Virus record (IMG/VR): IMGVR_UViG_3300010429_001617
Source of the DNA: a virus
Lineage: Duplodnaviria > Caudoviricetes
Length of the DNA stretch: 64,000 nt
Strand: one strand, 5' to 3'
In this document: one piece after another, positions 1 through 64,000 of the stretch
How the letters are laid out: each line of letters begins with the position of its first letter
How positions within the stretch are numbered: the stretch's first letter is position 1
The notes under the pieces: model-generated
The model's database searches: none
Told to the model about the DNA's origin: nothing
Seen by the model: only the letters and a program-made list of their open reading frames with translations
Program-made: the position numbers and the translations under genes

Positions 1-92
1 AAGGATTTGAAGTATTGACTATATGGGATTCGGATTATCGTCATAGACCAGATCTCACTCTCCAAAAATGTTTAGATTTTCTTAAAATTTGA
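1..92 (+). CDS. 3' end of Vsr/DUF559-like endonuclease (partial, runs off window)
   Basis: Frame from base 3 reads GFEVLTIWDSDYRHRPDLTLQKCLDFLKI*, the typical Vsr-like C-terminus (G.eVl.IWe.d). Confidence 0.55.
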   Translation, partial: GFEVLTIWDSDYRHRPDLTLQKCLDFLKI

Positions 93-1118
93 CTAAAAAA
101 ATTCTATTTTATACTTATATTTTATCGACTCCAATTGTCTGTCATCCAATTTCTTTTTAATATCATATTTCATACCAACACCATTGTCAATTACCAATAA
201 TATATCTTTATCTTTTAAAAAATCTATATCATAGGAATTAATGTTGAACCAATTTATTCCAAGACTCTGATGAAAAAATATCTCCCCATTCTGGTATAGT
301 TTTATATCAATGTTTTCGTTGGTATTATTTAGAAAGAAAGAATATATTCTATTTGGTTCCGCATCATTATAATAAAAAACATTATTTAGAAAATGATCGT
401 CGTTTTTGCTCAATTTATTTATTGTGCTATCTGTCATTCTATTCAAAACATCAACATGGGGCTTTAAAAGAAAATTTTCAGATAAATGATTAAATTTCAT
501 ATAAAAGAAAAGTTCAAAAGCGTGCGTGTTTAAAACCGTATCTTTCAACCATTCTTCATACCATATTGGAAGTTTTAAATTGTTTACGAAATATTCTGGG
601 TTGCCAGCAAAAATAGTAGATATATAATGGTTCATGTTCTTGAAATCATCTCTTTTAGGTCCTTCAAGGAACATCATTTTTTTATTGTTGTTCATCATTT
701 CATTTTTCAATTCTCTAATCACATCTTTGGATTTGTCTCCCAATATGTTATCTCCTTCTATATAAGCGAAGAACTCATAATTCAATCCCTTAGCTAATGT
801 TGCTCCAAGATAAACATTTCTATAAATATCGAAATGATAGGCGTTATCAAATTTAGCTGAAACTCTAAAATTTTGAGTAGCGTAAAAAAATCCTTCAAAC
901 GTGTCCGTATTATTTTCATAATCAAAAAAAGATTTAATATCGTGAAAATCATAAATGTAATAATCTGCCAATTCAAACACACTTTTTTCTATTTTAAAAT
1001 TGGAAACTAATATAATATCAAAATCTGGAGATCGCAAATTCTCTAAGACTTCTTTTAAAACTTCCATTCTTTTGTTGTCTGATGGATAAGTGGATACAAT
1101 AAAAACATTCTTATTCAT
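93..1118 (-). CDS. hypothetical protein, possibly glycosyltransferase-associated
   Basis: 341-aa ORF; N-terminal beta-alpha-beta (VFIVSTYP...DIILVSN) and EGD motif reminiscent of phage GT-A-like proteins. Confidence 0.35.
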   Translation of the reverse strand: MNKNVFIVSTYPSDNKRMEVLKEVLENLRSPDFDIILVSNFKIEKSVFELADYYIYDFHDIKSFFDYENNTDTFEGFFYATQNFRVSAKFDNAYHFDIYRNVYLGATLAKGLNYEFFAYIEGDNILGDKSKDVIRELKNEMMNNNKKMMFLEGPKRDDFKNMNHYISTIFAGNPEYFVNNLKLPIWYEEWLKDTVLNTHAFELFFYMKFNHLSENFLLKPHVDVLNRMTDSTINKLSKNDDHFLNNVFYYNDAEPNRIYSFFLNNTNENIDIKLYQNGEIFFHQSLGINWFNINSYDIDFLKDKDILLVIDNGVGMKYDIKKKLDDRQLESIKYKYKIEFF

Positions 1119-1173
1119 TCTTTTTCAGTTTTTTTTATTTTTAGATGTTTAAAAATATTTTGTTTAAAAAAAA

Positions 1174-1182
1174 TAATATATA
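1174..1182 (+). promoter_or_regulatory. putative late promoter TAATATATA (representative copy)
   Basis: Same 9-mer lies just upstream of many starts: + strand 5042, 6804, 9443, 17073, 19784, 23803, 29298, 44762, 49370, 53967, 60298, 61137, 62731; - strand 4050, 9381, 14513, 19754, 45321, 46223, 53923. Analogous to the T4 late promoter TATAAATA. Confidence 0.7.
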
Positions 1183-1192
1183 GAAATTAAGT

Positions 1193-1558
1193 ATGAAACA
1201 TTTAAAATTATATGAACAATTTGATTTCGAAGACTTGTCAGAAGAGGATCTTTTTGGCCAAAATAAATGGACATTAACCGAGTTTCTAGAACTCGATGGA
1301 ACAGTCACCTATTATATAATTCAAGAATATATAGATGATAACACTGTTGTCCTATATAACGATTTTTATTTTTCCAGATATGTTGATCGTCGTTTTAAAA
1401 AAATCTCCGTTATTGATAAAAATTCTGAAATAAGTGTATATGATGAAAATATGATATATAAAAAAAGAAGAGTTCCAATAAGTTTTTCTTTTGCTTCTGT
1501 GAAATTTGAAGATTTGGCAGATGATGTTAAAAAAAGGTTAGATATTAAAGTGATATGA
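1193..1558 (+). CDS. small protein with capsid-targeting-like leader (MKHLKLYEQ)
   Basis: Leader plus EEDLFG; paralogous N-terminus to next ORF. Confidence 0.6.
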   Translation: MKHLKLYEQFDFEDLSEEDLFGQNKWTLTEFLELDGTVTYYIIQEYIDDNTVVLYNDFYFSRYVDRRFKKISVIDKNSEISVYDENMIYKKRRVPISFSFASVKFEDLADDVKKRLDIKVI

Positions 1559-1941
1559 AACATTTAAAATTATACGAGCAATTTGATTTCGATGATTTGT
1601 CGGACGAAGAACTTTTTGGTAAAGAAATAAAAAGAAATCTCATTAAAGGCGCAGAAGGTTATTATGCCATTGAATGGAGAAATTTAATGTCTCGAGTAAT
1701 CCCTAGGGAGAATGAAAGACTTTATTTATATAAAGATTATGATTGGATTAATGTTAAATATTATAATGATCATATTGTGGATTCACATGAATTCTTTAAT
1801 ATTAATGAATTAAATGATAATGATATTGTAATGATATGTGACAATAAGATGAAAGATATTAGAACGATATGGCATAGAATTAGAAAAAAAGATCTACCTG
1901 AAAATATAAAAAAAGAAATAAATGATTTAAATTTTTTATGA
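1555..1941 (+). CDS. small protein with capsid-targeting-like leader (MKHLKLYEQ)
   Basis: First ~23 aa nearly identical to 1193 ORF; ATGA overlap. Confidence 0.6.
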   Translation: MKHLKLYEQFDFDDLSDEELFGKEIKRNLIKGAEGYYAIEWRNLMSRVIPRENERLYLYKDYDWINVKYYNDHIVDSHEFFNINELNDNDIVMICDNKMKDIRTIWHRIRKKDLPENIKKEINDLNFL

Positions 1942-2354
1942 AACATTTAAAATTATACGAACAATATTCACCTGTTAATTTCTCAAAAGATGGAGTTCTA
2001 ACAATAGTTGGATTTCATGATGACGTTATAGTAGAATTGGATATAGAGATCGCCAACACGCCACAAAAAAGATCAACAGGTCTGATGTTTAGAGAATATT
2101 TACCAAAAAGAAGTGGTATGTTTTTTATATTCGATAGAAGTGAAAAATTATCATTTTGGATGAAGAATACAATAATGCCACTTGATATTATTTTTATAAA
2201 TAGTGAATTTGTTATTGTTGATATATATAAGGGGGCTGAACCATATTCTTTAAAAAGAATAGTCCCATCTGAATTATCAAAATATGTTTTGGAAGTTCCG
2301 GCTGGATTTGTTTTGGATTATGGTATAAAAAAAGGACATAAAATAAAAATTTAG
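1938..2354 (+). CDS. DUF192 family protein with MKHLKLYEQ leader
   Basis: EIANTPQKRSTGLMFR, GMFFIF, SFWMKNT.MPLDIIFI, YVLEVPAG are DUF192 signatures. Confidence 0.85.
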   Translation: MKHLKLYEQYSPVNFSKDGVLTIVGFHDDVIVELDIEIANTPQKRSTGLMFREYLPKRSGMFFIFDRSEKLSFWMKNTIMPLDIIFINSEFVIVDIYKGAEPYSLKRIVPSELSKYVLEVPAGFVLDYGIKKGHKIKI

Positions 2355-2356
2355 AT

Positions 2357-3658
2357 ATGAGAAATTTTGAACGTATTTTTTATGATGCCCCAAATAAATT
2401 TTGTATTAAATTTTCAGATCACAAAACCTATAAAGATTTTTTAGTTTTTTTAGAAGAAAAAGGATTTTCGTGGGCGGCTAATGGAGAAAAGCCAACAGCG
2501 AGAGATTACTATATAGAAGGCAATGAAGAAAGGAATGTTATAGGGGTCGAAAAATTTACTAAACATGTTTGGAATAATTTTTTTGGAGAAATTTTTGATT
2601 CTAGAAAAGCAAGAAAACAAAATTTAGAAGAAGATCCCTGGGATGAGGAAAATTGGGGATTTTTAGATGAATCTAACAATTTTGATAGTTTTAAACATAT
2701 TTTTGATACTACACCAGATGAATTTTGTGTAAAATTTTCAGATCCCATATCTTATAAAAATTTTTTAGCTTTTTTGGAGGATGAAGGATTTTTGTGGGGA
2801 GGTTCCCTAGGCAGACCAACATCACTTAATTATTGGTATGAAGACTGTATTTTTAAATTTGTGGGCGTGGAGAAATCTAAGAAATATGTATGGAACAATG
2901 AGATGGACACAATAGTAACTTTTGATGATAATATAAAAAAGAGGAAACTAAATCTAGAGAACGATCCCTGGGGTGAAGAAGACTGGGGATATGTTGAAGA
3001 AAGAATGATAAATGAGAATAAAGAAGAATATATCATTGGCGATGTAGTCAAGCTTGGTGGAGAAGTAGATTCTTATAAACTAGAAAATATCACTGGAACC
3101 ATACATAGGATAATCGAAAGATGTGGTGGAATACATATTAATTCGGATATTCATGGAAATATAAAAGGATTTTATACTGGATTAGCTTATTTTATAAAAG
3201 AAATAGATTGGTGGGTATCTCCTTACAATATAATCGGACCAAAGACCGATATAAAAAGAAAACATAACTTAGAGGATGATCCTTGGGGTGAAGAGAACTG
3301 GGGGTGGGAAGAAATAAAAGAGTCTGACAATTTTGATAGTTTTGAAAATATTTTTGATAATGCCCCAGATAAATTTAGTATTAGATTTTCAGAAAAGGAG
3401 TCTTATAAAAATTTTTTAGTTTTTTTGGAAAATAAAGGATTTTTCTGGGGAGGCAGCGGTCAATACCCAACAATGCGAAATTATTGGTATGGAATTAATA
3501 GGTACATAGGTGTAGTAAAATCTGAAAGAAAAATATGGGATCAACCAGTTGGTGAGGTTTATGATTACGATAAAACTTTGACCAATAAAAAAAGAAAACA
3601 TAACTTAGAGGACGATCCTTGGGGTGAAGAAGACTGGGGATATTTAGATGAAGATTAG
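2357..3658 (+). CDS. four-module protein, each module ending in DDPWGEExWG
   Basis: Modules 1, 2 and 4 are homologous (FCIKFS..YK.FL.FLE.KGF.W); four tag copies. Confidence 0.75.
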   Translation: MRNFERIFYDAPNKFCIKFSDHKTYKDFLVFLEEKGFSWAANGEKPTARDYYIEGNEERNVIGVEKFTKHVWNNFFGEIFDSRKARKQNLEEDPWDEENWGFLDESNNFDSFKHIFDTTPDEFCVKFSDPISYKNFLAFLEDEGFLWGGSLGRPTSLNYWYEDCIFKFVGVEKSKKYVWNNEMDTIVTFDDNIKKRKLNLENDPWGEEDWGYVEERMINENKEEYIIGDVVKLGGEVDSYKLENITGTIHRIIERCGGIHINSDIHGNIKGFYTGLAYFIKEIDWWVSPYNIIGPKTDIKRKHNLEDDPWGEENWGWEEIKESDNFDSFENIFDNAPDKFSIRFSEKESYKNFLVFLENKGFFWGGSGQYPTMRNYWYGINRYIGVVKSERKIWDQPVGEVYDYDKTLTNKKRKHNLEDDPWGEEDWGYLDED

Positions 3659-4023
3659 CTCATAACCATATAATAATTATAACCTTTTATCGTAAAGTTC
3701 AAATAAAGTATATCCCGATATTCTCCTTCATATAATTTTAAATCCAGCGTATATCCAACTTCATTCAACTCAGGTATATAAGTGCTTATTTGCTCTGTTA
3801 TATTGTTTCTTATTTCCGTATCTGGAACTTTGGTGCTCCATAAATAATATTCTAGATCGCATCCCATGCCAGGATCACCAAATAGTGAACCTTTATTAGA
3901 AAATAAGATCATTTCTAATTTTTGAACCATCACTTCAATTAAATCATTTTCTACAATTTTTTTATCGTTGTATCTCGGGTGTCCTTCATACTTAACATAA
4001 ATATCACTAAAATTTAAAGGCAT
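3655..4023 (-). CDS. gp25-like baseplate wedge subunit
   Basis: ILFSNKGSLFGDPGMGCDLEYYLW...ISTYIPEL matches GPW/gp25 pattern; start moved to ATG 4023, downstream of TAATATATA. Confidence 0.75.
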   Translation of the reverse strand: MPLNFSDIYVKYEGHPRYNDKKIVENDLIEVMVQKLEMILFSNKGSLFGDPGMGCDLEYYLWSTKVPDTEIRNNITEQISTYIPELNEVGYTLDLKLYEGEYRDILYLNFTIKGYNYYMVMS

Positions 4024-4089
4024 TAATTTTGGATTATTATTTTTGAATATATATATTAAAACCTGGCTCACAGAAAAAAAAATATTTTT

Positions 4090-4356
4090 ATGGTAAGCAT
4101 ATCAATAGTAGATTATATAGGAAAGGTTAAAGATGGAGTGGCTATATTATTATCATTAAATATAGATGACAACATATATCAAATGGTTTTTTGGTTTAAT
4201 AAAGAAAGTAGGTATGTCTTAAATGTTGATGATGATCTGTTGAAATTACTAGGTGTTGAAAAAATATATGATTACGAACATCTTAATGATATATTGGAAA
4301 AAATATTTAAAATTTTACCGCCAGTTAAAGATATTTTTAATAAATTTGGAGTTTAA
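4090..4356 (+). CDS. hypothetical protein
   Basis: 88-aa ORF, ATG start, fills intergenic gap. Confidence 0.6.
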   Translation: MVSISIVDYIGKVKDGVAILLSLNIDDNIYQMVFWFNKESRYVLNVDDDLLKLLGVEKIYDYEHLNDILEKIFKILPPVKDIFNKFGV

Positions 4357-4367
4357 AGAAATTTGTG

Positions 4368-5000
4368 ATGGAAAATAGAGTAAAATATCCTAGAACAAAA
4401 CATGTTCCATTTAGTTTGGGAGCTGGAAAGGATGATCTTTTTCATAAAGATTTGAAATTCTTTGATGGAAGAGAAATCGCCTTGAGTGAGAAGTTAGACG
4501 GCGAAAATACAACTCTTTACAGAGATCATATACATGCTCGATCATTAGATAGTGTTGATCATCCATCACGCCACTGGGTCAAGGGATTATGGGGAAGTAT
4601 GAAATATGAGATACCTGATGGTTGGAGAATATGTGGTGAAAATTTATATGCTACCCACAGCATCCATTATACAGATCTGCCGTCATATTTTATGGTTCTT
4701 TCCATATGGGATGAAAACAATGTTTGTTTATCATTAGATGACACATTGACAATATGTGATTATTTAAAATTGGAACACGTTCCCATACTTTGGCGTGGAA
4801 TATTTAATGAAGAATTTATTAAAAATTTTAAATTAGATTTAACAATCAACGAGGGATATGTTATTCGGGTAACAGATTCTTTTTCTTATGATGATTTTGA
4901 TACATCTGTTGCGAAATTTGTGAGAAAAGGTCATGTCACCACAGATGATCATTGGATGTATAAGAAAGTAGTTCCAAATGAGCTAAAACCTAAAAATTGA
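4368..5000 (+). CDS. RNA ligase family protein (Rnl2-like nucleotidyltransferase)
   Basis: KYPRT.H.P, motif I EKLDGEN, ICGENLYA.HSI.Y, EGYVIR, AKFVR..HV. Confidence 0.85.
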   Translation: MENRVKYPRTKHVPFSLGAGKDDLFHKDLKFFDGREIALSEKLDGENTTLYRDHIHARSLDSVDHPSRHWVKGLWGSMKYEIPDGWRICGENLYATHSIHYTDLPSYFMVLSIWDENNVCLSLDDTLTICDYLKLEHVPILWRGIFNEEFIKNFKLDLTINEGYVIRVTDSFSYDDFDTSVAKFVRKGHVTTDDHWMYKKVVPNELKPKN

Positions 5001-5056
5001 AAATTTGATTATTCCTTGAATGAAAATTCAGGGATTTTTTTTAATATATAAATACT

Positions 5057-5404
5057 ATGAAGCATTTAAAATTATACGAAAACCAAGAAAAATTTCTTTC
5101 CAAAGAGTTTTCTATTTATGATCTTAATGAAAAATATCGGCGTGAGGTTATAATAATGTTAGTAACAAATAATACAAAAAACAAATATGTTGAATTTTAC
5201 ACTTATCCAGAATACGAGAAAAAAGAAATATTTGTTAAAGAAGTTTATGAAAAAAGAATTTATAATAAAACTACAAATAAAATTGAATGGGAGTTCTATT
5301 TCATAGATGACAAAGGAGTTGAATATCGTGTTTCAACATCAAGAAGAAAAATCAAATGTTATGCTATCAGAAATGAGGATGATCCTTGGCTTGAAGATTC
5401 TTAA
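5057..5404 (+). CDS. small protein with MKHLKLYE leader and C-terminal DDPWLEDS tag
   Basis: Both peptide motifs present; TAATATATA at 5042. Confidence 0.65.
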   Translation: MKHLKLYENQEKFLSKEFSIYDLNEKYRREVIIMLVTNNTKNKYVEFYTYPEYEKKEIFVKEVYEKRIYNKTTNKIEWEFYFIDDKGVEYRVSTSRRKIKCYAIRNEDDPWLEDS

Positions 5405-5427
5405 AAACAAAATAAAAAACCCGTTTT

Positions 5428-5709
5428 TCAGAACGGGCTTTTAAAGTTTGGCATGTTGAAATTCGGTGGAGTAAAACCTTTTGACATTTTGTTTACATCT
5501 GGCATATTCATTTTCTGTTGTCTCTCTTCTTCTTCGTGTCGCTTCTTTTCTTCTTCATTCTTCTTATTCAACAATTTAATATATTCTTCAAATTCATAAT
5601 AAGGCCATGTGTCTACTACTGTTGTTGGCATGCGTAGCTGATTCATAAATTCAAATTTGTTGCTAATTAAATTATCCCATGAAACTTGAAAGACCGAAAA
5701 GATCTTCAT
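5428..5709 (-). CDS. gp51-like baseplate hub assembly / small tail chaperone protein
   Basis: Directly downstream of gp26-like gene; VDTWPYYEFEEYIKLL resembles the gp51-type motif; start taken at MKIFSV. Confidence 0.5.
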   Translation of the reverse strand: MKIFSVFQVSWDNLISNKFEFMNQLRMPTTVVDTWPYYEFEEYIKLLNKKNEEEKKRHEEEERQQKMNMPDVNKMSKGFTPPNFNMPNFKSPF

Positions 5710-5719
5710 TTCATATTCT

Positions 5720-6679
5720 TCAGCTCGATTTCTTAGCCATTCGTTCAAATGGAGTGACACTTGGTTTGAATATACTTGAGGCCCCTTTGGGAAAGGTCAT
5801 GTCAGCGTGGACCTCCTCGCCACAAACAGGACAAGTTGATTTCAACTCTTTTATACCAAATAACATTTTTCCAACAACTTCATCCAATAATAAGAATGTT
5901 TCCATATCCATATTTTTGAATTCTTCTTCTTTTGCTTTTATTCCATCATCTGTGATTGATTTTCTATCCCATAAAGTAAAAGGTATAATTTTTAGAAAAG
6001 CGACATTTGGAGTTTTGTCTGTTTGAACTTTTTCACGTATATTCTTGAAGAATATCTCTTGTATGCTGATGCTAGGCGGAGCCAATTTATACAATTTTTC
6101 ATTTATCACAAAATCAAAAGTTCGATCTGTCTTGTTGAAAAATGGTTCAAGCTCTGGATCCATATCATAATTGATAAATGTTTTTGGACTATCTGGTCCA
6201 GGTGTCGATCGGAACTGGATTTTAAATTCATTTTTACAATTTTGACATGTCACATCTTTTGATAAGTTACTATTTTTCTGAAATGTTAATTCACGTATCA
6301 TAAATATCAAAAACAGCCTGTCATTATCTTTCAAATCTTTATAATTGCCTGTTGTGCCATTCGGATTTTTTATTCTAACACATTTGCCCAACATATCATT
6401 CATTTTTTCTGTAACGTCAAGAAAATTGTTATCATCTATTGATGAGTATGCTTGCACGTCAGCAACGCTTGCCGCTTTAATCATAACCAATGTTCCCGGT
6501 TTATAAAATAAACCAGCTGGTAACAAACTCAGATCAACGGTTATAAAATTCATTGTATCGACATTATTTGTTCCATAAAAATTTTCTTTTGGAACATCTT
6601 CATTTTTTAGAGCTCTATTTTGATCGGTTATAAAACGTTCAAGAGCGTCTTTTTCTTCTTTTTTTTCTTTATCTGCCAT
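5720..6679 (-). CDS. gp26-like baseplate hub subunit
   Basis: LPAG.FY, DRLFLIFMIRELTF and two CxxC pairs (CQNC, CPVC) typical of gp26-like hub proteins. Confidence 0.65.
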   Translation of the reverse strand: MADKEKKEEKDALERFITDQNRALKNEDVPKENFYGTNNVDTMNFITVDLSLLPAGLFYKPGTLVMIKAASVADVQAYSSIDDNNFLDVTEKMNDMLGKCVRIKNPNGTTGNYKDLKDNDRLFLIFMIRELTFQKNSNLSKDVTCQNCKNEFKIQFRSTPGPDSPKTFINYDMDPELEPFFNKTDRTFDFVINEKLYKLAPPSISIQEIFFKNIREKVQTDKTPNVAFLKIIPFTLWDRKSITDDGIKAKEEEFKNMDMETFLLLDEVVGKMLFGIKELKSTCPVCGEEVHADMTFPKGASSIFKPSVTPFERMAKKSS

Positions 6680-6827
6680 AAAAATTAATATTTTTTATTA
6701 ATATATATAAAACCCCCCAGGTCCTAAATAATTTTTTTATATATTTTAACTATATTTCTTATAAAGAAATATGACAAATAAGAAAAATATGACTTTTTTA
6801 AATTAATATATATAAATAAAAAAACCG

Positions 6828-6983
6828 ATGATAAATAAGAATAAAATAACAATAACTCTAGATAAAGATATTATCGAAACACTCAACAAATTATCAGATA
6901 AACAAAGTATTAATAAAAGTAAATTCATCAACAAAATAATAAAAGAATACTTGGATAGAAATGATATTGACAGAAAAAATTAA
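6828..6983 (+). CDS. ribbon-helix-helix (CopG-like) protein, not in ORF track
   Basis: MINKNKITITLDKDIIETLNKLSDKQSINKSKFINKIIKEYL, 51 aa, classic RHH pattern; overlaps start of endonuclease. Confidence 0.7.
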   Translation: MINKNKITITLDKDIIETLNKLSDKQSINKSKFINKIIKEYLDRNDIDRKN

Positions 6984-8604
6984 AATAAATATATCATACA
7001 CCAATTTAAAACACTTTTCAGAGAAATTTAAAGGCATAAAAATAGGTGATCAGATAGAGATAAGTCCGGATTATTTACCTGAAACAAGCCATAAAAAAAT
7101 TTTAACGAAATGCGATGTTTGTGGAAATGAAAAAGAATTGCCATATAGAGATTATATCAAAAGTTTGAAAAACGGAAACTATTTTACATGTAATCGTTGT
7201 AAGAACAACAAAACTAAAAATACTTTAAAAGAAAAGTATGGGAACGAAAATTATTATAATAAAGAAAAATATAAAAAAACATGTTTAGAGAAATATGGAG
7301 TCGAAAATGTTTTTCAAAATGAAAAAATAAAACAAAAAATTAAAGATAAGAATAAAGAGAAATATGGATTTGAACATTCTTCTAAATCGGACATAGTTAA
7401 AGATAAATCAAAAGAAACCAACTTAAAAAAATATGGAAAAACACATCATCTAAAAAATAAAGATATATTAAATAAACAATTTAGAACAAATAAAGAGAAA
7501 TATGGATTTGAACATTCATCACAAAATGATGAAGTTAAGGAAAAAATATCAAATGGTGTAAAAAATTTCTATATTAGAAACGCCAATAATTATTATGATA
7601 ATTTAATTGGAATAAGTGGCGACACAATAGAATTATATTGTCCTTTATGTGGAAATAGATTCAAAACTTATAGATATTTTTATCACAACAGGAAGGCAAT
7701 AAAATCGGTTCAATGTACATTATGCAATCCAATAAATTCAACAGAGTCATCATACGAAAAGGAATTAAAAACTTTCATATCAACAAATTACAATGATGAA
7801 ATATTTTTTAATTATAAAAAAATATCTAATAGTGAATTCGATATTTTTTTACCAAAATTAAAATTGGGATTCGAATTTAATGGTTTATATTGGCACTCAG
7901 AAACATATAAAGATAATAATTATCATTTACATAAAACAGAATTAGCTGAAAAATATGGAATAAGATTGATACATGTATATGAGGATAATTGGATATATAA
8001 ACAGGAGATAGTGAAGTCCAGAATATTAAATCTATTAAACAAAACACCTAATAAAATTTATGCTAGGAAATGTGAGATAAAAGAAGTATCTAATAATAAA
8101 TTAGTTAGAGATTTTCTTGAAAAAAATCATGTCCAAGGTTTTGTTGGTTCTAATATAAAAATAGGGCTTTTTTATTCAGGAGAACTTGTTTCTTTAATGA
8201 CGTTTGGAAATTTGAGAAGAACAATGGGACAAAAAAGTGAAAAAGGATATTACGAAATGTTCAGATTTTGCAATAAATTGAACACCGGTGTTATTGGAGG
8301 AGCTTCAAGATTGTTCAAATTTTTTGTTAAAAATTATGATCCGAAAGAAGTGATCAGTTATGCTGACAGATCTTGGAGTCAAGGAGAACTCTATAAAAAT
8401 CTTGGTTTTAAACTAGTTGGAAAAACAAAACCAAATTATTATTATTTTAAAAACAAAAAAAGATTGTCTAGATTTAATTTCAGAAAAGATCAATTAGTAC
8501 GAGAGGGATTTGATTCAAATAAATCTGAGCATGAAATAATGATTGATAGGGGCATATATAGAATATATGATTCTGGAAATCTAAAATTTATCTGGACATT
8601 TTAA
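6961..8604 (+). CDS. putative homing endonuclease (KYG repeats, Zn fingers, PD-(D/E)XK/Vsr-like core, conserved C-terminal domain)
   Basis: Repeated EKYG.E; CxxC pairs; EFDIFLPKLKLGFEFNGLYWH; IYARKC...YADRSWS. Confidence 0.75.
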   Translation: MILTEKIKINISYTNLKHFSEKFKGIKIGDQIEISPDYLPETSHKKILTKCDVCGNEKELPYRDYIKSLKNGNYFTCNRCKNNKTKNTLKEKYGNENYYNKEKYKKTCLEKYGVENVFQNEKIKQKIKDKNKEKYGFEHSSKSDIVKDKSKETNLKKYGKTHHLKNKDILNKQFRTNKEKYGFEHSSQNDEVKEKISNGVKNFYIRNANNYYDNLIGISGDTIELYCPLCGNRFKTYRYFYHNRKAIKSVQCTLCNPINSTESSYEKELKTFISTNYNDEIFFNYKKISNSEFDIFLPKLKLGFEFNGLYWHSETYKDNNYHLHKTELAEKYGIRLIHVYEDNWIYKQEIVKSRILNLLNKTPNKIYARKCEIKEVSNNKLVRDFLEKNHVQGFVGSNIKIGLFYSGELVSLMTFGNLRRTMGQKSEKGYYEMFRFCNKLNTGVIGGASRLFKFFVKNYDPKEVISYADRSWSQGELYKNLGFKLVGKTKPNYYYFKNKKRLSRFNFRKDQLVREGFDSNKSEHEIMIDRGIYRIYDSGNLKFIWTF

Positions 8605-9358
8605 ACCAAGATGTTGTAGATTGTTCCTTTATATATGTCTTAACTTCATCAACCATTTCTTTACCTTGTGAAATAATATCACTGGCATTGTATGTGAAAT
8701 TGCCCGGCAATTGGAAATTGAATCTACCTATTAACTCTCCCATTCTAGAACGACAAGTACCAATCACAAATCTTTTAAACATTTCAAAATCAAATAGTTC
8801 TTCCTCTTGGACTCTAACCCAACATTCTAACACAAGATCTGTTGGTTCAGAACTATTTGAAATGCTACCCAAGAAATGTAATCTTTTGTTTATGTGATTA
8901 TAACTAAACATTACTGTATTTTTTGTCAATTTATTGATTTCATCCGCGAAATAACTAATTGTTGAGCGATATAACGCCAAATCTCCAGCTGTTGTGACGA
9001 ACGATGTTAAAAAAGGTTGATTTGTAACACCAAGATTTATAGAAAGATGTGGAGCCTGAATACCCAATCTAAACATCGATGAGTCCTCTACTCGAATTAT
9101 TTTTGTAATGTTTTCAACTTCCTCTGGTAAAATTAAATATTGAAATCGATTATATAAATCCCTCATTGCCCAGTCATAGACCATATAATAATAAGCTTTC
9201 TGGACAGCGAATTGATAATTTTTATAGAACCATTCCAGTACAATTTCTTTTATCATACGATGAACTTCTTTATCTGGTAAAACCTTTGGTAAAGCACCTG
9301 AAAAAGTTAGATCTTGTTGTACTATATCTATTAATTGTTCAATTGTGATCGATGCCAT
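8588..9358 (-). CDS. gp13-like neck / head-completion protein
   Basis: C-terminal FNFQLPGNFTYNASDIISQG resembles the gp13 LPGGvtlng motif; late promoter at 9381. Confidence 0.6.
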   Translation of the reverse strand: MASITIEQLIDIVQQDLTFSGALPKVLPDKEVHRMIKEIVLEWFYKNYQFAVQKAYYYMVYDWAMRDLYNRFQYLILPEEVENITKIIRVEDSSMFRLGIQAPHLSINLGVTNQPFLTSFVTTAGDLALYRSTISYFADEINKLTKNTVMFSYNHINKRLHFLGSISNSSEPTDLVLECWVRVQEEELFDFEMFKRFVIGTCRSRMGELIGRFNFQLPGNFTYNASDIISQGKEMVDEVKTYIKEQSTTSWFKMSR

Positions 9359-9466
9359 ATAAATTTATATTTTTTTAATCTATATATTAAAATCTTAATC
9401 GTTAAAAATTTTCACTTTTTTAATCATGGGCGCTCGTTATTTTAATATATAATAATTAAAAAACAT

Positions 9467-11278
9467 ATGAACAATTTAAAAAATATAATAAATGAAAAAA
9501 AGAATAATATAGGAGCGTTATGTATTTATATAAAAAAAAGAGAATATTTAGAAGAACAATTAGAAAAATATTTAATCGATAACAAAATAGAAATAGAATT
9601 GACTCTATCTCAGAAAATATGGTGTTATGATAATAGTGAAACAAATATTCTTTGTGGCTGTGGTAAAATGAAAAAATGGAAAGATTTTAAATCTGGATGG
9701 CGCATTACGTGTGGAAACAAAAATTGTATCAACAATAAAAGAAAAGAAACTAATATCAGTGTTTATGGATGCGATAATCCATTAAAGAATGAAAAAATTA
9801 GAGAAAAAGTGGAGCTGACAAACATAAAGAAATATGGGGTGTCAGTGGCATCAAAAAATCAATTTGTTAAAGAAAAAATATCAAAAGTTCTACAAAATAG
9901 AGACAACATTCATAAAGAAAAAACCAAAAAAAAGAAAATAGAAAGTTGGAAAAATAAAAATGAAGATGATAAGAAAATCATTAGACTAAAAAGAAAAGAT
10001 AAAATGGATCGAAAAACATTAGATGAAAAAAAATTGATAGATTCTAAAAGAAAAAAAACTTGTTTAAATAGATATGGTTCTGAATATGCTATAAGCTCAA
10101 AAGAGATTAGAAATAAAATCGAAAAAATTTTTATGAAAAAATATGGGGGGAAATCCCCCTTTTCCAATGAAGATATTGTAAAGAAATCCATTGATAGTTA
10201 CAAAAACGGACGAATAGAAGAAATTAAAAATAAATTGAATGATTTTAATGTTGAATATGTCTCACATATTAATAAAAACAGTGAGTCGTCAAACATCGAA
10301 TATGTTCTAAAATGTAAAAGAACAAACAATTTTTTTAAAATGAGTTACACAAACTTAAGAGTTAGATTAATATCTAAATCAGAAATTTCTCCATTTTTCA
10401 GAGAAAAAAAAGGCACTTCAGATGAAGAAGAAAGATTATTTAATTTTATAAAAGAAATATATGTCGGTGAAATTATAAAAAACACCAAAAATATAATATC
10501 GCCCTTAGAACTAGACATTTATCTCCCAGAACTAAAACTAGCTTTTGAGTTCAACGGTCTTTTTTGGCATAATGAACTCAACAAGTCCAACAACTATCAT
10601 CTTGAGAAAACCGAGTTAGCTGAAAAACAAGGAATAAAGCTTGTCCACATCTACGAGGACGACTGGATGTTCAAACAGGAAATTGTCAAATCAAGAATAT
10701 TAAATTTGTTAAACAAGACTCCGAACAAGATCTACGCTAGAAAATGTGAGATAAAAGAAGTGTTTGATAATAAACTGGTTAGAGAATTTCTTGAGAACAA
10801 TCATATTCAAGGTTTTGTGGGATCAAAGATCAAAATAGGTCTTTTTTATTCTGGTGAACTAGTTTCCTTGATGACCTTTGGAAGCTTGAGAAGAGCAATG
10901 GGACAAAACTCACACGATGGATCCTATGAAATGCTCAGGTTTTGTAACAAACTGAACACCAATGTTATTGGAGGAGCTTCGAGACTGTTCAAATTCTTTG
11001 TTAAAAATTTTGAGCCAAAAGAAGTAACTAGTTATGCTGATCGTAGCTGGAGTCAAGGAGATTTATATAAAAATCTTGGTTTTGAACTTATCAGAAAAAC
11101 CGAGCCAAATTATTATTATGTTATTGACGGCGTGAGGAGGCACAGGTTTGGTTTTAGAAAAGATCATCTCGTTAAAGAAGGATTTGATCCTTTAAAGACC
11201 GAACACGAAATAATGCTCGATAGAAAAATTTATAGAATTTATGACTCAGGGAATTTAAAGTTTATAAAAAATTTATAA
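9467..11278 (+). CDS. putative homing endonuclease, paralog of 6961..8604
   Basis: C-terminal ~280 aa highly similar (ELDIYLPELKLAFEFNGLFWH...YDSGNLKF); different N-terminal region. Confidence 0.75.
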   Translation: MNNLKNIINEKKNNIGALCIYIKKREYLEEQLEKYLIDNKIEIELTLSQKIWCYDNSETNILCGCGKMKKWKDFKSGWRITCGNKNCINNKRKETNISVYGCDNPLKNEKIREKVELTNIKKYGVSVASKNQFVKEKISKVLQNRDNIHKEKTKKKKIESWKNKNEDDKKIIRLKRKDKMDRKTLDEKKLIDSKRKKTCLNRYGSEYAISSKEIRNKIEKIFMKKYGGKSPFSNEDIVKKSIDSYKNGRIEEIKNKLNDFNVEYVSHINKNSESSNIEYVLKCKRTNNFFKMSYTNLRVRLISKSEISPFFREKKGTSDEEERLFNFIKEIYVGEIIKNTKNIISPLELDIYLPELKLAFEFNGLFWHNELNKSNNYHLEKTELAEKQGIKLVHIYEDDWMFKQEIVKSRILNLLNKTPNKIYARKCEIKEVFDNKLVREFLENNHIQGFVGSKIKIGLFYSGELVSLMTFGSLRRAMGQNSHDGSYEMLRFCNKLNTNVIGGASRLFKFFVKNFEPKEVTSYADRSWSQGDLYKNLGFELIRKTEPNYYYVIDGVRRHRFGFRKDHLVKEGFDPLKTEHEIMLDRKIYRIYDSGNLKFIKNL

Positions 11279-13000
11279 AGTTTTAAAAATAACGGCATCT
11301 TCGAATATCCAATAGTAAATAACTCCTCTATCAAATCCGTGTTTTTTTGTCAATTCCTTGGATTCTGAAGCTCTTACCATTTTACTCAAACTGAAAATTT
11401 TACTTTCCACTTTACCAATACTTCTGAAAACTGGTTTTCCTTCAGCTATTTTTGATTCTAGAAAATCAAAATATTGATCGACCAATTCTATTTGTTTTAA
11501 AGTTCTTTCATAAAACAATTTTTTAACTTTTGATAGATTTTCATCTTTAAGCTTATCTTCATATTCATTTATTTTGGAATCTATATCCTCGCGAGACACA
11601 ACTTTTTCTATTTCAAAAAATTCTGTATATTTCTTTTTTAATAAATCTTCTGTTTTTAAGGATGGTGTTCTACCGAACCCACCAAGTAGATCATCGGTTT
11701 CTTCCTCCTCTTCTTCTTCTGTCGTTGTTGGTCTTATCCCTAAATCGAATTTTTGAAAATATTTCGAATGTTTAACAACCATCGATCTTTTCGCATATCT
11801 AACTGAAATGTCACCATCGCCCCACAATCTAACGACCTCACCAATTTTTTTATCTGGATCATTTATATCAAAAACCTTATCCCCTTCTTTTATTCCGTTA
11901 TTCATGTCATCTTTCTTAGGAGGAACCACTTCTTCACTTTTTCCAATAACATCGATAATATATTTAGGCCAAACATATATGGTCAACGAACTTAAATTTT
12001 TTGACTCATCTTCATCAAAATGAATAAGATACGATACTGGTTTACCGACGGCATCAAAGTTTATTTTTCTAACTTCACCAATTCTATTAATCACTTGAAT
12101 TTCAGATGTGTCATCATTAACCAACACCTTAGAACCTATACCAATTTTCTTCTTTTTATCACCACCTGATTCAACTTTATTCGTTTTACTGACATCTTGA
12201 ATAATAGGTGTAGAACCGTCATATAGTTTCAATTCCGAAATAGGTATATCGAAAAATCTTACCCCTGTTGCACTTAAGATATCACAAGAAGGTTCCAAAA
12301 ATTCATAACCATTATTGCTTCTAACGTGATGCATCTTAACGATTTCAAAAACTTCCCCACCATATAATACTTTACATTTAACATCAAAAGGATATTTTAA
12401 CATGATGTTACCATCTACACTATAATCAACACCAATATCACTCTTAACTCCATATATAACACCCCCTTTAGGCACTTCTGTGACGAAACCTTTAACATAC
12501 TTACCATTGAAATAAAAATATACTACATCACCTACTTTGTGTTTGAGATTTTTGTTTTCTTCTGGAATTATTTTATTTGTATCTGGTTCTTCATCGATGG
12601 GTTTTAATTCTGAAAATCTAGCATTTATGATCATTTTGCTGTCTAAGGATTCTATCGTACAAGAAGGTTCTTCAAAAGTATGTCCATAATTGACAAATTT
12701 AATATTAAAAATTTTACCGTTTTGTTTTCTAATAAAAGCATCTAATCTTTTACTGGAATCAAGAAAAACTTTATCTCCTTTTTTTAAAGGATATTGAACC
12801 AAAAGATTTTCATTAAAATAATCTATTCTGTTGTCAGTAGTTCTAACACTATAATGATCCCCTCTATAAAAAGGAATTTTAGTTACGACACCTTTTTTGT
12901 ACTCGCGATTTATCATAAAATATACAACATCTCCAACGGCGAATCTATTCAATGTTATACCACCAAAGGATTCATTTAAATAGTCTTTAAATTTTAACAT
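11273..13000 (-). CDS. multi SH3/KOW-like repeat protein with capsid-targeting-like leader
   Basis: MLKFKDYLNE|S leader; repeated VGDVVYF / KKGDKVF / IGSKVLV / KEGDKVF units. Confidence 0.55.
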   Translation of the reverse strand: MLKFKDYLNESFGGITLNRFAVGDVVYFMINREYKKGVVTKIPFYRGDHYSVRTTDNRIDYFNENLLVQYPLKKGDKVFLDSSKRLDAFIRKQNGKIFNIKFVNYGHTFEEPSCTIESLDSKMIINARFSELKPIDEEPDTNKIIPEENKNLKHKVGDVVYFYFNGKYVKGFVTEVPKGGVIYGVKSDIGVDYSVDGNIMLKYPFDVKCKVLYGGEVFEIVKMHHVRSNNGYEFLEPSCDILSATGVRFFDIPISELKLYDGSTPIIQDVSKTNKVESGGDKKKKIGIGSKVLVNDDTSEIQVINRIGEVRKINFDAVGKPVSYLIHFDEDESKNLSSLTIYVWPKYIIDVIGKSEEVVPPKKDDMNNGIKEGDKVFDINDPDKKIGEVVRLWGDGDISVRYAKRSMVVKHSKYFQKFDLGIRPTTTEEEEEEETDDLLGGFGRTPSLKTEDLLKKKYTEFFEIEKVVSREDIDSKINEYEDKLKDENLSKVKKLFYERTLKQIELVDQYFDFLESKIAEGKPVFRSIGKVESKIFSLSKMVRASESKELTKKHGFDRGVIYYWIFEDAVIFKTL

Positions 13001-13036
13001 TCAGCAAAATTATATTTTTTTTTATATATAAAATTT

Positions 13037-14488
13037 TCATTTTCTAATTTTTCTTATATCATCCATCATCATCAATCTTTTATTCATCACAGGCTCTTCA
13101 GGTTTTTTCTCATCGGGCTCATTAGCATTCCAAATTAATTTTGGATCCCAATCAATTCCTGTTATATCTGAAATTATTTTATTTTTCATCAAATCCATTA
13201 TTTTTATACCTAAAAATGGTTTTCTTTGACATTTACCTAAAATATTTGTCAAATTACCTATTCCCTTGTGTCCGCCAGCTCTAGCTTTTTCAAAATGATA
13301 TCCGAAATCATATCTAAGTACTCTATCTAATAAATATTTTGTATATTCATTTAAGTCATCAATAACTTTACCATTATCCATTTTCGGTAAATTGGTTTCA
13401 TTTTCAATTCCTTTATAATCACATATTTGTAAAGACGATGAATAATCCAAAAGAATAAATTGTATATCATTATCCTTATCTTTAAGAGTTCTTTTAACTA
13501 ATGCTCTGGCCCTAAGAGCATTGGCCATTGAACCAGATGGAAAATAAACTAAATTTCTCAAAATCACAAATCCTTCAAATTTAAATTTATTTTCCGCTGC
13601 ACTCCAATATTTTTCAACGAATTCGTTCATGCTATTTACGGACATTTTATTATCATCTTTCCCAACAGATCTACTTATCATGGTGCCGATTCTGGCTCTG
13701 GAATCTGGTAAAAATTCGGGTATTTCTTTTATTTCTTCAGCATAAACTATAGGATTTTCTCCCCTTATTAATTCTCTTCTTATCGCTTCTTTATCCGACC
13801 CCCGTTTAACGTTAATATTATTTAGAGGATAAAACAGTTTAAATAGATTATAAATGTTTAAAATCGATGTTGTTCCATTATGTATAACTTCTATTAATGT
13901 TTTATAATCACTTCTTTTTATTAGCTGGTTAAAGGCTGCCGCCATAAACAATCTAGGATTTTCTTTTTTAACAACATCCTTTAGATCGAAATTTAAAATA
14001 TATTCAATGTCAACTCCATAATCAGAATACTTCGCAGCATCGATCATTGATATAACGGAAAGAGCCGTCTTATCTGTTGGTATACCAAGTAAATGACATA
14101 TTAAACCATAACAAGAATCACTTTTAACTTTAAAGGAAATTTCGCTTTTCTTTACAAATTCATCATCCAAATGGTGATCAATATATATGTCCAAGTCTTT
14201 ATTGTCTTCGGCGAAATCAAGACAAATATTAATATAAGTTTTGTCTATCTCAAATAATTTCCAACCATCTGTGTAATTTATTATTCCATATCCTGCTACG
14301 GTGAAACCATGATTCTTTAAATATTCTTTCATGACTATCGCCGAGTAGATACCATCCAGATCATCATGTGTGTAAATTATACATTCTTTTCCTCTTTTTC
14401 CTTTATCTATCCAATAGTTCTTGTCTGTTGGCATTTTTATTTGACGCTCTTCTTCATTTAATATGAAATCCACAAATTTGATTTTCAT
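13037..14488 (-). CDS. DHH-family phosphoesterase with capsid-targeting-like leader
   Basis: HDDLDG, LDFA, IDHH and C-terminal GGH motifs; MKIKFVDFILNE|E leader. Confidence 0.75.
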   Translation of the reverse strand: MKIKFVDFILNEEERQIKMPTDKNYWIDKGKRGKECIIYTHDDLDGIYSAIVMKEYLKNHGFTVAGYGIINYTDGWKLFEIDKTYINICLDFAEDNKDLDIYIDHHLDDEFVKKSEISFKVKSDSCYGLICHLLGIPTDKTALSVISMIDAAKYSDYGVDIEYILNFDLKDVVKKENPRLFMAAAFNQLIKRSDYKTLIEVIHNGTTSILNIYNLFKLFYPLNNINVKRGSDKEAIRRELIRGENPIVYAEEIKEIPEFLPDSRARIGTMISRSVGKDDNKMSVNSMNEFVEKYWSAAENKFKFEGFVILRNLVYFPSGSMANALRARALVKRTLKDKDNDIQFILLDYSSSLQICDYKGIENETNLPKMDNGKVIDDLNEYTKYLLDRVLRYDFGYHFEKARAGGHKGIGNLTNILGKCQRKPFLGIKIMDLMKNKIISDITGIDWDPKLIWNANEPDEKKPEEPVMNKRLMMMDDIRKIRK

Positions 14489-14672
14489 TTAGTTTGATTT
14501 TTTTATTGATTATATATATTAAATATTTTTTACATATTTTAATTTTTATAAAATTATAATTTATTGGTTTTCATCATTTTAAATAAAAACATGCAACATG
14601 ATCATATATATATTTACTTTTATATTTTTTTTAACGCACTCTTTATATATATATATGTTAAAAAATATCATT

Positions 14673-14768
14673 ATGAAGAAACAAACTAAAAAGCAACAGA
14701 AAAAGAGCAATAAGAATAAAGAAAGAATAAAGAATCTGAAAGCAGCTCATCCCAATAAACAAAAATAA
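14673..14768 (+). CDS. possible 31-aa basic peptide
   Basis: MKKQTKKQQKKSNKNKERIKNLKAAHPNKQK downstream of a TATATA tract. Confidence 0.3.
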   Translation: MKKQTKKQQKKSNKNKERIKNLKAAHPNKQK

Positions 14769-14840
14769 TAATTTTGTCAATTTTTATATTAAACAAACTT
14801 TCTTTTTTATCATAAAAAGAAGAAATCTTATTTTCGAATT

Positions 14841-15620
14841 ATGACTAAACAAGATAATAGTTTGCACATCAAATTAACATCAGATAATTTATCTATTTTT
14901 TTATCCAAAGTGAAAGATTTGGTAAAAATCGATCCAAGATTGGTGTTAAAAATTGATAAGGATAATATTTTGATGTTTTCATTTGTTGGTGACACTTTTA
15001 AGAATATACATGCATTCAAAAATTATATTTTTAAAACTGATGAATTGTTTGATATTAAAGAGAAAGATGAATCTAATGATTATTCTTTAATTTTCATCAT
15101 AAAAGATGGCAAACGTTTTAATCGAACTCTTGAAAATTTTATAGATTATGGTGAAAATATAAATTGTAAAATTGTTTATAATGAAGAATCATATGTTAAT
15201 TTTATGACATTCGATAACAAAAAATTAAATATAAAAATAATAGGTGGAGATCCTATTTCGATTGGCAAAGAAATAAGCATAGATGATATAAATTATTTAA
15301 TGGACACAGACAATTCATTTTTCAATTTCAATATATCAAAAAATGATTTTGAAAAGATTAAAAAGATGTCTATGATTGACAAACAATTAAAAGATGTGTT
15401 GAATATTCATGTAAAAGATAAAAAAGTGTATGTCGCTGAAACAAAATGGCATTTAAATGTTTTTGATAAAATAGAATACGAAAATGTCACAATAACATTT
15501 CCAAAGGATTATTTTATTAGCATGAACCCATCGAGCGATATACAAACATTTGTTTTTGAAGGATTTGTGTTATTCAAATATGATGATTATAATTTAATGG
15601 TGGTATTAGAAACAAATTAA
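14841..15620 (+). CDS. putative DNA sliding clamp (gp45/PCNA-like)
   Basis: 259 aa with two-domain alpha/beta periodicity; ends LFKYDDYNLMVVLE like clamp C-termini. Confidence 0.45.
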   Translation: MTKQDNSLHIKLTSDNLSIFLSKVKDLVKIDPRLVLKIDKDNILMFSFVGDTFKNIHAFKNYIFKTDELFDIKEKDESNDYSLIFIIKDGKRFNRTLENFIDYGENINCKIVYNEESYVNFMTFDNKKLNIKIIGGDPISIGKEISIDDINYLMDTDNSFFNFNISKNDFEKIKKMSMIDKQLKDVLNIHVKDKKVYVAETKWHLNVFDKIEYENVTITFPKDYFISMNPSSDIQTFVFEGFVLFKYDDYNLMVVLETN

Positions 15621-15683
15621 CAAAATTAACAATTTTGTCAAAAAAGTAGTTTTTATTGAAACGAAAGAAACACAATTTGTAAA

Positions 15684-16172
15684 ATGAAAATATTTATTAG
15701 AGGAAAAAGTTACAACATAGACGAAGATGAGTCTTATGAAAAATGGAAAATGATATTGGATACTATAGGATTTTATAATGAAGAAGTTAAGAAATTTGCT
15801 TCTTTATATTGTGAAATACATAATATAAAACAGAAAGAAAATCTAATAAATCCGAAAAATTTATTGGCTATAAATTTGATGGTATTATCTAAAATTGATA
15901 TTGATGATGATAAGACTATACAATATTCCGAAGATGAAAGTATAATCAAAGATTATATCAATCCTATTATTATTGAATCAGATGAAAACGATTTTAGTTC
16001 ATCATCAAATGATGTTTTGGATATGGTAACTGATTCTATATCAGATGTAATAAATAATAGAATGAATTTTTATTCCAATCTTTATGTAGAAGATATTATA
16101 TCAGATATAGAAACTACTGTAGTAGATAAAACTCTAAATATAAGAGTGTTCTCTAAATTTGGAACAGATTAA
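15684..16172 (+). CDS. hypothetical protein
   Basis: 162-aa ORF. Confidence 0.55.
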   Translation: MKIFIRGKSYNIDEDESYEKWKMILDTIGFYNEEVKKFASLYCEIHNIKQKENLINPKNLLAINLMVLSKIDIDDDKTIQYSEDESIIKDYINPIIIESDENDFSSSSNDVLDMVTDSISDVINNRMNFYSNLYVEDIISDIETTVVDKTLNIRVFSKFGTD

Positions 16173-16667
16173 AATAATGTGGTCTAAAAGTCCCCGTTTA
16201 TCATCTATATAATCATTGATATCATCTTCTATATCATCAATTTCTTCGCCGTATTCTACAGCATCTTTGATTAAGGATTCTACATAAGATAAATCTTTCA
16301 TGGCTTTTTGTAATAAATTCATCACATCAATAGTTCTTTCCCACACATCATAATATTCTATTTCCAAAAAGTTTTCCTTGTCTTTTCTTATATCATAGTT
16401 ACCTTTGACATCAATTCCGTTTATTTTTTTAATAGTTTGAGATATATTAATCGTTCGATCAGGACTTGAAAAAGTTCCACCCCCGGAAGCTTGTAATATT
16501 GTTCCTTTTTTTATAAATAATTTTCCTCCTCCATCAGATAATAATATATTTAAATCTTTTTTAGCTATGTACAGATTGTGATATCCTTTTGATAAATTCA
16601 CTGTGACCTGTTCTTTTAAAATTTTATTTCCACTGCCGTAATTGTCAAATTTTTTTAATGTTTTCAT
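16134..16667 (-). CDS. hypothetical protein with leader MKTLKKFDN...ILKE|Q
   Basis: Start reassigned to ATG 16667; acidic coiled C-terminus. Confidence 0.5.
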   Translation of the reverse strand: MKTLKKFDNYGSGNKILKEQVTVNLSKGYHNLYIAKKDLNILLSDGGGKLFIKKGTILQASGGGTFSSPDRTINISQTIKKINGIDVKGNYDIRKDKENFLEIEYYDVWERTIDVMNLLQKAMKDLSYVESLIKDAVEYGEEIDDIEDDINDYIDDKRGLLDHIILICSKFREHSYI

Positions 16668-16805
16668 ATCCTTTAAAATTATTTTTATATGTATTGATAT
16701 TTTTTTCATTTTTTTTATAGTAAATAAAAAAAAACTATTTTTAAATTTTGATATATAACAAAAAAATTCCGTTTCGGAATTCAAAAAATAAAGACAATAA
16801 AAAAG

Positions 16806-16961
16806 ATGAAAAAAATCGTGAAGATCATGGCAGTTTTATCAATTATTTTTATGGCTTTTGCTTGCACGCCTAAATCTGAAGTTAAAGATAATGTAAATCA
16901 GAATGATACAACTTTAGTGGCGGACTCAGCAGCAGTGGCTGATACAGTTGTGACAGAATAA
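16806..16961 (+). CDS. small lipoprotein (51 aa), not in ORF track
   Basis: MKKIVKIMAVLSIIFMAFA-C-TPKSEVKD...DSAAVADTVVTE: basic n-region, h-region, lipobox Cys; followed by terminator. Confidence 0.75.
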   Translation: MKKIVKIMAVLSIIFMAFACTPKSEVKDNVNQNDTTLVADSAAVADTVVTE

Positions 16962-16988
16962 TTGAAAATCGCTAATGAAATGTGATGG

Positions 16989-17023
16989 GGAATTGGAATA
17001 TTTTTCAATTCCTTTTTTTTTTT
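16989..17023 (+). terminator. rho-independent terminator
   Basis: ggaattgga...tcaattcc stem followed by long T run. Confidence 0.6.
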
Positions 17024-17084
17024 GCTAAAAATAAATATAACTTCGTGTTTAATACATGATATAAATAAAAAATAATATATAAAT

Positions 17085-17297
17085 ATGAAAACTCTTAGAA
17101 AAAATGATGATTTTAAAAAAATGCCAGATAAGAATTGGTTAGATCATAAAAATATCGAAAAGATGATTGGTAGTGGCTGGAAATATGTTAGTAGAAAAGA
17201 ATGGAAAGAATTCAGAGGCGATGTTTTGGTTAAAGAAATAGAAAAGGATGATAAAGAAAAGAATAACAAAAATAAAAAAATGAAAAAGGAGAAATAA
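17085..17297 (+). CDS. small basic hypothetical protein
   Basis: 70-aa ORF with GWKYVSRKEWK; TAATATATA at 17073. Confidence 0.6.
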   Translation: MKTLRKNDDFKKMPDKNWLDHKNIEKMIGSGWKYVSRKEWKEFRGDVLVKEIEKDDKEKNNKNKKMKKEK

Positions 17298-17299
17298 AA

Positions 17300-17722
17300 A
17301 TGTTTGAAATAATTATTAAAGGAGTTGCTGGTGAATGTAACATAGATAGAAGAAAACTAGGTGATCGAGTATCTGAAATAGATTGTCAAGATTGTTTTTC
17401 TGAATATTTTCATGAAGAATTTAGATTTGGTGGTCAAACAACTCGTAATCAACAAGATCTAATAAACAAAGGTGTAAAAGGTGGATATATGAGATTTTCT
17501 TATGAAAAGAATAATATCTATGTTATTGTTGAGTATGAATCGAGAGAAAAACTAACTGATGAAGAATTGGATATATTGAAAAGGTATACACAAGGTCAGT
17601 TATCAGATGGTATAGGAGAAGGATTTGAACAATGCCCATGCTTATATATAGATGGAGAAGAAGTATATTTATCACCTTGGTATAACGGTCAAAAATTAAG
17701 TGTTATTCAAAAAGAAATATGA
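17300..17722 (+). CDS. hypothetical phage protein
   Basis: 140 aa, conserved-looking GQLSDGIGEGFEQ motif. Confidence 0.6.
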   Translation: MFEIIIKGVAGECNIDRRKLGDRVSEIDCQDCFSEYFHEEFRFGGQTTRNQQDLINKGVKGGYMRFSYEKNNIYVIVEYESREKLTDEELDILKRYTQGQLSDGIGEGFEQCPCLYIDGEEVYLSPWYNGQKLSVIQKEI

Positions 17723-18333
17723 AAGATATGGAAACTAGAAAGATATCGGTTAACGCTGAAGATCTCAAACCCAGTCAGAATGACCTATATTTAGGTCATA
17801 TTTTTTCTAGATTTATTGTAAGAGATGATGAAAGAAAGTCAGTTTTAAACTCAAGCCTAAAAGATCTCGATATGATAATAAGTCAAGATGATTATATTAT
17901 AGACGGACACCATAGATGGGCTTTGGTTATGATATTAGATCCAACTTGCGAAATCATATGTACCCAAATCAAGAAAAAATTTGATGATATTATAGATGAT
18001 TTGGATGATATTTCCGATAAAGAACCACATAAAAAAAGCGGAGAGTTTAAATTAGAAGATTGGATCGATAAAAAAGATGATGTTGTGAAAAATAAGATAA
18101 TTGATATAATGAAGAATGCTATTAAAAACGGTGTTTCTGTTGGTGAAAACCACTATCAATCCGACAAAGATTGGAAATTGAAAAAATATTTAAAAAAAAT
18201 AGGAAAAAAATTAGATATTGAAGAAGAAGATGTTATCGATTATCTTTATGATAATTTGAAAAAAATACCAAGAACGAATAAAAAGATAGAAAGAAAACAT
18301 ATGCCTCAAGTTAAAAAAGAGGATGTTGAATAA
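17719..18333 (+). CDS. ParB/Srx N-terminal domain protein
   Basis: LKPSQ and IISQDDYIIDGHHRWA. Confidence 0.75.
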   Translation: MKDMETRKISVNAEDLKPSQNDLYLGHIFSRFIVRDDERKSVLNSSLKDLDMIISQDDYIIDGHHRWALVMILDPTCEIICTQIKKKFDDIIDDLDDISDKEPHKKSGEFKLEDWIDKKDDVVKNKIIDIMKNAIKNGVSVGENHYQSDKDWKLKKYLKKIGKKLDIEEEDVIDYLYDNLKKIPRTNKKIERKHMPQVKKEDVE

Positions 18334-18760
18334 GAAAGAATTATTGATGACGGAAGTTCCAATTGAGATTTTTAAAATGCAAAAAGGTTATCATATTCTA
18401 TGTAGAATTAAAATAAAAAACAAAGAATATAGAGTAGTAATAGACACTGGTTCAACAGAAACTATATTCGATATAAAAAAAATAGGAAATATTTTTAAAG
18501 AAAAAATAGAAAAAACTGATGATATAACATACGATTTTAATGGAAATCTTATAGAGAATGATGTAGTTGGAATTGAAGAATTTTTTATAGGTGACATAAA
18601 AATAACAAACAGAAAAATAAAACTTTCTGATTTCAATAACTTCAACAACAATTTTCGTAAAAATGGATTACCTTTAATTGATGGTATAATCGGTAATGAT
18701 ATTCTATATGAATATCAAGCTGTTATAGATTACAATAAAAGAATTCTTTATTTGTTGTAG
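18323..18760 (+). CDS. retropepsin-like aspartyl protease
   Basis: VIDTGS catalytic motif and DGIIGNDIL. Confidence 0.85.
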   Translation: MLNKKELLMTEVPIEIFKMQKGYHILCRIKIKNKEYRVVIDTGSTETIFDIKKIGNIFKEKIEKTDDITYDFNGNLIENDVVGIEEFFIGDIKITNRKIKLSDFNNFNNNFRKNGLPLIDGIIGNDILYEYQAVIDYNKRILYLL

Positions 18761-19728
18761 GCTGGGTCGTAATTTGCCTTGTAAGTGTTATTCCAATATA
18801 AATTTTCACCATTTAATTTTTTTAAATTGTCACTGGTGGATAATAAATTGTATTTGAAATTAACATACATTGAATCAAATGGGCAATAATTTGGAAACTT
18901 CGTTTCTTCCAGTTGTATTATAAAATCGTAATTCAATCCATATGAAACCGCTCCCTTAGACTTCAAATGATTTGTTATCAGAATATCATTTATCGAACCG
19001 CCACCCAATTCACCGTAATAATTACCATATACTATTTGATGTGTACCAGCTTTATTTTTTCCGTTATCAACAAATTGTTCGCCTTCTTGAAAAGTTTTTC
19101 TGGCAACAATTCTGCCTTCTCTTATCAAAACAACGGCTCCAATATTTTTTGGATTTTTCGTGTATATATCAAACCATGATTTATCAGGCTCGGCATAACC
19201 AGAACCCCCTGGCTCCTTCTGCCCGAAATTGGCACAAGTGAAACCAAACTTTTTTAAATCTAATTCTTTAGTATAGTTATAAGCTCTTAAAATATCATCA
19301 CCTCTCAGCTCAACAATTTCCACTCCTTCTTTTGAAAAATTGTTTTTTAATTCCTTATTGAAAGCATCAATGTCCAATGGTGTCAAATTTTTATCTAAAA
19401 ATTCATCTTTATAAAATAATTTTATAGCTCTTGACATTTTCATCGAAGTCCTCCTTTTACTGTTCCATGGATCTGGTTCTTCATTAAAATATCTTGGTTT
19501 TAAAAACGTCAGATTTCCTTCATTATCATATGATAGATAACTTGGAAGATCTTCTTGTAGATTATGTGGTTCCACAACAGCGTTGAATAAATCTATATAA
19601 AGAAAAGAAAGTTTGTTCTTTATTTTCATTAAAAGAGTATAAAGTTCGTTTGATATAAGAATTCCCCTTTTTCCTCTTATGTTCTTATATTGCTCGTTTA
19701 TCAAGAATTGTTTGAAATTTATAAGCAT
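18748..19728 (-). CDS. hypothetical protein with capsid-targeting-like leader
   Basis: MLINFKQFLINE|Q; late promoter at 19754. Confidence 0.6.
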   Translation of the reverse strand: MLINFKQFLINEQYKNIRGKRGILISNELYTLLMKIKNKLSFLYIDLFNAVVEPHNLQEDLPSYLSYDNEGNLTFLKPRYFNEEPDPWNSKRRTSMKMSRAIKLFYKDEFLDKNLTPLDIDAFNKELKNNFSKEGVEIVELRGDDILRAYNYTKELDLKKFGFTCANFGQKEPGGSGYAEPDKSWFDIYTKNPKNIGAVVLIREGRIVARKTFQEGEQFVDNGKNKAGTHQIVYGNYYGELGGGSINDILITNHLKSKGAVSYGLNYDFIIQLEETKFPNYCPFDSMYVNFKYNLLSTSDNLKKLNGENLYWNNTYKANYDPAYNK

Positions 19729-19797
19729 AGATTTTTTTTTTCTTTTTATACCTTATATATTAATTTTTTTTTCTTATTTTTTTTAATATATACAGAT

Positions 19798-20379
19798 ATG
19801 TTGAAGACATTTGAAAAATTTTCTAATTTGTATCCAAAAAATAAATGGGTAAGATTAACTCTATATGACAAGGAATATCTAAAAGATGAATTGTTTGCTA
19901 TAATAGATAATGCTTATTCTCCAATTGGAGGTCATGTTAGAATTGTATCAGCCGATTCTATAGTGAAGGATAAAGATTTAACTTATTGGATAGCGGCGGA
20001 TATAGATTACGATCCGGATGTTGATATTGTTATATTTGGAAAGAAAACGAATTTTGGTTATAAAATATCTGGTTTTGGTCATGATGGTTTAATTAAATCT
20101 AAGATGTTATTAATGAAAAAGTTGGCACAAATATTAAAAAAACAAGGATATTATTTAGAAGTTTCTGGCAAACCAGCCGAAATATTAATAAACAACTATA
20201 ATGTGTCATTCATTGATAGTGAAAAAGATATAGAAAAATTGTTTCCGGGCACATATATAAATTGGTATGGTAAGCACCCAGATGGAAAATATGGAATTAT
20301 TGATGGATTTTATAGTAGAATTTTGAATAATGGAGAATTAACAGAAGTAGAAATAATACTAGGTAATCCAAATATTTAA
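19798..20379 (+). CDS. hypothetical protein with MLKTFEKF leader
   Basis: Start reassigned to ATG just after TAATATATA (19784); AYSPIGG motif. Confidence 0.55.
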   Translation: MLKTFEKFSNLYPKNKWVRLTLYDKEYLKDELFAIIDNAYSPIGGHVRIVSADSIVKDKDLTYWIAADIDYDPDVDIVIFGKKTNFGYKISGFGHDGLIKSKMLLMKKLAQILKKQGYYLEVSGKPAEILINNYNVSFIDSEKDIEKLFPGTYINWYGKHPDGKYGIIDGFYSRILNNGELTEVEIILGNPNI

Positions 20380-20451
20380 AAAAATATTATTTTATTGACT
20401 TAAATTATTTTATATATATGTTAGTATATAAAAATAATAATTTAATAAGTA

Positions 20452-21171
20452 ATGGTCGCACTTTTTAAAAAACCTTCTTCAACATCAGGTACATCTGGCA
20501 CATCATCTTTATATGATGCGACATTGGTTAGAAACGGAACATCTGGAACATCTGGAACATCTGGAAAATCTGGAACATCTGGAAAGAATGGCACGTCTGG
20601 AACATCTGGAACAGGATTATCTGGTTCACCTGGTACCTCTGGAACATCTGGAATAGGATTGCCTGGTTCACCTGGTACATCTGGAACATCTGGAACAGGA
20701 TCACCTGGCACATCTGGAACATCTGGAACAGGATCACCTGGCACATCTGGAACATCTGGAACAGGATCACCAGGATTGCCTGGTTCACCTGGTACATCTG
20801 GGACATCTGGGGCGGGATTACCCGGTACATCAGGCACATCTGGTAAAAATGGAACATCTGGCACTTCTGGGGTTGGAACACCTGGTACATCAGGCACATC
20901 TGGTAAAAATGGAACATCTGGCACTTCTTCTAATTACACACAAGGTGGTGGCATCAATATAAGTAACAATATAATTAGTGCTAACATTGATAATAACACA
21001 ATAAAATTGTCTGGTTCAACAATGTATATAGAAACAAAGGAATTTTGGTCGCCTGCTCCATCATCTCCGACTTCAAAAGGTATCGCTGGTGATATGGCTT
21101 ACAGTTCATCTTATTTATATATTTGTGTTGCTGCGAATACTTGGAAAAGACTGACATTATCTTCATTTTGA
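20452..21171 (+). CDS. collagen-like (GTS)n fibre / virion decoration protein
   Basis: Long Gly-X-Y run (GTSGTSG...); C-terminal PSSPTSKGIAGDMAY...YLYICVAANTWKR seen in phage fibre proteins. Confidence 0.75.
   Translation: MVALFKKPSSTSGTSGTSSLYDATLVRNGTSGTSGTSGKSGTSGKNGTSGTSGTGLSGSPGTSGTSGIGLPGSPGTSGTSGTGSPGTSGTSGTGSPGTSGTSGTGSPGLPGSPGTSGTSGAGLPGTSGTSGKNGTSGTSGVGTPGTSGTSGKNGTSGTSSNYTQGGGINISNNIISANIDNNTIKLSGSTMYIETKEFWSPAPSSPTSKGIAGDMAYSSSYLYICVAANTWKRLTLSSF
20534..20928 (+). repeat. 9-bp-period coding repeat (ggaacatct)n
   Basis: Tandem ggaacatct/ggcacatct units with higher-order duplications. Confidence 0.85.
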
Positions 21172-21246
21172 GTTGTAATTATCTGACAAATAGTATATTA
21201 TTTGTTAATATTATAACTTTGTTATCTGAATAACAAACATCGTGCC

Positions 21247-21283
21247 AAACATCGATTTTTTTTGAAAAAATCGATGTTTTTTT
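21247..21283 (+). terminator. rho-independent terminator
   Basis: aaacatcgattttt...aaaaatcgatgttt inverted repeat plus T run. Confidence 0.65.
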
Positions 21284-21379
21284 ATTTTTTTATCAAACTT
21301 TTTTATAACTTTGTTCTATAAAATATAGAAATCAAGTAATTAATAATATTATTAATAAATTTAAAAAAAAAAACGCATT

Positions 21380-21724
21380 ATGGAAACATCAAAAGAAAAT
21401 CTGGAATTTAAAGGAGTATTCTTTGAATCCTTATCAAGAAACAACAGTAAGATCAGAAAAGATCGCGCTGTTTCTATCGCTGAAGACGCTGAGATGATCT
21501 ATCGCAGAGAAATCGAAGATATGATTGTCGAATTGAAAAAACTGAGAAGGGAGCGTGAAAACATGCTCGATTTATCGCCTACAACAACAGATAGTTTGAT
21601 ATTAGCATCTGATTTTAATTCTAAAGATTTCGTTAAGAGAGATTTGGACTTAGCTGTTAGAATCAGGAATTTGGAAATCAAACTGGAACTAGCCGAAGAT
21701 AGATTTAAGTACTTATTCACCTAA
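21380..21724 (+). CDS. hypothetical coiled-coil protein, first gene of vWA/AdSS cluster
   Basis: 114 aa, helical; TAACTTTG at 21306. Confidence 0.65.
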   Translation: METSKENLEFKGVFFESLSRNNSKIRKDRAVSIAEDAEMIYRREIEDMIVELKKLRRERENMLDLSPTTTDSLILASDFNSKDFVKRDLDLAVRIRNLEIKLELAEDRFKYLFT

Positions 21725-21741
21725 AAAAAAAATTAAAAGTC

Positions 21742-22608
21742 ATGGGATACACTAGGTATATACAAGAAGATAGAGCTTTAAGATCGGCCAGTCTTGGTTA
21801 CGCCACAAAAAGCGCTAATGAAATCTTTACACAAAGCTCTTTGAAACGAATACACGAATCAATGTCCCCAACAGGAATCAATAAAAGAGAGTGTTTTGAT
21901 TCCGAAAATCACCCAAATACAATACCAGTGATATTGGTACTTGATGTAACTGGAAGTATGGGAAAAATACCACATTTACTCGTACAAGATGGATTACCAA
22001 AACTTATGGAAAAGCTTTTATCGAATGGCCTGGATGACGCTTCAATATTGTTTTTGGGAGTTGGTGATCACACAATAGACAGAGCTCCTTTACAAGTCGG
22101 ACAATTTGAGTCGGGTGATGCAGAATTAGATTTGTGGCTGACCAGAACTTGGTTGGAAGGCGGCGGTGGAGGAAATGAAGGTGAAAGTTATTTTCTATCT
22201 TGGTACTTCGCTGCTAATCACACTGTTACTGACGCCTTTGAGAAAAGGGGAGAAAAAGGATTTCTTATTACGGTTGGAGACGAGCCATGTTTAAAAATAC
22301 TACCAAAAAATGTCATAAAAGAATTATTTGGTGATGATGTTGAAAAATCTTATACTGATTATGAATTATTAGAAATGGTAAGTGAAAAATGGAATGTTTA
22401 TCATTTACATATAAATCACGGCCCAAGATCTGAAAAAGCAATGGGATACTGGAAGGAACTTTTAGGAGATCATTGTATAGAAGTAAAAGATTATAAGACT
22501 GTTCCACAAGATATTTCTGATGTGATTTTATCTAACGGTTTTTCGCCATCAAAGAAATCGATACCACAAATTGATGAATTTATCAAAGAAGACGATTTCA
22601 TTTTGTAA
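21742..22608 (+). CDS. vWA-domain protein
   Basis: MIDAS LDVTGSMG, GGGGNEGESY, ITVGDEP. Confidence 0.8.
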   Translation: MGYTRYIQEDRALRSASLGYATKSANEIFTQSSLKRIHESMSPTGINKRECFDSENHPNTIPVILVLDVTGSMGKIPHLLVQDGLPKLMEKLLSNGLDDASILFLGVGDHTIDRAPLQVGQFESGDAELDLWLTRTWLEGGGGGNEGESYFLSWYFAANHTVTDAFEKRGEKGFLITVGDEPCLKILPKNVIKELFGDDVEKSYTDYELLEMVSEKWNVYHLHINHGPRSEKAMGYWKELLGDHCIEVKDYKTVPQDISDVILSNGFSPSKKSIPQIDEFIKEDDFIL

Positions 22609-22620
22609 AAGAAAAAAAAA

Positions 22621-22649
22621 ACGGGGAGAATAAACCTCCCCGTTTTTTT
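22621..22649 (+). terminator. rho-independent (possibly bidirectional) terminator
   Basis: acggggag/ctccccgt stem flanked by A and T runs. Confidence 0.75.
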
Positions 22650-22701
22650 ATTAAAATAAAAATAACTAATTTTGCTACTAAATAAAATAAACAGTAAAAA
22701 T

Positions 22702-23805
22702 ATGAAATCTCACATTGTCATTGGATTAGGCTTCGGCGACGAGGGTAAGGGAACAATGGTTGATTACTTGGTTTCAAAAACAAACAAAAACATAGTCGTT
22801 CGTTTTTCAGGTGGTCAACAGTGCGGACACACTGTAATTAGAAATGGTATAAAACATGTTTTTTCTAATTTTGGTAGCGGTTCCATACAAAATGTGCCAA
22901 GTTATTTTAGTGAGCATACGACAATATTTCTAAATACCATAGAAAAAGAGAAAATATTATTAAAAGAAAAAGGAATCGATCCAATATTATATGTTCACCC
23001 CATAGCTAAATTGACAACGCCATATGACGTCGCATACAATAGAATTATATCTAGAGTGAATGGACACGGTAGTTGCGGATTAGGTATAGGTCAGACAATG
23101 AGCCGCAATATATCAACAGGATATAAATTATTTGCTATTGATTTGATCAATAAGCCTATGTTAAAAGTAAAATTAGAAAATATTAAAAATTACTATGAAA
23201 ATCTGTGTAAAATTGGTGATTTGAAAAATTTTGTAGAAGAGTATTCAAAATTGGAGGAAGACTTTTTTAGAATAATTGATAGTGAGGATTCATTATTTGA
23301 AATCGAAGATTACGAAATATTGAAATCATGTGATAATTTGATTTTTGAAGGTTCACAGGGTATCTTATTAGATATGGATCATGGCATCTTCCCAAATGTG
23401 ACTTATGCTAATACCTCTTCAAAAAATGCTATAGAGATATGTAAAAAAATTGGTTGTGATGATATTGAAACATATTGTGTTACAAGATGTTACCAAACCA
23501 GACACGGCCATGGATGGATGAGTAATGATAAAGAAATAGAATTGATAAACAACGAAGAAGAGATAAATGTGTTAAACGAATATCAGGGTGAGTTTAGAAT
23601 AAGTGAAATAGATTATGATTTAATAAATTATTCATTATCAGTAGATAACATTTACAATAAAACTGAAAAAAGTTTAGTTGTAACTTGTTTGGATCAAAGA
23701 CCTGATTTTAAGTTTAATTATGATGTGATAAAGAACATTGAAAAATTCAAAGTTTATATTTCTGAATCACCTGTATCGAGCAACATTTATGTCGATAGAT
23801 TTTAA
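22702..23805 (+). CDS. adenylosuccinate synthetase-like protein (divergent)
   Basis: GLGFGDEGKG, RFSGGQQCGHTV, HGSCGLG, FEGSQGILLD, YQTRHG, VTCLD; aspartate-binding loop not conserved. Confidence 0.85.
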   Translation: MKSHIVIGLGFGDEGKGTMVDYLVSKTNKNIVVRFSGGQQCGHTVIRNGIKHVFSNFGSGSIQNVPSYFSEHTTIFLNTIEKEKILLKEKGIDPILYVHPIAKLTTPYDVAYNRIISRVNGHGSCGLGIGQTMSRNISTGYKLFAIDLINKPMLKVKLENIKNYYENLCKIGDLKNFVEEYSKLEEDFFRIIDSEDSLFEIEDYEILKSCDNLIFEGSQGILLDMDHGIFPNVTYANTSSKNAIEICKKIGCDDIETYCVTRCYQTRHGHGWMSNDKEIELINNEEEINVLNEYQGEFRISEIDYDLINYSLSVDNIYNKTEKSLVVTCLDQRPDFKFNYDVIKNIEKFKVYISESPVSSNIYVDRF

Positions 23806-23828
23806 TATATAATAGAAAAAATGGAATT

Positions 23829-24440
23829 ATGAAAACACTTTTTGTTATTAATCCTCATTCAATTATTGATGTTATAACTAATTCATCATCAGAACTTTAT
23901 GTTTTTAAAGGGAAAAATAAGGAAACTATTGAAAAAATGATAGAAGAAATTTATCCAAATTATTTGAGAGAATATGAACCCATTGTTAATATAACGGAAT
24001 TGAGTTCGGGCGAATTGAATAATTTTATTTGGTATCATACTCAACCCGATGGATGGCCTTCTAATAGAGAAGATTATAATTTGATTGGTGATTACACATT
24101 CGATGAATTATATGAACCTGTGAACAGATTTGGTAGAATTGAATATAGGTTGAAAGATAATAGGTTTAAAAAAACAAAAATTAAAAAATTTAATGATTTC
24201 AAAAAAAATGATTTAGATGATCCCTGGGGGGAAGAATCTAATGATAATATTGATGTAATTGATCAATATGAATTGAGAGATTGGATGAGAAAGTTTGTCA
24301 CAGATGATAATATTCAAGAAGTAATAAATAGAATAGATCCAGATCACGAGATGTATTTTATGTATTCTATTGGGGAAAATCCTGATTGGGAAGAGCAAGA
24401 AAAATTAATGAAAATCGGAGATAGATATCACTTAGGTTAA
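23829..24440 (+). CDS. hypothetical protein (DVITNSSSE family) with internal DDPWGEE
   Basis: IIDVITNSSSELYV N-terminus; adjacent to radical SAM gene. Confidence 0.6.
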   Translation: MKTLFVINPHSIIDVITNSSSELYVFKGKNKETIEKMIEEIYPNYLREYEPIVNITELSSGELNNFIWYHTQPDGWPSNREDYNLIGDYTFDELYEPVNRFGRIEYRLKDNRFKKTKIKKFNDFKKNDLDDPWGEESNDNIDVIDQYELRDWMRKFVTDDNIQEVINRIDPDHEMYFMYSIGENPDWEEQEKLMKIGDRYHLG

Positions 24441-24441
24441 A

Positions 24442-25275
24442 ATGTTGAAGATAAGGGAAGATATAAGCTCTAATTACAGAGCTGTGTGGATAAATGGCAA
24501 AACAATAAGATTCACCATTAAAAAAAATATGCCAATCTCTGAATTGGAATATCCAGAATTCTATGATGTTAAGTTGACCGGGAAATGTTCTCACGGCGGT
24601 TGTGAATCGTGTTATATGGATAGTAGTCGGAATGATTTCCATTATGAAAACATAGTTGATAAGATTCTGGATTATTTTGGTAAAATGGATGAAAATCAAA
24701 GACCTTTCCAAATAGCTTTCGGTGGCGGAGAACCAACAGAACATCCAGATTTTTTAAGCATTTTAAAAACGACGCGTGAGTTAGGTATAGTTCCAAATTA
24801 CACGACAAATGGGTCCTTTATAATTTTTGATAACAAAGATTCTATAATAGAGTACACAAAAAAATATTGCGGAGGAGTCGCAGTGTCTTGTCACAAACAT
24901 TTAGAAAAATATTGGAAAAAAGCCGCTGAATTATTCTTGGAAAATGGAATAATGACAAATTTCCATATTGTTATATCGGATAGTGCTAGTATTGATTATT
25001 TTTTAGATATTTATAGCGAATGGGAAGATAAAATTTCTTATTTTGTTTTGTTGCCGATAATAAATAAGGGCAGATGTAAAGACAAAAACATTGATTTTGA
25101 TTATCTAAAGAAGATGTTACCCGAGAATAAAAACAAACTAGCTTTCGGCGCGCACTTCTATGATTTTCTAAAAGAAAATAAAGAAATCGGAGCGTCTTTA
25201 TACGAACCAGAAATAATGTCAAAGTTTTTGGATCTAAAAGATATGAAGTTATATAAAAGTAGTTTCGATTTTTAA
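24442..25275 (+). CDS. radical SAM protein
   Basis: CSHGGCESC cluster motif, AFGGGEPTEHP, NYTTNG. Confidence 0.85.
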   Translation: MLKIREDISSNYRAVWINGKTIRFTIKKNMPISELEYPEFYDVKLTGKCSHGGCESCYMDSSRNDFHYENIVDKILDYFGKMDENQRPFQIAFGGGEPTEHPDFLSILKTTRELGIVPNYTTNGSFIIFDNKDSIIEYTKKYCGGVAVSCHKHLEKYWKKAAELFLENGIMTNFHIVISDSASIDYFLDIYSEWEDKISYFVLLPIINKGRCKDKNIDFDYLKKMLPENKNKLAFGAHFYDFLKENKEIGASLYEPEIMSKFLDLKDMKLYKSSFDF

Positions 25276-25352
25276 AAAACATATATGAATGATTTTCTAA
25301 AAAATTTTCCTTTTATTGGTAACTTCAGACAATAGATGTTAAAAAAGGAGTA

Positions 25353-26285
25353 TCAATACGATGAAACAGGTATTTGATATATTAGTTTCACGTTACAAAT
25401 GAAAAAATTATATTTGTCTGTGTTATTGGATACAATTGGATTTTCTTTTGAATTTGAATAATTCATATTAATATCTATTCCATACATATCTTTGGACCAA
25501 CCTCTGAAAACGAACTCGAAAGAATAATAATCCTTTTCTTGATTATCTAAGAATTGTTTCCCGTATGAAATTCTTGGTATCATGATGAAATCATCACCAT
25601 TGATAAGAAATTTATAAAAAATTGTGCCGGAATATATGTCGTAGTTTATTGGACTAAAATAATGCTCGGATGTAAAATCCATGTCGGAAATTTTTGAAGT
25701 TAATATTAACCCGAGATTTTTAGTAGGATATCCGACAATCTTAAATGTTTTTATCCCGCGTGTATTTTTATCTGTGATTATTTGATATACATAAGCTCCA
25801 ACAAATGTTAGTCTATTACTTAAAAATGAATAGTCCATAGATAGACTATTGTCGAAAAAGCATAGATTGTTTTTTATAGAGTATAGTGTTCCTATATAAT
25901 CCTTGGAACCATTGAATTCAAAATACATATGATTACTCGGTCTAACTGTCATCAAAACATCATATTTCAATAAAGAACTGCCGTCTCCGAAAACATAATC
26001 AAAATTGAAATTGGATTTCAAAAATCCAACGGAATCTTTTATTTGATAATTCAGTCCAAAATAATTCAGGACAATATTATCGTTATCCTCTGTCGTCTCG
26101 TGTGTTCCGAATTTCGCACCTAGCATTAAATTTTTGTTTAATATGTGGTTGTATCCAATGTCATACTTCCAAAAACTTGTTTTATCGCTATCTCCAAAAT
26201 GGTAGACGTTAGTTTGAATTCTTTGCCCGAATCCAAATAGAGATAAAATTAAAAATAAAGTTGCAAAAAATGTTGATTTTTTCAT
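25353..26285 (-). CDS. outer-membrane beta-barrel protein (PgaA/YaiO-like export porin)
   Basis: Signal peptide MKKSTFFATLFLILSLFGFG; alternating aromatic beta-strands; HYFSP motif; terminal strand VKLIYQI. Confidence 0.6.
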   Translation of the reverse strand: MKKSTFFATLFLILSLFGFGQRIQTNVYHFGDSDKTSFWKYDIGYNHILNKNLMLGAKFGTHETTEDNDNIVLNYFGLNYQIKDSVGFLKSNFNFDYVFGDGSSLLKYDVLMTVRPSNHMYFEFNGSKDYIGTLYSIKNNLCFFDNSLSMDYSFLSNRLTFVGAYVYQIITDKNTRGIKTFKIVGYPTKNLGLILTSKISDMDFTSEHYFSPINYDIYSGTIFYKFLINGDDFIMIPRISYGKQFLDNQEKDYYSFEFVFRGWSKDMYGIDINMNYSNSKENPIVSNNTDKYNFFICNVKLIYQIPVSSY

Positions 26286-26737
26286 TTCTTTGAAATTTTA
26301 AAATTGTTAAGATTTATTTTATATCCTCTTATAAAAGACTCAATGTTCAAATGATGATTCATATTGTCTATTAATGATTTGGATTGTTCGTAGCAGTCGA
26401 TGCCTTTCGATTCGCCGCTGTGTAATAAAAATGTTGTTGGATATTTTGTTATTTTGGATTGATCGCCAACACAGAGCTCTATTTTCCATTTATCACCATA
26501 TTCCCAATATCTTTTGTCCACACAACGAGTCAAGAAAAAAAGTCCCTGCTCTCCTTTTTGGGTAAAATCCACTACATAAAAAAATATTCTCATCGGATTT
26601 TTATTGTGTCCAGAGCAACTTTCAAAGGTTTTTAAACCAGGCAAAGAATTTATAGCATCACAAATATCAACGACTTCTTTGTCTATTTGTGAATCGTATT
26701 CAAAATGACCATCTATTTTTATTATTTCGTTTCCCAT
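26282..26737 (-). CDS. TYW3-like domain hypothetical protein
   Basis: ID...ICDAINSLPGLKTFESCSGH pattern. Confidence 0.5.
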   Translation of the reverse strand: MGNEIIKIDGHFEYDSQIDKEVVDICDAINSLPGLKTFESCSGHNKNPMRIFFYVVDFTQKGEQGLFFLTRCVDKRYWEYGDKWKIELCVGDQSKITKYPTTFLLHSGESKGIDCYEQSKSLIDNMNHHLNIESFIRGYKINLNNFKISKK

Positions 26738-28029
26738 TTTTTCCTAAGATTTAAAAATTCACTCACATATCCACTTAATGTTGCTGGCACAAGCATTGCT
26801 TGATAGAAAAGAACGAAAAATATCAACCCTATTATGTTCTTATTCATTTTTATATCACATTGTTTTAAAATTCTTTTTTGTATCATAAAAATTATTGAAT
26901 TTAATAATAATCCAAGTGGTAAAATCAATAAAGTTAGCCAACCAGCCATTAAATAATATTTAAAAAAGACAGCAGCTATAACTGATGGTATAAAGACAAA
27001 CGAAAAAGATGCATCTATATAAGGAAACATTAAGTTATACCATATGAACGGCAATATTCTTTTTGGTTTTAATAATAATATAGATGATGATTTAAAAGCT
27101 TCAATAAGACCACGTGACCATCGTTTTCTTTGTTTAAAAAATTGTTTATATGACACTGGGACATTTGTGAAAACAATTGCATTTGTGTCGTGATAAATGT
27201 GATATCCTTTTTTTAAAAGTTGCCAAGTTAGGACTATATCTTCGCCAACAGTATTCGACCATCCACCAATTTCCATTAATTTATCTTTTTTATAGATAGA
27301 AAATGCTCCTTGAGCGACTAGTGTTCCATTATAAGAAGATTGGGCTTGTTTGACAGATGATATGCCGAGTAAATAATCCCACTGTTGTATTCTGGTCATT
27401 AGATTTTTATTGTAATTATTTACGAGTATTGTGCCAGCGACTGCCACGGTTTTTTCATCACAGCTATCTAATGTTGAAACAATCGAAGTTAAAGCGTTTA
27501 TGTGTAAAATGGAATCAGCGTCTATTGTGATGATTCTATCATATTTTGATTGTGAAAGCCCGACATTCAAAGCATTAGATTTTCCTTTATTTTCAGAAAT
27601 ATCTATTATTTGATAATTATATTTTTTATTAGGAATATATTTTATGAAATTATTAACCAATAAAGATGTTTTGTCCTTCGACCCATCATTACAAACAATA
27701 ATTTGGATGTCACCATTATATTCTTGATTTTCAATAGAATGTAATGTATTTAATATTGTTTCTTCTTCATTGTATGCGGCTATCAATATTGTTATTGGAG
27801 GTAAAGAAATAATGTCTTTTTTTCTAATTCTTTTGTCTAATAATAGAGTCGAATAAACGAAAGCCATAGCGAAACCAGGTATAAAAGCGATACCTATAGT
27901 AAAAAAATATGTTAGAAAATAACCAAAAACATTTTTAAGATCATTTATCCAGGGAATAGCTATTGAATATGAAGCAATTACCCATAAAAAGGAAAATAAT
28001 AGCGCAGCAACAAATTTTATCTTAGTCAT
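26722..28029 (-). CDS. processive GT2 glycosyltransferase (PgaC/IcaA-like polysaccharide synthase)
   Basis: AAYNEE, NDGSKD, GKSNALN, IDADS, GED, QRKRW; N- and C-terminal TM helices. Confidence 0.9.
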   Translation of the reverse strand: MTKIKFVAALLFSFLWVIASYSIAIPWINDLKNVFGYFLTYFFTIGIAFIPGFAMAFVYSTLLLDKRIRKKDIISLPPITILIAAYNEEETILNTLHSIENQEYNGDIQIIVCNDGSKDKTSLLVNNFIKYIPNKKYNYQIIDISENKGKSNALNVGLSQSKYDRIITIDADSILHINALTSIVSTLDSCDEKTVAVAGTILVNNYNKNLMTRIQQWDYLLGISSVKQAQSSYNGTLVAQGAFSIYKKDKLMEIGGWSNTVGEDIVLTWQLLKKGYHIYHDTNAIVFTNVPVSYKQFFKQRKRWSRGLIEAFKSSSILLLKPKRILPFIWYNLMFPYIDASFSFVFIPSVIAAVFFKYYLMAGWLTLLILPLGLLLNSIIFMIQKRILKQCDIKMNKNIIGLIFFVLFYQAMLVPATLSGYVSEFLNLRKKWETK

Positions 28030-28171
28030 ACGAGCAGTGTTAGTTTAGTGAGTATATACGATATTGAATAATATCCCTATTATTCGGAATCAAAATTATA
28101 AAAGAATTTGTTAATAAAAAAAATATTTTATAAAAAAATTAAAAAAACTTTCTAGAAATAGAAAAATATTT

Positions 28172-28179
28172 TATCTTTG
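28172..28179 (+). promoter_or_regulatory. Bacteroidota-type -7 promoter element TAnnTTTG (representative)
   Basis: TATCTTTG here, at 39336 (+) and 44713 (-); variants at 21306, 22667, 34118, 34800 (+) and 28091 (-), each upstream of host-type genes. Confidence 0.5.
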
Positions 28180-28183
28180 TAAT

Positions 28184-28417
28184 ATGATTTACGTGATAAT
28201 ATACATACTAATATCTTTTTTGTTTTTCTATCTTTCTGGTAAGATAGAAAAGGATGTGTCGTTTTTGAGAAAAACAATTATTTCTGTTTTTTGGTTACCT
28301 CTATTACTTATAATTATAGGCGATGCTTTATGGCTTGTTGTGTCTGGATGGTTCATTAGAGAAAATGATGAAATAGATGATTTTGAAGAAAAAGAAGATA
28401 AGAACGCGAATGAATAA
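28184..28417 (+). CDS. small membrane protein
   Basis: Two hydrophobic segments, acidic tail. Confidence 0.6.
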   Translation: MIYVIIYILISFLFFYLSGKIEKDVSFLRKTIISVFWLPLLLIIIGDALWLVVSGWFIRENDEIDDFEEKEDKNANE

Positions 28418-28450
28418 AAACTTTTTCACTTCTAACCATTATATTGTATT

Positions 28451-29257
28451 GTGGATGAAAGTAAAAAAATATTTATTATATCAGATAGTACTGGCCGAAC
28501 AGCTAAACAAGTTGTTAAAGCTGCTCTCACACAATTTTCGGATTCTGATGTAGAAATATTGGTTTTCTCTGACGTTCGAGAAAGTGATTCCGCTAAAGAA
28601 ATAATATCGAGAGCTAAATCTGTTGGAGCTCTCGTTATTCATACTCTCGTTGATATACCTCTAAGAGATTCAATTGTCCATCAATGTCGATTAATGAATG
28701 TGAATTCACTGGATTTAATGGGCCCGATTTTAAATAAATTATCAAATCTTTTTATAAATAAACCGTCCCAGACTCCAGGTCTTTTTGAAAAAATAAATAG
28801 AGAATATTTTCAAAGAATTGACGCAGTTCAATTTGCTTTTAAACATGATGATGGCATCAAGTTAGATGACATAAAAGAAGCTGAAATAATATTGTTGGGG
28901 GTGTCTAGAACTTTTAAAACTCCGTTGAGCGTTTATTTAGCTTATAAAGGATGGTTTGTTATTAATGTGCCAATAGTGAATGGGATTCAACCACCATCAA
29001 TATTAAATGAGGTCGATCCAAAAAGAGTTTTTTGTTTGACGACAAACGCTCATCGGTTATCTGAGCTGAGAAGTACTAGAAATGAAAAATTGGGTGGTTT
29101 CGCAAAAGAATATGCTGATCCAATATCAGTTAGAAATGAAATTCTTTTCGCTATGCGTTATTATACTTTACATGGGTGGAAGATAATAGATGTTACTGGA
29201 AAGCCAATAGAAGAAATATCATCTGAAATATTGGATATTTTATCTAAAAATTCATGA
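28451..29257 (+). CDS. ppsR: PEP synthase / PPDK regulatory protein (kinase-pyrophosphorylase, DUF299)
   Basis: IISDSTGRTA, YFQRIDAVQFAFKHDDG, LGVSRTFKTPLSVYLA, IDVTGKPIEE. Confidence 0.9.
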   Translation: MDESKKIFIISDSTGRTAKQVVKAALTQFSDSDVEILVFSDVRESDSAKEIISRAKSVGALVIHTLVDIPLRDSIVHQCRLMNVNSLDLMGPILNKLSNLFINKPSQTPGLFEKINREYFQRIDAVQFAFKHDDGIKLDDIKEAEIILLGVSRTFKTPLSVYLAYKGWFVINVPIVNGIQPPSILNEVDPKRVFCLTTNAHRLSELRSTRNEKLGGFAKEYADPISVRNEILFAMRYYTLHGWKIIDVTGKPIEEISSEILDILSKNS

Positions 29258-29320
29258 GAAATTTTTTTCATATATGTTAATTATGTCATCAAATTATTAA
29301 TATATATGAATAAAAATTAA

Positions 29321-32300
29321 ATGGCAACATATTATATATCTCCAACAGGTAATGACAATAATAATAGTGGAACAACATCAAGTCCTTGGTTCTCTTTAAA
29401 TAAGGCATGGACTATAATACATTCAGGTGATACGGTTTATATGAGAGGCGGCACTTATTCATATTCAACACAGCAAGTGATGAATGGTGTTAATGGTGTT
29501 TCTGGTGGCACTATCAATATATTTGCATATTCAGGTGAAACTCCTATTATAACTAAAGGTTCTGGATACACGTACAATGACACTTATGGTTATGGTTGTT
29601 ATTTTAGTGGTGATTACTTTCATTTTAAAGGGATCGAAATTTCAGGATTTACACAAGAAACGGAACATGTTTGGCATGGTCTAAGAGCATACGGTAGTCA
29701 TAACACTTTCGAATTATTGAATTCACATCATAATGGAGCTGGTATGCTGTTAGGTGAAGGTTCTAATGATAATTTAATTTTAAATTGTGATTTTCACCAT
29801 AACGTAGATTTATTGAGCCCGATTCCTTACAACAATGCGGCTGGTTTATCTACATCAAGAAACACAAATACATCAGCAACTAATACAGTTCGTGGGTGTA
29901 GAGCATGGTGGAATGCTGATACTGGGTTTGATGCTTATTATAATGAGGGGTTTGTTACTTGGGATAATTGTTGGTCTTTCTATAATGGATATGTCCCAGA
30001 TACTTTTACACCAACGAGACCAGATGAAATGGGTGAAGGTGCTGGTTGGAAATATGGTGAAACTGAATATGAATATCCAAATACTCATAAAAGAACAATA
30101 ACAAATTGCTTGGCCTTTAAAAATAAGGCAACTGGATTTTTTATAAACGGTGCTGTTTTAATAAGTCACACTTATAATTGTACAGCATATTTAAATGGGT
30201 GGATTGGTTTTTGTTTAAATATGGATGTGCCTCATGTTGTTAGAAACAATATAAGTTATCAAAGTGGTTCTTATAATTGTTCGTTAGGAACACATACAGG
30301 AATGACCAATGATCACAACACTTTTATTGCCATAGAAGTTGAGAATACTGGATATACAATAAGTGATGCTGATTTTGTTTTCATATCTGGGTATACAACT
30401 CAACTTTTTGGAAGTAGAAAACCAGATGGTAGTTTACCTGATATAACATTTTTACATTTGGCTGAAGGGTCAGATTTAATTGATGCTGGTATCGATGTCG
30501 GTTTACCTTATAGCGGAATATCTCCAGATTTGGGGTGTTTTGAATCAACAGGAACTACATACTATATTTCAGAGAGTGGTGATGATACTGGTGGAACTGG
30601 CTCAATTTTAAATCCTTGGAGAACATTGAGATACGCCTGTACTCAAGTAACAACATCTGGTAATACAATATATGTATCCGGTGGAACTTACACTGAAACA
30701 TCAGGTAGTACAATATTATTATCACCCGGAGTTAATATAACAGGTGAGGGGGATAGTTCTCATATCATTCTCACTTTCTATTCTAATGATTGGGATGTTG
30801 GTGCTATTCATTTAACAGGAGATGAGAACACTATAGGTAATCAAGAAATAAGTAATATAAAGCTTGATGGACAATTAACAGCATCCAGATGTTTAAGTAT
30901 AAATAAAGTTGGATATGTTAAAGTTCATAATTGTACGATTGTTGATTTCATAGAATGTGGAATATTGGTGAGGGGTAATAATTGGGATGGGACAGCTTTT
31001 GCGTACAATAATGAAATATATGACTGTACCATTACTAATTGTGCACATAGGGAAGAAGGACAATCAACTGGTTTAATTATATACGTTTATCAGGATGGAT
31101 TAAAAATATACAATAATATCTTAGATCAAACAACAAGATCATTAAGTTCAAATGGAAATGGAAATATTTTAAATGGCATAAATGCTCATAACAGAAATAT
31201 TAAATTTTATAATAATAAATGTTATAAGCCAGTATATAATGGTAGCTTTTGGAATTTTCATATAGAAAATTGGCATATTGAAGGAGGATTTGAGATTTAT
31301 AATAATGAATTTTATGGTGGGGACTGTGTTGTAGATTGCGCTGGTGGTATTAAAAGTGGTTATAGTTATTCTTATTATATACATGATAATTACATAGAAT
31401 ATTCTACAGGTGTTACCACGCCAAGTTATCATGGTACATGCGCAATAGATATAGAAGGAACCCCAACAGAAGATCTCATAATATCAAATAATCATTTTGT
31501 AGGATGGCCCGAATGTATCGGAACAACAGATGGTGGTAGTCCTGGTGCATCATCTCATCATTCTAATATTTGGATTTATGATAATTTATTTGAAGAATGT
31601 GGATATAGCAATGCTAGTTATTCAGGTGAAGTTTTACATTTCAATATTTATTTATTTACTGGTTCAACCGTGTCAAATGCTTATATTTGGAATAATACTA
31701 TTTTATCTGATCACACATCTCCAAATGATGGTATATTAATACAAAGTTCTGGTATAATAAATAATATTGAAATAATAAACAACATATTCAGTGGATTTAC
31801 AAATCATAGTTTTTTTAGATCGGAAAACACAGGTTCTTTAAGTGGATTAACCATAACGAATAATATAACTTATCAAAACGCAAATAGTAATGATCCTACA
31901 TTCACTGGAAATTCACCATCCGGATACACTTTATCTGATAATATAAAAAGTGATCCATTATTTGTTTCATCAACAGATTTTAGTTTACAATCTTCATCAC
32001 CGGCTATTGATGCTGGTGTTGATGTTGGATTACCTTATAGTGGAACAGCTCCAGATATAGGTGCTTTTGAATATACTGGATTCACTGGTAATATTTATTA
32101 TGTTTCAAGCAGTAGCGGTGATGATAGTTATGACGGAACAATAGAAAATCCTTGGAAAACTATTAATAAAGTTAATTCTTATTCAGCAAATTATAATGCT
32201 GGTGATTCTATTTTATTTAAAAAGGGAGATACTTTTATATTAACTGAAAAATTATTTATTGATAAAAGTGGTGATTCTGGCGGAACTATAACAATTAGCT

Positions 32301-34090
32301 CATATGGAACTGGTGAAAATCCGATTCTTTCTGGGTTTGAAGTGCTTTCTGGTTGGACAAGTTATGGTGATGGTATATACTACACAAACACGTCATGTGA
32401 TACACAAGATGAATATTCACAAGTTTATATAGTGATAGTGGATGGCGTCAATACTCCAATGGGAAGGTATCCGAAAAGTGATTGGTTATCTTATGATCAT
32501 GCCGATTATGATGGACAATATTATTTTACTGATTCTCATTTAACTGGGGCAACAAATTGGACCGGAGCCGAAGCCGTGATGCAGAAAGTGAGATGGATGG
32601 TAGATAGAAACAAAATTACGTCTCATTCCGGCACAAGAGTAAATTATTTAAAAGGATCTAATTGGTATGCATCCGATAACTATGGATATTTTTTCCAAAA
32701 TGACATAAAATGTTTGACCGAGCTTGGTGACTGGTGTTACACAGGGAACACAATTTATATGTATTTTGGTGGAGTTGATCCCAGTACAAAGATTGTTAAA
32801 ATTGCAACCAGGAACACTGGCATAGAGGTATATTATAAAAGCTACCAAACTTATGAAAATTTAACAGTTGAAGGAATTAATTGGTATGGTTTTAATAATA
32901 GAGCCAGTTTAAATATATCTATTAAAAATTGTGAGTTTAGATTTATTGGTATGTATGGAATATTAAACAATCCGTTTGATGGTACTTCTTCTATATACAT
33001 AGATTCTAATTATTTGCATGATATTACAGGAACAGCCATCAATATTAGAGGTTATGGTCATTCTATGATTATAAAAAACAACGATTTGGAAAACATAGGA
33101 ATGCTTCCAGGTGGTGTAGCATTATCAGCAGATGACGTGTGGGCAGACGGTATTGTTGTTGTCCACGATGGCACTATTGTAGAAAATAATAGATTGATAA
33201 ACATAGGACATATTGGCATAAAGTGCATGACGGCTAGTGATTTAACGATAAGATATAATTATGTTGATGGTTTCGGTCTAACTCGATATGATGCTGGCGG
33301 CATCTATACGTGGGATGATAGTGTAACAAGATCTGGCAATACTATTGATCACAACATATTAATGAATAGTCGTCAAACAAGTGATTCTATTGGCGGTGAC
33401 ACTTATTTGGCTCTTTATGGAATATATCATGACGAGCATGGCGAAGGATGGGTAGATAGTTTCAACACATCATATAACTGTAGTTCATCTGGATTATTAA
33501 TATTAGCATCAAATAATATTACGGTGTCTGGTAACACATTTTATAATAATGGAGAATCACAACTATCGATTAGCGACTTTTGGTTCGATGTTTATGTTAC
33601 TGGAAATACAATAAAAGACAATTATTTCATATCAAGGACATTAGATCAACTATGCATGGAATGCAATTCTCAATATGACGCAATAAGAGACATCGGTTTA
33701 TTTGACAATAATATTTACGCTAGACCAATTGATGACAATCTAACCATAACAACGAATACAAATATGTATAATCCAGATCCAACTTATTTGACATTAAATG
33801 GTTGGAAAACATATAGTAGTCAAGATTCCAATTCCAATAAATCGCCTGTGACTTTAGATAATGTGAACAAAATTTTATTTTATTATAATACTGGCGCTAC
33901 ATCCAGGACTATTTCTTTATCAAGTGATTATAAAGATGTCGCCAATAATTCATATTCAACAAGTGTCACAGTAGACTCCTTTGAATCCATTGTCTTATTG
34001 GAATATTCTCCGTCAGTTTTAACCAAATCATATTCAATTGGAGGGCGTCCTTTATCTATTAACGGAAAAGTTATTATAATTTCTGGGTAA
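29321..34090 (+). CDS. large virion protein with three right-handed beta-helix (pectate lyase-like) modules; putative tailspike/depolymerase
   Basis: Three starts YY(I/V)S..G.D...G....PW; PL9-like first module; AIDAG.DVGLPYSG..PD.G.FE linkers; late promoter at 29298. Confidence 0.75.
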   Translation: MATYYISPTGNDNNNSGTTSSPWFSLNKAWTIIHSGDTVYMRGGTYSYSTQQVMNGVNGVSGGTINIFAYSGETPIITKGSGYTYNDTYGYGCYFSGDYFHFKGIEISGFTQETEHVWHGLRAYGSHNTFELLNSHHNGAGMLLGEGSNDNLILNCDFHHNVDLLSPIPYNNAAGLSTSRNTNTSATNTVRGCRAWWNADTGFDAYYNEGFVTWDNCWSFYNGYVPDTFTPTRPDEMGEGAGWKYGETEYEYPNTHKRTITNCLAFKNKATGFFINGAVLISHTYNCTAYLNGWIGFCLNMDVPHVVRNNISYQSGSYNCSLGTHTGMTNDHNTFIAIEVENTGYTISDADFVFISGYTTQLFGSRKPDGSLPDITFLHLAEGSDLIDAGIDVGLPYSGISPDLGCFESTGTTYYISESGDDTGGTGSILNPWRTLRYACTQVTTSGNTIYVSGGTYTETSGSTILLSPGVNITGEGDSSHIILTFYSNDWDVGAIHLTGDENTIGNQEISNIKLDGQLTASRCLSINKVGYVKVHNCTIVDFIECGILVRGNNWDGTAFAYNNEIYDCTITNCAHREEGQSTGLIIYVYQDGLKIYNNILDQTTRSLSSNGNGNILNGINAHNRNIKFYNNKCYKPVYNGSFWNFHIENWHIEGGFEIYNNEFYGGDCVVDCAGGIKSGYSYSYYIHDNYIEYSTGVTTPSYHGTCAIDIEGTPTEDLIISNNHFVGWPECIGTTDGGSPGASSHHSNIWIYDNLFEECGYSNASYSGEVLHFNIYLFTGSTVSNAYIWNNTILSDHTSPNDGILIQSSGIINNIEIINNIFSGFTNHSFFRSENTGSLSGLTITNNITYQNANSNDPTFTGNSPSGYTLSDNIKSDPLFVSSTDFSLQSSSPAIDAGVDVGLPYSGTAPDIGAFEYTGFTGNIYYVSSSSGDDSYDGTIENPWKTINKVNSYSANYNAGDSILFKKGDTFILTEKLFIDKSGDSGGTITISSYGTGENPILSGFEVLSGWTSYGDGIYYTNTSCDTQDEYSQVYIVIVDGVNTPMGRYPKSDWLSYDHADYDGQYYFTDSHLTGATNWTGAEAVMQKVRWMVDRNKITSHSGTRVNYLKGSNWYASDNYGYFFQNDIKCLTELGDWCYTGNTIYMYFGGVDPSTKIVKIATRNTGIEVYYKSYQTYENLTVEGINWYGFNNRASLNISIKNCEFRFIGMYGILNNPFDGTSSIYIDSNYLHDITGTAINIRGYGHSMIIKNNDLENIGMLPGGVALSADDVWADGIVVVHDGTIVENNRLINIGHIGIKCMTASDLTIRYNYVDGFGLTRYDAGGIYTWDDSVTRSGNTIDHNILMNSRQTSDSIGGDTYLALYGIYHDEHGEGWVDSFNTSYNCSSSGLLILASNNITVSGNTFYNNGESQLSISDFWFDVYVTGNTIKDNYFISRTLDQLCMECNSQYDAIRDIGLFDNNIYARPIDDNLTITTNTNMYNPDPTYLTLNGWKTYSSQDSNSNKSPVTLDNVNKILFYYNTGATSRTISLSSDYKDVANNSYSTSVTVDSFESIVLLEYSPSVLTKSYSIGGRPLSINGKVIIISG

Positions 34091-34156
34091 TTAATTTTTT
34101 ATTTATAAACAATTTCTTAATTTTGCTCTAACATATGATAAAATTAGGAAATTGTT

Positions 34157-34771
34157 ATGAACATTGGAAAATTGACAAAAAGATTAGAAGAATATCGATT
34201 GGATGATTATTTAGATATATTACTGAGCGAAAATCCGTCCAATAATAGACCTTATCACAATTTGTATCACATACTTTGTGTGGTAGATTTTTGTTATAAG
34301 ATAGGTAGGAATTGTGGTTTAACAAAATATGAATTAAGAACTTTGATGTTGGCCGCTATTTTTCATGATTTTGGTTATTATTCTAAAATTGATGCTGAAA
34401 ATATAAAAAGGGCTATAGAATTTTTTAACATCTATTCACACGAAAGCCAGCATACAAATGATAAAGTGATAAAAATAATACAAGCGACCCAATATCCATA
34501 TATCATCAGTGACAATGAATTGAATCTCAGTCAGAAAGTTATAAGGGATTCGGATCTGTTACAATGGACCAAAAAGAATTTTATTGAGCAGGTAATTCTG
34601 GGTCTGTCAAAAGAAATGGAAATCCCCATAGATAAGTTTATAGAAGGACAAACTAAATTTATGTTGGGTTTGAAGTTTTATACAGAAATGGGTCAAGAAA
34701 TTTACGATGAGAATATTGATAAAAAAATAAAAGAGGTTGAAGAATATAAAAAGAATAAAAATATTTTATAA
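34157..34771 (+). CDS. HD-domain phosphohydrolase
   Basis: PYHNLYH, AAIFHDFG, IRDSDL. Confidence 0.8.
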   Translation: MNIGKLTKRLEEYRLDDYLDILLSENPSNNRPYHNLYHILCVVDFCYKIGRNCGLTKYELRTLMLAAIFHDFGYYSKIDAENIKRAIEFFNIYSHESQHTNDKVIKIIQATQYPYIISDNELNLSQKVIRDSDLLQWTKKNFIEQVILGLSKEMEIPIDKFIEGQTKFMLGLKFYTEMGQEIYDENIDKKIKEVEEYKKNKNIL

Positions 34772-34847
34772 TATTTTTATTTTATATGAAAATTTTATTT
34801 AAATTTGTGAAATATATCCAAAAACAATAATCAAAAAAATAGAAAAC

Positions 34848-36005
34848 ATGAAAAACGAAGAACCATTTGTGGTTGAAGCAACTGTTGTTGAGACAACTGA
34901 AAAAAACCAAAACTCAAAGAATGATGTTAAAATTATCAAACTGGATCCAACTAAAAAATTGGATCTATCTAAGTATGACCCACAACAGATAGAGAAAGCA
35001 AAAGAGATTTCAAAATCTCTTTCTGTGGAAGATACCAATTCGATTTTAAATTATGGCATTGAGCTGCAATCAAAATTGTCAAATTACAGCTCAGAAATAT
35101 TGAGTAATGTTCGAAACATAGACACTGGTGAAATGGGTGAAGTGGTTCAAGATCTTTTATCTGAATTGAATATGATAAAAATCGAAGAACCAAAAAACGC
35201 TCTCTCCCGTGTTGTTTCTAATCTTCCTGTTATAAGGGGATTAGTAAATAAAACAAAGAAAATGCTCATTAAATATGATAAAGTCAGTGGTAATATTGAT
35301 AATATCGTTGTTAAAATTGATCAAGGAAGATTATCTCTGTTGAAAGATATTAACTTGCTCGATAAAATGTTTGATAAGAATGTTGAATATATCGATGATC
35401 TGGATTCCTATATTTTGGCTGCTCGTATGAAAATAGATGAATTAGAACAAAATATCGCTGAGATGGAAGTATCTGGTAATTTCGAGCCATTTGAAATACA
35501 AGATGCTAAAGGATATTTGGATAGGCTAAAAAAGAAATTGACAGATCTGCTTCTAACAAAAGAAGTTACAATTCAAACTCTCCCACAAATACGAATTATT
35601 CAGGGTAATAACTCCATCATGGTAGAAAAGATCCAAAGTGCTGTTACAAATACTATTCCTCTATGGAGAAATCACATCTGTATGTCTGTGGCTATAGATA
35701 AACAGAAGAGGGTGATCGAAATTCAGAAAAAAATCAATGAAACCACGAACCAAATCATATTGAAGAACTCTGAAAAATTGAAAGAAAATAGCGTTAGTGT
35801 GGCTAAATTGAATGAAGAAACCATTGTTGATATAGACACTTTGAAGAAAGTGAATCAGGATTTGATCAACACACTGGATGAAATTTTGAAAATCAAAAAA
35901 GAAGGCGACATAAAGAGAGCTACCATTGAAAAAGAGCTCGAAGTGATCGATAAAGAGATCAAAGATAAGGTCATGGAGACACAAAAATTAATCTCTACAA
36001 AATGA
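34848..36005 (+). CDS. telA: toxic anion resistance protein (TelA/KlaA family)
   Basis: ILNYG..LQ.K, QTLPQIRIIQGNN, KIQSAVTNTIPLW, ILKNSEKLK. Confidence 0.85.
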   Translation: MKNEEPFVVEATVVETTEKNQNSKNDVKIIKLDPTKKLDLSKYDPQQIEKAKEISKSLSVEDTNSILNYGIELQSKLSNYSSEILSNVRNIDTGEMGEVVQDLLSELNMIKIEEPKNALSRVVSNLPVIRGLVNKTKKMLIKYDKVSGNIDNIVVKIDQGRLSLLKDINLLDKMFDKNVEYIDDLDSYILAARMKIDELEQNIAEMEVSGNFEPFEIQDAKGYLDRLKKKLTDLLLTKEVTIQTLPQIRIIQGNNSIMVEKIQSAVTNTIPLWRNHICMSVAIDKQKRVIEIQKKINETTNQIILKNSEKLKENSVSVAKLNEETIVDIDTLKKVNQDLINTLDEILKIKKEGDIKRATIEKELEVIDKEIKDKVMETQKLISTK

Positions 36006-36649
36006 TGAATTTTAAGACTTATGAAGAATGGGCATCTGAAAAAACATCAGGTGCCCAACATAGTCCAGAAACTTGTGTTTCTGAAAATAATGTTCGTTGG
36101 ATGAAAATGACGAAAATCTATGAGCCGACTTTTATAGATGATAAAAAGAAATATGAAATAAAAAATAATATGATAAGGGTGCATGATTTATATTTTGATA
36201 ACGACATTTTATTGTTCTTGAATTATGACGACATGAATGTTTTTATCAATAATATTAAAAAATTAAAAGTTGTTGGAAAGGGAGCTGATTACTCAACCGT
36301 CTTTGAGATCATTAATGAAAAAGATGAGAAAATGTTCATCGCTCTAAAAAATAACGTTTTTTATAAATATGAAAATAAAATTGTATCGGTTATTCCAGAT
36401 ATAAATGAGGATGATATAACAAAAAATATATCCGATTTCAATGTTGAAATAGAAAAATTGAAAATAGAGTTAGATGATTTGGACGGCAACAAAGAAATGA
36501 TTATTGATAACGACACGATGGAACTATTGATGGGTTACAAAGAAAAAATCAAGAATTATTATGATGATATTGTTGAAAAACAAAATAATATAGATGTCCA
36601 AAAAGACAATCTGGAATTAATGATGGAGACAGAAATACTAAAACTATAA
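36002..36649 (+). CDS. hypothetical protein
   Basis: 215 aa, coupled to telA; coiled C-terminus. Confidence 0.6.
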   Translation: MMNFKTYEEWASEKTSGAQHSPETCVSENNVRWMKMTKIYEPTFIDDKKKYEIKNNMIRVHDLYFDNDILLFLNYDDMNVFINNIKKLKVVGKGADYSTVFEIINEKDEKMFIALKNNVFYKYENKIVSVIPDINEDDITKNISDFNVEIEKLKIELDDLDGNKEMIIDNDTMELLMGYKEKIKNYYDDIVEKQNNIDVQKDNLELMMETEILKL

Positions 36650-36653
36650 GAAA

Positions 36654-37490
36654 ATGATTGTTGGTAAAACTATAAAGAGTGGAATTCCTGTTACTTTGAA
36701 AAATGGTAAATATATTATCAAAAAAGAAGATAAATATTATACTATTGATCAAAAATATGTCATATTCTTATCTTCAAAAGAGATAGGAACGCTTGGCGGT
36801 GTTCCTGTGTCACAAGATAATTTTGGCACATATAAAATAGATAAAAATAAAAAGCATTATTTGACACCAGATGAAAGATCAGATATCATTTTTAATCAAA
36901 GTCCATCAAGTTTGGTTAGAGTTATGTCAAATACTACCGTTGTCAAATCAGAAAAAAGAAATCTTCTACAAAGAATCATAGAAAGAATTTTTAATATTTT
37001 TAAAAGAAAAGAAGAAACCGATATTGATTCTACTGAATTAGATATATTGAAAGTTCAGGAAAATAATTATAGAATATCCAGCGAATCGATGGCTAAAATA
37101 AACAAACTAAAGTTTTATATGGACAGTTTTAAAACTTTTCCTCTTTTACAAGACATCTATGATTATACTAAAATGTTTCACGATACAGTGATTCAAAATA
37201 ATTCGAAATTACAACTAATCGAACAGTTCCACTTATATTATACAGATCATTTTATTGAACTTTTTGATAAAATTATTGAGAATAATAAAATGAGAATATC
37301 TCTTATCGAGAAAAGGAAAGAAAAAATTAAAAAGGATATTGTTGCGATAGAGAAAAAAAGCAACGCTGAATTAAGTAAAATAGATAGAGTTAATAAAATA
37401 AAGGACGAGTCATTGAAATATGAAAATATGGTTATTAAGCAAATATTAAATGATTTCGATCAAAAAATAGCATCAGATAATACTCGTTAA
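36654..37490 (+). CDS. hypothetical protein, possibly XpaC-like TelA partner
   Basis: QFHLYYTDHFIELFDK segment; location downstream of telA. Confidence 0.4.
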   Translation: MIVGKTIKSGIPVTLKNGKYIIKKEDKYYTIDQKYVIFLSSKEIGTLGGVPVSQDNFGTYKIDKNKKHYLTPDERSDIIFNQSPSSLVRVMSNTTVVKSEKRNLLQRIIERIFNIFKRKEETDIDSTELDILKVQENNYRISSESMAKINKLKFYMDSFKTFPLLQDIYDYTKMFHDTVIQNNSKLQLIEQFHLYYTDHFIELFDKIIENNKMRISLIEKRKEKIKKDIVAIEKKSNAELSKIDRVNKIKDESLKYENMVIKQILNDFDQKIASDNTR

Positions 37491-37539
37491 AAATTTGTTT
37501 TTTGTTTTTTTTTTCATGTGAAGAAGATCTTCTCCATCT

Positions 37540-38040
37540 TTAAGATGTGGGAAGATCTTCTTTTAATAAATCTTTGACTTGATTTGATGACACATAAGAA
37601 TATATTTTATCTTGATTTTGAAAATTATGTATGGGCAATTTTTCTACCTCTGAATACATATAATTTGAGAAATTTATCATTTCATCTATACCAATTTTAT
37701 ATTCAAATGGTGGTTTATAACTTTCTGGAAATCTGTTTTTAAATAAAGATATATCTCTTAGTATAACACTTCTTATAATATATAATTTATTATTATAAAT
37801 ATTAGATTTTTCTTTCAAAACTTCATCTATATGAAGTCTGAATCTATGCATTATGTTTGGGGTATCTACTATCTTCAAAAGCCCGATAACATAAGCACTG
37901 TCTTCGTCTATTGTGGTCGGTTTATTTTCTTCTATGATTTTATTAATTTCATCGTTTGTTTTATCTTTTAAACAGAATCTTCTATAATCGTACCACAAAC
38001 AACGTTTTATTATGTCTTCTGGAGTTATTAAAATTTGCAT
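37540..38040 (-). CDS. hypothetical protein
   Basis: 166-aa ORF. Confidence 0.6.
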   Translation of the reverse strand: MQILITPEDIIKRCLWYDYRRFCLKDKTNDEINKIIEENKPTTIDEDSAYVIGLLKIVDTPNIMHRFRLHIDEVLKEKSNIYNNKLYIIRSVILRDISLFKNRFPESYKPPFEYKIGIDEMINFSNYMYSEVEKLPIHNFQNQDKIYSYVSSNQVKDLLKEDLPTS

Positions 38041-38078
38041 ACAAAGTGTTATTGTTTTTTTAAGAGATATATATTTAA

Positions 38079-39089
38079 TTATTTTCCATATAAATTTATA
38101 TCATTTTTCATCATTATTTCAACTAGTTCTTTAAAATGAACTTTTGGTTCCCATCCTAAAATAGTTTTCGCTTTTGTCGCATCCCCCAATAAAGTATCCA
38201 CTTCAGATGGTCTGAAATATTTTGGATCAATTTTAACTACGGTTTTTCCATCTCTGTCAATGCCCTTTTCATCTAATCCTTCACCGATCCATGTTATTGT
38301 TCCTCTATTTAAATATTGAAAAGCTTCTTCAACAAATTCTTTATTTGAATGTTGTTCGCCTGTTGCTAGTACGAAATCATCTGGTATTGGATGTTGTAAC
38401 ATCAGCCACATGCCATAAATAAAATCTTTAGCGTATCCCCAATCTCTTTTGGCTTTTAAATTTCCTAATAAAATTGGTTCTCCTTTCGCCGTCCAATTTA
38501 CTAATCCTTTTGTTATTTTTCTTGTGACAAATGTTTCTCCGCGCCTTTCGCCTTCGTGATTAAATAATATGCCATTTGAAATAAATAAATTATAAGACTC
38601 TCTATAATTTTTTGCGATATTAAATGCGTATTGCTTTGCTATACCATATGGAGAAACAGGATTAAATGGTGTTTTTTCATTTTGTGGTATTTCTAGAACT
38701 TTACCAAAAAGTTCTGATGTACTGGCCTGATAGAATCTACATTCAGGAACATGTTTTTTCATCGCCTCTAAAATTTTTAAAGTCCCTAAAGCGTCAACTT
38801 GTCCAGTGTATTCTGGTAATTCAAAAGATACTCCGACATGTGACTGTGCAGCTAAATTATAAATTTCATCTGGTTTGACTTTAAAAATTATATTATCTAT
38901 AGACAATGAATCGGTCATGTCACCATAATGAAGAATCAGTTCATTATATATGTGATCTATTCTACCTGTGTTGAAAGAGCTTGATCTTCTTCTCATACCA
39001 TGAACTTCATAACCTTTTTCTAATAAGAGATCGGCCAAATGAGATCCAGATTGACCTGTTATACCAGTGATCAAAGCTTTCTTCTTCAT
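38079..39089 (-). CDS. gmd: GDP-mannose 4,6-dehydratase
   Basis: [56 protein letters not shown]. Confidence 0.95.
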
Positions 39090-39391
39090 AAAATTTTATT
39101 ATTTTTTATGTAAATTCTAGATAGAATAAACATTTTTTTTTATTTGAACTACATCCGCAAGATATTTCAAATCATTGTAAATATTTTTTAAATATAAATT
39201 ATTTATTTTATATGGATTAATTGAAAAAAGTTTATTAAATTTGCATCTCTTTATAATATTATTTATCAACAACATAAAAAAGTTTAAAAAAATAGAGAAA
39301 AACAATAAATATTTTTTTATATCAGACAAAGATCTTATCTTTGTATCAACAAACGACAAACAAAAAGTTCAACAATTAAAAACACAAAACA

Positions 39392-40006
39392 ATGGCCACT
39401 AAGGGAAATTTATTTACTAAAGCAAAACAAGCTGAAAAACCAGCCACTAAGAAAAATGATAAACTCAATGTTGTTATAGAAGATGGTGAATTCGAAAAAA
39501 GCCTTGTTAAAATGGCTGAAATCACTGAACAAATTGATTATCTGACAGCTGAATTGGCTGTTGCTCAGGGTGTTGTTAAGGAATACGGTATGAACACCTT
39601 CAATGATGTTTATGAAAAATCTGGTGGATATCCTGGTTCTTTCATAATGTCAACTCCTTCAAAGGCTTCTGTTATGTTTGTGCCAACTGACAGATATATT
39701 AAATGTGATGAAAATCGTTTTAATGAATTAAAAGAAGCTTATGGTGACGATGTAGTTACTGAAAAAACTGAATTTGTTATCAATGCCAACTTACTAGAAA
39801 AATACGGTGAAATTCTCAGCACTCTTATTGAAAATTGTGATGAAATTCCCGAGGACGATAAAGCCGCTTTATTCCAGGCAAAAACATCGTATTCAGTTAC
39901 TAGTGGAGCCATTGAAAAGGCTTTCACTTGGGGAAAAGGTAAAGTTAAAGATTTTATCAAAGATATTCAGCCAGTCTTCAGTATGAGGGGAGCCAAATCT
40001 AAATAA
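39392..40006 (+). CDS. hypothetical protein, likely strongly expressed early gene
   Basis: TATCTTTG promoter at 39336; biased codons (gct, act, ttc); hairpin downstream. Confidence 0.65.
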   Translation: MATKGNLFTKAKQAEKPATKKNDKLNVVIEDGEFEKSLVKMAEITEQIDYLTAELAVAQGVVKEYGMNTFNDVYEKSGGYPGSFIMSTPSKASVMFVPTDRYIKCDENRFNELKEAYGDDVVTEKTEFVINANLLEKYGEILSTLIENCDEIPEDDKAALFQAKTSYSVTSGAIEKAFTWGKGKVKDFIKDIQPVFSMRGAKSK

Positions 40007-40020
40007 TTGAAAAAAAAAAA

Positions 40021-40054
40021 TGAAATCTTGGAGATAACGATCTCCAAGATTTCA
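40021..40054. terminator. perfect 15-bp-stem hairpin
   Basis: tgaaatcttggagat-aacg-atctccaagatttca, preceded by an A run. Confidence 0.6.
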
Positions 40055-40080
40055 CTATAACAAATTAAATCTATACCACC

Positions 40081-40311
40081 ATGAAAGAAAAAAAGATTAG
40101 AATTTTGGAAAACCGCCCAAAAAAAGTTCAAAAGATCGAAAATCTTAGTGCTAAACAAGCTCAAATTTATTTATCTTTTCTCACGGACGGAAAAGAGAAA
40201 TGGGCATCTGATATTCGTCCTTTCGATGGTATAGAGAAGAAAGACAAAGAAGATAAAATACGATTCAAATTTGAAAAAGAAAATGATGTTTGGTATTTAA
40301 GAATTCATTAA
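40081..40311 (+). CDS. hypothetical protein
   Basis: 76-aa ORF. Confidence 0.55.
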   Translation: MKEKKIRILENRPKKVQKIENLSAKQAQIYLSFLTDGKEKWASDIRPFDGIEKKDKEDKIRFKFEKENDVWYLRIH

Positions 40312-40312
40312 A

Positions 40313-40840
40313 ATGGACGATAATTTCATAAACAAAATAAGAGAGATCGCTGTCAATAAACACGATCACCCTGGTGACTCTCAAAGATATGGGACCGCTC
40401 CTTATTCAGCTCATTTGGATGATGTGGCTTCATACGCGACGAAATATATTTATTTGGTTGATGAAAGTAAGCAGGAAGTTGTACTTGGCGCCGCATATAC
40501 TCACGATCTAATTGAAGACACTGATATGGATATCAACACGTTGAGAAGATTAACAAATGATGATATAGCGGAATTAGTTTTTTTGGTTTCAAATGAAAGA
40601 GGAAGAGATAGAAAAGAGCGCAACTTCAAAACATATCCTAAAATTTGGAACAATCGTTTAGCTATCTTTTTAAAACTTTGTGATAGACTAGCTAACACCA
40701 GAAATTCTAGAAACACAGGACACCGTATGTTTGAAGTTTACAAGAAAGAATATCCAGTTTTCCGTTACGCTTTAAAACAAGACTCAGGTGATCCTTATCA
40801 AGATATGTGGAATGAATTAGATGAATTAAACGCAATATGA
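40313..40840 (+). CDS. RelA/SpoT-type HD hydrolase (Mesh1/small alarmone hydrolase-like)
   Basis: QRYG..PY..H, HDLIEDT, LKLCDRLAN. Confidence 0.8.
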   Translation: MDDNFINKIREIAVNKHDHPGDSQRYGTAPYSAHLDDVASYATKYIYLVDESKQEVVLGAAYTHDLIEDTDMDINTLRRLTNDDIAELVFLVSNERGRDRKERNFKTYPKIWNNRLAIFLKLCDRLANTRNSRNTGHRMFEVYKKEYPVFRYALKQDSGDPYQDMWNELDELNAI

Positions 40841-41451
40841 AATATATTTATCCTCCAAGACCAGAAAATAAAATTCCAAGAGCAAATTTGAATAAATTTG
40901 ATAATGGAGAATTCATGGCTGAGCCGAAATTCAACGGTTCTTGTTGCGAGATATATGTTGACGAACCAATTTCTGTAATGAACAGACACAACGAATCACT
41001 TAGTAATTTCAAAATAAAAGACGATGAAATAATGGATATTTTGAATATTGGTGAAGGAAAAAATGTTTTCTGTGGCGAGTATATGAATAAGTCAAAAAAA
41101 GATAAAAATGGAAATATATTTAATCACAAGTTTGTTATCTTTGATATCATTGTTCTGAATGATGTTCATTTGTTGGGAACTACTTTCATTGAAAGATATG
41201 AAATGTTGAAGAAGATGTTCAATTTTATTGATGAGGATGAATTTACTTATAAAATAACAGATAATTTGTTTTTAACGAAAATGTATGAAGATAACTTTTG
41301 TGAATTGTGGGATGAATTTATAAAAACAGATATGATAGAAGGATTTGTATTGAAAAGGAAAAATGCTAAACTTGAGCCTGGTGTGCGCGAAAAAAACAAC
41401 ACGCTATCTCAAATTAAATGCCGAAAAGAAACGAAAAATTATAGTTATTAA
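40837..41451 (+). CDS. ATP-dependent ligase-type nucleotidyltransferase (catalytic domain only)
   Basis: EPKFNGS, CGEY, FVIFDI, EGFVLK, QIKCRK; no OB domain. Confidence 0.7.
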   Translation: MKYIYPPRPENKIPRANLNKFDNGEFMAEPKFNGSCCEIYVDEPISVMNRHNESLSNFKIKDDEIMDILNIGEGKNVFCGEYMNKSKKDKNGNIFNHKFVIFDIIVLNDVHLLGTTFIERYEMLKKMFNFIDEDEFTYKITDNLFLTKMYEDNFCELWDEFIKTDMIEGFVLKRKNAKLEPGVREKNNTLSQIKCRKETKNYSY

Positions 41452-41479
41452 AAAATATTGTTTGTGTGTTTTAATTGTG

Positions 41480-41514
41480 AAAAAAAGGGAATCATATGGT
41501 TCCCTTTTTTTTTT
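41480..41514. terminator. bidirectional terminator between convergent genes
   Basis: aaaaaaggga...tccctttttt. Confidence 0.65.
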
Positions 41515-41827
41515 ATTTCAATTGGTCTGGTGATGTGATTCCTTCGACTGTTGTTTGTTCACTGAACAAATCAGCTGGTGGCTCATCAACAATTTCAACA
41601 TCATCGAATGAGATGTCATCCAGACCACTCAAATCTATGCCAACATCGGAAGCATCAACAACGTTTTCAACTTTACCCTCAGCTTGCATTTTTTCTAATT
41701 GCTCTTTTTGCAGAGCCTCAAAAAATTCTTTTCGTCTTTTTTCGACTAATTTCTTATCTTCTTCTAATCTGACTTTGAAAGAATGAAGACGTTTCTTGTG
41801 ATCTTTTCTGTGTTTTGATTTTGGCAT
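41513..41827 (-). CDS. hypothetical protein (basic N-terminus, acidic C-terminus)
   Basis: MPKSKHRKDHKKR...DDISFDDVEIVDE. Confidence 0.6.
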   Translation of the reverse strand: MPKSKHRKDHKKRLHSFKVRLEEDKKLVEKRRKEFFEALQKEQLEKMQAEGKVENVVDASDVGIDLSGLDDISFDDVEIVDEPPADLFSEQTTVEGITSPDQLK

Positions 41828-41860
41828 ATTATTAAATGTTTTTTATTTATACTTAAATTT

Positions 41861-42403
41861 TCATAATTTGTTTTTATTTTTTATCATTTCTCTCATTTCT
41901 TCAACAAATTTAACAGCTTCTAATTCCAAATCTATTTTATTTCCATTATTTTGAACGATTTTATCATAATTATAATCATTCACATTTTTGTCGGAATCGT
42001 TATCTGGCACCTTTCTATCATCTCTTTTTATCAATAAAGTAAAACACTCGTCTCCATACTTATCTTTAAACTTTTGTATTTCTTTTGGCTCGCGACAGTG
42101 AATGAAATATATTATGGATTGTTTATTTTTTTTATTTAGTTTATTATAATGAGCTTCTATTTGTTTTACCATATCTTCAAAGGGTCCATTATTAAACTCA
42201 GCCCAAACTCTTTTTATTTCTGATAGAAATTTTCTAGCTGGTTCTGTTTTCTTTCCATTCCAACCAAAATCTTTTAGTGCTATCTTTTTTACTTTATCTA
42301 TTGTTGACAAATTCAAAGCTTTTTTGTCATAATGTTTTATGAAAAAATTGGCAAAATTGTCTTTACCGGTCTTACCTGAGCCGTTGATCATAATTATCAT
42401 CAT
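41861..42403 (-). CDS. P-loop nucleotide kinase (dNMP kinase-like)
   Basis: INGSGKTGKD Walker A; HCREPKEI. Confidence 0.7.
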   Translation of the reverse strand: MMIIMINGSGKTGKDNFANFFIKHYDKKALNLSTIDKVKKIALKDFGWNGKKTEPARKFLSEIKRVWAEFNNGPFEDMVKQIEAHYNKLNKKNKQSIIYFIHCREPKEIQKFKDKYGDECFTLLIKRDDRKVPDNDSDKNVNDYNYDKIVQNNGNKIDLELEAVKFVEEMREMIKNKNKL

Positions 42404-42489
42404 ATCAATTACATATGTTATTTTTTTAAATTAAAAAATTTATTGTCATATATAAATTAAAAATCTTTGTGAGTTTTAAAAATTTTAGC

Positions 42490-42521
42490 AAAAAAAAAGA
42501 GGTCTAAAAAGACCTCTTTTT
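42490..42521 (-). terminator. rho-independent terminator
   Basis: aaaaagaggtc-taaaaa-gacctcttttt. Confidence 0.7.
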
Positions 42522-42522
42522 G

Positions 42523-43749
42523 TTATTTGTTTCCACCTTTCGGCATATCCATATTTAATCCAAGTTGTTTAGCCGATTGCATTGTCATTAGATTCATAAA
42601 ATCGTTTACTCCGTTGGTATTATTTTGATATCCACCGCCAGTTACCCAATAAGGTGTAATATTTCCAGTATATTTTTCAAAAGCTTGTGCCCAAGCTTTT
42701 TGGGAATCTACCCAAGCCGTTAGTTTCAAAGAAAGAGCCCCGTCAGCTTCCATAATCAACCTACGTTTTTCAGCTTCACCCTGACCATCAAGTATGTTCT
42801 TCAGTTTATTTTGCTCGGCAGCTTGACGCTCGAGTGTGGCGACTTCGAGTTTCTGTTGAGCTTCTGTGACAAATTTAGCTTTTATAACCTCTTGCTTCCA
42901 TTTAGCTTCAGCGGCATCGGCCTCTCCGTTTTTAGCCACTGTGATTGCTCTCTGCTCAGCTTTTTTAGCATCAGCTATAGAAGTCTGAACATCCATAGCG
43001 ATCTGTTGCTGTTGGGATATTTGATATTCTACAGCAGAATCATATGGTAACTGATTGATAGCGAAGTTGAATGTTCGTATACCAAACTCTTTCATACTAG
43101 ACTCTTCTTGTCGCTTTGGTAAATTTATAGTGGTGTCCATAACTATATCGACAACTGTTACAGTTTTTTCAACACCTGTCATTTGATCGATAGCTTTAGC
43201 TTCTTTAGATATTGTTCTATATACGCCATTTTGTATTTGATCTTCAACGTAGCTAATGAGATAGTTTCTTTTCTCAGCATATGACTCCTTTGAAGACATA
43301 AGTGGTCCAGTCATATAAATAGATTTATCAACAACTGTTTTTACTAAAGCATTTTCCAAAGATTGCTGACTACCGAACTTAGTATGAATTTTTGTCATAT
43401 GCTCGATATCTAGTGGTAGTTCATATTGAACCGATCCGTGCATTGTTCCGTGACCACCATCATTGAAACGTACAGGATTTTCAAATTGATATATAGAACG
43501 TTTCTCATATTTTGTCACTTTGCCAAAATTTTGAGGCTTTAGACCAGCTGAAAAATAAAAGTGTAAATCACCATCCAACGGATCCTGTACACAACAAATT
43601 TGATCAGCATTAACATTAACCATAGTTCTTGGTATCACAATAGCGATTATCAAAAACGCAATAAAAACCAATCCACCCTTGATCAGTTTACTTTTTAATG
43701 ATCCTCGTGTTTCTGATGAAACAGAGCTTCTTAGATTTTCGTAATTCAT
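42523..43749 (-). CDS. SPFH/Band-7 domain membrane protein
   Basis: N-terminal TM helix, VRFNDGG, long Ala/Glu coil ending GQGEAEKRRL. Confidence 0.8.
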   Translation of the reverse strand: MNYENLRSSVSSETRGSLKSKLIKGGLVFIAFLIIAIVIPRTMVNVNADQICCVQDPLDGDLHFYFSAGLKPQNFGKVTKYEKRSIYQFENPVRFNDGGHGTMHGSVQYELPLDIEHMTKIHTKFGSQQSLENALVKTVVDKSIYMTGPLMSSKESYAEKRNYLISYVEDQIQNGVYRTISKEAKAIDQMTGVEKTVTVVDIVMDTTINLPKRQEESSMKEFGIRTFNFAINQLPYDSAVEYQISQQQQIAMDVQTSIADAKKAEQRAITVAKNGEADAAEAKWKQEVIKAKFVTEAQQKLEVATLERQAAEQNKLKNILDGQGEAEKRRLIMEADGALSLKLTAWVDSQKAWAQAFEKYTGNITPYWVTGGGYQNNTNGVNDFMNLMTMQSAKQLGLNMDMPKGGNK

Positions 43750-43784
43750 TTTTTCTCCTTTTTTTTTAAATTGTTATTATTTGT

Positions 43785-44066
43785 TTATAATTTTTCATTT
43801 CTTATTGAAATTTCATTAACCATTTTTTTAATATTACCCATCAATCTATTATTTTCAGCTTTCAATTTTTTATTATTCTCTTTTAAAAGTTTTACCCTTT
43901 CATCCAAACTTATCGAAGCTGAACTTTTAGAAAAATGATCTAATTTATTCTCTAATAATTTTACTTTTTCTTTAAGATCATTATTTTCAATGATTAATTC
44001 ATTTGAAAACTTTTTCAATTCTTTCATACCATGTTCTAAAATAAGAACCTTTTGAAAATCTTCCAT
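43785..44066 (-). CDS. hypothetical coiled-coil protein
   Basis: Start taken at MEDFQK to avoid overlap. Confidence 0.5.
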   Translation of the reverse strand: MEDFQKVLILEHGMKELKKFSNELIIENNDLKEKVKLLENKLDHFSKSSASISLDERVKLLKENNKKLKAENNRLMGNIKKMVNEISIRNEKL

Positions 44067-44067
44067 A

Positions 44068-44271
44068 TTAATTTTCTTTATTCTCATTCTCTTCATCTTC
44101 GAAAACTGGTAAATCATCTATCGGATCCTTTTTCTTGGAAAATATACTTTTTGTCAACCAAAAAATCTTTTTACTTTTCGTGAAAAATGGATATACCATA
44201 TCGAAGAAAATGTAATAGAGAATGGCTATAGAAGCCAAAAGAATTATTATTTCTATAAATTCGAGTACCAT
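44068..44271 (-). CDS. small membrane protein
   Basis: Single N-terminal TM helix, upstream of SPFH gene. Confidence 0.6.
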   Translation of the reverse strand: MVLEFIEIIILLASIAILYYIFFDMVYPFFTKSKKIFWLTKSIFSKKKDPIDDLPVFEDEENENKEN

Positions 44272-44289
44272 TGTATCATTCTCCTATTA

Positions 44290-44547
44290 TTAAAGTTTGA
44301 AAAAATTTGATTTCGGTACAAGATTGAGCACGCACTCGACCGACTCTCTGTCGGCTGGGCACGAGTTATAGTGGCAATTTTTGATTTGAACCTCAAGTTT
44401 TTGAAGTTTATCAAAATCTCCATCGACCAGCTGAAAAAGAAATTGCGTTTGCTGTCTACTTCTGTTTGTTTTGTCAGTTAGCCAATCTAACCTTTCTTTA
44501 TCCAATTCATATGAATAAGTACTTTTTTGGCAATATTTTGGTTCCAT
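44290..44547 (-). CDS. hypothetical protein
   Basis: 85-aa ORF. Confidence 0.6.
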   Translation of the reverse strand: MEPKYCQKSTYSYELDKERLDWLTDKTNRSRQQTQFLFQLVDGDFDKLQKLEVQIKNCHYNSCPADRESVECVLNLVPKSNFFKL

Positions 44548-44570
44548 TTATTTAATTTATTTAAAATGTG

Positions 44571-44653
44571 TAGTCCAGAGCGGATTCGAACCACTGTCGC
44601 TACAGATGTAGTGTCCTCATCTTCAGAAGAAGCGTCCACTAGACGACTGGACC
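44571..44653 (-). ncRNA. tRNA-like RNA lacking a canonical anticodon loop
   Basis: Acceptor GGTCCAG/CTGGACT; T-arm AGTGG-TTCGAAT-CCGCT; enlarged D-loop; anticodon arm CTAC-ATCT-GTAG. Confidence 0.7.
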
Positions 44654-44778
44654 GTTTTTATAATATTATTTCTACTAAAAATTTATATAATATTATTTCT
44701 AAAAATCTTTGACAAAGATAAAATGATTTTATGGATAAAAAAAAATAAACTATAAAAATTTTAATATATAAATTTATT

Positions 44779-45060
44779 ATGGCAACAATCAAACAATGTT
44801 TAGAAAAACTTACTGAAAAAAATATAGATATGTCTATAAATAAGCATTTGAAGTTTCTACTAGAAAATGTGAATGAAGAGCAACTTGTGTATAAATTATC
44901 TCAACCATCTGGTATAAAAATTGACAATAATATGTTACAATTGTGGTATTATCCTGGTATTGGATTTAGATGTAATAATATGTTTACAGAAAAGTATGGT
45001 AGATTGCCAATGTGTAATTTCATAGAAAGATTTCTCAACGAGCAATTAATATCATTGTAA
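44779..45060 (+). CDS. hypothetical protein
   Basis: 93 aa; TAATATATA at 44762. Confidence 0.55.
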   Translation: MATIKQCLEKLTEKNIDMSINKHLKFLLENVNEEQLVYKLSQPSGIKIDNNMLQLWYYPGIGFRCNNMFTEKYGRLPMCNFIERFLNEQLISL

Positions 45061-45063
45061 TTT

Positions 45064-45309
45064 TTATTTATGATAATTGCTAATAAATAAATCAAATAAT
45101 TCTGAAGTTGATAGCGCTGGGGAACCATCAAAAAGCTGTCTATTGTATGTTTGCCACGCGTCATATCTTATATTTTTTTGCCATCTATTATCTCCTAACC
45201 ATTTAGCGAAGTCAATAGATATCGATTTAGTTTTATCGTCAATCTCGGATAAATTTGAATCTGATTGTTCGTTAAATCTTTTAAGTCTTTTGTTTGTCAT
45301 AACGCTCAT
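45064..45309 (-). CDS. small protein with leader ...RLKRFNE|Q
   Basis: Late promoter at 45321; leader-like N-terminus. Confidence 0.55.
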   Translation of the reverse strand: MSVMTNKRLKRFNEQSDSNLSEIDDKTKSISIDFAKWLGDNRWQKNIRYDAWQTYNRQLFDGSPALSTSELFDLFISNYHK

Positions 45310-45352
45310 CTTTTTTATTTTATATATTAAAAAATAAATTAAATTTTTTTGA

Positions 45353-45799
45353 TTATTCTAAATCTGTAAGTTGATATAAAAGAACTTTATTTTTTATGGC
45401 GTATCCCATATTATCTATGTCTTTCATACTTTCTCTTAGAAATTCTATGTGAACATCAAATATATCTTTTTTATGCTCATAATTCGCTAAGTCCCATTCA
45501 ATTAATTTCATTTTTTCTGATCCGTTGGTGGCTATTGGATATTTTGTATGATAAAACTCAAATCTCTGTTTTTTTAAAGCCTTTATTTTAGGCATATATT
45601 TATACAATTCATATGACACAGATTTAATCTCTTCAACAAGTTCTTGACGAGAGCTAATCACTTCAGCCTGTAATGGTGTGACATCTTTTGCGCTACAATT
45701 TAATTTTTTTGACAACTCGTTTATTGTTGAGTTCCAATATTTCTCTCTATCCTCGAGTATTTTTGGCAAATCTTTTACATCTAATTCTTCGTAATTCAT
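45353..45799 (-). CDS. UvsY-like recombination mediator
   Basis: 148 aa helical; KKQRFEFY...LIEWD...IDNMGYAIKN resembles the UvsY C-terminus. Confidence 0.55.
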   Translation of the reverse strand: MNYEELDVKDLPKILEDREKYWNSTINELSKKLNCSAKDVTPLQAEVISSRQELVEEIKSVSYELYKYMPKIKALKKQRFEFYHTKYPIATNGSEKMKLIEWDLANYEHKKDIFDVHIEFLRESMKDIDNMGYAIKNKVLLYQLTDLE

Positions 45800-45852
45800 A
45801 ATAAAAATGATTTTTTATTTATATTAAAAAAACAATCAACTGTTTAAATTTT

Positions 45853-46215
45853 TCAACTATCCTCCCCGAAAGGATCTTCATCTGAGATCACTCTTTTTGT
45901 TATTTTTATTATATCATCGTACTCGCCAGGTGAAACAGATCTTCCATTTTCGAGTATAAATTGAAATGAATAACTATACATATTATTATCCATAGTCACA
46001 ATTATCGAGATTTCATCGACGATGCCATCAGAAGTTAAAATTTTAACTCGTCTATGATAATAACTTTGATATAAATAAAGAATAGTTCTTTTTATATCTA
46101 TTGTGTTCACATTGAAACCCAATTTATCTAAAATCTCATGAAGATTTGTTTTCTCTTCAACATAAGAGACATTTTCATCTTCTTGTTTTTTAAAGAAATT
46201 GAATTTTGTTTTCAT
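45853..46215 (-). CDS. small protein with MKTKFN leader and C-terminal EDPFGEDS tag
   Basis: Both motifs; late promoter at 46223. Confidence 0.6.
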   Translation of the reverse strand: MKTKFNFFKKQEDENVSYVEEKTNLHEILDKLGFNVNTIDIKRTILYLYQSYYHRRVKILTSDGIVDEISIIVTMDNNMYSYSFQFILENGRSVSPGEYDDIIKITKRVISDEDPFGEDS

Positions 46216-46258
46216 AATTATCTATATATTAAAAAACAAAATTATAAAAAATATTTAT

Positions 46259-47458
46259 ATGATCATAATGAAAACAATAGAGGATTTCAATTTTTCAATA
46301 ACAATGGATTATTATTCTGACACGATTTTTGTCAGGAGTTTATCTGATATTTATAAAGATGTCTATGTCAATATATTAGATGAAAATAATAATTCAATTT
46401 ATGGATCAAGTTGTTCTTTTGGAAAAAAAGATACAAAATATTGGTTCAAGTTGTCTGTGCCAATATCAAATTTTTCTTATATCAAAGTGGCTTTAACAAG
46501 TGGATTCAATATCATATCAGAAGAAAAATTTGGAATTAAGAATAAATATGGAGCCATAATAAAACCGATTATTGTTCATATCTGTCAAGAACTCGGAGTT
46601 GGTGATGTAATATCAGTTACTCCGCTGATAAGAAAATTATATAAAGCTTATGAAAGAAAGATAGATCTATATTGTTTTGATCATCATATGGAGTTTTTCA
46701 AAAATAATATTTATATCAATAGTGTAAAAAGCCAAAACGAGTCTTATGATTCAGAAAAAAATGAAGTGTTCAGAGTTTTTGATAATATACCAAATGCTTA
46801 TTATTACTCTGATATGAAACAACTTGCCGCTAGATCCGCTAATATGACATTAAAGGAAGATGAACTATCTTATGATTATCAGCCAGAAAAATTTGATGAA
46901 ATCGTTGAACTTCCAAAAGAATATATTTGTTTGAATCCAAGAATTATTGGACCAGATAGGAGCCTAGAACTGCGAGAGTGGCAATATATTGTTGATTGTC
47001 TGAATGATAATAAAATACCGGTCGTCACAATAGGTAAAGAAAAGGGAACATACTATGATTTAAACATAAGACTTGGCGTAAATCTTGCCGGCGATGAAAG
47101 ACAAAAAAATCTATCACAAACTTGGCATATTATAAACAGCAGTAAAATATTTGTTGGATTTGACACGGGTATGTATATTTTTGCTGGAACAACTGACACT
47201 CATATATTATTACTGGGGTGGTATGGAGATCCATATTATCATCAAGCTGTGAGAAATGGTAGTAGAGATTATAAATTCACTCATTTAAGAGGAGCCTGTG
47301 ATGAATATTGTTTGACGGATCCAAAATTTGATGTCGATGAATGGGCAACTATAACAATAAGACATCCTGTATGGACTTGTCCGCTGAATAAAAATTTCTC
47401 TTGTAAACCAACGCCAGATATGATAGTTAATGAGATTAAAAAAATATATTATCAATAA
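46259..47458 (+). CDS. GT9-like glycosyltransferase
   Basis: LGVGDVISVTPLIRKL, LSQTWHII..S..FVGFDTG. Confidence 0.75.
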   Translation: MIIMKTIEDFNFSITMDYYSDTIFVRSLSDIYKDVYVNILDENNNSIYGSSCSFGKKDTKYWFKLSVPISNFSYIKVALTSGFNIISEEKFGIKNKYGAIIKPIIVHICQELGVGDVISVTPLIRKLYKAYERKIDLYCFDHHMEFFKNNIYINSVKSQNESYDSEKNEVFRVFDNIPNAYYYSDMKQLAARSANMTLKEDELSYDYQPEKFDEIVELPKEYICLNPRIIGPDRSLELREWQYIVDCLNDNKIPVVTIGKEKGTYYDLNIRLGVNLAGDERQKNLSQTWHIINSSKIFVGFDTGMYIFAGTTDTHILLLGWYGDPYYHQAVRNGSRDYKFTHLRGACDEYCLTDPKFDVDEWATITIRHPVWTCPLNKNFSCKPTPDMIVNEIKKIYYQ

Positions 47459-47459
47459 A

Positions 47460-49307
47460 TTATTTTGTCTTTATCTGGGTAACGCCTGTCCAAATAATAT
47501 TTATTGTTGAAAGCCCGTTTGTTATAGGAGCGTCATTATAATAAATGCCGTTTCTATCGTACCATCCGCCTCTCAAAATAGCCAGCTCATTTCTTTCAAC
47601 AATGATGTCACCAAGAACGGGATCTAGTCCTATAGTTTTATTTGAATCATATCTATCTGGATTCACTATAGTTGGCTCTAATAAATTTGTATCATTTGTG
47701 TTGTAGGTGTTTGTGTTTTTCTTACTATTTATATAATCAGCATGATAATCTTCGTTTTTCTTGCTGATGAAATCTAAATTAACGCTATCCACCCCTTCTA
47801 CTTGATCTTTGATCGTTGTTATAATATCAGCTTTTATAATTCTATCATATCTTGTGTTATTAACAAAATAATTAGAAACGATAGATATTATTCTATTTCT
47901 AATGTTATCTTCATAAGAATCACTAAATCTTCTAACATAAATATTCATCACATATCGACTTATTATAGGATCAATTATCTTTACGTTTGTTGTTATGGAT
48001 AAATTGCCCAGCATTCTAAGATAATCTATGACCTTTTGTTTTTCTTCAGTATCAAGATAAAAAGCGTCAAATGGTATGTTGAAATAGTTGTAATCACTTA
48101 CAAAATAATTTCTAACATCTGGAATCAAATATAAATATATAACATTATCATATATGTTTGGAAAATATTCTTTCATCTTTGTAACAACTTTGTCTTTATC
48201 ATATTTTATATCTTTCCCAAGGGCATCGTCTAGAAATTTTTCTATATAGGAGTTGTTATTTAAGTTATTCTCATCCAATACGTTATAAGCGTTTATTAAA
48301 GAGAACATATTCAATTTACTCAATTGATATATGAATTGATCTGGTGTAGAAAGAACAAAATTTCTCGACACGTGTGGTATAGCATTTTTTGTGAAAACTT
48401 TCGACTCTTTATTGGCTCCAAAATTGATATCGCTTGATATATAAATGTCAAAAAGTTGATCCATTGATAATATATTATCATCGTCATCATAGACCGAATC
48501 GATAAAAGTAAAGTCATTTGCTTTGTTATTTAAAATGTTTCCGTTTTTACCATCTGATAATAAATATCTTACTTCTATGAGCGAGCCTATCTGTGGAATA
48601 AACCCATAATCTCCAGTTCCGAATAGAATATCTAGTCCTCCATTGAATCCAGTTCTAGAATAGCAAGCGTATTCGCCTGGCAACATGTCATAGAGACCAA
48701 CCTTATTAGATAAGGCTCTTCCATTATAAAAGACCGTATAATTAAAGTTTTCTATATTATTGATACCCACAACATTAACATTATAAGTTTGATTCTTTTC
48801 ACTGGTTCCGGTAAATTTTGTTGTTTCATATTTACCTTGAATAATGTTCAATCTTATTTCAACATTAGAAGTTATTTCATAAACAACATAGTCCGCGTTT
48901 AAAATTATGTTATAATATAAATTATTTGTTTTATTTTTCAACGATGTCCTATTCCACAGTTTTATTTTACTACCGCTTATTTGACTACTGATATCCACTC
49001 CAACTTTTAATTTTAAAGTAATTGCCCCAGTGGCTGAGATGTTTCTCGTTGGGTTATGACCACTTATTCTGGCTAGATTTGTTATTATTCTATCATCAAC
49101 AGCCGTGTCTATAGAATATTGAAGAACAGAGTTTTTATTATAGATTAAATTTTGAAGAAACAATTCTTTGTCTATTTTTAAAATTTGACCATATGGTGAA
49201 GCGTCACTAAAAACCATGTCTGAATCAGAAAATGTTTGTTGTAACCAGTTTTTGAGTTGATCGCTCAATCTATCGTATTGCACTTCTATATAATCAAATG
49301 TGGCCAT
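47460..49307 (-). CDS. gp6-like baseplate wedge protein
   Basis: LARISGHNPTR.ISATG, ILFGTGDYGFIP, VRYLLSDG..GN; start moved to MATFDY. Confidence 0.75.
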   Translation of the reverse strand: MATFDYIEVQYDRLSDQLKNWLQQTFSDSDMVFSDASPYGQILKIDKELFLQNLIYNKNSVLQYSIDTAVDDRIITNLARISGHNPTRNISATGAITLKLKVGVDISSQISGSKIKLWNRTSLKNKTNNLYYNIILNADYVVYEITSNVEIRLNIIQGKYETTKFTGTSEKNQTYNVNVVGINNIENFNYTVFYNGRALSNKVGLYDMLPGEYACYSRTGFNGGLDILFGTGDYGFIPQIGSLIEVRYLLSDGKNGNILNNKANDFTFIDSVYDDDDNILSMDQLFDIYISSDINFGANKESKVFTKNAIPHVSRNFVLSTPDQFIYQLSKLNMFSLINAYNVLDENNLNNNSYIEKFLDDALGKDIKYDKDKVVTKMKEYFPNIYDNVIYLYLIPDVRNYFVSDYNYFNIPFDAFYLDTEEKQKVIDYLRMLGNLSITTNVKIIDPIISRYVMNIYVRRFSDSYEDNIRNRIISIVSNYFVNNTRYDRIIKADIITTIKDQVEGVDSVNLDFISKKNEDYHADYINSKKNTNTYNTNDTNLLEPTIVNPDRYDSNKTIGLDPVLGDIIVERNELAILRGGWYDRNGIYYNDAPITNGLSTINIIWTGVTQIKTK

Positions 49308-49383
49308 TTTATAAAATCTTATTTTTATTGTATATATAAAAAAAGCGTCATTAAAAAAAAATATTTTTTTAATATATAGGAAC

Positions 49384-50313
49384 ATGTTAAGCGAAGTATC
49401 GATTGAAATTAGAAGAACTGACGATATAGAAAATATTTATAATTATCTTATCGATCAGGGATATGGACTTGATAAAAAAAGAATGTTAAGTTATGGTGTG
49501 AGATATATATGGATACATTCTGTCTCGAATATAACTTATAGTAAAAGCGGCACCAAATGGAATAATTATGAAATAATGAATTTTGATGAATTTAAAAATA
49601 GAATCGATATTCAAAAAAATAGAAGAAAAAAACAAAATGTAGAAGAAGATCCTTGGAATGAAGAGGACTGGGGTTACGTCGAGGAAAAGAAAAACAATTA
49701 TAATTTTCAAATAGGCGAAAAGGTCAGATTAAAAAGAAGCGTTAAACATGAAATATATGGAAGACCTATTTTGGCTCTATCAAATGCTAAAGGTGAGATA
49801 GGCGTAATAGAAGAAATATTCGATGAAGATAAATATGCCTATAAAGTGAAGTGGAAAAATGGTTTTGTTGACCGGTATTCAAAAGATGAAATAGTTCCAG
49901 CCTTAAAAACAACGAGATTATTAAAATTATCCGACGATCCTTGGGGTGAAGAAAACTGGGGATTTGTTAAAGAAAATGTTAGTGATTTTGAATTTTTGAA
50001 AGACTATAACATATTATATTCCACATATGATGAGATGTTTGATATAGCTAAGAAGTTGGTGGAAATCGGATTTGATGTATATGGATATAGTTGTGAAAGA
50101 GATAATAAATTGGAACATGAATGGTATAAATGGAATTGTTTTGTATGGTCACCAAACAAGTATTTTGTTCAATCGAGAATAAATCGTGATTTTAAAAGAA
50201 TGGATTATGATGATTTTATAAGAATCACTGGAGGGGCAATAAGAAAAAGAAAATTAAAATTAGAAGATGATCCTTGGGGTGAAGAAAACTGGGGATATAT
50301 AGAAGATGATTAG
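49384..50313 (+). CDS. three-module protein, each module ending in DPW.EE.WG
   Basis: Three tag copies; middle module SH3-like (FQIGEKVRL). Confidence 0.7.
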   Translation: MLSEVSIEIRRTDDIENIYNYLIDQGYGLDKKRMLSYGVRYIWIHSVSNITYSKSGTKWNNYEIMNFDEFKNRIDIQKNRRKKQNVEEDPWNEEDWGYVEEKKNNYNFQIGEKVRLKRSVKHEIYGRPILALSNAKGEIGVIEEIFDEDKYAYKVKWKNGFVDRYSKDEIVPALKTTRLLKLSDDPWGEENWGFVKENVSDFEFLKDYNILYSTYDEMFDIAKKLVEIGFDVYGYSCERDNKLEHEWYKWNCFVWSPNKYFVQSRINRDFKRMDYDDFIRITGGAIRKRKLKLEDDPWGEENWGYIEDD

Positions 50314-50969
50314 GACATCTTATCTTTTAATGCCTCTCCTATTACTTGAATAAAAGTCTTTAAATCCGGAACATTTGTATCAAAATTATCTTCGTTAATT
50401 CTGAGAGTTATAACAAAATCATTCTTTCCTTCCTTTTTAACATAAAGCTCAACTTCATCTGAATTATTTATAGTCAAAACAAAGTGAAAAAATAAACTCT
50501 TACAAGGCATCACTTTAACTCTTGGATCATATTTGACACCGGTTACTGAAATATCTTTAACATTATTTTTATTGAGCCAATCATTTATTATAAAAGAAGG
50601 TTGTTTGATGAACTCAGATAATATTTTTATATTGTCTCCGAATTTGTTGTTTTTTATGACACTAGACCATTGATTTTTAAAATCATTTATATCATCAAAA
50701 AATTTTTTTTCATACTGACAATTTATGTCATAGAGATATTTGAAAGAATAATTTTTTTCTTTGGTGACAAGAAGTCTTTCTTTTTTATCATCCACATTAA
50801 ACATAAGTTTAGTATAAATAATAACTTGATCTTTTGAAAATAATTTATTAAAGAAAAGTATTAGTCTTAGAATGCCGTCCTTTTCTTCATAAACTGAATT
50901 TGTATATTGTATTTCGCTTCCAGCCATTACTTCACGAATAGCTTGCTCAATGTTTTGAATTGTTATCAT
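50310..50969 (-). CDS. hypothetical protein
   Basis: 219-aa ORF. Confidence 0.6.
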   Translation of the reverse strand: MITIQNIEQAIREVMAGSEIQYTNSVYEEKDGILRLILFFNKLFSKDQVIIYTKLMFNVDDKKERLLVTKEKNYSFKYLYDINCQYEKKFFDDINDFKNQWSSVIKNNKFGDNIKILSEFIKQPSFIINDWLNKNNVKDISVTGVKYDPRVKVMPCKSLFFHFVLTINNSDEVELYVKKEGKNDFVITLRINEDNFDTNVPDLKTFIQVIGEALKDKMS

Positions 50970-50976
50970 TAGATAA

Positions 50977-51156
50977 TTATCTTAAATTTATTCTTTCTTT
51001 TATTTGATAGGGTAGATCTTTTTTTATTTTTTCCTTTCCAAACATTTTATCCCTGTTCTTTATTGCTTCCTTTTCCTGCTTTTTATACTCTTCTTCTGGA
51101 GTTAATTCTTTTCTTCTAAAAGGGTTGAATTCTTCGAAAGTTCTTATGTTTTCCAT
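50977..51156 (-). CDS. 59-aa protein with leader MENIRTFEEF, not in ORF track
   Basis: Ends KDLPYQIKERINLR, like C-termini of 1193/1555 ORFs; AATATATA upstream. Confidence 0.55.
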   Translation of the reverse strand: MENIRTFEEFNPFRRKELTPEEEYKKQEKEAIKNRDKMFGKEKIKKDLPYQIKERINLR

Positions 51157-51190
51157 AATGTTTGTTTTTTTATAAGTATATATTTAATTT

Positions 51191-53896
51191 TTAAATAGAA
51201 TTAATTATTTTTTCATTAACAAATTCTTTTGATATTAAATATCTGTGTTGTATATCACTGGTGTCACTTTCATCTACTCTTAAAATATTGATTTTCATAC
51301 CTTTATAATAATGGACTTTTGGTGTTCCTCTTAGAGTTATATCCCATCCAGCAGTATTCCATTCAAGTACAGCATTGAGTCCTGTGATTTTTATTATTTT
51401 ATACAATCCTGAATAATCAGAATAACTGACATATCCGCTGTTTGTCGAGCCACTTTGTAGATATAAATTTTCTATATAGACGTAATCGTTTTCATAGAAT
51501 AAATCATCTTTCAAGTCTATTGTTGTGTAGTTTGGATATCCAGCCCACGTTGCCCCAGTTGTCAGCCTATCTATAAATGTGAATATTTCCAAATAATAAG
51601 ATGTGTTGAAAGTTGAGCCAGTTGGATTAACCGAATTATAGCCATCAGGATAAACAAGATCTACAGGCATATCCAATAATGATATTAAATTTTTCTCTGT
51701 TTTTGGAGTTGGTGTTCCATCGTAGTATAAGATATTGATGTTCATTTCATTTGAGTATAAAGCTATATCCGGTCTTATTAATATGTCCACAGATTGTTTG
51801 AAGGTTAAATCATTGTCCAGTGTCACACTTAGAACAAGATCACTATGCTCAATCACCATATCATTTAAAATATTAACTAAAAATCTACCAGATTCTGGAA
51901 CCTCAATCATTTGAGCATAAGATGATTGTGATTGTCCAGACATTGTTAAATTATAGTTAGCTATATCTGTTGTCCTATAAGTATATATTTCGTTATAATC
52001 AACATCAACAGCATCAAAACTTAAAGCCGGATAATTCTTAGTATAATCTATTGATAGTTTAACTGTATCGGAATCAACAAATTGATTCGTCTTATACATC
52101 TTCAAAAGTTGTTCTTGATTTGTTAAACGATTTTTTATGTCATTGATATCTGTTTGTGAATATATTAAACTTTTTAATTTAACTATTTCATCGTTCAAAT
52201 CAATATATTGCCCGATGACAGTGCTGAATTGCTCGGAAAGTAGAACGTAATTACTTAAAACTTTATTATATAAATCAAAACTAAAAGCGTTATATATGGA
52301 TGTTGGATCATATCTCAATGGGAGCATATCATTATCCACTTTGAAATCTAAATTCAAATTATAAATATAAGAATATCCATCCTGCTCTGAGTTTGTAACA
52401 AGTTTTGTGGTCGCTGATATTAAATTGTCATCATCAATTCCAAAATCATTGTCAGGATTATCTAAAAATTGTATGCCATATAAATTGGTATATGTTTTAT
52501 CTATGGTATTATCGTGTATAGTATAGTACCATAAAATAGCATTAAATTCAAAATCTGCCGGCGGCTCTTCGTTGATAGATATAGTATTGAATTCATCAAA
52601 TGTGTTTAATGTGGCACTGGCTGTCAGTGCTTTATAATAATGTTTTAAATTAAAATCTATAGAAAGCCCATCTATATTATCAGAATTGAAATCCGATAAC
52701 TGCTCAAAATAATCATCATTGGCTGTGGCGTAGTTATCTGCTTTTAGGACACCATAATAATCTCCACTATATCTTATAGCGTCACCCGTACTTGTATTAT
52801 ATGTTTTATCATAGGTGTCAAAATATCCAAAATAAGAACCAGGATAATCTTCTGGGTTAGTTCTTATTGGGGATGTCAAATTTTCCGAGCCAATGATTTC
52901 ATCTTGTATCTGCTCATCCAATATAGGTATCTGTAATCCTGGATAATAATTTGTGTTTCTCACGGTTTCGAATAAAACGGATGGAGACTCACCAGCGTGA
53001 GCTGGTATCATCGCCGAAAACTCTGTGAACGTTTGTTGTGAAGCTTTTACTTTACTATTATATTGAACCTCACCTATATATTCAACCAAACGATGATAAT
53101 CTAAATAACATATTCCGTTCCAAGAAGAATCAGTATATTCAGTGGATAAAATTAAAGTTGTTTGTTCGGTCCCAACAGTAACAGATGTTATCTCGTGTGT
53201 TATACCACTTAGCTCGGGTGGTACAGGGGCTAATGTGGCGCCAGTTGAAAACATAATTTCATCTCCGACTTTAAACTTACTATAACTGTTTATTGTCACC
53301 TCGGCATATGTGCCAGAAGACGGATCTATTTCGACCGAACATTCATAATTTCTCACCTCGCGCTCTTTCCATAAATATTTTCTAAAATAATCTGGATTTG
53401 TTATGGTCGAAGCATTTGGATTATCGAACTCTGACATATTTTTATCCCAATCTATTTTATGCTCGGCTGGCTCGAAATCAATAATATTATGTAATCTACA
53501 CCATTTCCAGAAAATCATTTCTGTTGGATTTTTTCTTTCCAGCGGATTATAGAAATCTTTATTTGTGGATATACGAGTTTCACGAAAACAAGCATCTTGA
53601 TTAGCCACATAATTTCTTAATGATTCAATAAGTTTCTCTGAATATTTTACAGGACTAGATGTGTTTGGATCAAAATTATAGGAGCTTATTCCATTTTCAG
53701 GATCCACTGTATCAGTTTTTGTAAAATTTAAAACCTTGCCATCGCTTTTTGGTATATTCAATAAAACAAATTTTGAAATATACATATCATATTGATCTTG
53801 AAACGAATATACGTTAAAGTCATTTGAACTGCTTGGCATGGCATAAAAACTTGTGCCTTTTGATTTCATTCTCTTATAGAGTGGTGTTGATGCCAT
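51191..53896 (-). CDS. large virion structural protein (baseplate/tail-associated)
   Basis: 901 aa, acidic and Tyr/Asn-rich; late promoter at 53923; FEFNAILWYY...NLYGI motif. Confidence 0.55.
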   Translation of the reverse strand: MASTPLYKRMKSKGTSFYAMPSSSNDFNVYSFQDQYDMYISKFVLLNIPKSDGKVLNFTKTDTVDPENGISSYNFDPNTSSPVKYSEKLIESLRNYVANQDACFRETRISTNKDFYNPLERKNPTEMIFWKWCRLHNIIDFEPAEHKIDWDKNMSEFDNPNASTITNPDYFRKYLWKEREVRNYECSVEIDPSSGTYAEVTINSYSKFKVGDEIMFSTGATLAPVPPELSGITHEITSVTVGTEQTTLILSTEYTDSSWNGICYLDYHRLVEYIGEVQYNSKVKASQQTFTEFSAMIPAHAGESPSVLFETVRNTNYYPGLQIPILDEQIQDEIIGSENLTSPIRTNPEDYPGSYFGYFDTYDKTYNTSTGDAIRYSGDYYGVLKADNYATANDDYFEQLSDFNSDNIDGLSIDFNLKHYYKALTASATLNTFDEFNTISINEEPPADFEFNAILWYYTIHDNTIDKTYTNLYGIQFLDNPDNDFGIDDDNLISATTKLVTNSEQDGYSYIYNLNLDFKVDNDMLPLRYDPTSIYNAFSFDLYNKVLSNYVLLSEQFSTVIGQYIDLNDEIVKLKSLIYSQTDINDIKNRLTNQEQLLKMYKTNQFVDSDTVKLSIDYTKNYPALSFDAVDVDYNEIYTYRTTDIANYNLTMSGQSQSSYAQMIEVPESGRFLVNILNDMVIEHSDLVLSVTLDNDLTFKQSVDILIRPDIALYSNEMNINILYYDGTPTPKTEKNLISLLDMPVDLVYPDGYNSVNPTGSTFNTSYYLEIFTFIDRLTTGATWAGYPNYTTIDLKDDLFYENDYVYIENLYLQSGSTNSGYVSYSDYSGLYKIIKITGLNAVLEWNTAGWDITLRGTPKVHYYKGMKINILRVDESDTSDIQHRYLISKEFVNEKIINSI

Positions 53897-53980
53897 AATT
53901 AAATTATTATTTTTTTTTTCATTATATATTAAAATATGAATGTTGTAAAAAATTATTTTAACATTTTAATATATAGATTT

Positions 53981-54733
53981 ATGAAATTCTTGAAAATATA
54001 TGAGCAATTTGAACTGGATGATGATCCTTGGGGTGAAGACTCACCAAGAAAATATACATTTGGAGAGTGGTTTAAGGAAAATTATGGAAATAAAGATCCA
54101 CTGACAATAAAGACAATTGATTGCTATAATAATTCTCTGACCAGTCTCGATGAAATAGAAAACTTGATAAATCTTAGGGAGTTATCTTGTCATCATAATT
54201 CTCTCACCAGTCTCGATGGAATAGAGAACCTGATAAATCTTGAAGAGTTATATTGTTCTAATAATTCTCTCACCAGACTCGATGGAATAGAGAACTTAAT
54301 AAATCTTAAAGTGTTATATTGTTATAATAATTCTCTCACCAGTCTCGATGAAATAGAAAACTTGATAAATCTTAAAGCGTTATCTTGTCATCATAATTCT
54401 CTCACCAGTCTCGATGGAATAGAGAACCTGATAAATCTTGAAGAGTTATATTGTTCTAATAATTCTCTCACCAGACTCGATGGAATAGAGAACTTAATAA
54501 ATCTTAAAGCGTTATCTTGTTCTGATAATTCTCTTGTCAGCCTTGCGGGAATAGAGAACTTAATAAATCTTAAAGTGTTATATTGTTATAATAATTCTCT
54601 CACCAGTCTCGAGGGAATAGAAAACTTAATAAATCTTAAAGTGTTATATTGTCATAATAATTCTTTCTCTGATGAATATAAAGTTCATTTAAAAGATCAT
54701 TGTAAAAAAAGAAATATAAAATTGTACATATGA
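53981..54733 (+). CDS. leucine-rich repeat (internalin-type, 22-aa) protein with leader and DDPWGED tag
   Basis: MKFLKIYEQFELDDDPWGEDS followed by ~8 L.C.NNSLTSLDGIENLINL repeats. Confidence 0.9.
   Translation: MKFLKIYEQFELDDDPWGEDSPRKYTFGEWFKENYGNKDPLTIKTIDCYNNSLTSLDEIENLINLRELSCHHNSLTSLDGIENLINLEELYCSNNSLTRLDGIENLINLKVLYCYNNSLTSLDEIENLINLKALSCHHNSLTSLDGIENLINLEELYCSNNSLTRLDGIENLINLKALSCSDNSLVSLAGIENLINLKVLYCYNNSLTSLEGIENLINLKVLYCHNNSFSDEYKVHLKDHCKKRNIKLYI
54122..54665 (+). repeat. 66-bp tandem coding repeats with a 198-bp higher-order duplication
   Basis: aattctctcaccagtctcgatg.aataga.aac.tgataaatctt recurs; unit order ABC-ABC. Confidence 0.85.
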
Positions 54734-55509
54734 ATCACCTGAAACTATATGAACAATTTAGATATGGTAGAGAACCAGATCTTCGTAGAATGACAAATAT
54801 TGTTAGATGTGTCAAAAGAAATTATGAGCCATATTTTACACTAAACAGATATTATGACGTTAAAATATGGGGAAATCCACAAAGGGCAATAGAAGAATTT
54901 CATATAAATGATTATATTCCAGTTGAATGCGTTTCAAAAATCAGGATAAAATCAAATAGAAGTGATTCGCTGGAATTAGATTTATCTAAAAAACAAGATT
55001 ATAATTTCTTTTTCGATTACTTTGAGTTAGCTGATGGAAAAAAGATGAAAAGAAAACAAAATTTGGAAGATGACCCTTGGAGCGAAGAAAATTGGGGATA
55101 TGAGGAGATAAAAGAAAATTCACAAAATGGTGTGATATCATATAATACCACAAGACATATGAATGATAATGAATTATTATCATTATTAAAGAAAAAAATT
55201 ATTGGAAGAACCATAGATTTTCACGCTTTATGTGAAACTGGTAGAGGAAAAAATATAATACACTATAGAATTAAAGATATAAGAGATTTTTATGTTAAAG
55301 ATGTTTATATTGGTGACGGCGATTTTATTTTCATAGAAGGCGTCGGCAAATATGATGACGATAAGAAATATGAAGCCAGTTATATTTTGAGTAAGACGGC
55401 AGATATATTTTATTCACTAACGAGCGAAGAAATAGAAAAAAGAAGGCAATTAACAGATTTACATAAAGAAGAAGATCCTTGGGGTGAAGAAAATTGGGAA
55501 ATCAATTAA
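54730..55509 (+). CDS. two-module protein with MNHLKLYEQ leader and two DPW tags
   Basis: EDDPWSEENWGYEEIKE|N internal; EEDPWGEENWEIN terminal. Confidence 0.7.
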   Translation: MNHLKLYEQFRYGREPDLRRMTNIVRCVKRNYEPYFTLNRYYDVKIWGNPQRAIEEFHINDYIPVECVSKIRIKSNRSDSLELDLSKKQDYNFFFDYFELADGKKMKRKQNLEDDPWSEENWGYEEIKENSQNGVISYNTTRHMNDNELLSLLKKKIIGRTIDFHALCETGRGKNIIHYRIKDIRDFYVKDVYIGDGDFIFIEGVGKYDDDKKYEASYILSKTADIFYSLTSEEIEKRRQLTDLHKEEDPWGEENWEIN

Positions 55510-55530
55510 AAAAAATTAAAAAAAAAAAGA

Positions 55531-55917
55531 ATGAAAACAAAATTTGAAAATTTCTTGAACGAGAGTATCTTTGTCGAAAAAGATGATAAAATATTGAGAG
55601 AAATTATATTTATTATCAAAAAATATAATCTGATACCAACATATGAAAGTCAGACAAGATATTATAGAAAGTTTGAATATCTCATAAAGTTGAAAGATAA
55701 GACATTATCAGTTATTTGTGAAAGAGGTGGTTTGGATGACGAGCCTTTTAATGAATATATAATATCTCTAAATAATGAAAAATTAAAGTGCTCTAAATTT
55801 CTGATGTCAAAGATGTGGAGGCTATCAAAACATTTATATGAAAATCAGGATGGTGAAAAAACTAAAAAAGAGATTGATCAAATTGATCAAAAAGAATTGA
55901 TCAAAAGAATAAAATGA
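55531..55917 (+). CDS. small protein with leader MKTKFENFLNE|S
   Basis: Leader motif. Confidence 0.6.
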   Translation: MKTKFENFLNESIFVEKDDKILREIIFIIKKYNLIPTYESQTRYYRKFEYLIKLKDKTLSVICERGGLDDEPFNEYIISLNNEKLKCSKFLMSKMWRLSKHLYENQDGEKTKKEIDQIDQKELIKRIK

Positions 55918-56927
55918 TTATTGATTTTATAACATATATTAACGAACAAATTGAGGATGATAGAAAATACTACATCTATACATTATCGGATCCGATTGAT
56001 GGTGAAGTAAAATATGTTGGCAAGACAAAGGATTTAAAGGATAGGATGTGGAGACATATGGAGCCATCAAATTTAAAAAATGCTTGGACATCTAAAACAA
56101 AATGGATTTTATGGCTTAAAAAACAGGGACTAAAACCAATAATGGATATTTTAGATGAAGGAGATGCCAATAATATAAATGATTTGGAAAGATATTGGAT
56201 ATCTCAAATAAAAACGTGGGGGTATAGATTAAAGAATGACACAAGTGGTGGGCAAGGCGCAGATTATTGGAAAGGAAAAAAATTGTCAAACGAACATAAA
56301 TTGAAAGTGAAAATGAACAATCCTTTGAGAAAAGATATTTGTGAATATGAAATAGGAACAGATAAATTATTGGCTGAATATATATCTGTTCGTGAAGCTA
56401 GTAAAAAAACTGGACATACTGAGTATGCGATCATAAGTAGTTGTAAAGGATTATCAACGCCGGATAAATTTGGTGTCTATTGGAGATATAAAGATAATTA
56501 TTTTCCATATGAAGCTAGAGATTTGAAACCAAGTGAGGAAACTATTCAAAAAATAAAATTAAAACAACATAGAAATAATATTTGTCAGTATGAAATTGGA
56601 ACAGATAGATTATTATCGACATATGAATCGAGTTATGATGCCGAAAGAATAACTGGAATAAATAGATCCCACATAATGAAATGCTGTAGAGGAATAAAAA
56701 ATTATAACTCTGTTGGTGGATATTACTGGAGATTTGAAGATAATTATTTTCCATATGAACCACCAGCAAATAGACCCATAAAAATAGAACAATATGATAA
56801 AAATGGAAATTTAATTAAAATATATAACTCTACATACGAGTTGAGAAAAGAATTAAAAATAGATTTTAGAGCCATAATTAAAAATAATTATGATTATCTT
56901 GGATATGATTGGAAAATTAAAAAATAA
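55914..56927 (+). CDS. GIY-YIG homing endonuclease with NUMOD1-like repeats
   Basis: YIYTL...KYVGKT...R...H, LERYWI, GGQG; repeated ICQY...Y.S..EA...TG...I..CC.G. Confidence 0.85.
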   Translation: MIIDFITYINEQIEDDRKYYIYTLSDPIDGEVKYVGKTKDLKDRMWRHMEPSNLKNAWTSKTKWILWLKKQGLKPIMDILDEGDANNINDLERYWISQIKTWGYRLKNDTSGGQGADYWKGKKLSNEHKLKVKMNNPLRKDICEYEIGTDKLLAEYISVREASKKTGHTEYAIISSCKGLSTPDKFGVYWRYKDNYFPYEARDLKPSEETIQKIKLKQHRNNICQYEIGTDRLLSTYESSYDAERITGINRSHIMKCCRGIKNYNSVGGYYWRFEDNYFPYEPPANRPIKIEQYDKNGNLIKIYNSTYELRKELKIDFRAIIKNNYDYLGYDWKIKK

Positions 56928-56939
56928 ATAAATAAAAAC

Positions 56940-58541
56940 ATGAAAAAAATGAATTTAATAAATTTAACGGAATTTGATAAATTTGTCGAAATGATGAACG
57001 AAAGCGTAAGTGGTTCAGTACGAAGCCGTTTTGCCCCTTCGCCTACAGGCGCACTTCACCTTGGGGGGGTGCGAACCGCGTTATATAATTATCTTTTCGC
57101 AAAAAAACATAATGGTGTGTTTTATTTAAGAATTGAGGATACTGATCAGGTTCGTTTTGTGCCAGGCGCCGAAGAATATATTAGAAAGTCTTTAGAGTGG
57201 TGTGGAATTTCACCGGATGAATCTCCTTGGCAGGGTGGGCCTTACGGTCCTTATCGTCAATCAGAAAGATATGACATATATCCAAAATATGCTAAAGAAT
57301 TAGTGGATAAGGGTAAAGCCTATTATTGTTTTGACACACCAGATGATATAGAAAATATGAAATCTAAACTCTTAGAACAGGGAGTTGCTTCACCTCAATA
57401 TGATGCTAACACCAGAATGATGATGAAAAATTCTCTAACTCTTTCAGCAGATGAAGTTCAACATTTATTGGATTCAAAAGCTCCTTTTGTCATTAGAATA
57501 AAGTTTCCAGAAGACACACAAATAGTTGTTAATGATATAATTAGAGGAACTGTTGTTGCCAACACAAACACATTGGATGATAAAGTTTTATTCAAATCAG
57601 ACGGACTACCTACTTATCACTTGGCTAATGTTGTTGATGATCATTTAATGAAAACATCGCACGTTATACGTGGAGAAGAGTGGTTGCCAAGTGCTCCGCT
57701 TCATTTCTTTTTATATGAGGCATTCGGTTGGGATACACCAGAATTTGCTCATCTTTCATTAATATTGAAACCAAGTGGGGCTGGAAAATTGAGTAAAAGA
57801 GATGGGGACGCTTTAGGATTTCCAGTTTTTCCTTTAAAGTGGACGGATCCTAAAAATCCAGATGCCACATCAAAAGGATATAAAGACAGCGGTTATTTGC
57901 CTGAAGCTTTCATAAATATGTTGGCTTTTCTTGGTTGGAATCCAGGAACAGAGCAAGAAGTTATGACAATGGACGAGCTCATACAATCTTTTTCATTAGA
58001 AAGATGTGGTAAAGCTGGAGCTCGTTTTAATATAGAAAAAACGAAATGGTATAACGGACAATATATTAGAAAAATGTCTGATGAAGAGGTTTTTGATGAA
58101 TTAAAAAAATCACTGGATGAAAGAGGAATAGATTTACCAGATGGAACTATAAAGAAAATGATAGAAATGAATAAGGGTAAAGTTAATTTTGTTTCAGATA
58201 TATATGAAGCTTCTTTATATTTATTTGAAAAACCAGAAACATATGATAAGAAAACTGTCGAGAAGAAATGGACAGAAAAAAGCCCTGAGGTAATTTCTAA
58301 TTTGAGAGAAGTTTTAGAAGGTGTCCACGATTGGTCAGGTGAAAATATTCAAAGAGCATTTGAAAAATATGTTAATGAAAATCCTGATTTGAATTTTGGT
58401 ATGGTTGCTCCGGCATTGAGACTTGTTTTAACTGGTATGGGTAATGGTCCATCACTATTTGATATTATGGAAATCATCGGTAAAGAAGAAACGTTAAATA
58501 GAATGACAAATTATAATATACAAGTTAAAAAGAAAAAATAG
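56940..58541 (+). CDS. gltX: glutamate--tRNA ligase with extra N-terminal leader
   Basis: RFAPSPTG.LHLGG, LRIEDTD, PYRQSER, VIRGEEW, KLSKRDGD..GFPVFPL (Bacteroidota-type), anticodon-binding domain present. Confidence 0.95.
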   Translation: MKKMNLINLTEFDKFVEMMNESVSGSVRSRFAPSPTGALHLGGVRTALYNYLFAKKHNGVFYLRIEDTDQVRFVPGAEEYIRKSLEWCGISPDESPWQGGPYGPYRQSERYDIYPKYAKELVDKGKAYYCFDTPDDIENMKSKLLEQGVASPQYDANTRMMMKNSLTLSADEVQHLLDSKAPFVIRIKFPEDTQIVVNDIIRGTVVANTNTLDDKVLFKSDGLPTYHLANVVDDHLMKTSHVIRGEEWLPSAPLHFFLYEAFGWDTPEFAHLSLILKPSGAGKLSKRDGDALGFPVFPLKWTDPKNPDATSKGYKDSGYLPEAFINMLAFLGWNPGTEQEVMTMDELIQSFSLERCGKAGARFNIEKTKWYNGQYIRKMSDEEVFDELKKSLDERGIDLPDGTIKKMIEMNKGKVNFVSDIYEASLYLFEKPETYDKKTVEKKWTEKSPEVISNLREVLEGVHDWSGENIQRAFEKYVNENPDLNFGMVAPALRLVLTGMGNGPSLFDIMEIIGKEETLNRMTNYNIQVKKKK

Positions 58542-58542
58542 T

Positions 58543-58673
58543 ATGAAGTATATAAAATTATACGAGCAAAAGATTTTGAAAATGATTCCTGGGGAGAGGA
58601 TACACCTCGTGAAAATAGTTTAATAGACATACTTAGAATGATATTTTATGGCATTCATATTTTTTTAATTTAA
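58543..58673 (+). pseudogene. frameshifted remnant of a leader+tag gene
   Basis: MKYIKLYEQ, then after a 1-nt shift DFENDSWGEDTPRE, paralleling the LRR N-terminus. Confidence 0.55.
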
Positions 58674-58808
58674 GGATTCAATTTTCATTTTCTCATCTAC
58701 TACACCATAATCAACTGGCTGATCAATATCAACCAAATTGTTGGCAATCAACCAACTAAAAAACATGTCAGAAATAATCTGTTCGATTGGTTTGTCAAAA
58801 TTTTCCAT
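58665..58808 (-). CDS. possible 47-aa protein
   Basis: MENFDKPIEQIISDMFFSWLIANN..., A-rich leader. Confidence 0.4.
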   Translation of the reverse strand: MENFDKPIEQIISDMFFSWLIANNLVDIDQPVDYGVVDEKMKIESLN

Positions 58809-58869
58809 TTTTGTTTGTTTTAAATGTTATACAAAAATAGAAAAAAATTTCAGAAATAAAAAAAATAAA

Positions 58870-60234
58870 TTATAGATTTACTGTTTTATTGGTTGGTTTT
58901 TTTCTCATTCCACCAGGCTTTCCTTTACCTTTTCCTTTCTTCTTTTCTTCACCGCCTTCACCTTCTTCGCCAGCAAAATGATTATAAATATCTGGATAAA
59001 GTCTTTTATCAGCTCCTATGTTATAATTCAGTTTAAAATAATCGTTGAAATCTAAAAGATCACTTTTTTGTAAATTATACTCACGATTTATATTTAATAA
59101 TCTATCTACTTGAGAATTAAGTTTTTCTACAAACTGATTGAATATTTCTACTGTCTGCTCATTGAAAACTCCAACAGGTTTTTTTCGTTTTTTACTGAAC
59201 GATCCCAACAAAACTTTAAACATATATTCTATTTTTTTACTAGACTTTAAATTTTCTATCGTTTTTCTATTACTCAACAAGTCTAAATTGATTTTGAATT
59301 TCTCATCCATAAAGAATGGTGGTATATTGATCTCCCATTTATCAATATCACCTTTTATGTTTTCTATATAGTCATTGAAAATTTGGCACATCAACTCTAT
59401 ATAAATCTCATCTTTTATATCGGCTCTAATTTTATATTTGCTTATATCTACGAGCTGACAAAATTCTAGAAAATTCAATAATATTAAACTATACATTTCT
59501 ACATATCCAGTATCATTATAATATGATAATCTTTTATAAAGAGGGTTTAATATTTCGAAACTATATTCATCATTACCGTTTATTTTAATAACTATTTTCT
59601 CAAGATTATCATTGAAATTTCCAGTGTCCATTAAAAATGAATTCTCAACTTGCGGATTTAATATATCATAGAAAAATTTAGCGAAATTACTTTCACCGAA
59701 GACGTATTCTAGATCATTTTCAGATGTGTTTAAGAAAAGTCCTATTATTTCGATTTGTTTTTCATTTAATTTTCCCATATAAATAACTGGCAAAAAATCA
59801 CAATCAAATAAATTAGCATATTCTTTTATTTCATCATAATTATAAACATATCTGCTTCCTTTTATTATACACGTCAATATCAATCCATTTTTCGGAATTT
59901 TACTATATTGTATGTTGCCTGGTTGAGCATCATAAGGTGGAAAATATTCAAAACAAAACCACCAATTCATATTTAATAAATTCGTTATGTAGCTTGGTAA
60001 AGTGTGAAAATAAGAAAATGCCGAATTATAAAATTTCTGAATAGCTAAGTCTATGAAATTCAGCGGATCGTTTTTTACGCTTTTTGGTTTGATTACAAAT
60101 TTATCACCGTCCCATTTTACAAATATTCTTGATCCTTGAACATCTTCATAGATTAAAAGATCTTTATCTTTAATTATTTTTATAAATTCAGAAGATGTTT
60201 CGATGTCATTATTTAATTTTACTAACTTTGTCAT
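58870..60234 (-). CDS. hypothetical protein with degenerate RNA-ligase-like N-terminal domain
   Basis: YEDVQGSRIFV, CFEYF, LPVIYMG, EKIVIK echo ligase motifs, but the motif I Lys is absent. Confidence 0.45.
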   Translation of the reverse strand: MTKLVKLNNDIETSSEFIKIIKDKDLLIYEDVQGSRIFVKWDGDKFVIKPKSVKNDPLNFIDLAIQKFYNSAFSYFHTLPSYITNLLNMNWWFCFEYFPPYDAQPGNIQYSKIPKNGLILTCIIKGSRYVYNYDEIKEYANLFDCDFLPVIYMGKLNEKQIEIIGLFLNTSENDLEYVFGESNFAKFFYDILNPQVENSFLMDTGNFNDNLEKIVIKINGNDEYSFEILNPLYKRLSYYNDTGYVEMYSLILLNFLEFCQLVDISKYKIRADIKDEIYIELMCQIFNDYIENIKGDIDKWEINIPPFFMDEKFKINLDLLSNRKTIENLKSSKKIEYMFKVLLGSFSKKRKKPVGVFNEQTVEIFNQFVEKLNSQVDRLLNINREYNLQKSDLLDFNDYFKLNYNIGADKRLYPDIYNHFAGEEGEGGEEKKKGKGKGKPGGMRKKPTNKTVNL

Positions 60235-60329
60235 AATATATTCTTTTGTTTTTTGAATATTTTATTTATATATATAAAAAATATTGAGTCAAAAATTTAA
60301 TATATAACATAACAAATAACATCAATTAA

Positions 60330-61115
60330 ATGATCGATAAGTTTATACAATTCAATGAGTCAAGGAGATCTAAAAAAAGAAGATTTCATGGAATAGAAAG
60401 AAATTATAATAGATATAATAGAAGTTTAGAGGAATCTTCACCAGAAAATGGCATGAAACTTGATGTTTCTCCACGATTTAAGGCTGTTGTAGAAAAGATG
60501 GTCGGAATTGGTGGCCTGATAGCTAAAAATCTTTTAGAAGAAATAAATAAAAAAGAAAGACTGTTTAAAATATCTTATATAGATATATCTAGAAATCTAG
60601 ATATGTTGACATATTTACCTTTATCTGAAAAAAACTCTGGAACCGATCCTTATAAAAATCCAAAAAGAATTGGTTCTAAAATATATAAGGTCATAAGAAT
60701 GCTTTTCGAAAATAGTGTCACAAAAGAAGAAATTCAAAAATTTGTATCTGTTTTTAAAAAGGTTTGTAGTTCCGATCCAGAACGACCTTCTCCAAAACCA
60801 AAAACTGAAGTTTCAGGTGTCAAAGAAGACAAAAAAACAAATAATGAGATAATATTCAAATTAATTGAAGACACTATAGAAAATAAAATTAAGTGGGAGA
60901 CAGTACAGAACACAGATAATCTAGAAAGTTATAGGACCATTGTTAATATAACAAATAATAAAAAATTAGAAATTGATGTGTTTATAATGAAAAAAAATAT
61001 TGATCTCAGTAGTTTATCTATATTTTATATAATTAATAAAAATAATAATTTTATAAAAAGTATAAAATTTTCTGAAATAAAAGAATTTGAAGATTTGATT
61101 GAATTAATTAGATAA
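60330..61115 (+). CDS. hypothetical protein with leader MIDKFIQFNE|S
   Basis: Late promoter at 60298; paralog at 61452. Confidence 0.6.
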   Translation: MIDKFIQFNESRRSKKRRFHGIERNYNRYNRSLEESSPENGMKLDVSPRFKAVVEKMVGIGGLIAKNLLEEINKKERLFKISYIDISRNLDMLTYLPLSEKNSGTDPYKNPKRIGSKIYKVIRMLFENSVTKEEIQKFVSVFKKVCSSDPERPSPKPKTEVSGVKEDKKTNNEIIFKLIEDTIENKIKWETVQNTDNLESYRTIVNITNNKKLEIDVFIMKKNIDLSSLSIFYIINKNNNFIKSIKFSEIKEFEDLIELIR

Positions 61116-61152
61116 AATATTTTGATTAAAATTATTTAATATATAAATCTAT

Positions 61153-61470
61153 ATGGAAAAATTTAGCAATAAGTATATAGAGCAGTTTGATATTTTAAAA
61201 AAGGCTATCATAGGATTTGAGTTTGAATTTTATGCTGAAAGATCTTATTATAAATTATTGGAATTATTGAATCGTGAACTCGAACCAATTAATGTCTGGG
61301 GTCGTAGAAAATATCACTCTGATTTAGAACCGGATTCGAAAAATTTTAAAATTGAACCTGATTTATCTGGTGGCCCCAATATGATTGAATTGATCACAGG
61401 ACCAATGCCTTACCATAACGCCAAACTTATTCTTTTAAAAATTTTAAAGAAGTGTCCCCTAGATTTATAG
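61153..61470 (+). pseudogene. truncated amidoligase-like (COOH-NH2 ligase) gene
   Basis: IGFEFEF...KIEPDLS...IELITGPM N-terminal motifs only; sequence switches abruptly near 61452. Confidence 0.55.
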
Positions 61471-62105
61471 CAGCCGTTAGAAAAATGTCAGAAGTTGGTG
61501 GGTCTATCGTAAAGAAATTATTAGATGAAATAGAAAATAAAAATAATCTATACAACATATCTTATATTGATTTGTCTAGAAATCTTGATATGCTAACATA
61601 TTTGCCATTGTCGGAAAAAGATTCAAAAATAGATCCTTATAAAAATCAGAAAAGAATAGGTTCAAAAATATATAAGGTGATAAGAATGATATTTGGTAAT
61701 GAAGTGACAAAAAACGAAATACAAAAATTCGTATCTGTTTTTAAGAATGTTTGTAGTTGTGTGCCAACAACGCGACCAAAAACAAAAACCGAAAACCGAA
61801 AACAAACGGATAAAGAAATTGTTGACACTTTAATAAAAAATACCGTAGAAAATAAGATTTCGTGGAAAAATAATCAAAAAACTGAAAATTTAGAATCTTA
61901 TGTTGCTGTATATGAAATAACCGATAACAAAGAATTAGAATTCAATTTATATATATTCCCAAAAGAAGAACATATAAGTAACATGGCTATATCTTATAGG
62001 GTTAATACCACCAAAATCCTTAAAAGAGATTTTATCAAGAATATAAATTTTAGTGGCGCTGGATTATTAAGCGAGTTCAACGATCTGAAAGAATTAGTGA
62101 AATGA
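61452..62105 (+). CDS. 5'-truncated paralog of 60330..61115
   Basis: SPRF...ISYIDLSRNLDMLTYLPLSEK...KRIGSKIYKVIRM shared; lacks leader and ATG. Confidence 0.55.
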   Translation: MSPRFIAAVRKMSEVGGSIVKKLLDEIENKNNLYNISYIDLSRNLDMLTYLPLSEKDSKIDPYKNQKRIGSKIYKVIRMIFGNEVTKNEIQKFVSVFKNVCSCVPTTRPKTKTENRKQTDKEIVDTLIKNTVENKISWKNNQKTENLESYVAVYEITDNKELEFNLYIFPKEEHISNMAISYRVNTTKILKRDFIKNINFSGAGLLSEFNDLKELVK

Positions 62106-62113
62106 AAAATGAA

Positions 62114-62256
62114 TTATTTTTTCCAAACGAATTTTAAATTTCCGGAATCATAGATTCTATATATGCCGTTTTCTAACATTATTTCGTGTTCTGTTTTATT
62201 CGGATCCGATCCTTTTTTTACCAATCTGTCTTTTCTAAAATTAAATCTATTTTTTC
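62114..62256 (-). pseudogene. C-terminal fragment of the 6961/9467 endonuclease family
   Basis: KNRFNFRKDRLVKKGSDPNKTEHEIMLENGIYRIYDSGNLKFVWKK*, with an in-frame stop shortly upstream. Confidence 0.8.
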
Positions 62257-62289
62257 GTCGCCGCCCCTAAAAAATAAATCACAGAAACA

Positions 62290-62508
62290 ATGGAAAAAAC
62301 CTTTGAAAGATTTCTGAATATTTTTAAGGAAAAATCTTGTGACGACGATGATATCGCTGAAAAAATATATAAACACATTCAGGAAAATGATATTTTTGTG
62401 AATAAAGATATTCGTGGTTATCATTTTCATATTTTGTTAAATGAGACGGAAAATGATAGGGAAGATCCGTTTAATGAAGACTCAGCAAATTCTATTGAGA
62501 TTTCGTAG
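62290..62508 (+). CDS. small protein or fragment with MEKTFERFL leader and EDPFNEDS tag
   Basis: Both motifs; may be truncated. Confidence 0.45.
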   Translation: MEKTFERFLNIFKEKSCDDDDIAEKIYKHIQENDIFVNKDIRGYHFHILLNETENDREDPFNEDSANSIEIS

Positions 62509-62546
62509 ACTCTCATTTTATTCAATTAAACTACAGGACCTCTATG

Positions 62547-62618
62547 TGCGACTGGATGGATTCGAACCACCGACGAATTGCATGTAACACAATCACTCTA
62601 CCCCTGAGCTACAATCGC
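62547..62618 (-). tRNA. tRNA-Val(TAC)
   Basis: GCGATTG/CAGTCGC acceptor; ATTGT-GTTACAT-GCAAT anticodon arm; GGTGG-TTCGAAT-CCATC T-arm; no encoded CCA. Confidence 0.85.
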
Positions 62619-62629
62619 TTATATATGTG

Positions 62630-62700
62630 TGTTCCCGAATGGAATCGAACCATTGCCATTTGAATGTGACTCAAATATTCTCCCTTTAAACCACAGGAAC
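62630..62700 (-). tRNA. tRNA-Val(CAC)
   Basis: GTTCCTG/CGGGAAC acceptor; TTTGA-GTCACAT-TCAAA anticodon arm; AATGG-TTCGATT-CCATT T-arm; no encoded CCA. Confidence 0.8.
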
Positions 62701-62759
62701 AAAAAATGACAAAAAATGATTAAAAAGTATTAATATATAGAATAAAAATTATTTTTATT

Positions 62760-63134
62760 ATGAAAACATATTTAGAATTTTTAAATGAACAAGCCGCTCC
62801 AGCACCCGCTCCAGCACCCGCTCCAGCACCCGCTCCAGCACCCGCTCCAGCACCCGCTCCAGCACCCGCTCCAGCACCCGATCCAGCACCGCCCGCTCCA
62901 GCCACACAAATCCCAAAAAGAACAACTTCTTATGGTGGGAATTTAGCGAGAGCTAATGATGATAAGGTTCATGAAATAATATATAAATTAACACCTCAAA
63001 CAAAAACTGATCTTCAAAATGTTTATAAGAAAGTATTAGACGAAATCCATAAGACATTTAAAGATGATCCATCTATGACTACAAGAGATATTGCAACTGC
63101 TGTAGGAAGTATAATGTATAATCAGCAGGGATAA
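62760..63134 (+). CDS. putative internal head protein with MKTYLEFLNE|Q leader and (AP)14 linker
   Basis: Leader closely matches the T4 IPII/IPIII capsid-targeting sequence MKTYQEFIAE; late promoter at 62731. Confidence 0.7.
   Translation: MKTYLEFLNEQAAPAPAPAPAPAPAPAPAPAPAPAPAPAPDPAPPAPATQIPKRTTSYGGNLARANDDKVHEIIYKLTPQTKTDLQNVYKKVLDEIHKTFKDDPSMTTRDIATAVGSIMYNQQG
62796..62891 (+). repeat. 12-bp tandem repeat gctccagcaccc x7 plus one degenerate copy
   Basis: Read directly; encodes APAP. Confidence 0.95.
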
Positions 63135-63136
63135 TT

Positions 63137-63472
63137 TTAATTCTTCAACCTATTGAATAATTCCATTTTTTTATCAGGGAATATTTTAATAAAAATTTCA
63201 CAAGGTGAAAATCTATTATCCCCTCTCAAATTATAATCCGACTTTCTTAAATTAGATAAGTCGGATTTTTCATTTATAATTTCGTCAGATGTTATTGTAC
63301 ATGGACAACATCTCAAATCCAATTTTATTACTCTTTTCGTATATCCAATAGATTTTAAATCTCTATAAATTTCCGAGTTTTCATTTAATGCGTTTCTTGT
63401 GACTTCGTTTGCGTAGTATCTCAACCATTGCAATTCTAGGTCAATAAATTTGTTCAATTCTTCTAATTTCAT
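63137..63472 (-). CDS. hypothetical protein
   Basis: 111-aa ORF. Confidence 0.6.
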   Translation of the reverse strand: MKLEELNKFIDLELQWLRYYANEVTRNALNENSEIYRDLKSIGYTKRVIKLDLRCCPCTITSDEIINEKSDLSNLRKSDYNLRGDNRFSPCEIFIKIFPDKKMELFNRLKN

Positions 63473-63611
63473 TATTATTTTATTTCTGGATATTTTTTAA
63501 TCATATCATTATCTAGTATATAATCCTTTGAATCCCCCAACCATTTTCTTAATATATTCTCTATTATATTTATATCTAAATCTGGATCAAAACAAATAAT
63601 GGATTGATCTC

Positions 63612-63731
63612 GCAGACAAGGGCATTTTTGCCGCTAAACTTATATCAAGCAATGAAAAGATGTTTAAATATGATTTGATTTGGAAAAAAGGGGAAAGGAT
63701 AAGTGGTTTCTTGAATTCTAAAAGGCAACCA
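63612..63731 (+). pseudogene. internal fragment of an N6/N4 DNA methyltransferase
   Basis: FAAKLISSNEKMFKYDLIWKKGERISGFLNSKRQP resembles the F...Li.SN...FkY..IW.K...tGfLnak.qP segment of beta-class MTases. Confidence 0.6.
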
Positions 63732-64000
63732 AATTTGTTTCCTTTATTTTATCTCTAATGAGATCTATCTTTAGGGGGGATGTGACACCATATTTTTTCA
63801 AATTTGTTTCCTTTATTTTATTTTTTATTTCATTATTTTGAGTGAAGTGTTTACACCCGTATTTCTTCATGGATGTTTCTTCAACAGATTTCTTGTATTC
63901 ATCGGTTTTTGTATAATGATCCACCCCGTATTTTTTTAGAGTTGTGTTTTTCACTTTATTGTTCGCACAAATAGAAGAACACGCATAAAAACCACCGTTT
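63718..64000 (-). pseudogene. KYG-repeat endonuclease-family gene, truncated at its 3' end (starts beyond window)
   Basis: TLKKYGVDHY, MKKYG, NLKKYG repeats end abruptly at the MTase fragment, with no nuclease domain. Confidence 0.6.

What the first reader, a model, noticed from the sequence alone, without database searches (positions are those of the whole stretch)
1193..63134. Genome-wide capsid-targeting leader grafted onto ~18 unrelated proteins: a large virion-packaged cargo system
Seen: short N-terminal leaders ending in hydrophobic-x-E. These are MKHLKLYE|Q/N (1193, 1555, 1938, 5057; variants at 53981, 54730, 58543), MLKFKDYLNE|S (13000), MKIKFVDFILNE|E (14488), MLINFKQFLINE|Q (19728), MKTKFENFLNE|S (55531), MIIDFITYINE|Q (55914), ...EFDKFVEMMNE|S (56940), MIDKFIQFNE|S (60330), MKTYLEFLNE|Q (62760) and RLKRFNE|Q (45309), with weaker cases at 16667, 19798, 46215, 51156. 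Most of these genes or operons follow TAATATATA. Known: T4 internal proteins IPII/IPIII use the 10-aa CTS MKTYQEFIAE to enter the prohead, and gp21 protease cuts after (I/L)-x-E. Inference: this phage uses a portable CTS to load many proteins, including recognisable enzymes (GluRS, DHH, GIY-YIG, DUF192, LRR), into the head for delivery with the DNA. That is far more cargo than T4's few internal proteins.
Basis: partly seen in the sequence, partly recalled or inferred. Interest (0 to 1): 0.9.

Follow-up and report, generated by a model that had tools for sequence, protein, structure and literature searches.

The report
Capsid-loading leader on huge-phage proteins
About one gene in five in this stretch of a huge Bacteroidota phage starts with a short peptide like phage T4's "load into the capsid, then cut here" signal. 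This suggests, without direct proof, that these giant phages ship dozens of unrelated proteins, even a tRNA synthetase, inside the virion.

Summary
Fifteen of 82 genes in the window start with one of two short leaders, plus one frameshifted remnant. One leader is MK(H)LKLYE|Q/N. The other is aromatic-x-x-aromatic-(I/L)-N-E|S/Q. Four "weaker cases" lack the terminal Glu and are not supported.

The motif is 50-fold enriched at N-termini. It survives a position-specific shuffle and is kept through synonymous codons. It sits on proteins with no similarity to one another. All 15 genes lie in units headed by TAATATATA.

The window comes from a relative of the 735-kb "Mahaphage" LR756501 (67% identity). 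There about 6-7% of genes carry the same leaders. A T4 gp21-type protease is fused to a scaffold made of 12-14 tandem copies of the leader motif (Y-S-E-Y-I-A-E; T4 CTS: Y-Q-E-F-I-A-E).

In the DHH and GluRS families the leader ends in Glu exactly where leaderless or cellular homologues begin.

Best reading (about 0.65): a T4-type capsid-targeting, Glu-cleaved leader, greatly expanded. Packaging and cleavage are inferred, not shown, and the head genes lie outside the window.

This scan has noted similar leader systems in other uncultured T4-like phages. I found no published description for huge phages.

The parts
1193..1558 (+). Class A leader gene (MKHLKLYE|Q), 121 aa, no known domain; first gene of a TAATATATA unit
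1555..1941 (+). Class A leader gene, 128 aa; shares only the first 22 residues with the 1193 gene
1938..2354 (+). Class A leader + DUF192 domain (residues 35-138); cellular homologues carry a signal peptide in its place
5057..5404 (+). Class A leader gene (MKHLKLYE|N), 115 aa; TAATATATA ends 6 nt upstream
53981..54733 (+). Class A leader (MKFLKIYE|Q), then DDPWGED tag, then leucine-rich repeats; first gene of a five-gene unit in which every gene has a leader
54730..55509 (+). Class A leader (MNHLKLYE|Q), 259 aa; C-terminal DPWGEENW tag
55531..55917 (+). Class B leader (MKTKFENFLNE|S), 128 aa, no known domain
55914..56927 (+). Class B leader (MIIDFITYINE|Q) + GIY-YIG (18-104) + NUMOD1 homing-endonuclease domains; the LR756501 homologue has no leader
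56940..58541 (+). Glutamyl-tRNA synthetase with a ~22-residue extension ending EFDKFVEMMNE|S
58543..58700 (+). Frameshifted remnant of a class A leader + DSWGED-tag gene
11273..13000 (-). Class B leader (MLKFKDYLNE|S), 575 aa; the LR756501 orthologue keeps the leader (MLRYFDYIKE|S) although the first ~285 residues no longer align
13037..14488 (-). Class B leader (MKIKFVDFILNE|E) + DHH/DHHA1 phosphoesterase (RecJ/NrnA/GdpP-like fold)
18748..19728 (-). Class B leader (MLINFKQFLINE|Q), 326 aa, no known domain
60330..61115 (+). Class B leader (MIDKFIQFNE|S), 261 aa; orthologue has ...YKKFNE|A
62760..63134 (+). Class B leader MKTYLEFLNE|Q (7 of 10 identical to the T4 CTS), followed directly by a Pro-Ala linker
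45064..45309 (-). Short variant leader (...RLKRFNE|Q), 81 aa
1174..1182 (+). TAATATATA promoter-like motif. Other copies head leader units at 5042, 14513(-), 19754(-), 45321(-), 53967, 60298 and 62731
2357..3658 (+). 433-aa multi-module protein in the same unit as the three class A genes; three DDPW(G/D)EE(N/D)WG tags, two of them followed by h-x-E|S
49384..50313 (+). 309-aa three-module protein with three DDPW(G/N)EE(N/D)WG tags, after TAATATATA

Best explanation
The leaders are the huge-phage counterpart of the phage T4 capsid targeting sequence (CTS).

Proposed mechanism:
1. Genes are transcribed from a phage-specific, probably late, TAATATATA promoter.
2. Each product starts with an 8-13-residue helix. 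It has aromatic residues at -6 and -3, Ile/Leu at -2 and Glu at 0. A short form, K-L-Y/F-E, also occurs.
3. This peptide has the same pattern as the 14-residue repeat that builds the scaffold of these phages (Y-S-E-Y-I-A-E). I infer that it joins the scaffold core while the prohead forms.
4. The gp21-type protease is fused to that scaffold. It then cuts after the Glu, as it cuts the scaffold repeats and the capsid propeptide.
5. The mature protein stays in the head and enters the host with the DNA.

Shown: the motif, its enrichment, its modularity, the exact Glu boundary, the promoter link, the protease and matching sites in relatives.

Inferred: binding to the scaffold, cleavage, encapsidation, ejection, and the late timing of the promoter.
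For: 1. Same critical positions as T4. The T4 CTS is MKTYQEFIAE. Its residues 4 and 7 mediate targeting and residues 8 and 10 mediate processing (PMC9026906). The leader logo from 62 LR756501 genes has Y/F at -6, F/Y at -3, I/L/F/V at -2 and Glu at 0, with A/N/E/G/S after it. The Glu usually falls at residue 10-12. The window gene at 62760 reads MKTYLEFLNE.

2. The pipeline works on a positive and a negative control. In T4 it recovers two MKTYQEFIAE genes, which I take to be IPII and IPIII (the literature gives them an identical propeptide), among 4 hits in 267 ORFs against 1.2 expected. It finds no excess in the cultured relative PTm1.

3. The leaders are expanded in the clade.
- LR756501: 61 of 1015 genes against 0.6% of internal windows.
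- LR756501, aromatic-x-x-aromatic-h-N-E: 35 observed against 0.54 expected, z=47.
- LR756501, short form: 15 against 2.1 expected.
- LR756504: 21 leaders in 400 kb.

4. Protease link.
- The LR756501 807-aa protein has an N-terminal domain matching gp21 'prohead core scaffold and protease' genes in 753 phage records.
- It sits between a portal-sized 608-aa gene (unannotated; PTm1 has an annotated portal at that position) and the gp23-like capsid gene (PF07068, 82.9 bits).
- TAATATATA lies upstream of it.
- It has the most NE[SAQ] sites of any protein in the proteome, 0.74 against 0.064 per 100 residues.
- It has the most aromatic-x-x-aromatic-h-x-E copies: 14, of which 12 form a 14-residue tandem repeat. 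LR756504 has 11.
- The capsid protein has M-N-E|N at about residue 68. The T4 gp23 sequence has L-T-E|A at residue 65, and the 521-aa precursor against the 456-aa mature chain in PDB implies loss of 65 residues.

5. Exact, Glu-ended module boundary.
- DHH family: 92 of 112 homologues have Glu directly before the conserved body start (S/A)APR(I/L)P. Six start as Met + SAPRIP. The residue after the Glu is S in 52, A in 41 and G in 5.
- GluRS: at least 45 metagenomic clusters end ...(L/M)(N/K)E|SVSGSVR before RFAPSPTG. Flavobacterial enzymes start MSKQVRV before RFAPSPTG. A cut would therefore leave a native-length N-terminus.

6. Orthologues keep the leader while the bodies diverge.

7. In the AF2 model of the DHH protein, residues 1-14 are mostly low-confidence (pLDDT <50 for residues 1-4 and 9-14) and the body from about residue 20 is at 95 or more.

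8. All 15 leader genes lie in TAATATATA units.

9. Leader proteins are mostly orphans. About 5 of 57 have a Pfam domain (PPK2, a methyltransferase, collagen repeat, DHH), none of them an obvious replication enzyme. There are no informative PHROG hits.
Against: - There is no physical evidence: no virion proteome, no N-terminal sequence, and no cultured member of the subclade.
- The head module and protease of this phage lie outside the window. The protease link therefore rests on relatives at 67% identity or less.
- The Pfam S77 score in LR756501 is 24.1 bits, below the cut-off of 27.
- Leader-bearing proteins are not more basic than the rest of the proteome (median pI 5.9 against 6.1), unlike the T4 internal proteins.
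- A packaged tRNA synthetase and a packaged homing endonuclease have no precedent that I know of. The endonuclease's homologue in LR756501 lacks the leader.
- The late timing of TAATATATA is inferred only from the genes it precedes.
- Motif P2 is mostly Asn in leaders but Ala in the scaffold repeats, so one specificity for both is assumed.
Confidence: 0.65

Rival explanations
1. The leader is a removable or docking tag for something other than the capsid. Candidates are a cytoplasmic assembly site, another phage hub protein, or processing by the second free-standing gp21-like paralogue seen in LR756501. The proteins would then act inside the infected cell and not travel in the virion.
For: LR756501 has a second 178-aa gp21-like protein away from the head genes. 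The cargo includes housekeeping-type enzymes (GluRS, PPK2, a methyltransferase). Leader proteins are not basic. Leader genes are scattered over many loci.
Against: The motif matches, position for position, the experimentally mapped targeting and processing residues of the T4 CTS. It also matches the repeat unit of the scaffold itself. The genes share a promoter with head and tail genes.
Confidence: 0.2
2. The shared 5' ends are recombination cassettes. Short conserved gene starts would spread between genes and allow cassette shuffling, with no function for the peptide itself.
For: Class A leaders are nearly identical on six genes and one pseudogene in this window. Leader genes sit in variable slots between conserved structural genes in related contigs.
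Against: Codons differ synonymously while the peptide is kept. The Glu boundary is kept in 92 of 112 DHH homologues down to 34% identity. The pattern rather than the sequence is conserved across LR756501 and LR756504.
Confidence: 0.05
3. The leader is a recognition sequence for a modifying enzyme, RiPP-like. An earlier finding of this scan proposed this for a 16-residue tag of phage RB43 that is linked to a radical-SAM enzyme.
For: The window and LR756501 encode radical-SAM proteins.
Against: Leader genes in LR756501 are not near the nine radical-SAM genes: 7 of 62 lie within 8 kb against 13.6 expected at random. The window's radical-SAM gene (24442-25275) is not adjacent to any leader cluster.
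Confidence: 0.03
4. The motif is a by-product of AT-rich, unstructured 5' coding regions needed for translation start in a 29% GC phage, or a nucleic-acid signal overlapping the start.
For: The leader codons are very AT-rich. Aromatic-x-x-aromatic is generally about twice as common in the first 10 residues.
Against: The position-specific shuffle keeps that composition and still gives 35 against 0.54, and 4 against 0.05. Codons vary synonymously, including the GC-richer AAC and GAG. Leaderless homologues exist. PTm1, at 30% GC, shows no excess.
Confidence: 0.03

Closest known systems
Phage T4 capsid targeting sequence (CTS) on internal proteins IPI-III and Alt, removed by the gp21 prohead protease
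   Same: - Length is about 10 residues and the position is the extreme N-terminus.
- Aromatic residues at -6 and -3, a hydrophobic residue at -2, Glu at the cut, and a small residue after it.
- Portable between unrelated proteins.
- Bodies are hypervariable and mostly orphan.
- The phage lineage encodes a gp21-family protease.
- The same h-x-E sites occur in the scaffold and the capsid propeptide.
   Different: - Scale: T4 has 3-4 such genes in about 270. LR756501 has about 75 in 1015. This window has 15 in 82.
- P2 is Asn or Lys rather than Ala.
- A second, shorter leader class exists (K-L-Y/F-E).
- The cargo includes recognisable enzymes (GluRS, DHH phosphoesterase, PPK2, methyltransferase) and is not basic.
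- Protease and scaffold are one fused protein.
- Nothing has been tested experimentally.
Polymorphic internal-protein (ip) loci of T-even phages
   Same: Diverse proteins share only a conserved CTS and are read as an arms-race arsenal (PMC3012670; PMC9026906).
   Different: In T-even phages there are a few small basic proteins at one or two loci. Here there are dozens of loci across a genome of more than 600 kb, often in variable slots between conserved structural genes.
Propeptides of head and ejection proteins in giant phages phiKZ, 201phi2-1 and SPN3US
   Same: Many head proteins (8-19) are cut after Glu by a gp21-related protease. Propeptides are thought to target proteins into the prohead. 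About 50 head proteins are present (PMC5694885; PMC9026906; PMC7411985, abstract seen).
   Different: Those motifs are A/S/G-x-E. Most of those propeptides are over 100 residues long and specific to each protein, not a short shared portable tag. No repeat-built scaffold has been identified there.
Encapsulin cargo-loading peptides (from my own knowledge, not tested here)
   Same: A short terminal peptide directs unrelated enzymes into an HK97-fold shell.
   Different: Those peptides are C-terminal, are not cleaved, and bind the shell rather than a scaffold. They are a closer analogy for the DP(W/Y)GEExW tag than for the leader.

Membership tests
T4-type CTS / internal-protein system | Short N-terminal peptide with targeting residues (aromatic at positions 4 and 7 of the T4 CTS) and processing residues (hydrophobic at 8, Glu at 10) | tested here: met
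   Logo of 62 LR756501 leaders and the nine class B leaders of the window. T4 positions are taken from PMC9026906. Class A keeps only L(-2) and E(0).
T4-type CTS / internal-protein system | The same tag on unrelated proteins (portability) | tested here: met
   No body-to-body BLASTP hits among 19 proteins. Domains include DUF192, LRR, DHH, GIY-YIG and GluRS.
T4-type CTS / internal-protein system | The genome encodes a gp21-family (Peptidase S77) prohead protease | tested here: inconclusive
   Not in the window and no genome is held. It is present in relatives. LR756501 scores 24.1 bits, below the cut-off of 27, but matches gp21 genes in 753 phage records. PTm1 scores 45.7 bits. LR756504 scores 24.7 bits.
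T4-type CTS / internal-protein system | The same cleavage motif in the scaffold and in the capsid-protein propeptide | tested here: met
   Tested in relatives only. The scaffold is top of the proteome for NE[SAQ] and for the full leader pattern. The capsid protein has M-N-E|N (LR756501) or I-H-E|N (LR756504) at about residue 65-70. T4 control.
T4-type CTS / internal-protein system | Late expression together with head genes | tested here: inconclusive
   All 15 leader genes lie in TAATATATA units. The motif precedes structural genes here and the protease-scaffold/capsid operon in LR756501. No expression data exist.
T4-type CTS / internal-protein system | The protein is physically in the head and its leader is removed after Glu | not testable with these tools
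   Indirect only: the Glu-ended boundary coincides with the start of leaderless or cellular homologues.
phiKZ/SPN3US-type long propeptides | Protein-specific propeptide of over 100 residues, cut at A/S/G-x-E | tested here: not met
   Leaders are 8-13 residues long (up to about 22 on GluRS) and shared between proteins. P3 is hydrophobic, not A/S/G.
Radical-SAM-linked N-terminal tag (earlier finding on RB43) | Tag-bearing genes lie next to the modifying enzyme | tested here: not met
   7 of 62 leader genes lie within 8 kb of a radical-SAM gene against 13.6 expected at random.
Sec/lipoprotein signal peptide | Hydrophobic core of about 10 or more residues after a basic N-region | tested here: not met
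   Leaders have no hydrophobic stretch. True signal peptides in the window look different, for example at 16806 and 25353-26285. In DUF192 the leader stands where cellular homologues have a signal peptide.

The most novel reading that the evidence does not exclude
Mahaphage-type huge phages pre-load the virion with a starter proteome of 50 or more different proteins. It would include a glutamyl-tRNA synthetase, a RecJ/NrnA-like phosphoesterase, a polyphosphate kinase and many orphan effectors. The address label would work by mimicking one unit of the scaffold's own 14-residue repeat, so that cargo co-assembles with the scaffold and is released by the protease fused to it. This would also explain how the T4 CTS works.
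Probability: 0.4. Interest if true: 0.9.

Novelty: new variant of a known kind. Interest (0 to 1): 0.75.

Why it matters
- **What huge phages carry.** Little is known about how phages with 500-735-kb genomes take over a cell. If about 6-7% of their genes encode virion-delivered proteins, much of their 'dark' gene content becomes a catalogue of injected effectors that a simple sequence rule can recognise.
- **An unexpected enzyme cargo.** A packaged tRNA synthetase would be a new kind of cargo. It could be a way to secure translation before any phage gene is expressed.
- **A mechanism for CTS targeting.** The match between the leader and the scaffold repeat gives a concrete, testable mechanism, which I did not find described in the papers read here, even for T4.
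- **A possible protein-delivery tool.** The leaders could serve for protein delivery in Bacteroidota phages, as the T4 CTS already does in E. coli.

Tried and rejected
- **Own genome:** none is held. The head module is not in the window, so relatives had to stand in.
- **Structural and family searches:** the 1589-aa protein gave no useful phage match. PHROGs gave nothing informative for ten leader proteins; the only hit was a weak DHH phosphoesterase match (E=0.0011) for the DHH protein, already known from Pfam. A PDB sequence search with the protease domain gave nothing. The PDB alignment of the capsid protein covers only the C-terminal half, so the cut site could not be aligned to T4 directly.
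- **Basic cargo like the T4 internal proteins:** rejected.
- **Covariation of P2 between scaffold sites and leaders across phages:** uninformative, because LR756501 and LR756504 both use Asn.
- **PTm1 as a cultured model:** it has the fused protease-scaffold but no leader excess and no tags. It is therefore not a good test bed for the leaders.
- **Radical-SAM tag rival:** rejected.
- **Composition artefact:** rejected.
- **61153 (MEKFSNKYIE|Q) as a leader:** rejected, because the orthologue has no Glu there.
- **Literature:** searches for any description in Mahaphage or Lak phages found none.

Full report
**What the window is.** The DNA is 27-32% GC. Its structural proteins match T4-like baseplate and neck families (phrog_219, phrog_211). 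The 901-aa and 641-aa proteins are 67-68% identical to LR756501/LR756503. That record is the 735,411-bp 'uncultured phage' and matches in length the 735-kb genome that Al-Shayeb et al. report as the largest phage genome. That genome belongs to the Mahaphage clade, which is predicted to infect Bacteroidetes (PMC7162821). No genome is held for the window. One of its proteins lies on a 168-kb contig. I therefore fetched LR756501 whole, 400 kb of LR756504, the cultured relative Tenacibaculum phage PTm1, and T4 as a control.

**The observation.** All listed N-termini are there. I count 15 solid leader genes among 82, in two classes.
- Class A is M-K/N-H/F-L-K-L/I-Y-E followed by Q or N, on six genes.
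- Class B is aromatic-x-x-aromatic-(I/L)-(x)-N-E followed by S, Q or E, on nine genes including a short variant at 45309.
- 58543 is a frameshifted remnant.
- The four weak cases lack a Glu end in register.

A strict pattern hits 9 of 82 N-termini against 1 of 629 internal windows. I then shuffled residues within each N-terminal position, which keeps the AT-rich start composition. The full class B motif is seen 4 times against 0.05 expected. Class A is seen 5 times against 0.29. The bodies are unrelated to one another, and the leader codons vary synonymously. The constraint is therefore on the peptide.

**The promoter link.** TAATATATA occurs 24 times against 5 expected. Nearly every copy lies 3-26 nt upstream of a start codon. 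All 15 leader genes lie in units headed by it, against 27 of 67 other genes (p=1.4e-5). One five-gene unit (53981-58541) has a leader on every gene. The same motif precedes the 901-aa, neck-like and 1589-aa structural genes here. In LR756501 it precedes the protease-scaffold/major-capsid operon. I read it as a late promoter. That timing is an inference.

**The leader is an addition with an exact boundary.**
- GluRS: cellular GluRS structures align from query residue 26-28.
- DUF192: cellular homologues carry a signal peptide where the phage protein has the leader.
- DHH phosphoesterase: it has 173 metagenomic homologues. Among 112 analysable ones, 92 have Glu immediately before the conserved body start (S/A)APR(I/L)P. 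Six begin as Met plus that body. The residue after the Glu is Ser, Ala or Gly in 98.
- GluRS family: at least 45 metagenomic clusters carry an 18-33-residue pre-sequence ending (L/M)(N/K)E|SVSGSVR before RFAPSPTG. One of them reads MKKTYLEFINE. Flavobacterial enzymes start MSKQVRV before the same motif. A cut after Glu would thus leave a native-length N-terminus.
- The GluRS leader is kept in LR756501 and in the far more distant LR756504.
- An AlphaFold model of the DHH protein has mean pLDDT 90.9. Its first 14 residues are mostly of low confidence (pLDDT <50 for residues 1-4 and 9-14) and the body is firm from about residue 20. Its fold is RecJ/NrnA/GdpP-like.

**The clade-wide picture.**
- LR756501: 61 of 1015 genes carry the class B pattern against 0.6% of internal windows.
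- LR756501, full motif: 35 observed against 0.54 expected.
- LR756501, short class: 15 against 2.1 expected.
- LR756504: 21 leaders in 400 kb, including MKYLKLYE|N.
- Related IMG/VR contigs carry such genes in variable slots between conserved structural genes.
- Orthologues keep the leader even where the bodies no longer align.
- About 5 of 57 leader proteins have a Pfam domain: PPK2, a methyltransferase, collagen repeat and DHH.
- PTm1 shows no excess.
- T4, run through the same pipeline, yields two MKTYQEFIAE genes, which I take to be IPII and IPIII, among four hits in 267 ORFs.

**The protease link.** In LR756501 a portal-sized 608-aa gene is followed by an 807-aa protein and then the capsid gene. 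PTm1 has an annotated portal at the same position. The first ~200 residues of the 807-aa protein match gp21 'prohead core scaffold and protease' genes in 753 phage records. The capsid gene is gp23-like. PTm1 has the same fused protease-scaffold arrangement, annotated as such.

The 807-aa protein has the highest count of NE[SAQ] in the proteome. It also has the highest count of the complete leader pattern: 14 copies, of which 12 form a 14-residue tandem repeat reading about I-D-Y-S-E-Y-I-A-E-N-L-D-K-S. LR756504 has 11 copies. The repeat core Y-S-E-Y-I-A-E is nearly the T4 CTS core Y-Q-E-F-I-A-E.

The capsid protein has M-N-E|N near residue 68. The T4 gp23 sequence has L-T-E|A at residue 65, T4 gp24 has L-R-E|S at residue 10, and T4 gp22 is full of (L/I)-A-E sites. 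The 521-aa precursor against the 456-aa mature gp23 chain in PDB implies loss of 65 residues.

In T4, CTS residues 4 and 7 mediate targeting, and residues 8 and 10 mediate processing (PMC9026906). Those are the four conserved positions of the leader logo.

**Best reading and its limits.** The leaders are a T4-type capsid-targeting, Glu-cleaved tag. It is expanded to about 6-7% of the proteome in this subclade and to 18% of the genes in this window. I add one inference: the tag works by mimicking a scaffold repeat.

Several points argue against, or leave it open.
- No packaging or cleavage has been measured.
- This phage's own protease was not seen.
- The Pfam protease score in LR756501 is just under the cut-off.
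- The cargo is not basic.
- A packaged GluRS or homing endonuclease is unprecedented to my knowledge.

The rivals are listed separately. The radical-SAM tag idea, raised by an earlier finding of this scan, fails a proximity test.

**Relation to what is known.** The T4 CTS and the polymorphic ip loci are the closest system. Giant phages such as SPN3US and phiKZ cut many head proteins after Glu, but they use long protein-specific propeptides. I found no paper describing a shared short leader in Mahaphage or Lak phages. Al-Shayeb et al. note phage GluRS genes but not the extension. This scan has recorded similar leader systems in other uncultured T4-like phages. The phenomenon may therefore be widespread.

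**A second portable motif.** D-P-(W/Y)-G-E-E-x-W occurs in 91 LR756501 proteins, 106 copies in all. Of these, 39 are at the C-terminus, 21 lie just after an N-terminal leader, and 46 lie between modules. Its codons vary synonymously. It is associated with N-terminal h-x-E leaders (odds ratio 3.2, p=1e-6). It is absent from the fetched 400 kb of LR756504 and from PTm1. In the window it marks 2357-3658, 49384-50313, 54730-55509, 23829-24440 and the LRR gene. Its role is unknown. A second, C-terminal loading or retention signal is one possibility.

Noticed in passing
window 2357-3658, 49384-50313, 54730-55509 (C-terminus), 23829-24440, 53981-54733 (just after the leader); variants at 45853-46215 and 62290-62508: A second portable motif, DDPWGEE(N/D)WG. 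In LR756501 the form DPYGEExW occurs 106 times in 91 proteins: 39 at the C-terminus, 21 near the N-terminus and 46 between modules. Its codons vary synonymously. It is absent from the fetched 400 kb of LR756504 and from PTm1. Its function is unknown; it may be a C-terminal loading or retention signal.
   Followed up: partly
L022:13913-16336 (LR756501 73913-76336): Protease and scaffold are one 807-aa protein. The scaffold part is a 14-residue tandem repeat whose core Y-S-E-Y-I-A-E matches the T4 CTS core. LR756504 has the same arrangement; PTm1 has the fusion but a different scaffold.
   Followed up: partly
LR756501 11314-11850 (L019): A second, free-standing gp21-like paralogue of 178 aa, far from the head genes. 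It ends in DPYGEENWSE.
   Followed up: no
LR756501 730457-730711 and 230334-230558: Two tiny proteins carry the capsid protein's post-cleavage N-arm motif (N-G-M-G-x-(V/I)-x-A-P). One has a class B leader and a Gly linker in front. They may be mimics or fragments of the capsid N-arm.
   Followed up: no
window 58543-58700: Frameshifted remnant of a class A leader + DSWGED-tag gene directly after the GluRS stop. This is evidence of turnover of leader genes.
   Followed up: yes
window 6961-8604 and 9467-11278: Two large paralogous HNH/homing-endonuclease genes (phrog_3339, DUF7487) lie in TAATATATA-headed units and flank the neck-like gene 8588-9358.
   Followed up: no
window 55914-56927: A GIY-YIG/NUMOD1 homing endonuclease bears a class B leader, whereas its LR756501 homologue starts directly at the catalytic domain. 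The nuclease may be loaded into the capsid, or it may have inserted in frame behind an existing leader.
   Followed up: partly
window 2357-2400: The 433-aa multi-module protein starts MRNFERIFYD|A, a leader-like pattern ending in Asp. In T4, Asp at CTS position 10 allows targeting but blocks processing (PMC9026906).
   Followed up: no
window 4365-5000, 20452-21171, 22672-23805, 24442-25275, 38079-39089: Other genes noted: an RNA ligase, a collagen-repeat protein, an adenylosuccinate-synthetase-like protein, a radical-SAM protein, and a probable GDP-mannose dehydratase (this last judged from its N-terminal sequence only). None has a leader.
   Followed up: no
LR756501 129681-135227: The GluRS orthologue sits inside a run of leader- and tag-bearing small genes. 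GluRS therefore keeps company with this gene class in both phages, although the neighbours differ.
   Followed up: no

Follow-up and report, generated by a model that had tools for sequence, protein, structure and literature searches.

DP[W/Y/F]-x-EE-x-W, an apparently undescribed portable peptide tag of Mahaphage-type phages and a possible address for the phage head

Introduction

Among described systems, one of the closest to the peptide reported here is the capsid-targeting sequence (CTS) of bacteriophage T4, which is carried by IPI-III and Alt and is processed by the gp21 prohead protease (Mullaney & Black 1996, reviewed in PMC5694885). The T4 CTS propeptides are 10-20 residues long, and the head proteases of T4, phiKZ, 201phi2-1 and SPN3US cut after Glu (PMC5694885). 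The peptide of this study, hereafter the tag, is like the T4 CTS in being a short portable peptide on unrelated proteins that is tied to a hydrophobic-x-Glu motif, in a clade that appears to encode a T4-type head maturation protease and in a phage whose N-terminal leaders resemble the CTS. Unlike the CTS, it is acidic-aromatic, mostly C-terminal or between modules, and predicted to stay on the product; it is found on ~9% of genes with up to 12 modules joined in one chain, and its targeting role is putative.

Cargo peptides for an HK97-fold shell are known from encapsulins, as cargo-loading peptides, and from HK97, whose maturation protease has a C-terminal capsid-targeting tail. The tag shares with them a conserved terminal peptide of ~10 aa on unrelated cargo and a C-terminally tagged protease paralogue, and it would putatively bind the interior of an HK97-fold shell as well. 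It differs from them in having no sequence similarity, a far larger cargo set, and internal and N-terminal copies too.

Two further systems combine several domains in one chain. The polyvalent proteins of phages and conjugative elements contain 2-15 unrelated conflict-related domains; their proposed delivery is together with the DNA, in some cases with processing (Iyer et al. 2017, PMC5512222). Many unrelated domains in one phage polypeptide are also what we describe here; polyvalent proteins, however, are without a single conserved junction peptide, while most modules of our set are without a Pfam family, and no embedded zincin-type peptidase was seen in the tagged polyproteins. As in retroviral Gag-Pol, multi-module polyproteins have the gene of a small clan-AA aspartic protease (DTG motif) next to them, in seven related lineages. 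Unlike in Gag-Pol, the sites follow a Glu-type pattern, protease and polyprotein genes converge, the homologues with which the protease groups are from Bacteroidota and not from retroviruses, and cleavage is putative.

Results and discussion

The window and the genomes compared

The window, that is, the whole stretch of 64,000 nucleotides analyzed (IMG/VR record IMGVR_UViG_3300010429_001617), has a G+C content of 29% and encodes a T4-like baseplate wedge (phrog_219), a large beta-helix fibre, GluRS and tRNAs. The best-sampled relative is LR756501.1, a 735-kb 'uncultured phage' that has homologues for 45 of the 83 window ORFs, with structural proteins 67-81% identical. It is the largest genome of the Mahaphage clade, and its predicted hosts are Bacteroidetes (PMC7162821). 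Contigs carrying the ORF at 2357-3658 reach 190,656 bp. Three IMG/VR relatives were also compared; they have few genes in common with the window and no head genes, and are evidently fragments, so that their CheckV value of '92% complete' is not trustworthy. When 20 large ORFs of G001 were scanned against Pfam and PHROG, the matches included TerL, RNR and a ClpB-like protein, and no head genes.

The four-module ORF

The ORF P0001 (2357..3658, + strand) encodes 433 aa without an N-terminal leader and is composed of four modules in the order A-A-B-A, module A (modules 1, 2 and 4) being the commonest tagged-module family. The first-pass annotation had claimed that each of the four modules closes with the tag, and translation bears this out, with RKARKQNLEEDPWDEENWG at aa 93, KKRKLNLENDPWGEEDWG at aa 203, KRKHNLEDDPWGEENWG at aa 308 and KKRKHNLEDDPWGEEDWG at aa 420, the last one 7 aa short of the stop. 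The pattern common to the four copies is [K/R]3-4-x-N-L-E-[DEN]-D-P-W-[GD]-E-E-[ND]-W-G.

The internal copies were also said to be followed by Glu-type sites, and the translation gives FLDE↓S, YVEE↓R or MINE↓N, and EEIKE↓S. Junction 1 (aa 83-105, 2603..2671, + strand) reads RKARKQNLEE-DPWDEENW-GFLDE↓S, and junction 2 (aa 194-220, 2936..3016, +) reads KKRKLNLEN-DPWGEEDW-GYVEE↓R..MINE↓N; both are supported by translation, alignment and AF2. Junction 3 (aa 300-322, 3254..3322, +), seen in translation and alignment, reads KRKHNLED-DPWGEENW-GWEEIKE↓S and has the clade consensus form. The C-terminal tag (aa 411-433, 3587..3655, +), from translation, reads KKRKHNLED-DPWGEEDW-GYLDED-stop.

An AF2 model of residues 1-215, computed from a 22-row alignment, shows two compact alpha/beta domains with a mean pLDDT of 79.9. 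The tag regions are modeled as irregular loops at a pLDDT of 57-71, and a single beta-bridge, which pairs the residue ahead of KxNLE with the one behind WG, shuts the tag loop. Only at L103-D-E-S106, which is the proposed cleavage site, does the pLDDT fall below 50, and the first helix of the next module starts from residue 110. The predicted order of compact domain, tag and flexible linker agrees with the proposal that the tag closes a domain ahead of a protease-like site, and the model supports the modules as independent folds. A single-sequence AF2 run on the whole 433-aa ORF was uninformative (pLDDT 30). Module A has no clear PDB fold (Foldseek best E 1.1; VIA-align best Z 3.6, R3H/Smr-like at most), and a word-indexed search gave no stand-alone homologues of 66-210 aa.

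Other tag copies in the window

A six-frame scan with [DEN]DP[WF]x[ED][EDN] found 14 tag copies in 8 ORFs, all in the coding frame; the chance expectation is 0 from nucleotide shuffles and a mean of 0.018 from proteome shuffles. Four of the copies are those of P0001. The scan reproduces the recurrence of the polyprotein architecture in two more ORFs that the first-pass annotation had pointed out: the 309-aa three-module ORF P0010 (49384..50313, +; three copies), which has the junction sites VEE↓K and VKE↓N and adjoins the baseplate wedge gene, and the 259-aa two-module ORF P0012 (54730..55509, +; two copies), which carries the leader MNHLKLYE↓Q, is joined at a single junction (EEIKE↓N) and closes with a C-terminal tag.

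The remaining five ORFs have one copy each, and four of these are placed as described earlier. Two are C-terminal, in a 115-aa ORF (5057..5404, +) with the leader MKHLKLYE↓N and the short-form end EDDPWLEDS-stop, and in a 120-aa ORF on the opposite strand (45853..46215, -) that ends DEDPFGEDS-stop. A 203-aa ORF (23829..24440, +) has an internal short-form tag, DDPWGEES, at aa 131, and an LRR protein (53981..54733, +; 53936/53981 in the scan) has the leader MKFLKIYE↓Q followed by the N-terminal tag FELDDDPWGEDS. The LRR domain of the latter is the only credible result of Pfam and PHROGs searches on the tagged window ORFs. The fifth, a 72-aa ORF (62290..62508, +), was thought to end with the tag; its copy, REDPFNEDS, actually lies 7 aa short of the stop. 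A tag that had been reported at 58543 is not there either, the site being a 26-codon ORF, MKYIKLYEQKILKMIPGERI..., with a leader alone. The check proposed at that stage, a motif scan of the window and its relatives with tag positions compared to domain ends, supports the view that the tags mark module ends.

Consensus, spread and placement of the tag

Aligning 24 junctions from the window and the three IMG/VR relatives gave the consensus K-x-K-R-K-x-N-L-E-D-D-P-W-x-E-E-[N/D]-W-G-W-E-E-I-K-E-[S/N], in which D, P, W, E, E and W are invariant; more widely, the core of the tag is DP[W/Y/F]-x-EE-x-W. This long form is seen at junctions and C-termini. A short form, DDPWGE[D/E], has three settings: downstream of MKHLKLYE↓Q-type leaders by 4-8 residues, at the extreme N-terminus, and as the protein end ...DDPWGEDS-stop. 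A search of 1.84 billion representative proteins with the junction profile returned 102 matches at E<=1e-3. All counts on representatives refer to 101 of these, P0048 being left out since its 42 matched stretches are without the DP[W/F/Y] core. The representatives have 1-12 tags each at a median spacing of 117 aa (IQR 108-130), and the aromatic residue is Y in 165 copies, F in 61 and W in 59. The strict DPW long form was found in five IMG/VR contigs only.

In LR756501 a pattern demanding W at position 3 has no match, and a DNA-level search for the DPY form gives 105 copies (reversed control, 0). A census of its ORFs found the tag in 92 of 1,022, with 42 C-terminal, 22 N-terminal and 44 internal copies; two or more tags occur in only 9 ORFs, and tagged genes are often arranged in tandem, up to four in a row. 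C-terminal copies follow the consensus KR[VI][FY][ST]x[LE]DPYGEE[ND]W[DEN][EDN]-stop. In this best-sampled relative the tag is for the most part a lone terminal tag, at the extreme C-terminus or right behind a T4-like N-terminal leader, and not a junction of polyproteins. The replacement of W by Y or F and the prevalence of terminal tags in LR756501 are both absent from the first-pass annotation, as is the retropepsin-like protease of the window, described below.

The earlier comparison with an SSB-Ct-like or clamp-binding tail does not hold up as more than an analogy, because many copies are internal or N-terminal; furthermore, the C-terminal copies end at least two polar residues past the W rather than at a free C-terminal aromatic residue, and the tag is on ~9% of proteins instead of on one hub-binding protein.

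Another explanation of these placements is that there is neither cleavage nor targeting, and that the junction is a structural connector, a turn or clasp capping each module in beads-on-a-string proteins. DP-aromatic-G is a good turn former, the tag has an intermediate AF2 confidence (57-71) with a beta-bridge shutting the loop, and most internal tags of LR756501 are without a Glu site. However, the same peptide caps more than 50 unrelated folds and is also found at extreme N-termini, ahead of the domain. In addition, the tag is at the protein end in 57 of the 101 representatives, and the stop of C-terminally tagged LR756501 proteins typically comes 2 aa past the W (32 of 41), a free end that would need no pure connector. 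We regard a mere connector as improbable.

Portability and the level of selection

In the window and the three relatives taken together, 70 copies are distributed over 46 of 480 ORFs, and the modules cut out between tags fall into ~51 BLAST-distinct clusters that are shuffled among polyproteins. By this clustering the tag sits on more than 50 unrelated module families, so that a short conserved terminal peptide common to unrelated cargo, as in encapsulin systems, is found here across ~51 module clusters. Chains contain 2-12 modules, most of them without a Pfam or PHROG family or a PDB fold match. The tagged proteins include LRR proteins, nucleotidyltransferases and a head-protease paralogue, and a 1,178-aa chain of LR756501 consists of a deaminase, three tags, and a CCA-adding enzyme with an HD domain.

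Synonymous codon variation is seen at every conserved position of the tag. As previously remarked on a smaller scale, GAT and GAC, GAA and GAG, all four Pro codons and all four Gly codons occur. The sole codon anomaly is the use of CCT at the tag Pro (77-82%), which is due to a genome-wide, two-fold avoidance of CATG: outside tags, Pro before TGN codons is encoded by CCT in 69% of cases, and Pro in DPF and DPY tags is encoded by CCA in 60%, like the genome overall. Once CATG avoidance is counted, the codon usage of the tag equals that of the genome, and thus selection acts on the peptide and not on a DNA element, as had been suggested. A reading of the tag as a DNA-level element is rejected on account of this codon usage.

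The broader alternative that the tag acts at the level of the DNA, marking a boundary for recombination or between cassettes, or else is an Asp-Pro self-cleaving site, appears very improbable. On its side are the invariant D-P, the shuffling of modules among polyproteins, and the slot beside the baseplate wedge, where the window and LR756501 have unrelated tagged modules in opposite orientation, which suggests that tagged cassettes turn over. Against it, besides the ordinary codon usage and the lack of extra nucleotide conservation, W, Y and F swap at the peptide level, and Asp-Pro cleavage of a C-terminal tag would free just a decapeptide.

We consider DP[W/Y/F]-x-EE-x-W to be a conserved portable peptide tag of the Mahaphage lineage, and apparently an undescribed one; a literature search found no paper with the motif in a phage context.

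The tag and the N-terminal leader

Leader-like N-termini are enriched, with 104 of 478 ORFs vs 38 at the control position. The leader is associated with the tag (odds ratio 3.4, p = 3e-4; in LR756501, 3.2, p = 1e-6), an association that stems from the N-terminal tags placed after leaders. Of the 38 proteins whose single tag is C-terminal, only 6 carry a leader, and a leader is absent from most polyproteins, the 433-aa ORF included, which makes the tag an independent signal. This independence fits the earlier description of the tag as a "second address", of which the address role itself stays putative. As an N-terminal 10-20-aa propeptide to be removed, in the T4 manner, the tag does not qualify, because its copies lie at the C-terminus, inside the protein or past the leader; the separate MKHLKLYE-type leader alone fits that description.

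Glu-type sites and the head maturation protease

Among the representatives, [LIVMF]-x-E-polar occurs no more than 12 residues after 165 of the 228 internal tags (72%), compared to 14% at random positions of the same proteins. The site lies mostly 5-7 residues past the second W, with I or V at P3, K, Q or N at P2, and S or N at P1' in 76%. In LR756501 a hydrophobic-x-Glu site comes after just 11 of the 44 internal tags; cleavage is therefore not something that the tag entails in general, and the Glu site looks like an add-on in lineages with fused cassettes. In the sub-lineage of the window, the tag looks to double as the junction of polyproteins that may be cleavable.

Judging from profile matches, the clade encodes a T4-type head maturation protease. 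In LR756501 the portal (phrog_213, 1e-55) is followed by a putative head maturation protease (phrog_207, 3e-29; Pfam S77, 24.1 bits vs a curated cut-off of 27 bits), in fusion with a scaffold-like region rich in Q, A and G. A paralogue of this protease, of 178 aa (phrog_207, 3e-19), ends in ...YNELDPYGEENWSE-stop, and hence is itself tagged. The prohead would be the only sensible workplace of such a protease, and its C-terminal tag is, in our view, the strongest single indication that tagged proteins are addressed to the head. The head protease was found neither in the window nor in the three fragmentary IMG/VR relatives; searches of these relatives with PF03420, PF07068 and phrog_207 were empty or sub-threshold.

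From these patterns we infer docking, packaging and cleavage, as follows. The sequence [K/R-rich]-x-N-L-E-D-DP[W/Y/F]-x-E-E-[N/D]-W is a short, portable linear tag that belongs to the huge Mahaphage-type phages of Bacteroidota and is placed in flexible segments (the C-terminus, the N-terminus right behind a T4-CTS-like leader, or between modules) and attached to dozens of unrelated small domains and some enzymes. It may dock its bearers to one shared receptor during head assembly, by which they would be loaded into the prohead as cargo, and would act in the manner of a second capsid-targeting peptide, with no need of the N-terminal leader. In the window lineage, tandem tagged cassettes would have been fused into polyproteins of 2-12 modules, whose junctions would have gained a hydrophobic-x-Glu↓Ser/Asn site 5-7 residues past the tag. 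The T4-type Glu-specific head maturation protease could cut at this site and release modules of ~100 aa, each keeping its C-terminal tag. As a whole, this scheme of docking to a head-assembly receptor with cleavage of fused polyproteins is a serious possibility, somewhat short of an even chance. Head-cargo addressing with Glu-specific processing is tentatively the best-supported mechanism, ahead of docking to another hub, retropepsin processing and an uncleaved connector.

The strongest competing proposal is that the tag docks to a hub other than the capsid, either a host protein or a cytoplasmic or membrane phage chaperone, unfoldase or compartment, the bearers being intracellular accessory proteins or effectors. 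Hub-binding acidic-aromatic tails are a common theme (SSB-Ct, Hsp70 EEVD), and relatives of the window encode ClpB-like and Hsp70-like proteins. The tagged ORFs of LR756501 are scattered across the whole 735-kb genome with no cluster at the head module, and 7 of the 92 tagged proteins have TM-like segments, which is odd for capsid cargo, at a rate that is the same as in untagged proteins. The tag is also found at either terminus and inside enzyme fusions, like the above-mentioned deaminase chain. On the other hand, it is carried by the head-maturation-protease paralogue, N-terminal tags lie 4-8 aa behind T4-CTS-like leaders, the junctions have Glu-type sites, and several tagged genes lie among structural genes, beside the baseplate wedge in both the window and LR756501. 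Weighing these points, we find docking to a non-capsid hub unlikely, if still appreciable.

Head-cargo addressing, if correct, would matter in several respects. Huge phages have hundreds of small genes without annotated function, and a label on about one in ten of them would sort these as candidate virion cargo or effectors. The shared label would be a handle for finding its receptor; it could explain the protein filling of very large capsids, and would give a natural tag and cleavage cassette for loading foreign proteins into phage heads.

A retropepsin-like aspartic protease

A 12-module polyprotein, P0017, is adjoined by a gene for a 135-aa clan-AA aspartic protease, and the window encodes a homologue of this protease (P0103, 18323..18760, +; E = 2.5e-37), with a true start probably at Met9. 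The clan AA motifs of P0103, DTGS at aa 41-44 and GNDIL at aa 124-128, are invariant in six homologues. Its PF13650 score is 23.2 bits vs a cut-off of 24.3, RVP is also matched, close homologues have precomputed PF13650 or PF13975 matches, and there is a PDB match to 'retroviral-like aspartic protease 1' (E 0.006). P0103 and its homologues form a tight phage subfamily (39-66% identity), apart from the 'retroviral-like aspartic proteases' of Bacteroidota. No relatives of the retropepsin were found in IMG/VR, and PF13650 searches in the three fragmentary IMG/VR relatives were empty or sub-threshold.

By its motifs and the gene neighborhood of its homologues, P0103 is a candidate alternative processing enzyme for the tagged polyproteins. 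The junction could then be a recognition and cleavage cassette of this protease, not of the head protease, with Gag-Pol-like processing. The motifs and the PF13650/RVP and PDB matches, with relatives above the cut-off, as well as the separate phage subfamily, are in favor of such a role. So is the gene order: a multi-tag ORF is convergent beside or almost beside the protease in seven related lineages (L049/L052, L053, L056, L057, L058, L059 and LR756501), often overlapping its 3' end, and the LR756501 neighbor is one of the only 9 ORFs of that genome with two or more tags. However, the neighboring polyproteins have a homologous C-terminal module (...RWY-x-KG...), so that the synteny may be one inherited arrangement, and since the genes are convergent they are not co-transcribed; the translational coupling of the protease gene is to a ParB-like gene. 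The three polyproteins of the window are 15-36 kb away from the protease, whose convergent neighbor there has a degenerate DPW only. Hydrophobic-x-Glu↓S/N is moreover the signature of T4-type serine proteases, not of retropepsins (PMC5694885). A complex prediction of the retropepsin dimer with a junction peptide gave no verdict (score 0.00) and weighs neither way. Taken together, retropepsin processing of the junctions seems clearly unlikely; if true, P0103 would be, for tailed phages, the first described aspartic protease that processes polyproteins.

A wider reading joins the two proteases. Mahaphage-type phages would use the label on ~9% of their genes for addressing effectors, loading them as singles or as 2-12-module polyproteins into the head for co-injection, with maturation in the particle possibly by the retropepsin together with the T4-type protease. 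We think this rather unlikely; it would represent a retrovirus-like polyprotein strategy in a tailed phage.

A last observation concerns eukaryotic DP[F/W] AP-2 appendage-binding and acidic-Trp motifs, which resemble the tag in their DPW or DPF core, their acidic disordered context and their frequent repetition. Unlike in these systems, the host here is bacterial and without AP-2, and the resemblance is most likely coincidental.

Genomic settings of the tag and its polyproteins

In the window, a ParB-like gene overlaps a gene for a retropepsin-like aspartic protease with the motifs DTGS and GNDIL (17719-18760), and related phages keep this pair in eight or more lineages. In relatives the ParB-like member is of the KPSQ...DGHHR type (phrog_2859). 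In seven of those lineages the pair is adjoined by an SbcC-like gene and by tagged polyproteins, that is, chains of small modules joined by the acidic-aromatic tag (core DP[W/Y/F]-x-EE-x-W). The window carries instead, convergent to the retropepsin gene, a minus-strand gene for a 326-aa protein (18748-19728) with the N-terminal leader and a degenerate tag, NEEPDPWNSKRR, at about residue 93. Relatives have a polyprotein at this position, and the 326-aa protein may be its decayed counterpart.

A second setting is a slot with the baseplate wedge gene on one side and a conserved 219-aa gene on the other; tagged cassettes fill it both in the window (49384-50313) and in the related 735-kb Mahaphage-clade genome LR756501.1 (574513-575341). 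The cassettes lie in opposite orientation in the two phages and their modules are unrelated, and the slot appears to be a hotspot for cassette turnover.

Elsewhere in LR756501.1, the tag closes a 178-aa head maturation protease paralogue (L065:11314-11850, minus strand; phrog_207, 3e-19), which ends in ...YNELDPYGEENWSE-stop and shares 45% identity with the protease-scaffold fusion at 73913. In a 1,178-aa chain of the same genome (L072:14863-18399, minus strand), three small modules with the tag link a cytidine-deaminase domain to a CCA-adding/poly(A)-polymerase head with an HD domain; the chain looks like a tRNA-repair enzyme fusion in which the tag serves as punctuation.

A different acidic-Trp tail, RIRWYSKGNFSDWED..., closes the products of three tandem SH3-like genes (94 aa each; L058:10432-11270) that adjoin the retropepsin gene of another related lineage, as well as the 428-aa tagged ORF beside them.

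Relative contigs and sequence composition

Identical genes are common to pairs of the IMG/VR contigs 3300010429_001696, 3300025715_000012 and 3300025715_000487. Despite a CheckV completeness estimate of 92%, the three are evidently pieces of a much larger genome, because the portal, the head protease and most window genes are missing from them.

The tetranucleotide CATG is about two-fold rarer than expected across the whole window (103 observed vs 182 expected) and in the IMG/VR relatives G001-G003, so that proline codons ahead of TGN move from CCA to CCT. A host restriction site that the phages avoid may explain this scarcity.

Just after GluRS lies a 26-codon ORF (58543-58620) that starts with the common leader MKYIKLYEQ but ends soon after it, and that probably represents the leftover of a leader-bearing gene.

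Follow-up and report, generated by a model that had tools for sequence, protein, structure and literature searches.

The question raised by this locus is why the glutamyl-tRNA synthetase (GluRS) of a huge, uncultured phage should begin with a peptide of its own, and whether that peptide could serve to load the enzyme into the phage head. The gene, gltX, lies at nt. 56940-58541 of the 64,000-nt stretch of viral DNA analyzed here (hereafter the window; IMG/VR record IMGVR_UViG_3300010429_001617), on the + strand like every other feature given below, and encodes a full-length GluRS of 533 a.a. The bacterial-type GluRS domain order was found with Pfam, a catalytic (Rossmann) domain (residues 27-370, nt. 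57018..58049; tRNA-synt_1c, PF00749, E 2.8e-92) being followed by an anticodon-binding domain (residues 401-523, nt. 58140..58508; Anticodon_2, PF19269, E 4e-30). The HIGH-type motif (H40-L-G-G43, nt. 57057-57068) and the KLSKR motif (K283-L-S-K-R287, nt. 57786-57800) occupy columns that are invariant in an alignment of 84 phage and cellular GluRS sequences, and the AlphaFold model has a mean pLDDT of 91.4 and a pTM of 0.85, with the core above 90 throughout. With both domains and both motifs intact, the initial annotation of a complete Bacteroidota-type GltX was confirmed; the protein is a predicted catalytically intact enzyme, expected to charge tRNA-Glu.

The cellular discriminating-type GluRS of Flavobacteriales/Cryomorphaceae (503-514 a.a.) resemble the phage enzyme in the two Pfam domains and the catalytic motifs, with 57-60% identity across the whole core, but lack the leader carried by the phage GluRS of clade A, to which the window copy belongs. 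Given that 30 residues precede F-A-P-S-P-T-G in the window GluRS versus 6-9 in these cellular enzymes, the N-terminal extension amounts to ~21-24 a.a., in line with the ~22 extra residues originally proposed. The leader comprises residues M1-E21 (MKKMNLINLTEFDKFVEMMNE, nt. 56940..57002), ends in M-N-E, and is present, in frame and with a constant hydrophobic pattern, in 58/58 tips of clade A. It is followed by a flexible linker, S22-S26 (SVSGS, nt. 57003..57017), the predicted mature N-terminus, which is modelled as coil and to which the whole-codon indels of leader-bearing relatives are restricted. At the junction, the Glu (P1) is invariant among 52 distinct relative sequences, within a hydrophobic-x-E pattern followed by S/N-V-x-G (P3 = M/L/I/F, P1' = S/N/G, P4' mostly G). 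The window junction, M19-N-E21/S22 (a slash marks the cut here and below), fits the form of a prohead-protease site, i.e., hydrophobic-x-Glu plus a small residue, making E21/S22 the predicted cut site. Across relatives, the cut site lies 8-14 residues from the core motif, two longer values being artefacts of automatic site-picking. One apparently leaderless relative, P0108, proved to have a miscalled start, its upstream DNA reading MNILRGYQDFVRLMNE/SISG in frame. In the AlphaFold model, the leader has a pLDDT of ~47-52; residues 9-18 form an amphipathic helix and residues 19-27 a coil, so that the helix, placed with low confidence, stands apart from the core at the end of a flexible linker. 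The leader codons are also distinct in composition (20.6% GC vs 42.7% in the following 300 nt).

The published work on T4 describes a capsid-targeting sequence (CTS) on the internal proteins IPI, IPII, and IPIII and on Alt, which is cut off by the prohead protease gp21 (Mullaney & Black 1996; PMC3012670, PMC5694885). Injected proteins that differ in all other respects have this sequence as their sole conserved element (PMC3012670, PMC5694885). We searched for a strict leader motif, [FYW]xx[FYW]x(0-2)[LIVMF][NKQSTA]E, starting at residues 3-14, with later 12-residue windows of the same ORFs as background. The motif was found in 7/74 window ORFs (0-1 in later windows), bearing out the earlier view that the GluRS leader pattern is shared with other ORFs, and in 60/962 ORFs of LR756501, a 735-kb related phage whose GluRS is 74% identical to that of the window (0-5 in later windows), an enrichment of at least 12-fold at one N-terminal register. 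Among 245 T4 ORFs it picked out IPII, IPIII, and one ORF-calling artefact. The window GluRS leader (..FDKFVEMMNE) has one extra residue between the aromatic pair and x-E and fits a looser pattern only, a point against the packaging reading, while the GluRS of a second clade A subclade (~58-61% identical) match the strict motif. The T4 CTS pattern that we used, MK.[YF].EF[IL].E, fits the neighboring leaders MKTYLEFLNE and MKTKFENFLNE, as well as MKNYPNFINE and ..FREFKKLNE on the GluRS of relatives. The leader bearers are mutually unrelated (mean column identity 7%) and are mostly ORFans with a few enzymes (PPK2, SAM methyltransferase, nucleotidyltransferase; a DHH-like protein in the window), a profile that resembles a set of ejected effectors. 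Membership of the GluRS leader, as a real and selected element, in a T4-CTS-like leader family ending in hydrophobic-x-Glu is supported at the sequence level.

The surroundings of gltX are rich in such leaders. A co-directional cluster starts with three leader-type genes (nt. 53968..55917), preceded by the promoter-like AATATATAG (nt. 53968-53976): an LRR protein with the leader MKFLKIYEQF (nt. 53981-54733), a gene with MNHLKLYEQF (nt. 54730-55509), and a gene with MKTKFENFLNE/S (nt. 55531-55917). Directly upstream of gltX is a homing endonuclease (nt. 55914..56927; Pfam GIY-YIG and NUMOD1, phrog_314), which itself starts leader-like (MIIDFITYINE/Q) and terminates in the gltX frame, four codons ahead of the gltX ATG; no homing endonuclease was found upstream of gltX in LR756501 or L045. 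Downstream are a gene with MIDKFIQFNE/S (nt. 60330-61115) and one with MKTYLEFLNE/Q (nt. 62760-63134), both with the motif WATATATAR upstream; the latter leader is nearly identical to the start of T4 IPII and IPIII, MKTYQEFIAE/A (7/10 residues). The gltX gene sits amid leader-bearing genes in three genomes, namely the window, LR756501, and a 616-kb JGI phage; a close copy is also carried on a 168-kb contig. WATATATAR lies 4-25 nt upstream of many leader genes (in LR756501, 28/60 leader genes vs 155/902 other genes), and most genes that have it carry no leader. It precedes capsid, sheath, and baseplate genes, and also non-structural ones (topoisomerase-like, SbcD-like), so it is no proof of expression timing, and we dropped it as an argument for a late promoter. 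A scan for sigma-70 promoters and terminators was uninformative. Given the adjoining homing endonuclease and the wider use of the cluster's promoter-like motif, the initial annotation of gltX as the end of a late operon was not supported.

In phylogenetic trees, clade A (58 tips) is nested within leaderless cellular GluRS (support 1.0 in FastTree, 100 SH-aLRT). A second leader-bearing GluRS lineage, formed by LR756504 and clade C, has a leader of the form MKYIKxRxKFLxE/S. An AU test, for which the groups were named after the first tree had been seen, rejected the grouping of every leader-bearing GluRS in a single clade (delta lnL 362.7, p 6e-50), and with it a single origin; the sequences thus indicate that leader-bearing GluRS arose at least twice. 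Leaderless phage GluRS also exist (P0125, P0228), and the LeuRS-like aminoacyl-tRNA synthetase (aaRS) of LR756501 begins directly at its catalytic core, so that the leader is not a general feature of phage aaRS. Independent gain in separate lineages, together with absence from another aaRS of the same genome, argues that the combination of this enzyme with a leader was itself selected. We therefore argue that the leader is a modular tag and not part of the enzyme, given its low pLDDT on a coil linker, the GC step, the second leader-bearing lineage, the leaderless phage GluRS, and the leaderless LeuRS-like aaRS.

The prohead protease, scaffold, and head module are absent from the 64-kb window, and the head module is known from the relative LR756501 only. 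That phage encodes a T4-type portal (Portal_T4, E 1e-69), a Gp23 capsid protein (E 1.8e-25), and a protease-scaffold fusion (phrog_207, E 5e-27), whose alignment with T4 gp21 takes in the ..NRN.R.Y.., (N/D)HP, and VSSR motifs; the Pfam S77 score of the protease is 22.9 bits, under the 27-bit cut-off. Since the GluRS tag resembles the capsid-loading, cut-off tag of T4, the enzyme may arrive in the cell ready-made with the phage DNA. A lineage of huge, T4-head-type Bacteroidota phages would have captured GluRS from a Flavobacteriales-like host and then equipped it with an N-terminal leader of the phage's own. This peptide would dock the precursor on the prohead scaffold core, and the gp21-like (S77) prohead protease would cleave after the invariant Glu (..M-N-E/S-V-S-G..). 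The mature GluRS would be retained in the head, enter the cell with the DNA, and charge tRNA-Glu, which related phages encode themselves, ahead of phage gene expression. We give packaging, cleavage, and injection of GluRS about even odds. The full proposal, that in huge Bacteroidota phages a T4-like leader brings a working GluRS into the head for injection along with the genome, that at least two lineages recruited it independently, and that pre-delivered charging was selected for the first minutes of infection, we put at a probability of roughly 0.42.

Four other explanations bear on the extension. The simplest is an annotation artefact, with translation starting at the internal Met18/Met19 (MMNES..) and no leader at all. 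The window copy does have two Met codons just ahead of the junction, and one gene caller began the relative P0033 there; however, more than 50 relatives conserve the protein sequence of the 17 upstream codons, and P3, which may be M, L, I, or F, is not under selection for Met. Many relatives have no Met close to the junction (e.g., ..FKKLNE/SVSG.., MKNYPNFINE/SVNG), and translation therefore starts at the leader Met. The internal start, raised in the initial annotation as the point that would remove the leader, was rejected on these grounds and has hardly any credence left, although an additional internal start may yield a second, leaderless form of GluRS. Judged by its conservation, the extension is a translated sequence on which selection acts. 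A different suggestion ties the N-terminal pattern chiefly to expression, with phage-typical AT-rich first codons or an initiation context producing the peptides as a by-product without targeting. The low GC content of the leader codons and the conserved WATATATAR upstream of many leader genes would fit, but the conservation is at the amino-acid level (aromatics at i and i+3 plus the invariant Glu, with synonymous and non-synonymous changes elsewhere), the motif is enriched at a single register, and the same upstream element is mostly found on genes without a leader, which leaves this account very improbable. Many aaRS carry additional domains or helices at the N-terminus, and the extension is strictly conserved inside clade A, as would be expected of a GluRS-specific appendage (for tRNA binding or partner docking) with a chance likeness to the other leaders. 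We hold this to be very improbable, since the motif family is common to dozens of unrelated proteins of the same genomes, two leader flavors occur on two independent GluRS lineages, leaderless phage copies exist, the extension is missing in all cellular relatives seen, and the model places it, at low confidence, away from the core.

The remaining alternative accepts the leader as a real, shared address tag, read not by the capsid but by a cytoplasmic assembly or compartment, a hub protein, or regulated proteolysis or activation, with GluRS acting inside the infected cell only. The leader is found on 6-10% of the proteins of these phages, which include the homing endonuclease and many enzymes; this favors such a tag, and it also counts against packaging, as an unusually large cargo with an odd passenger. 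The promoter-like motif precedes replication-type genes as well. Judged by portal similarity, Tenacibaculum phage PTm1 is a relative that has been cultured, and its head genes are laid out in the same way; the strict motif occurs in it at background level only (2/283), with no expansion of the leader, and a head of this type can therefore do without the tag. PTm1 is thus no suitable stand-in for virion proteomics, and no other was found. There is further no indication why GluRS in particular should be pre-delivered. Weighing against a non-capsid tag, some leaders are near-identical to the T4 CTS with its T4-protease-type x-E end, the strict motif in T4 selects true CTS proteins only, and the portal, protease-scaffold, and capsid module of LR756501 are of the T4 type; in addition, we know of no alternative system that reads such a tag. 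We regard a non-capsid tag as possible but unlikely.

If the packaging of GluRS is correct, pre-delivered tRNA-Glu charging could be a counter to host anti-translation measures or a head start for the phage tRNAs. The rationale in the initial annotation, a defense against HipA-family kinases, was not supported: HipA phosphorylates the KLSKR serine of E. coli GltX, the phage GluRS keeps this serine and should thus be at least as sensitive as its host counterpart, and we saw no sign of HipA in these hosts. Packaging would make GluRS the first aaRS carried in a phage head, within an ejected proteome whose dozens of enzymes are addressed by a single short tag; our literature search found no report of a packaged phage aaRS, in agreement with what had been supposed, or of a CTS in huge phages. 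The notion of injected proteins would widen from small anti-restriction factors to housekeeping-type catalysts, and the retention of aaRS genes in huge phages would gain a concrete hypothesis. Were the leader to act as in T4, megaphages would possess a large addressable protein cargo that includes a core translation enzyme. The leader is a simple and apparently portable sequence rule, by which the ejected proteins of phages not yet in culture might be predicted from their sequence alone.

Huge phages reportedly encode aminoacyl-tRNA synthetases, a finding attributed to Al-Shayeb et al. 2020 in Nature, from which the records LR756501-LR756504 presumably come, and to our knowledge such enzymes are presented as aids to translation in the cytoplasm. 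The GluRS studied here is similar in being a full-length aaRS of cellular origin in phages of several hundred kb to 735 kb with many tRNAs (59 in LR756501, three of them tRNA-Glu). It differs in its N-terminal leader, the leader family, and the independent gain, of which we found no such description. In phiKZ/SPN3US-type giant phages, excerpts of the published accounts describe many head-internal proteins with N-terminal propeptides, which are cut at x-x-Glu by a gp21-related protease and are thought to direct proteins into the prohead (PMC5694885, PMC10052503). Unlike the leader here, those propeptides are, in the same excerpts, mostly >100 residues and without a short shared consensus, and aminoacyl-tRNA synthetases were not encountered among the cargo that the excerpts mention (PMC5694885, PMC10052503).

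The comparison with T4 has two sides. T4 has 3-5 CTS bearers, whereas ~60 leader bearers occur per genome here, in two flavors (..F..F[ILV]NE and MK[HY][IL]K.[YF]E.F); LR756501 has protease and scaffold joined in one protein; and the cargo would be a 60-kDa housekeeping-type enzyme, with a leader role predicted from sequence. Common to both are a short peptide (10-20 residues) at the N-terminus of otherwise unrelated proteins, the aromatics at i and i+3 with the hydrophobic-x-Glu end, a window leader that nearly reproduces the one on IPII and IPIII, and, in the relative LR756501, a portal, gp23-like capsid protein, and gp21-like protease of the T4 type.

The gltX ORF (56940-58541, + strand) encodes a GluRS of 533 residues, and we found both a class I Glu/Gln catalytic domain (residues 27-370, Pfam E 2.8e-92) and a bacterial GluRS anticodon-binding domain (residues 401-523, E 4e-30). 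When 84 sequences of phage and cellular relatives are aligned, the columns that hold the HIGH-type motif (H40-L-G-G43) and KLSKR (283-287) show no variation, upholding the complete GltX of the initial annotation, and the core is modelled confidently by AlphaFold (mean pLDDT 91.4). The surrounding window is phage DNA of ~29% GC with a baseplate wedge protein, a head-tail adaptor, tail proteins, and several homing endonucleases; among public records it comes closest to LR756501 and LR756503, 735-kb assemblies labelled "uncultured phage".

Database searches confirmed the N-terminal extension relative to cellular GltX that had been proposed from the sequence. Cellular Flavobacteriales/Cryomorphaceae GluRS (503–514 aa, 56–60% identical) start 6–9 residues ahead of F-A-P-S-P-T-G, whereas a block of metagenomic and phage GluRS (518–605 aa, 58–100% identical) carries ~20 extra N-terminal residues throughout. 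In trees computed from the GluRS core alone, the extended sequences form a single clade of 58 tips (clade A; support 1.0 in FastTree, 100 by SH-aLRT) inside leaderless cellular GluRS. The clade A extension reads M-K-x-M-x-L-x-N-L-T-E-F-x-x-F-x-x-[ML]-[MK]-x-E, with shorter variants such as MKNYPNFINE; [S/N]-[V/I]-x-G comes next and leads into the V-R-x-R-F core. Among 52 distinct clade A sequences the junction Glu is invariant, P3 is M, L, I or F, and typically 8–14 residues, with whole-codon indels, separate this Glu from the core motif. Many members have no Met close to the junction, so the leader Met must be the start; this rules out an internal Met as the true start of a leaderless protein, although an additional internal start may exist in the window copy. 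One seemingly leaderless phage copy (P0108) proved to have a miscalled start, its leader being encoded in frame in the upstream DNA.

Similar N-terminal peptides head many unrelated window ORFs. Leaders of the first flavour (↓, predicted cut site) include MKTKFENFLNE↓S, MKTYLEFLNE↓Q, MLKFKDYLNE↓S, MKIKFVDFILNE↓E, MLINFKQFLINE↓Q, and MIDKFIQFNE↓S. Counting ORFs in which the strict pattern [FYW]xx[FYW]x(0-2)[LIVMF][NKQSTA]E starts at residues 3–14, we obtained 7 of 74 in the window (0–1 in later 12-residue windows), which bears out the shared leader pattern noted at first reading, 60 of 962 in the whole LR756501 record (0–5 later), and 3 of 245 in the T4 control (0–2 later), the last being IPII, IPIII, and one ORF-calling artefact. 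The spacing from aromatic pair to x-E in the window GluRS leader is one residue longer than this pattern permits; GluRS of a second clade A subclade (~58–61% identical) conform to it fully (..FREFKKLNE↓S, MKNYPNFINE↓S). A second flavour in the window (MKHLKLYEQF..), generalized as MK[HY][IL]K[LIK][YF]E[QDS]F and in many cases leading into an acidic stretch, stands at the start of unrelated small proteins, including one DUF192 and one LRR protein (window 1193-2354, 5057-5404, 53981-55509; 9332-9931 and 19879-20430 of L054, a locus outside the window), as well as the GluRS of a separate leader-bearing clade in other huge phages. Leader-bearing proteins mostly lack Pfam families; the few enzymes are a PPK2, a SAM methyltransferase, and a nucleotidyltransferase, with DHH-like and DUF192 proteins in the window. 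In LR756501, upstream of several leader genes (e.g., 499642-500340, 574913-575341, 681680-682117), a peptide, DPYGEE(N/D)W, recurs at ORF or module ends directly before the next leader-bearing start; it also appears shortly after some leaders.

Downstream of a promoter-like AATATATAG at 53968-53976 lie five co-directional genes, of which gltX is the last. The first encodes an LRR protein (53981-54733, +, MKFLKIYEQF). Because its internal Met at 53981 is 4 nt downstream of the promoter-like motif, this Met is probably the start, in place of the longest-ORF start at 53936. Next come genes at 54730-55509 (+, MNHLKLYEQF) and 55531-55917 (+, MKTKFENFLNE↓S) and, directly before gltX, a GIY-YIG/NUMOD1 homing endonuclease (55914-56927, +) whose leader-like MIIDFITYINE↓Q begins ~17 residues ahead of the start of a GIY-YIG paralogue in LR756501. 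Its stop codon lies in the gltX frame, four codons ahead of the gltX ATG. Relatives have no such gene ahead of gltX, and the endonuclease is specific to the window genome; in a 616-kb JGI phage, as in LR756501, gltX neighbours are also leader-bearing. A synthetase gene beside a homing endonuclease is likewise seen in LR756501, where a LeuRS-like class Ia gene of only 508 aa (191952-194245, −) lies directly downstream of a GIY-YIG gene.

The element WATATATAR, probably the phage's own promoter element, occurs at 42 window sites against 15.8 expected (e.g., 1175-1183, 5043-5051, 13022-13030, 14510-14518, 19753-19761, 53968-53976, 60299-60307, 62732-62740), lying either 4–9 or 19–25 nt upstream of many start codons; some mRNAs may be nearly leaderless. 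It stands ahead of 183 of 962 LR756501 ORFs, including 28 of 60 leader genes, and precedes capsid, sheath, adaptor, and baseplate genes. Since it also precedes topoisomerase-like and nuclease-like (SbcD-like) genes, late timing is not established, and the "late operon" label originally given to this cluster is unproven.

Several features would fit a leader acting as a modular tag. Residues 1–20 are modelled at pLDDT ~50, with an isolated helix (9–18) and coil (19–27) up to the first strand, and GC, at 20.6% over the leader codons, rises to 42.7% over the 300 nt that follow, as expected if a piece native to the phage had been joined to a gene acquired from a cell. A second phage GluRS lineage, distinct from clade A, also bears leaders: that of the huge-phage record LR756504 has ..KKDYSDFLKE↓S and a 27-residue linker, and in a large clade whose contigs reach 770 kb the leader is MKYIKxRxKFLxE↓S/N, with ~40 acidic residues after it, and neighbour genes bear MKYLKIFEDF-type leaders. 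Well-supported nodes with leaderless sequences lie between this lineage and clade A, and a single clade of all leader-bearing GluRS, and with it a single origin, was rejected by an AU test on groups named after the first tree was seen (delta lnL 362.7, p 6e-50). Some phage GluRS have no leader, namely P0125, which overlaps the preceding gene at its start, and P0228, from a 656-kb contig labelled "uncultured marine phage"; the LeuRS-like gene of LR756501 has none either. Gain on two backgrounds with occasional absence fits an address label, not an integral part of the enzyme.

Where that label would lead can be weighed against the head genes, read in LR756501, as the window stretch itself is without a head module. 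There, three consecutive genes encode a T4-type portal (Pfam 1e-69), a protease-scaffold fusion of 807 residues (E 5e-27 to phrog_207, head maturation protease), and a gp23-like capsid protein (Pfam 1.8e-25). At 22.9 bits the fusion falls slightly below the Pfam S77 cut-off, but it aligns with T4 gp21, the prohead protease, across ..NRN.R.Y.., (N/D)HP, and VSSR; by eye only, the capsid N-terminus is weakly gp23-like, with ..Q-M-N-E↓N-V-G-Y-A-T-L-N.. near the gp23 cut position. Our best reading, at a probability of roughly 0.5, is that the leader would dock pre-GluRS onto the prohead core, a gp21-like protease would cut after E21 to leave SVSGSVR.., and the mature enzyme would be packaged and then injected. 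The main rival, that the tag addresses proteins to a place other than the head, we consider less likely; it draws on how common the tag is, on its presence on a homing endonuclease, and on the cultured Tenacibaculum phage PTm1, which has the same head-gene layout without the leader expansion. Runs of paralogous leader-bearing genes in LR756501 (61904-66169, 93714-97317), near the head module (portal at 71969) and sheath-like genes (97350-101399), encode candidate major internal proteins.

If GluRS is pre-delivered, phage translation could plausibly begin sooner, or charging could withstand interference from the host, given the related phages' own tRNA-Glu genes: ARAGORN found 59 tRNA genes in LR756501 (169875-173732 and genome-wide), including three tRNA-Glu, three tRNA-Gln, and two with the amber-reading anticodon CTA. 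With the KLSKR serine unchanged, nothing here supports the HipA rationale offered initially. The window has two normal tRNA-Val genes (62546-62700) and a tRNA-like gene with a 4-nt "anticodon" (gaag; 44570-44653, −; ARAGORN) below the Rfam tRNA gathering score.

Capsid-targeting sequence (CTS)-type leaders and synthetase genes in huge phages are each already known; our literature search found no account of an aaRS with a CTS-like leader that is conserved and was gained independently, nor of the leader-family scale in these megaphages. In T4, the CTS is the sole conserved part of otherwise diverse injected proteins, docks them onto the scaffold core, and is then removed by gp21 (PMC3012670, PMC5694885). 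At 62760-63134 (+) in the window, a long Pro-Ala repeat directly follows the leader, as in the LR756501 counterpart (670230-670631, ..NYLQFINE↓ADAPPPAPAP..), and this protein is a candidate abundant internal head protein. Its leader, MKTYLEFLNE↓Q, is almost identical to the T4 CTS, with IPII and IPIII starting MKTYQEFIAE↓A and IPI starting MKTFKEF...ITE↓A.
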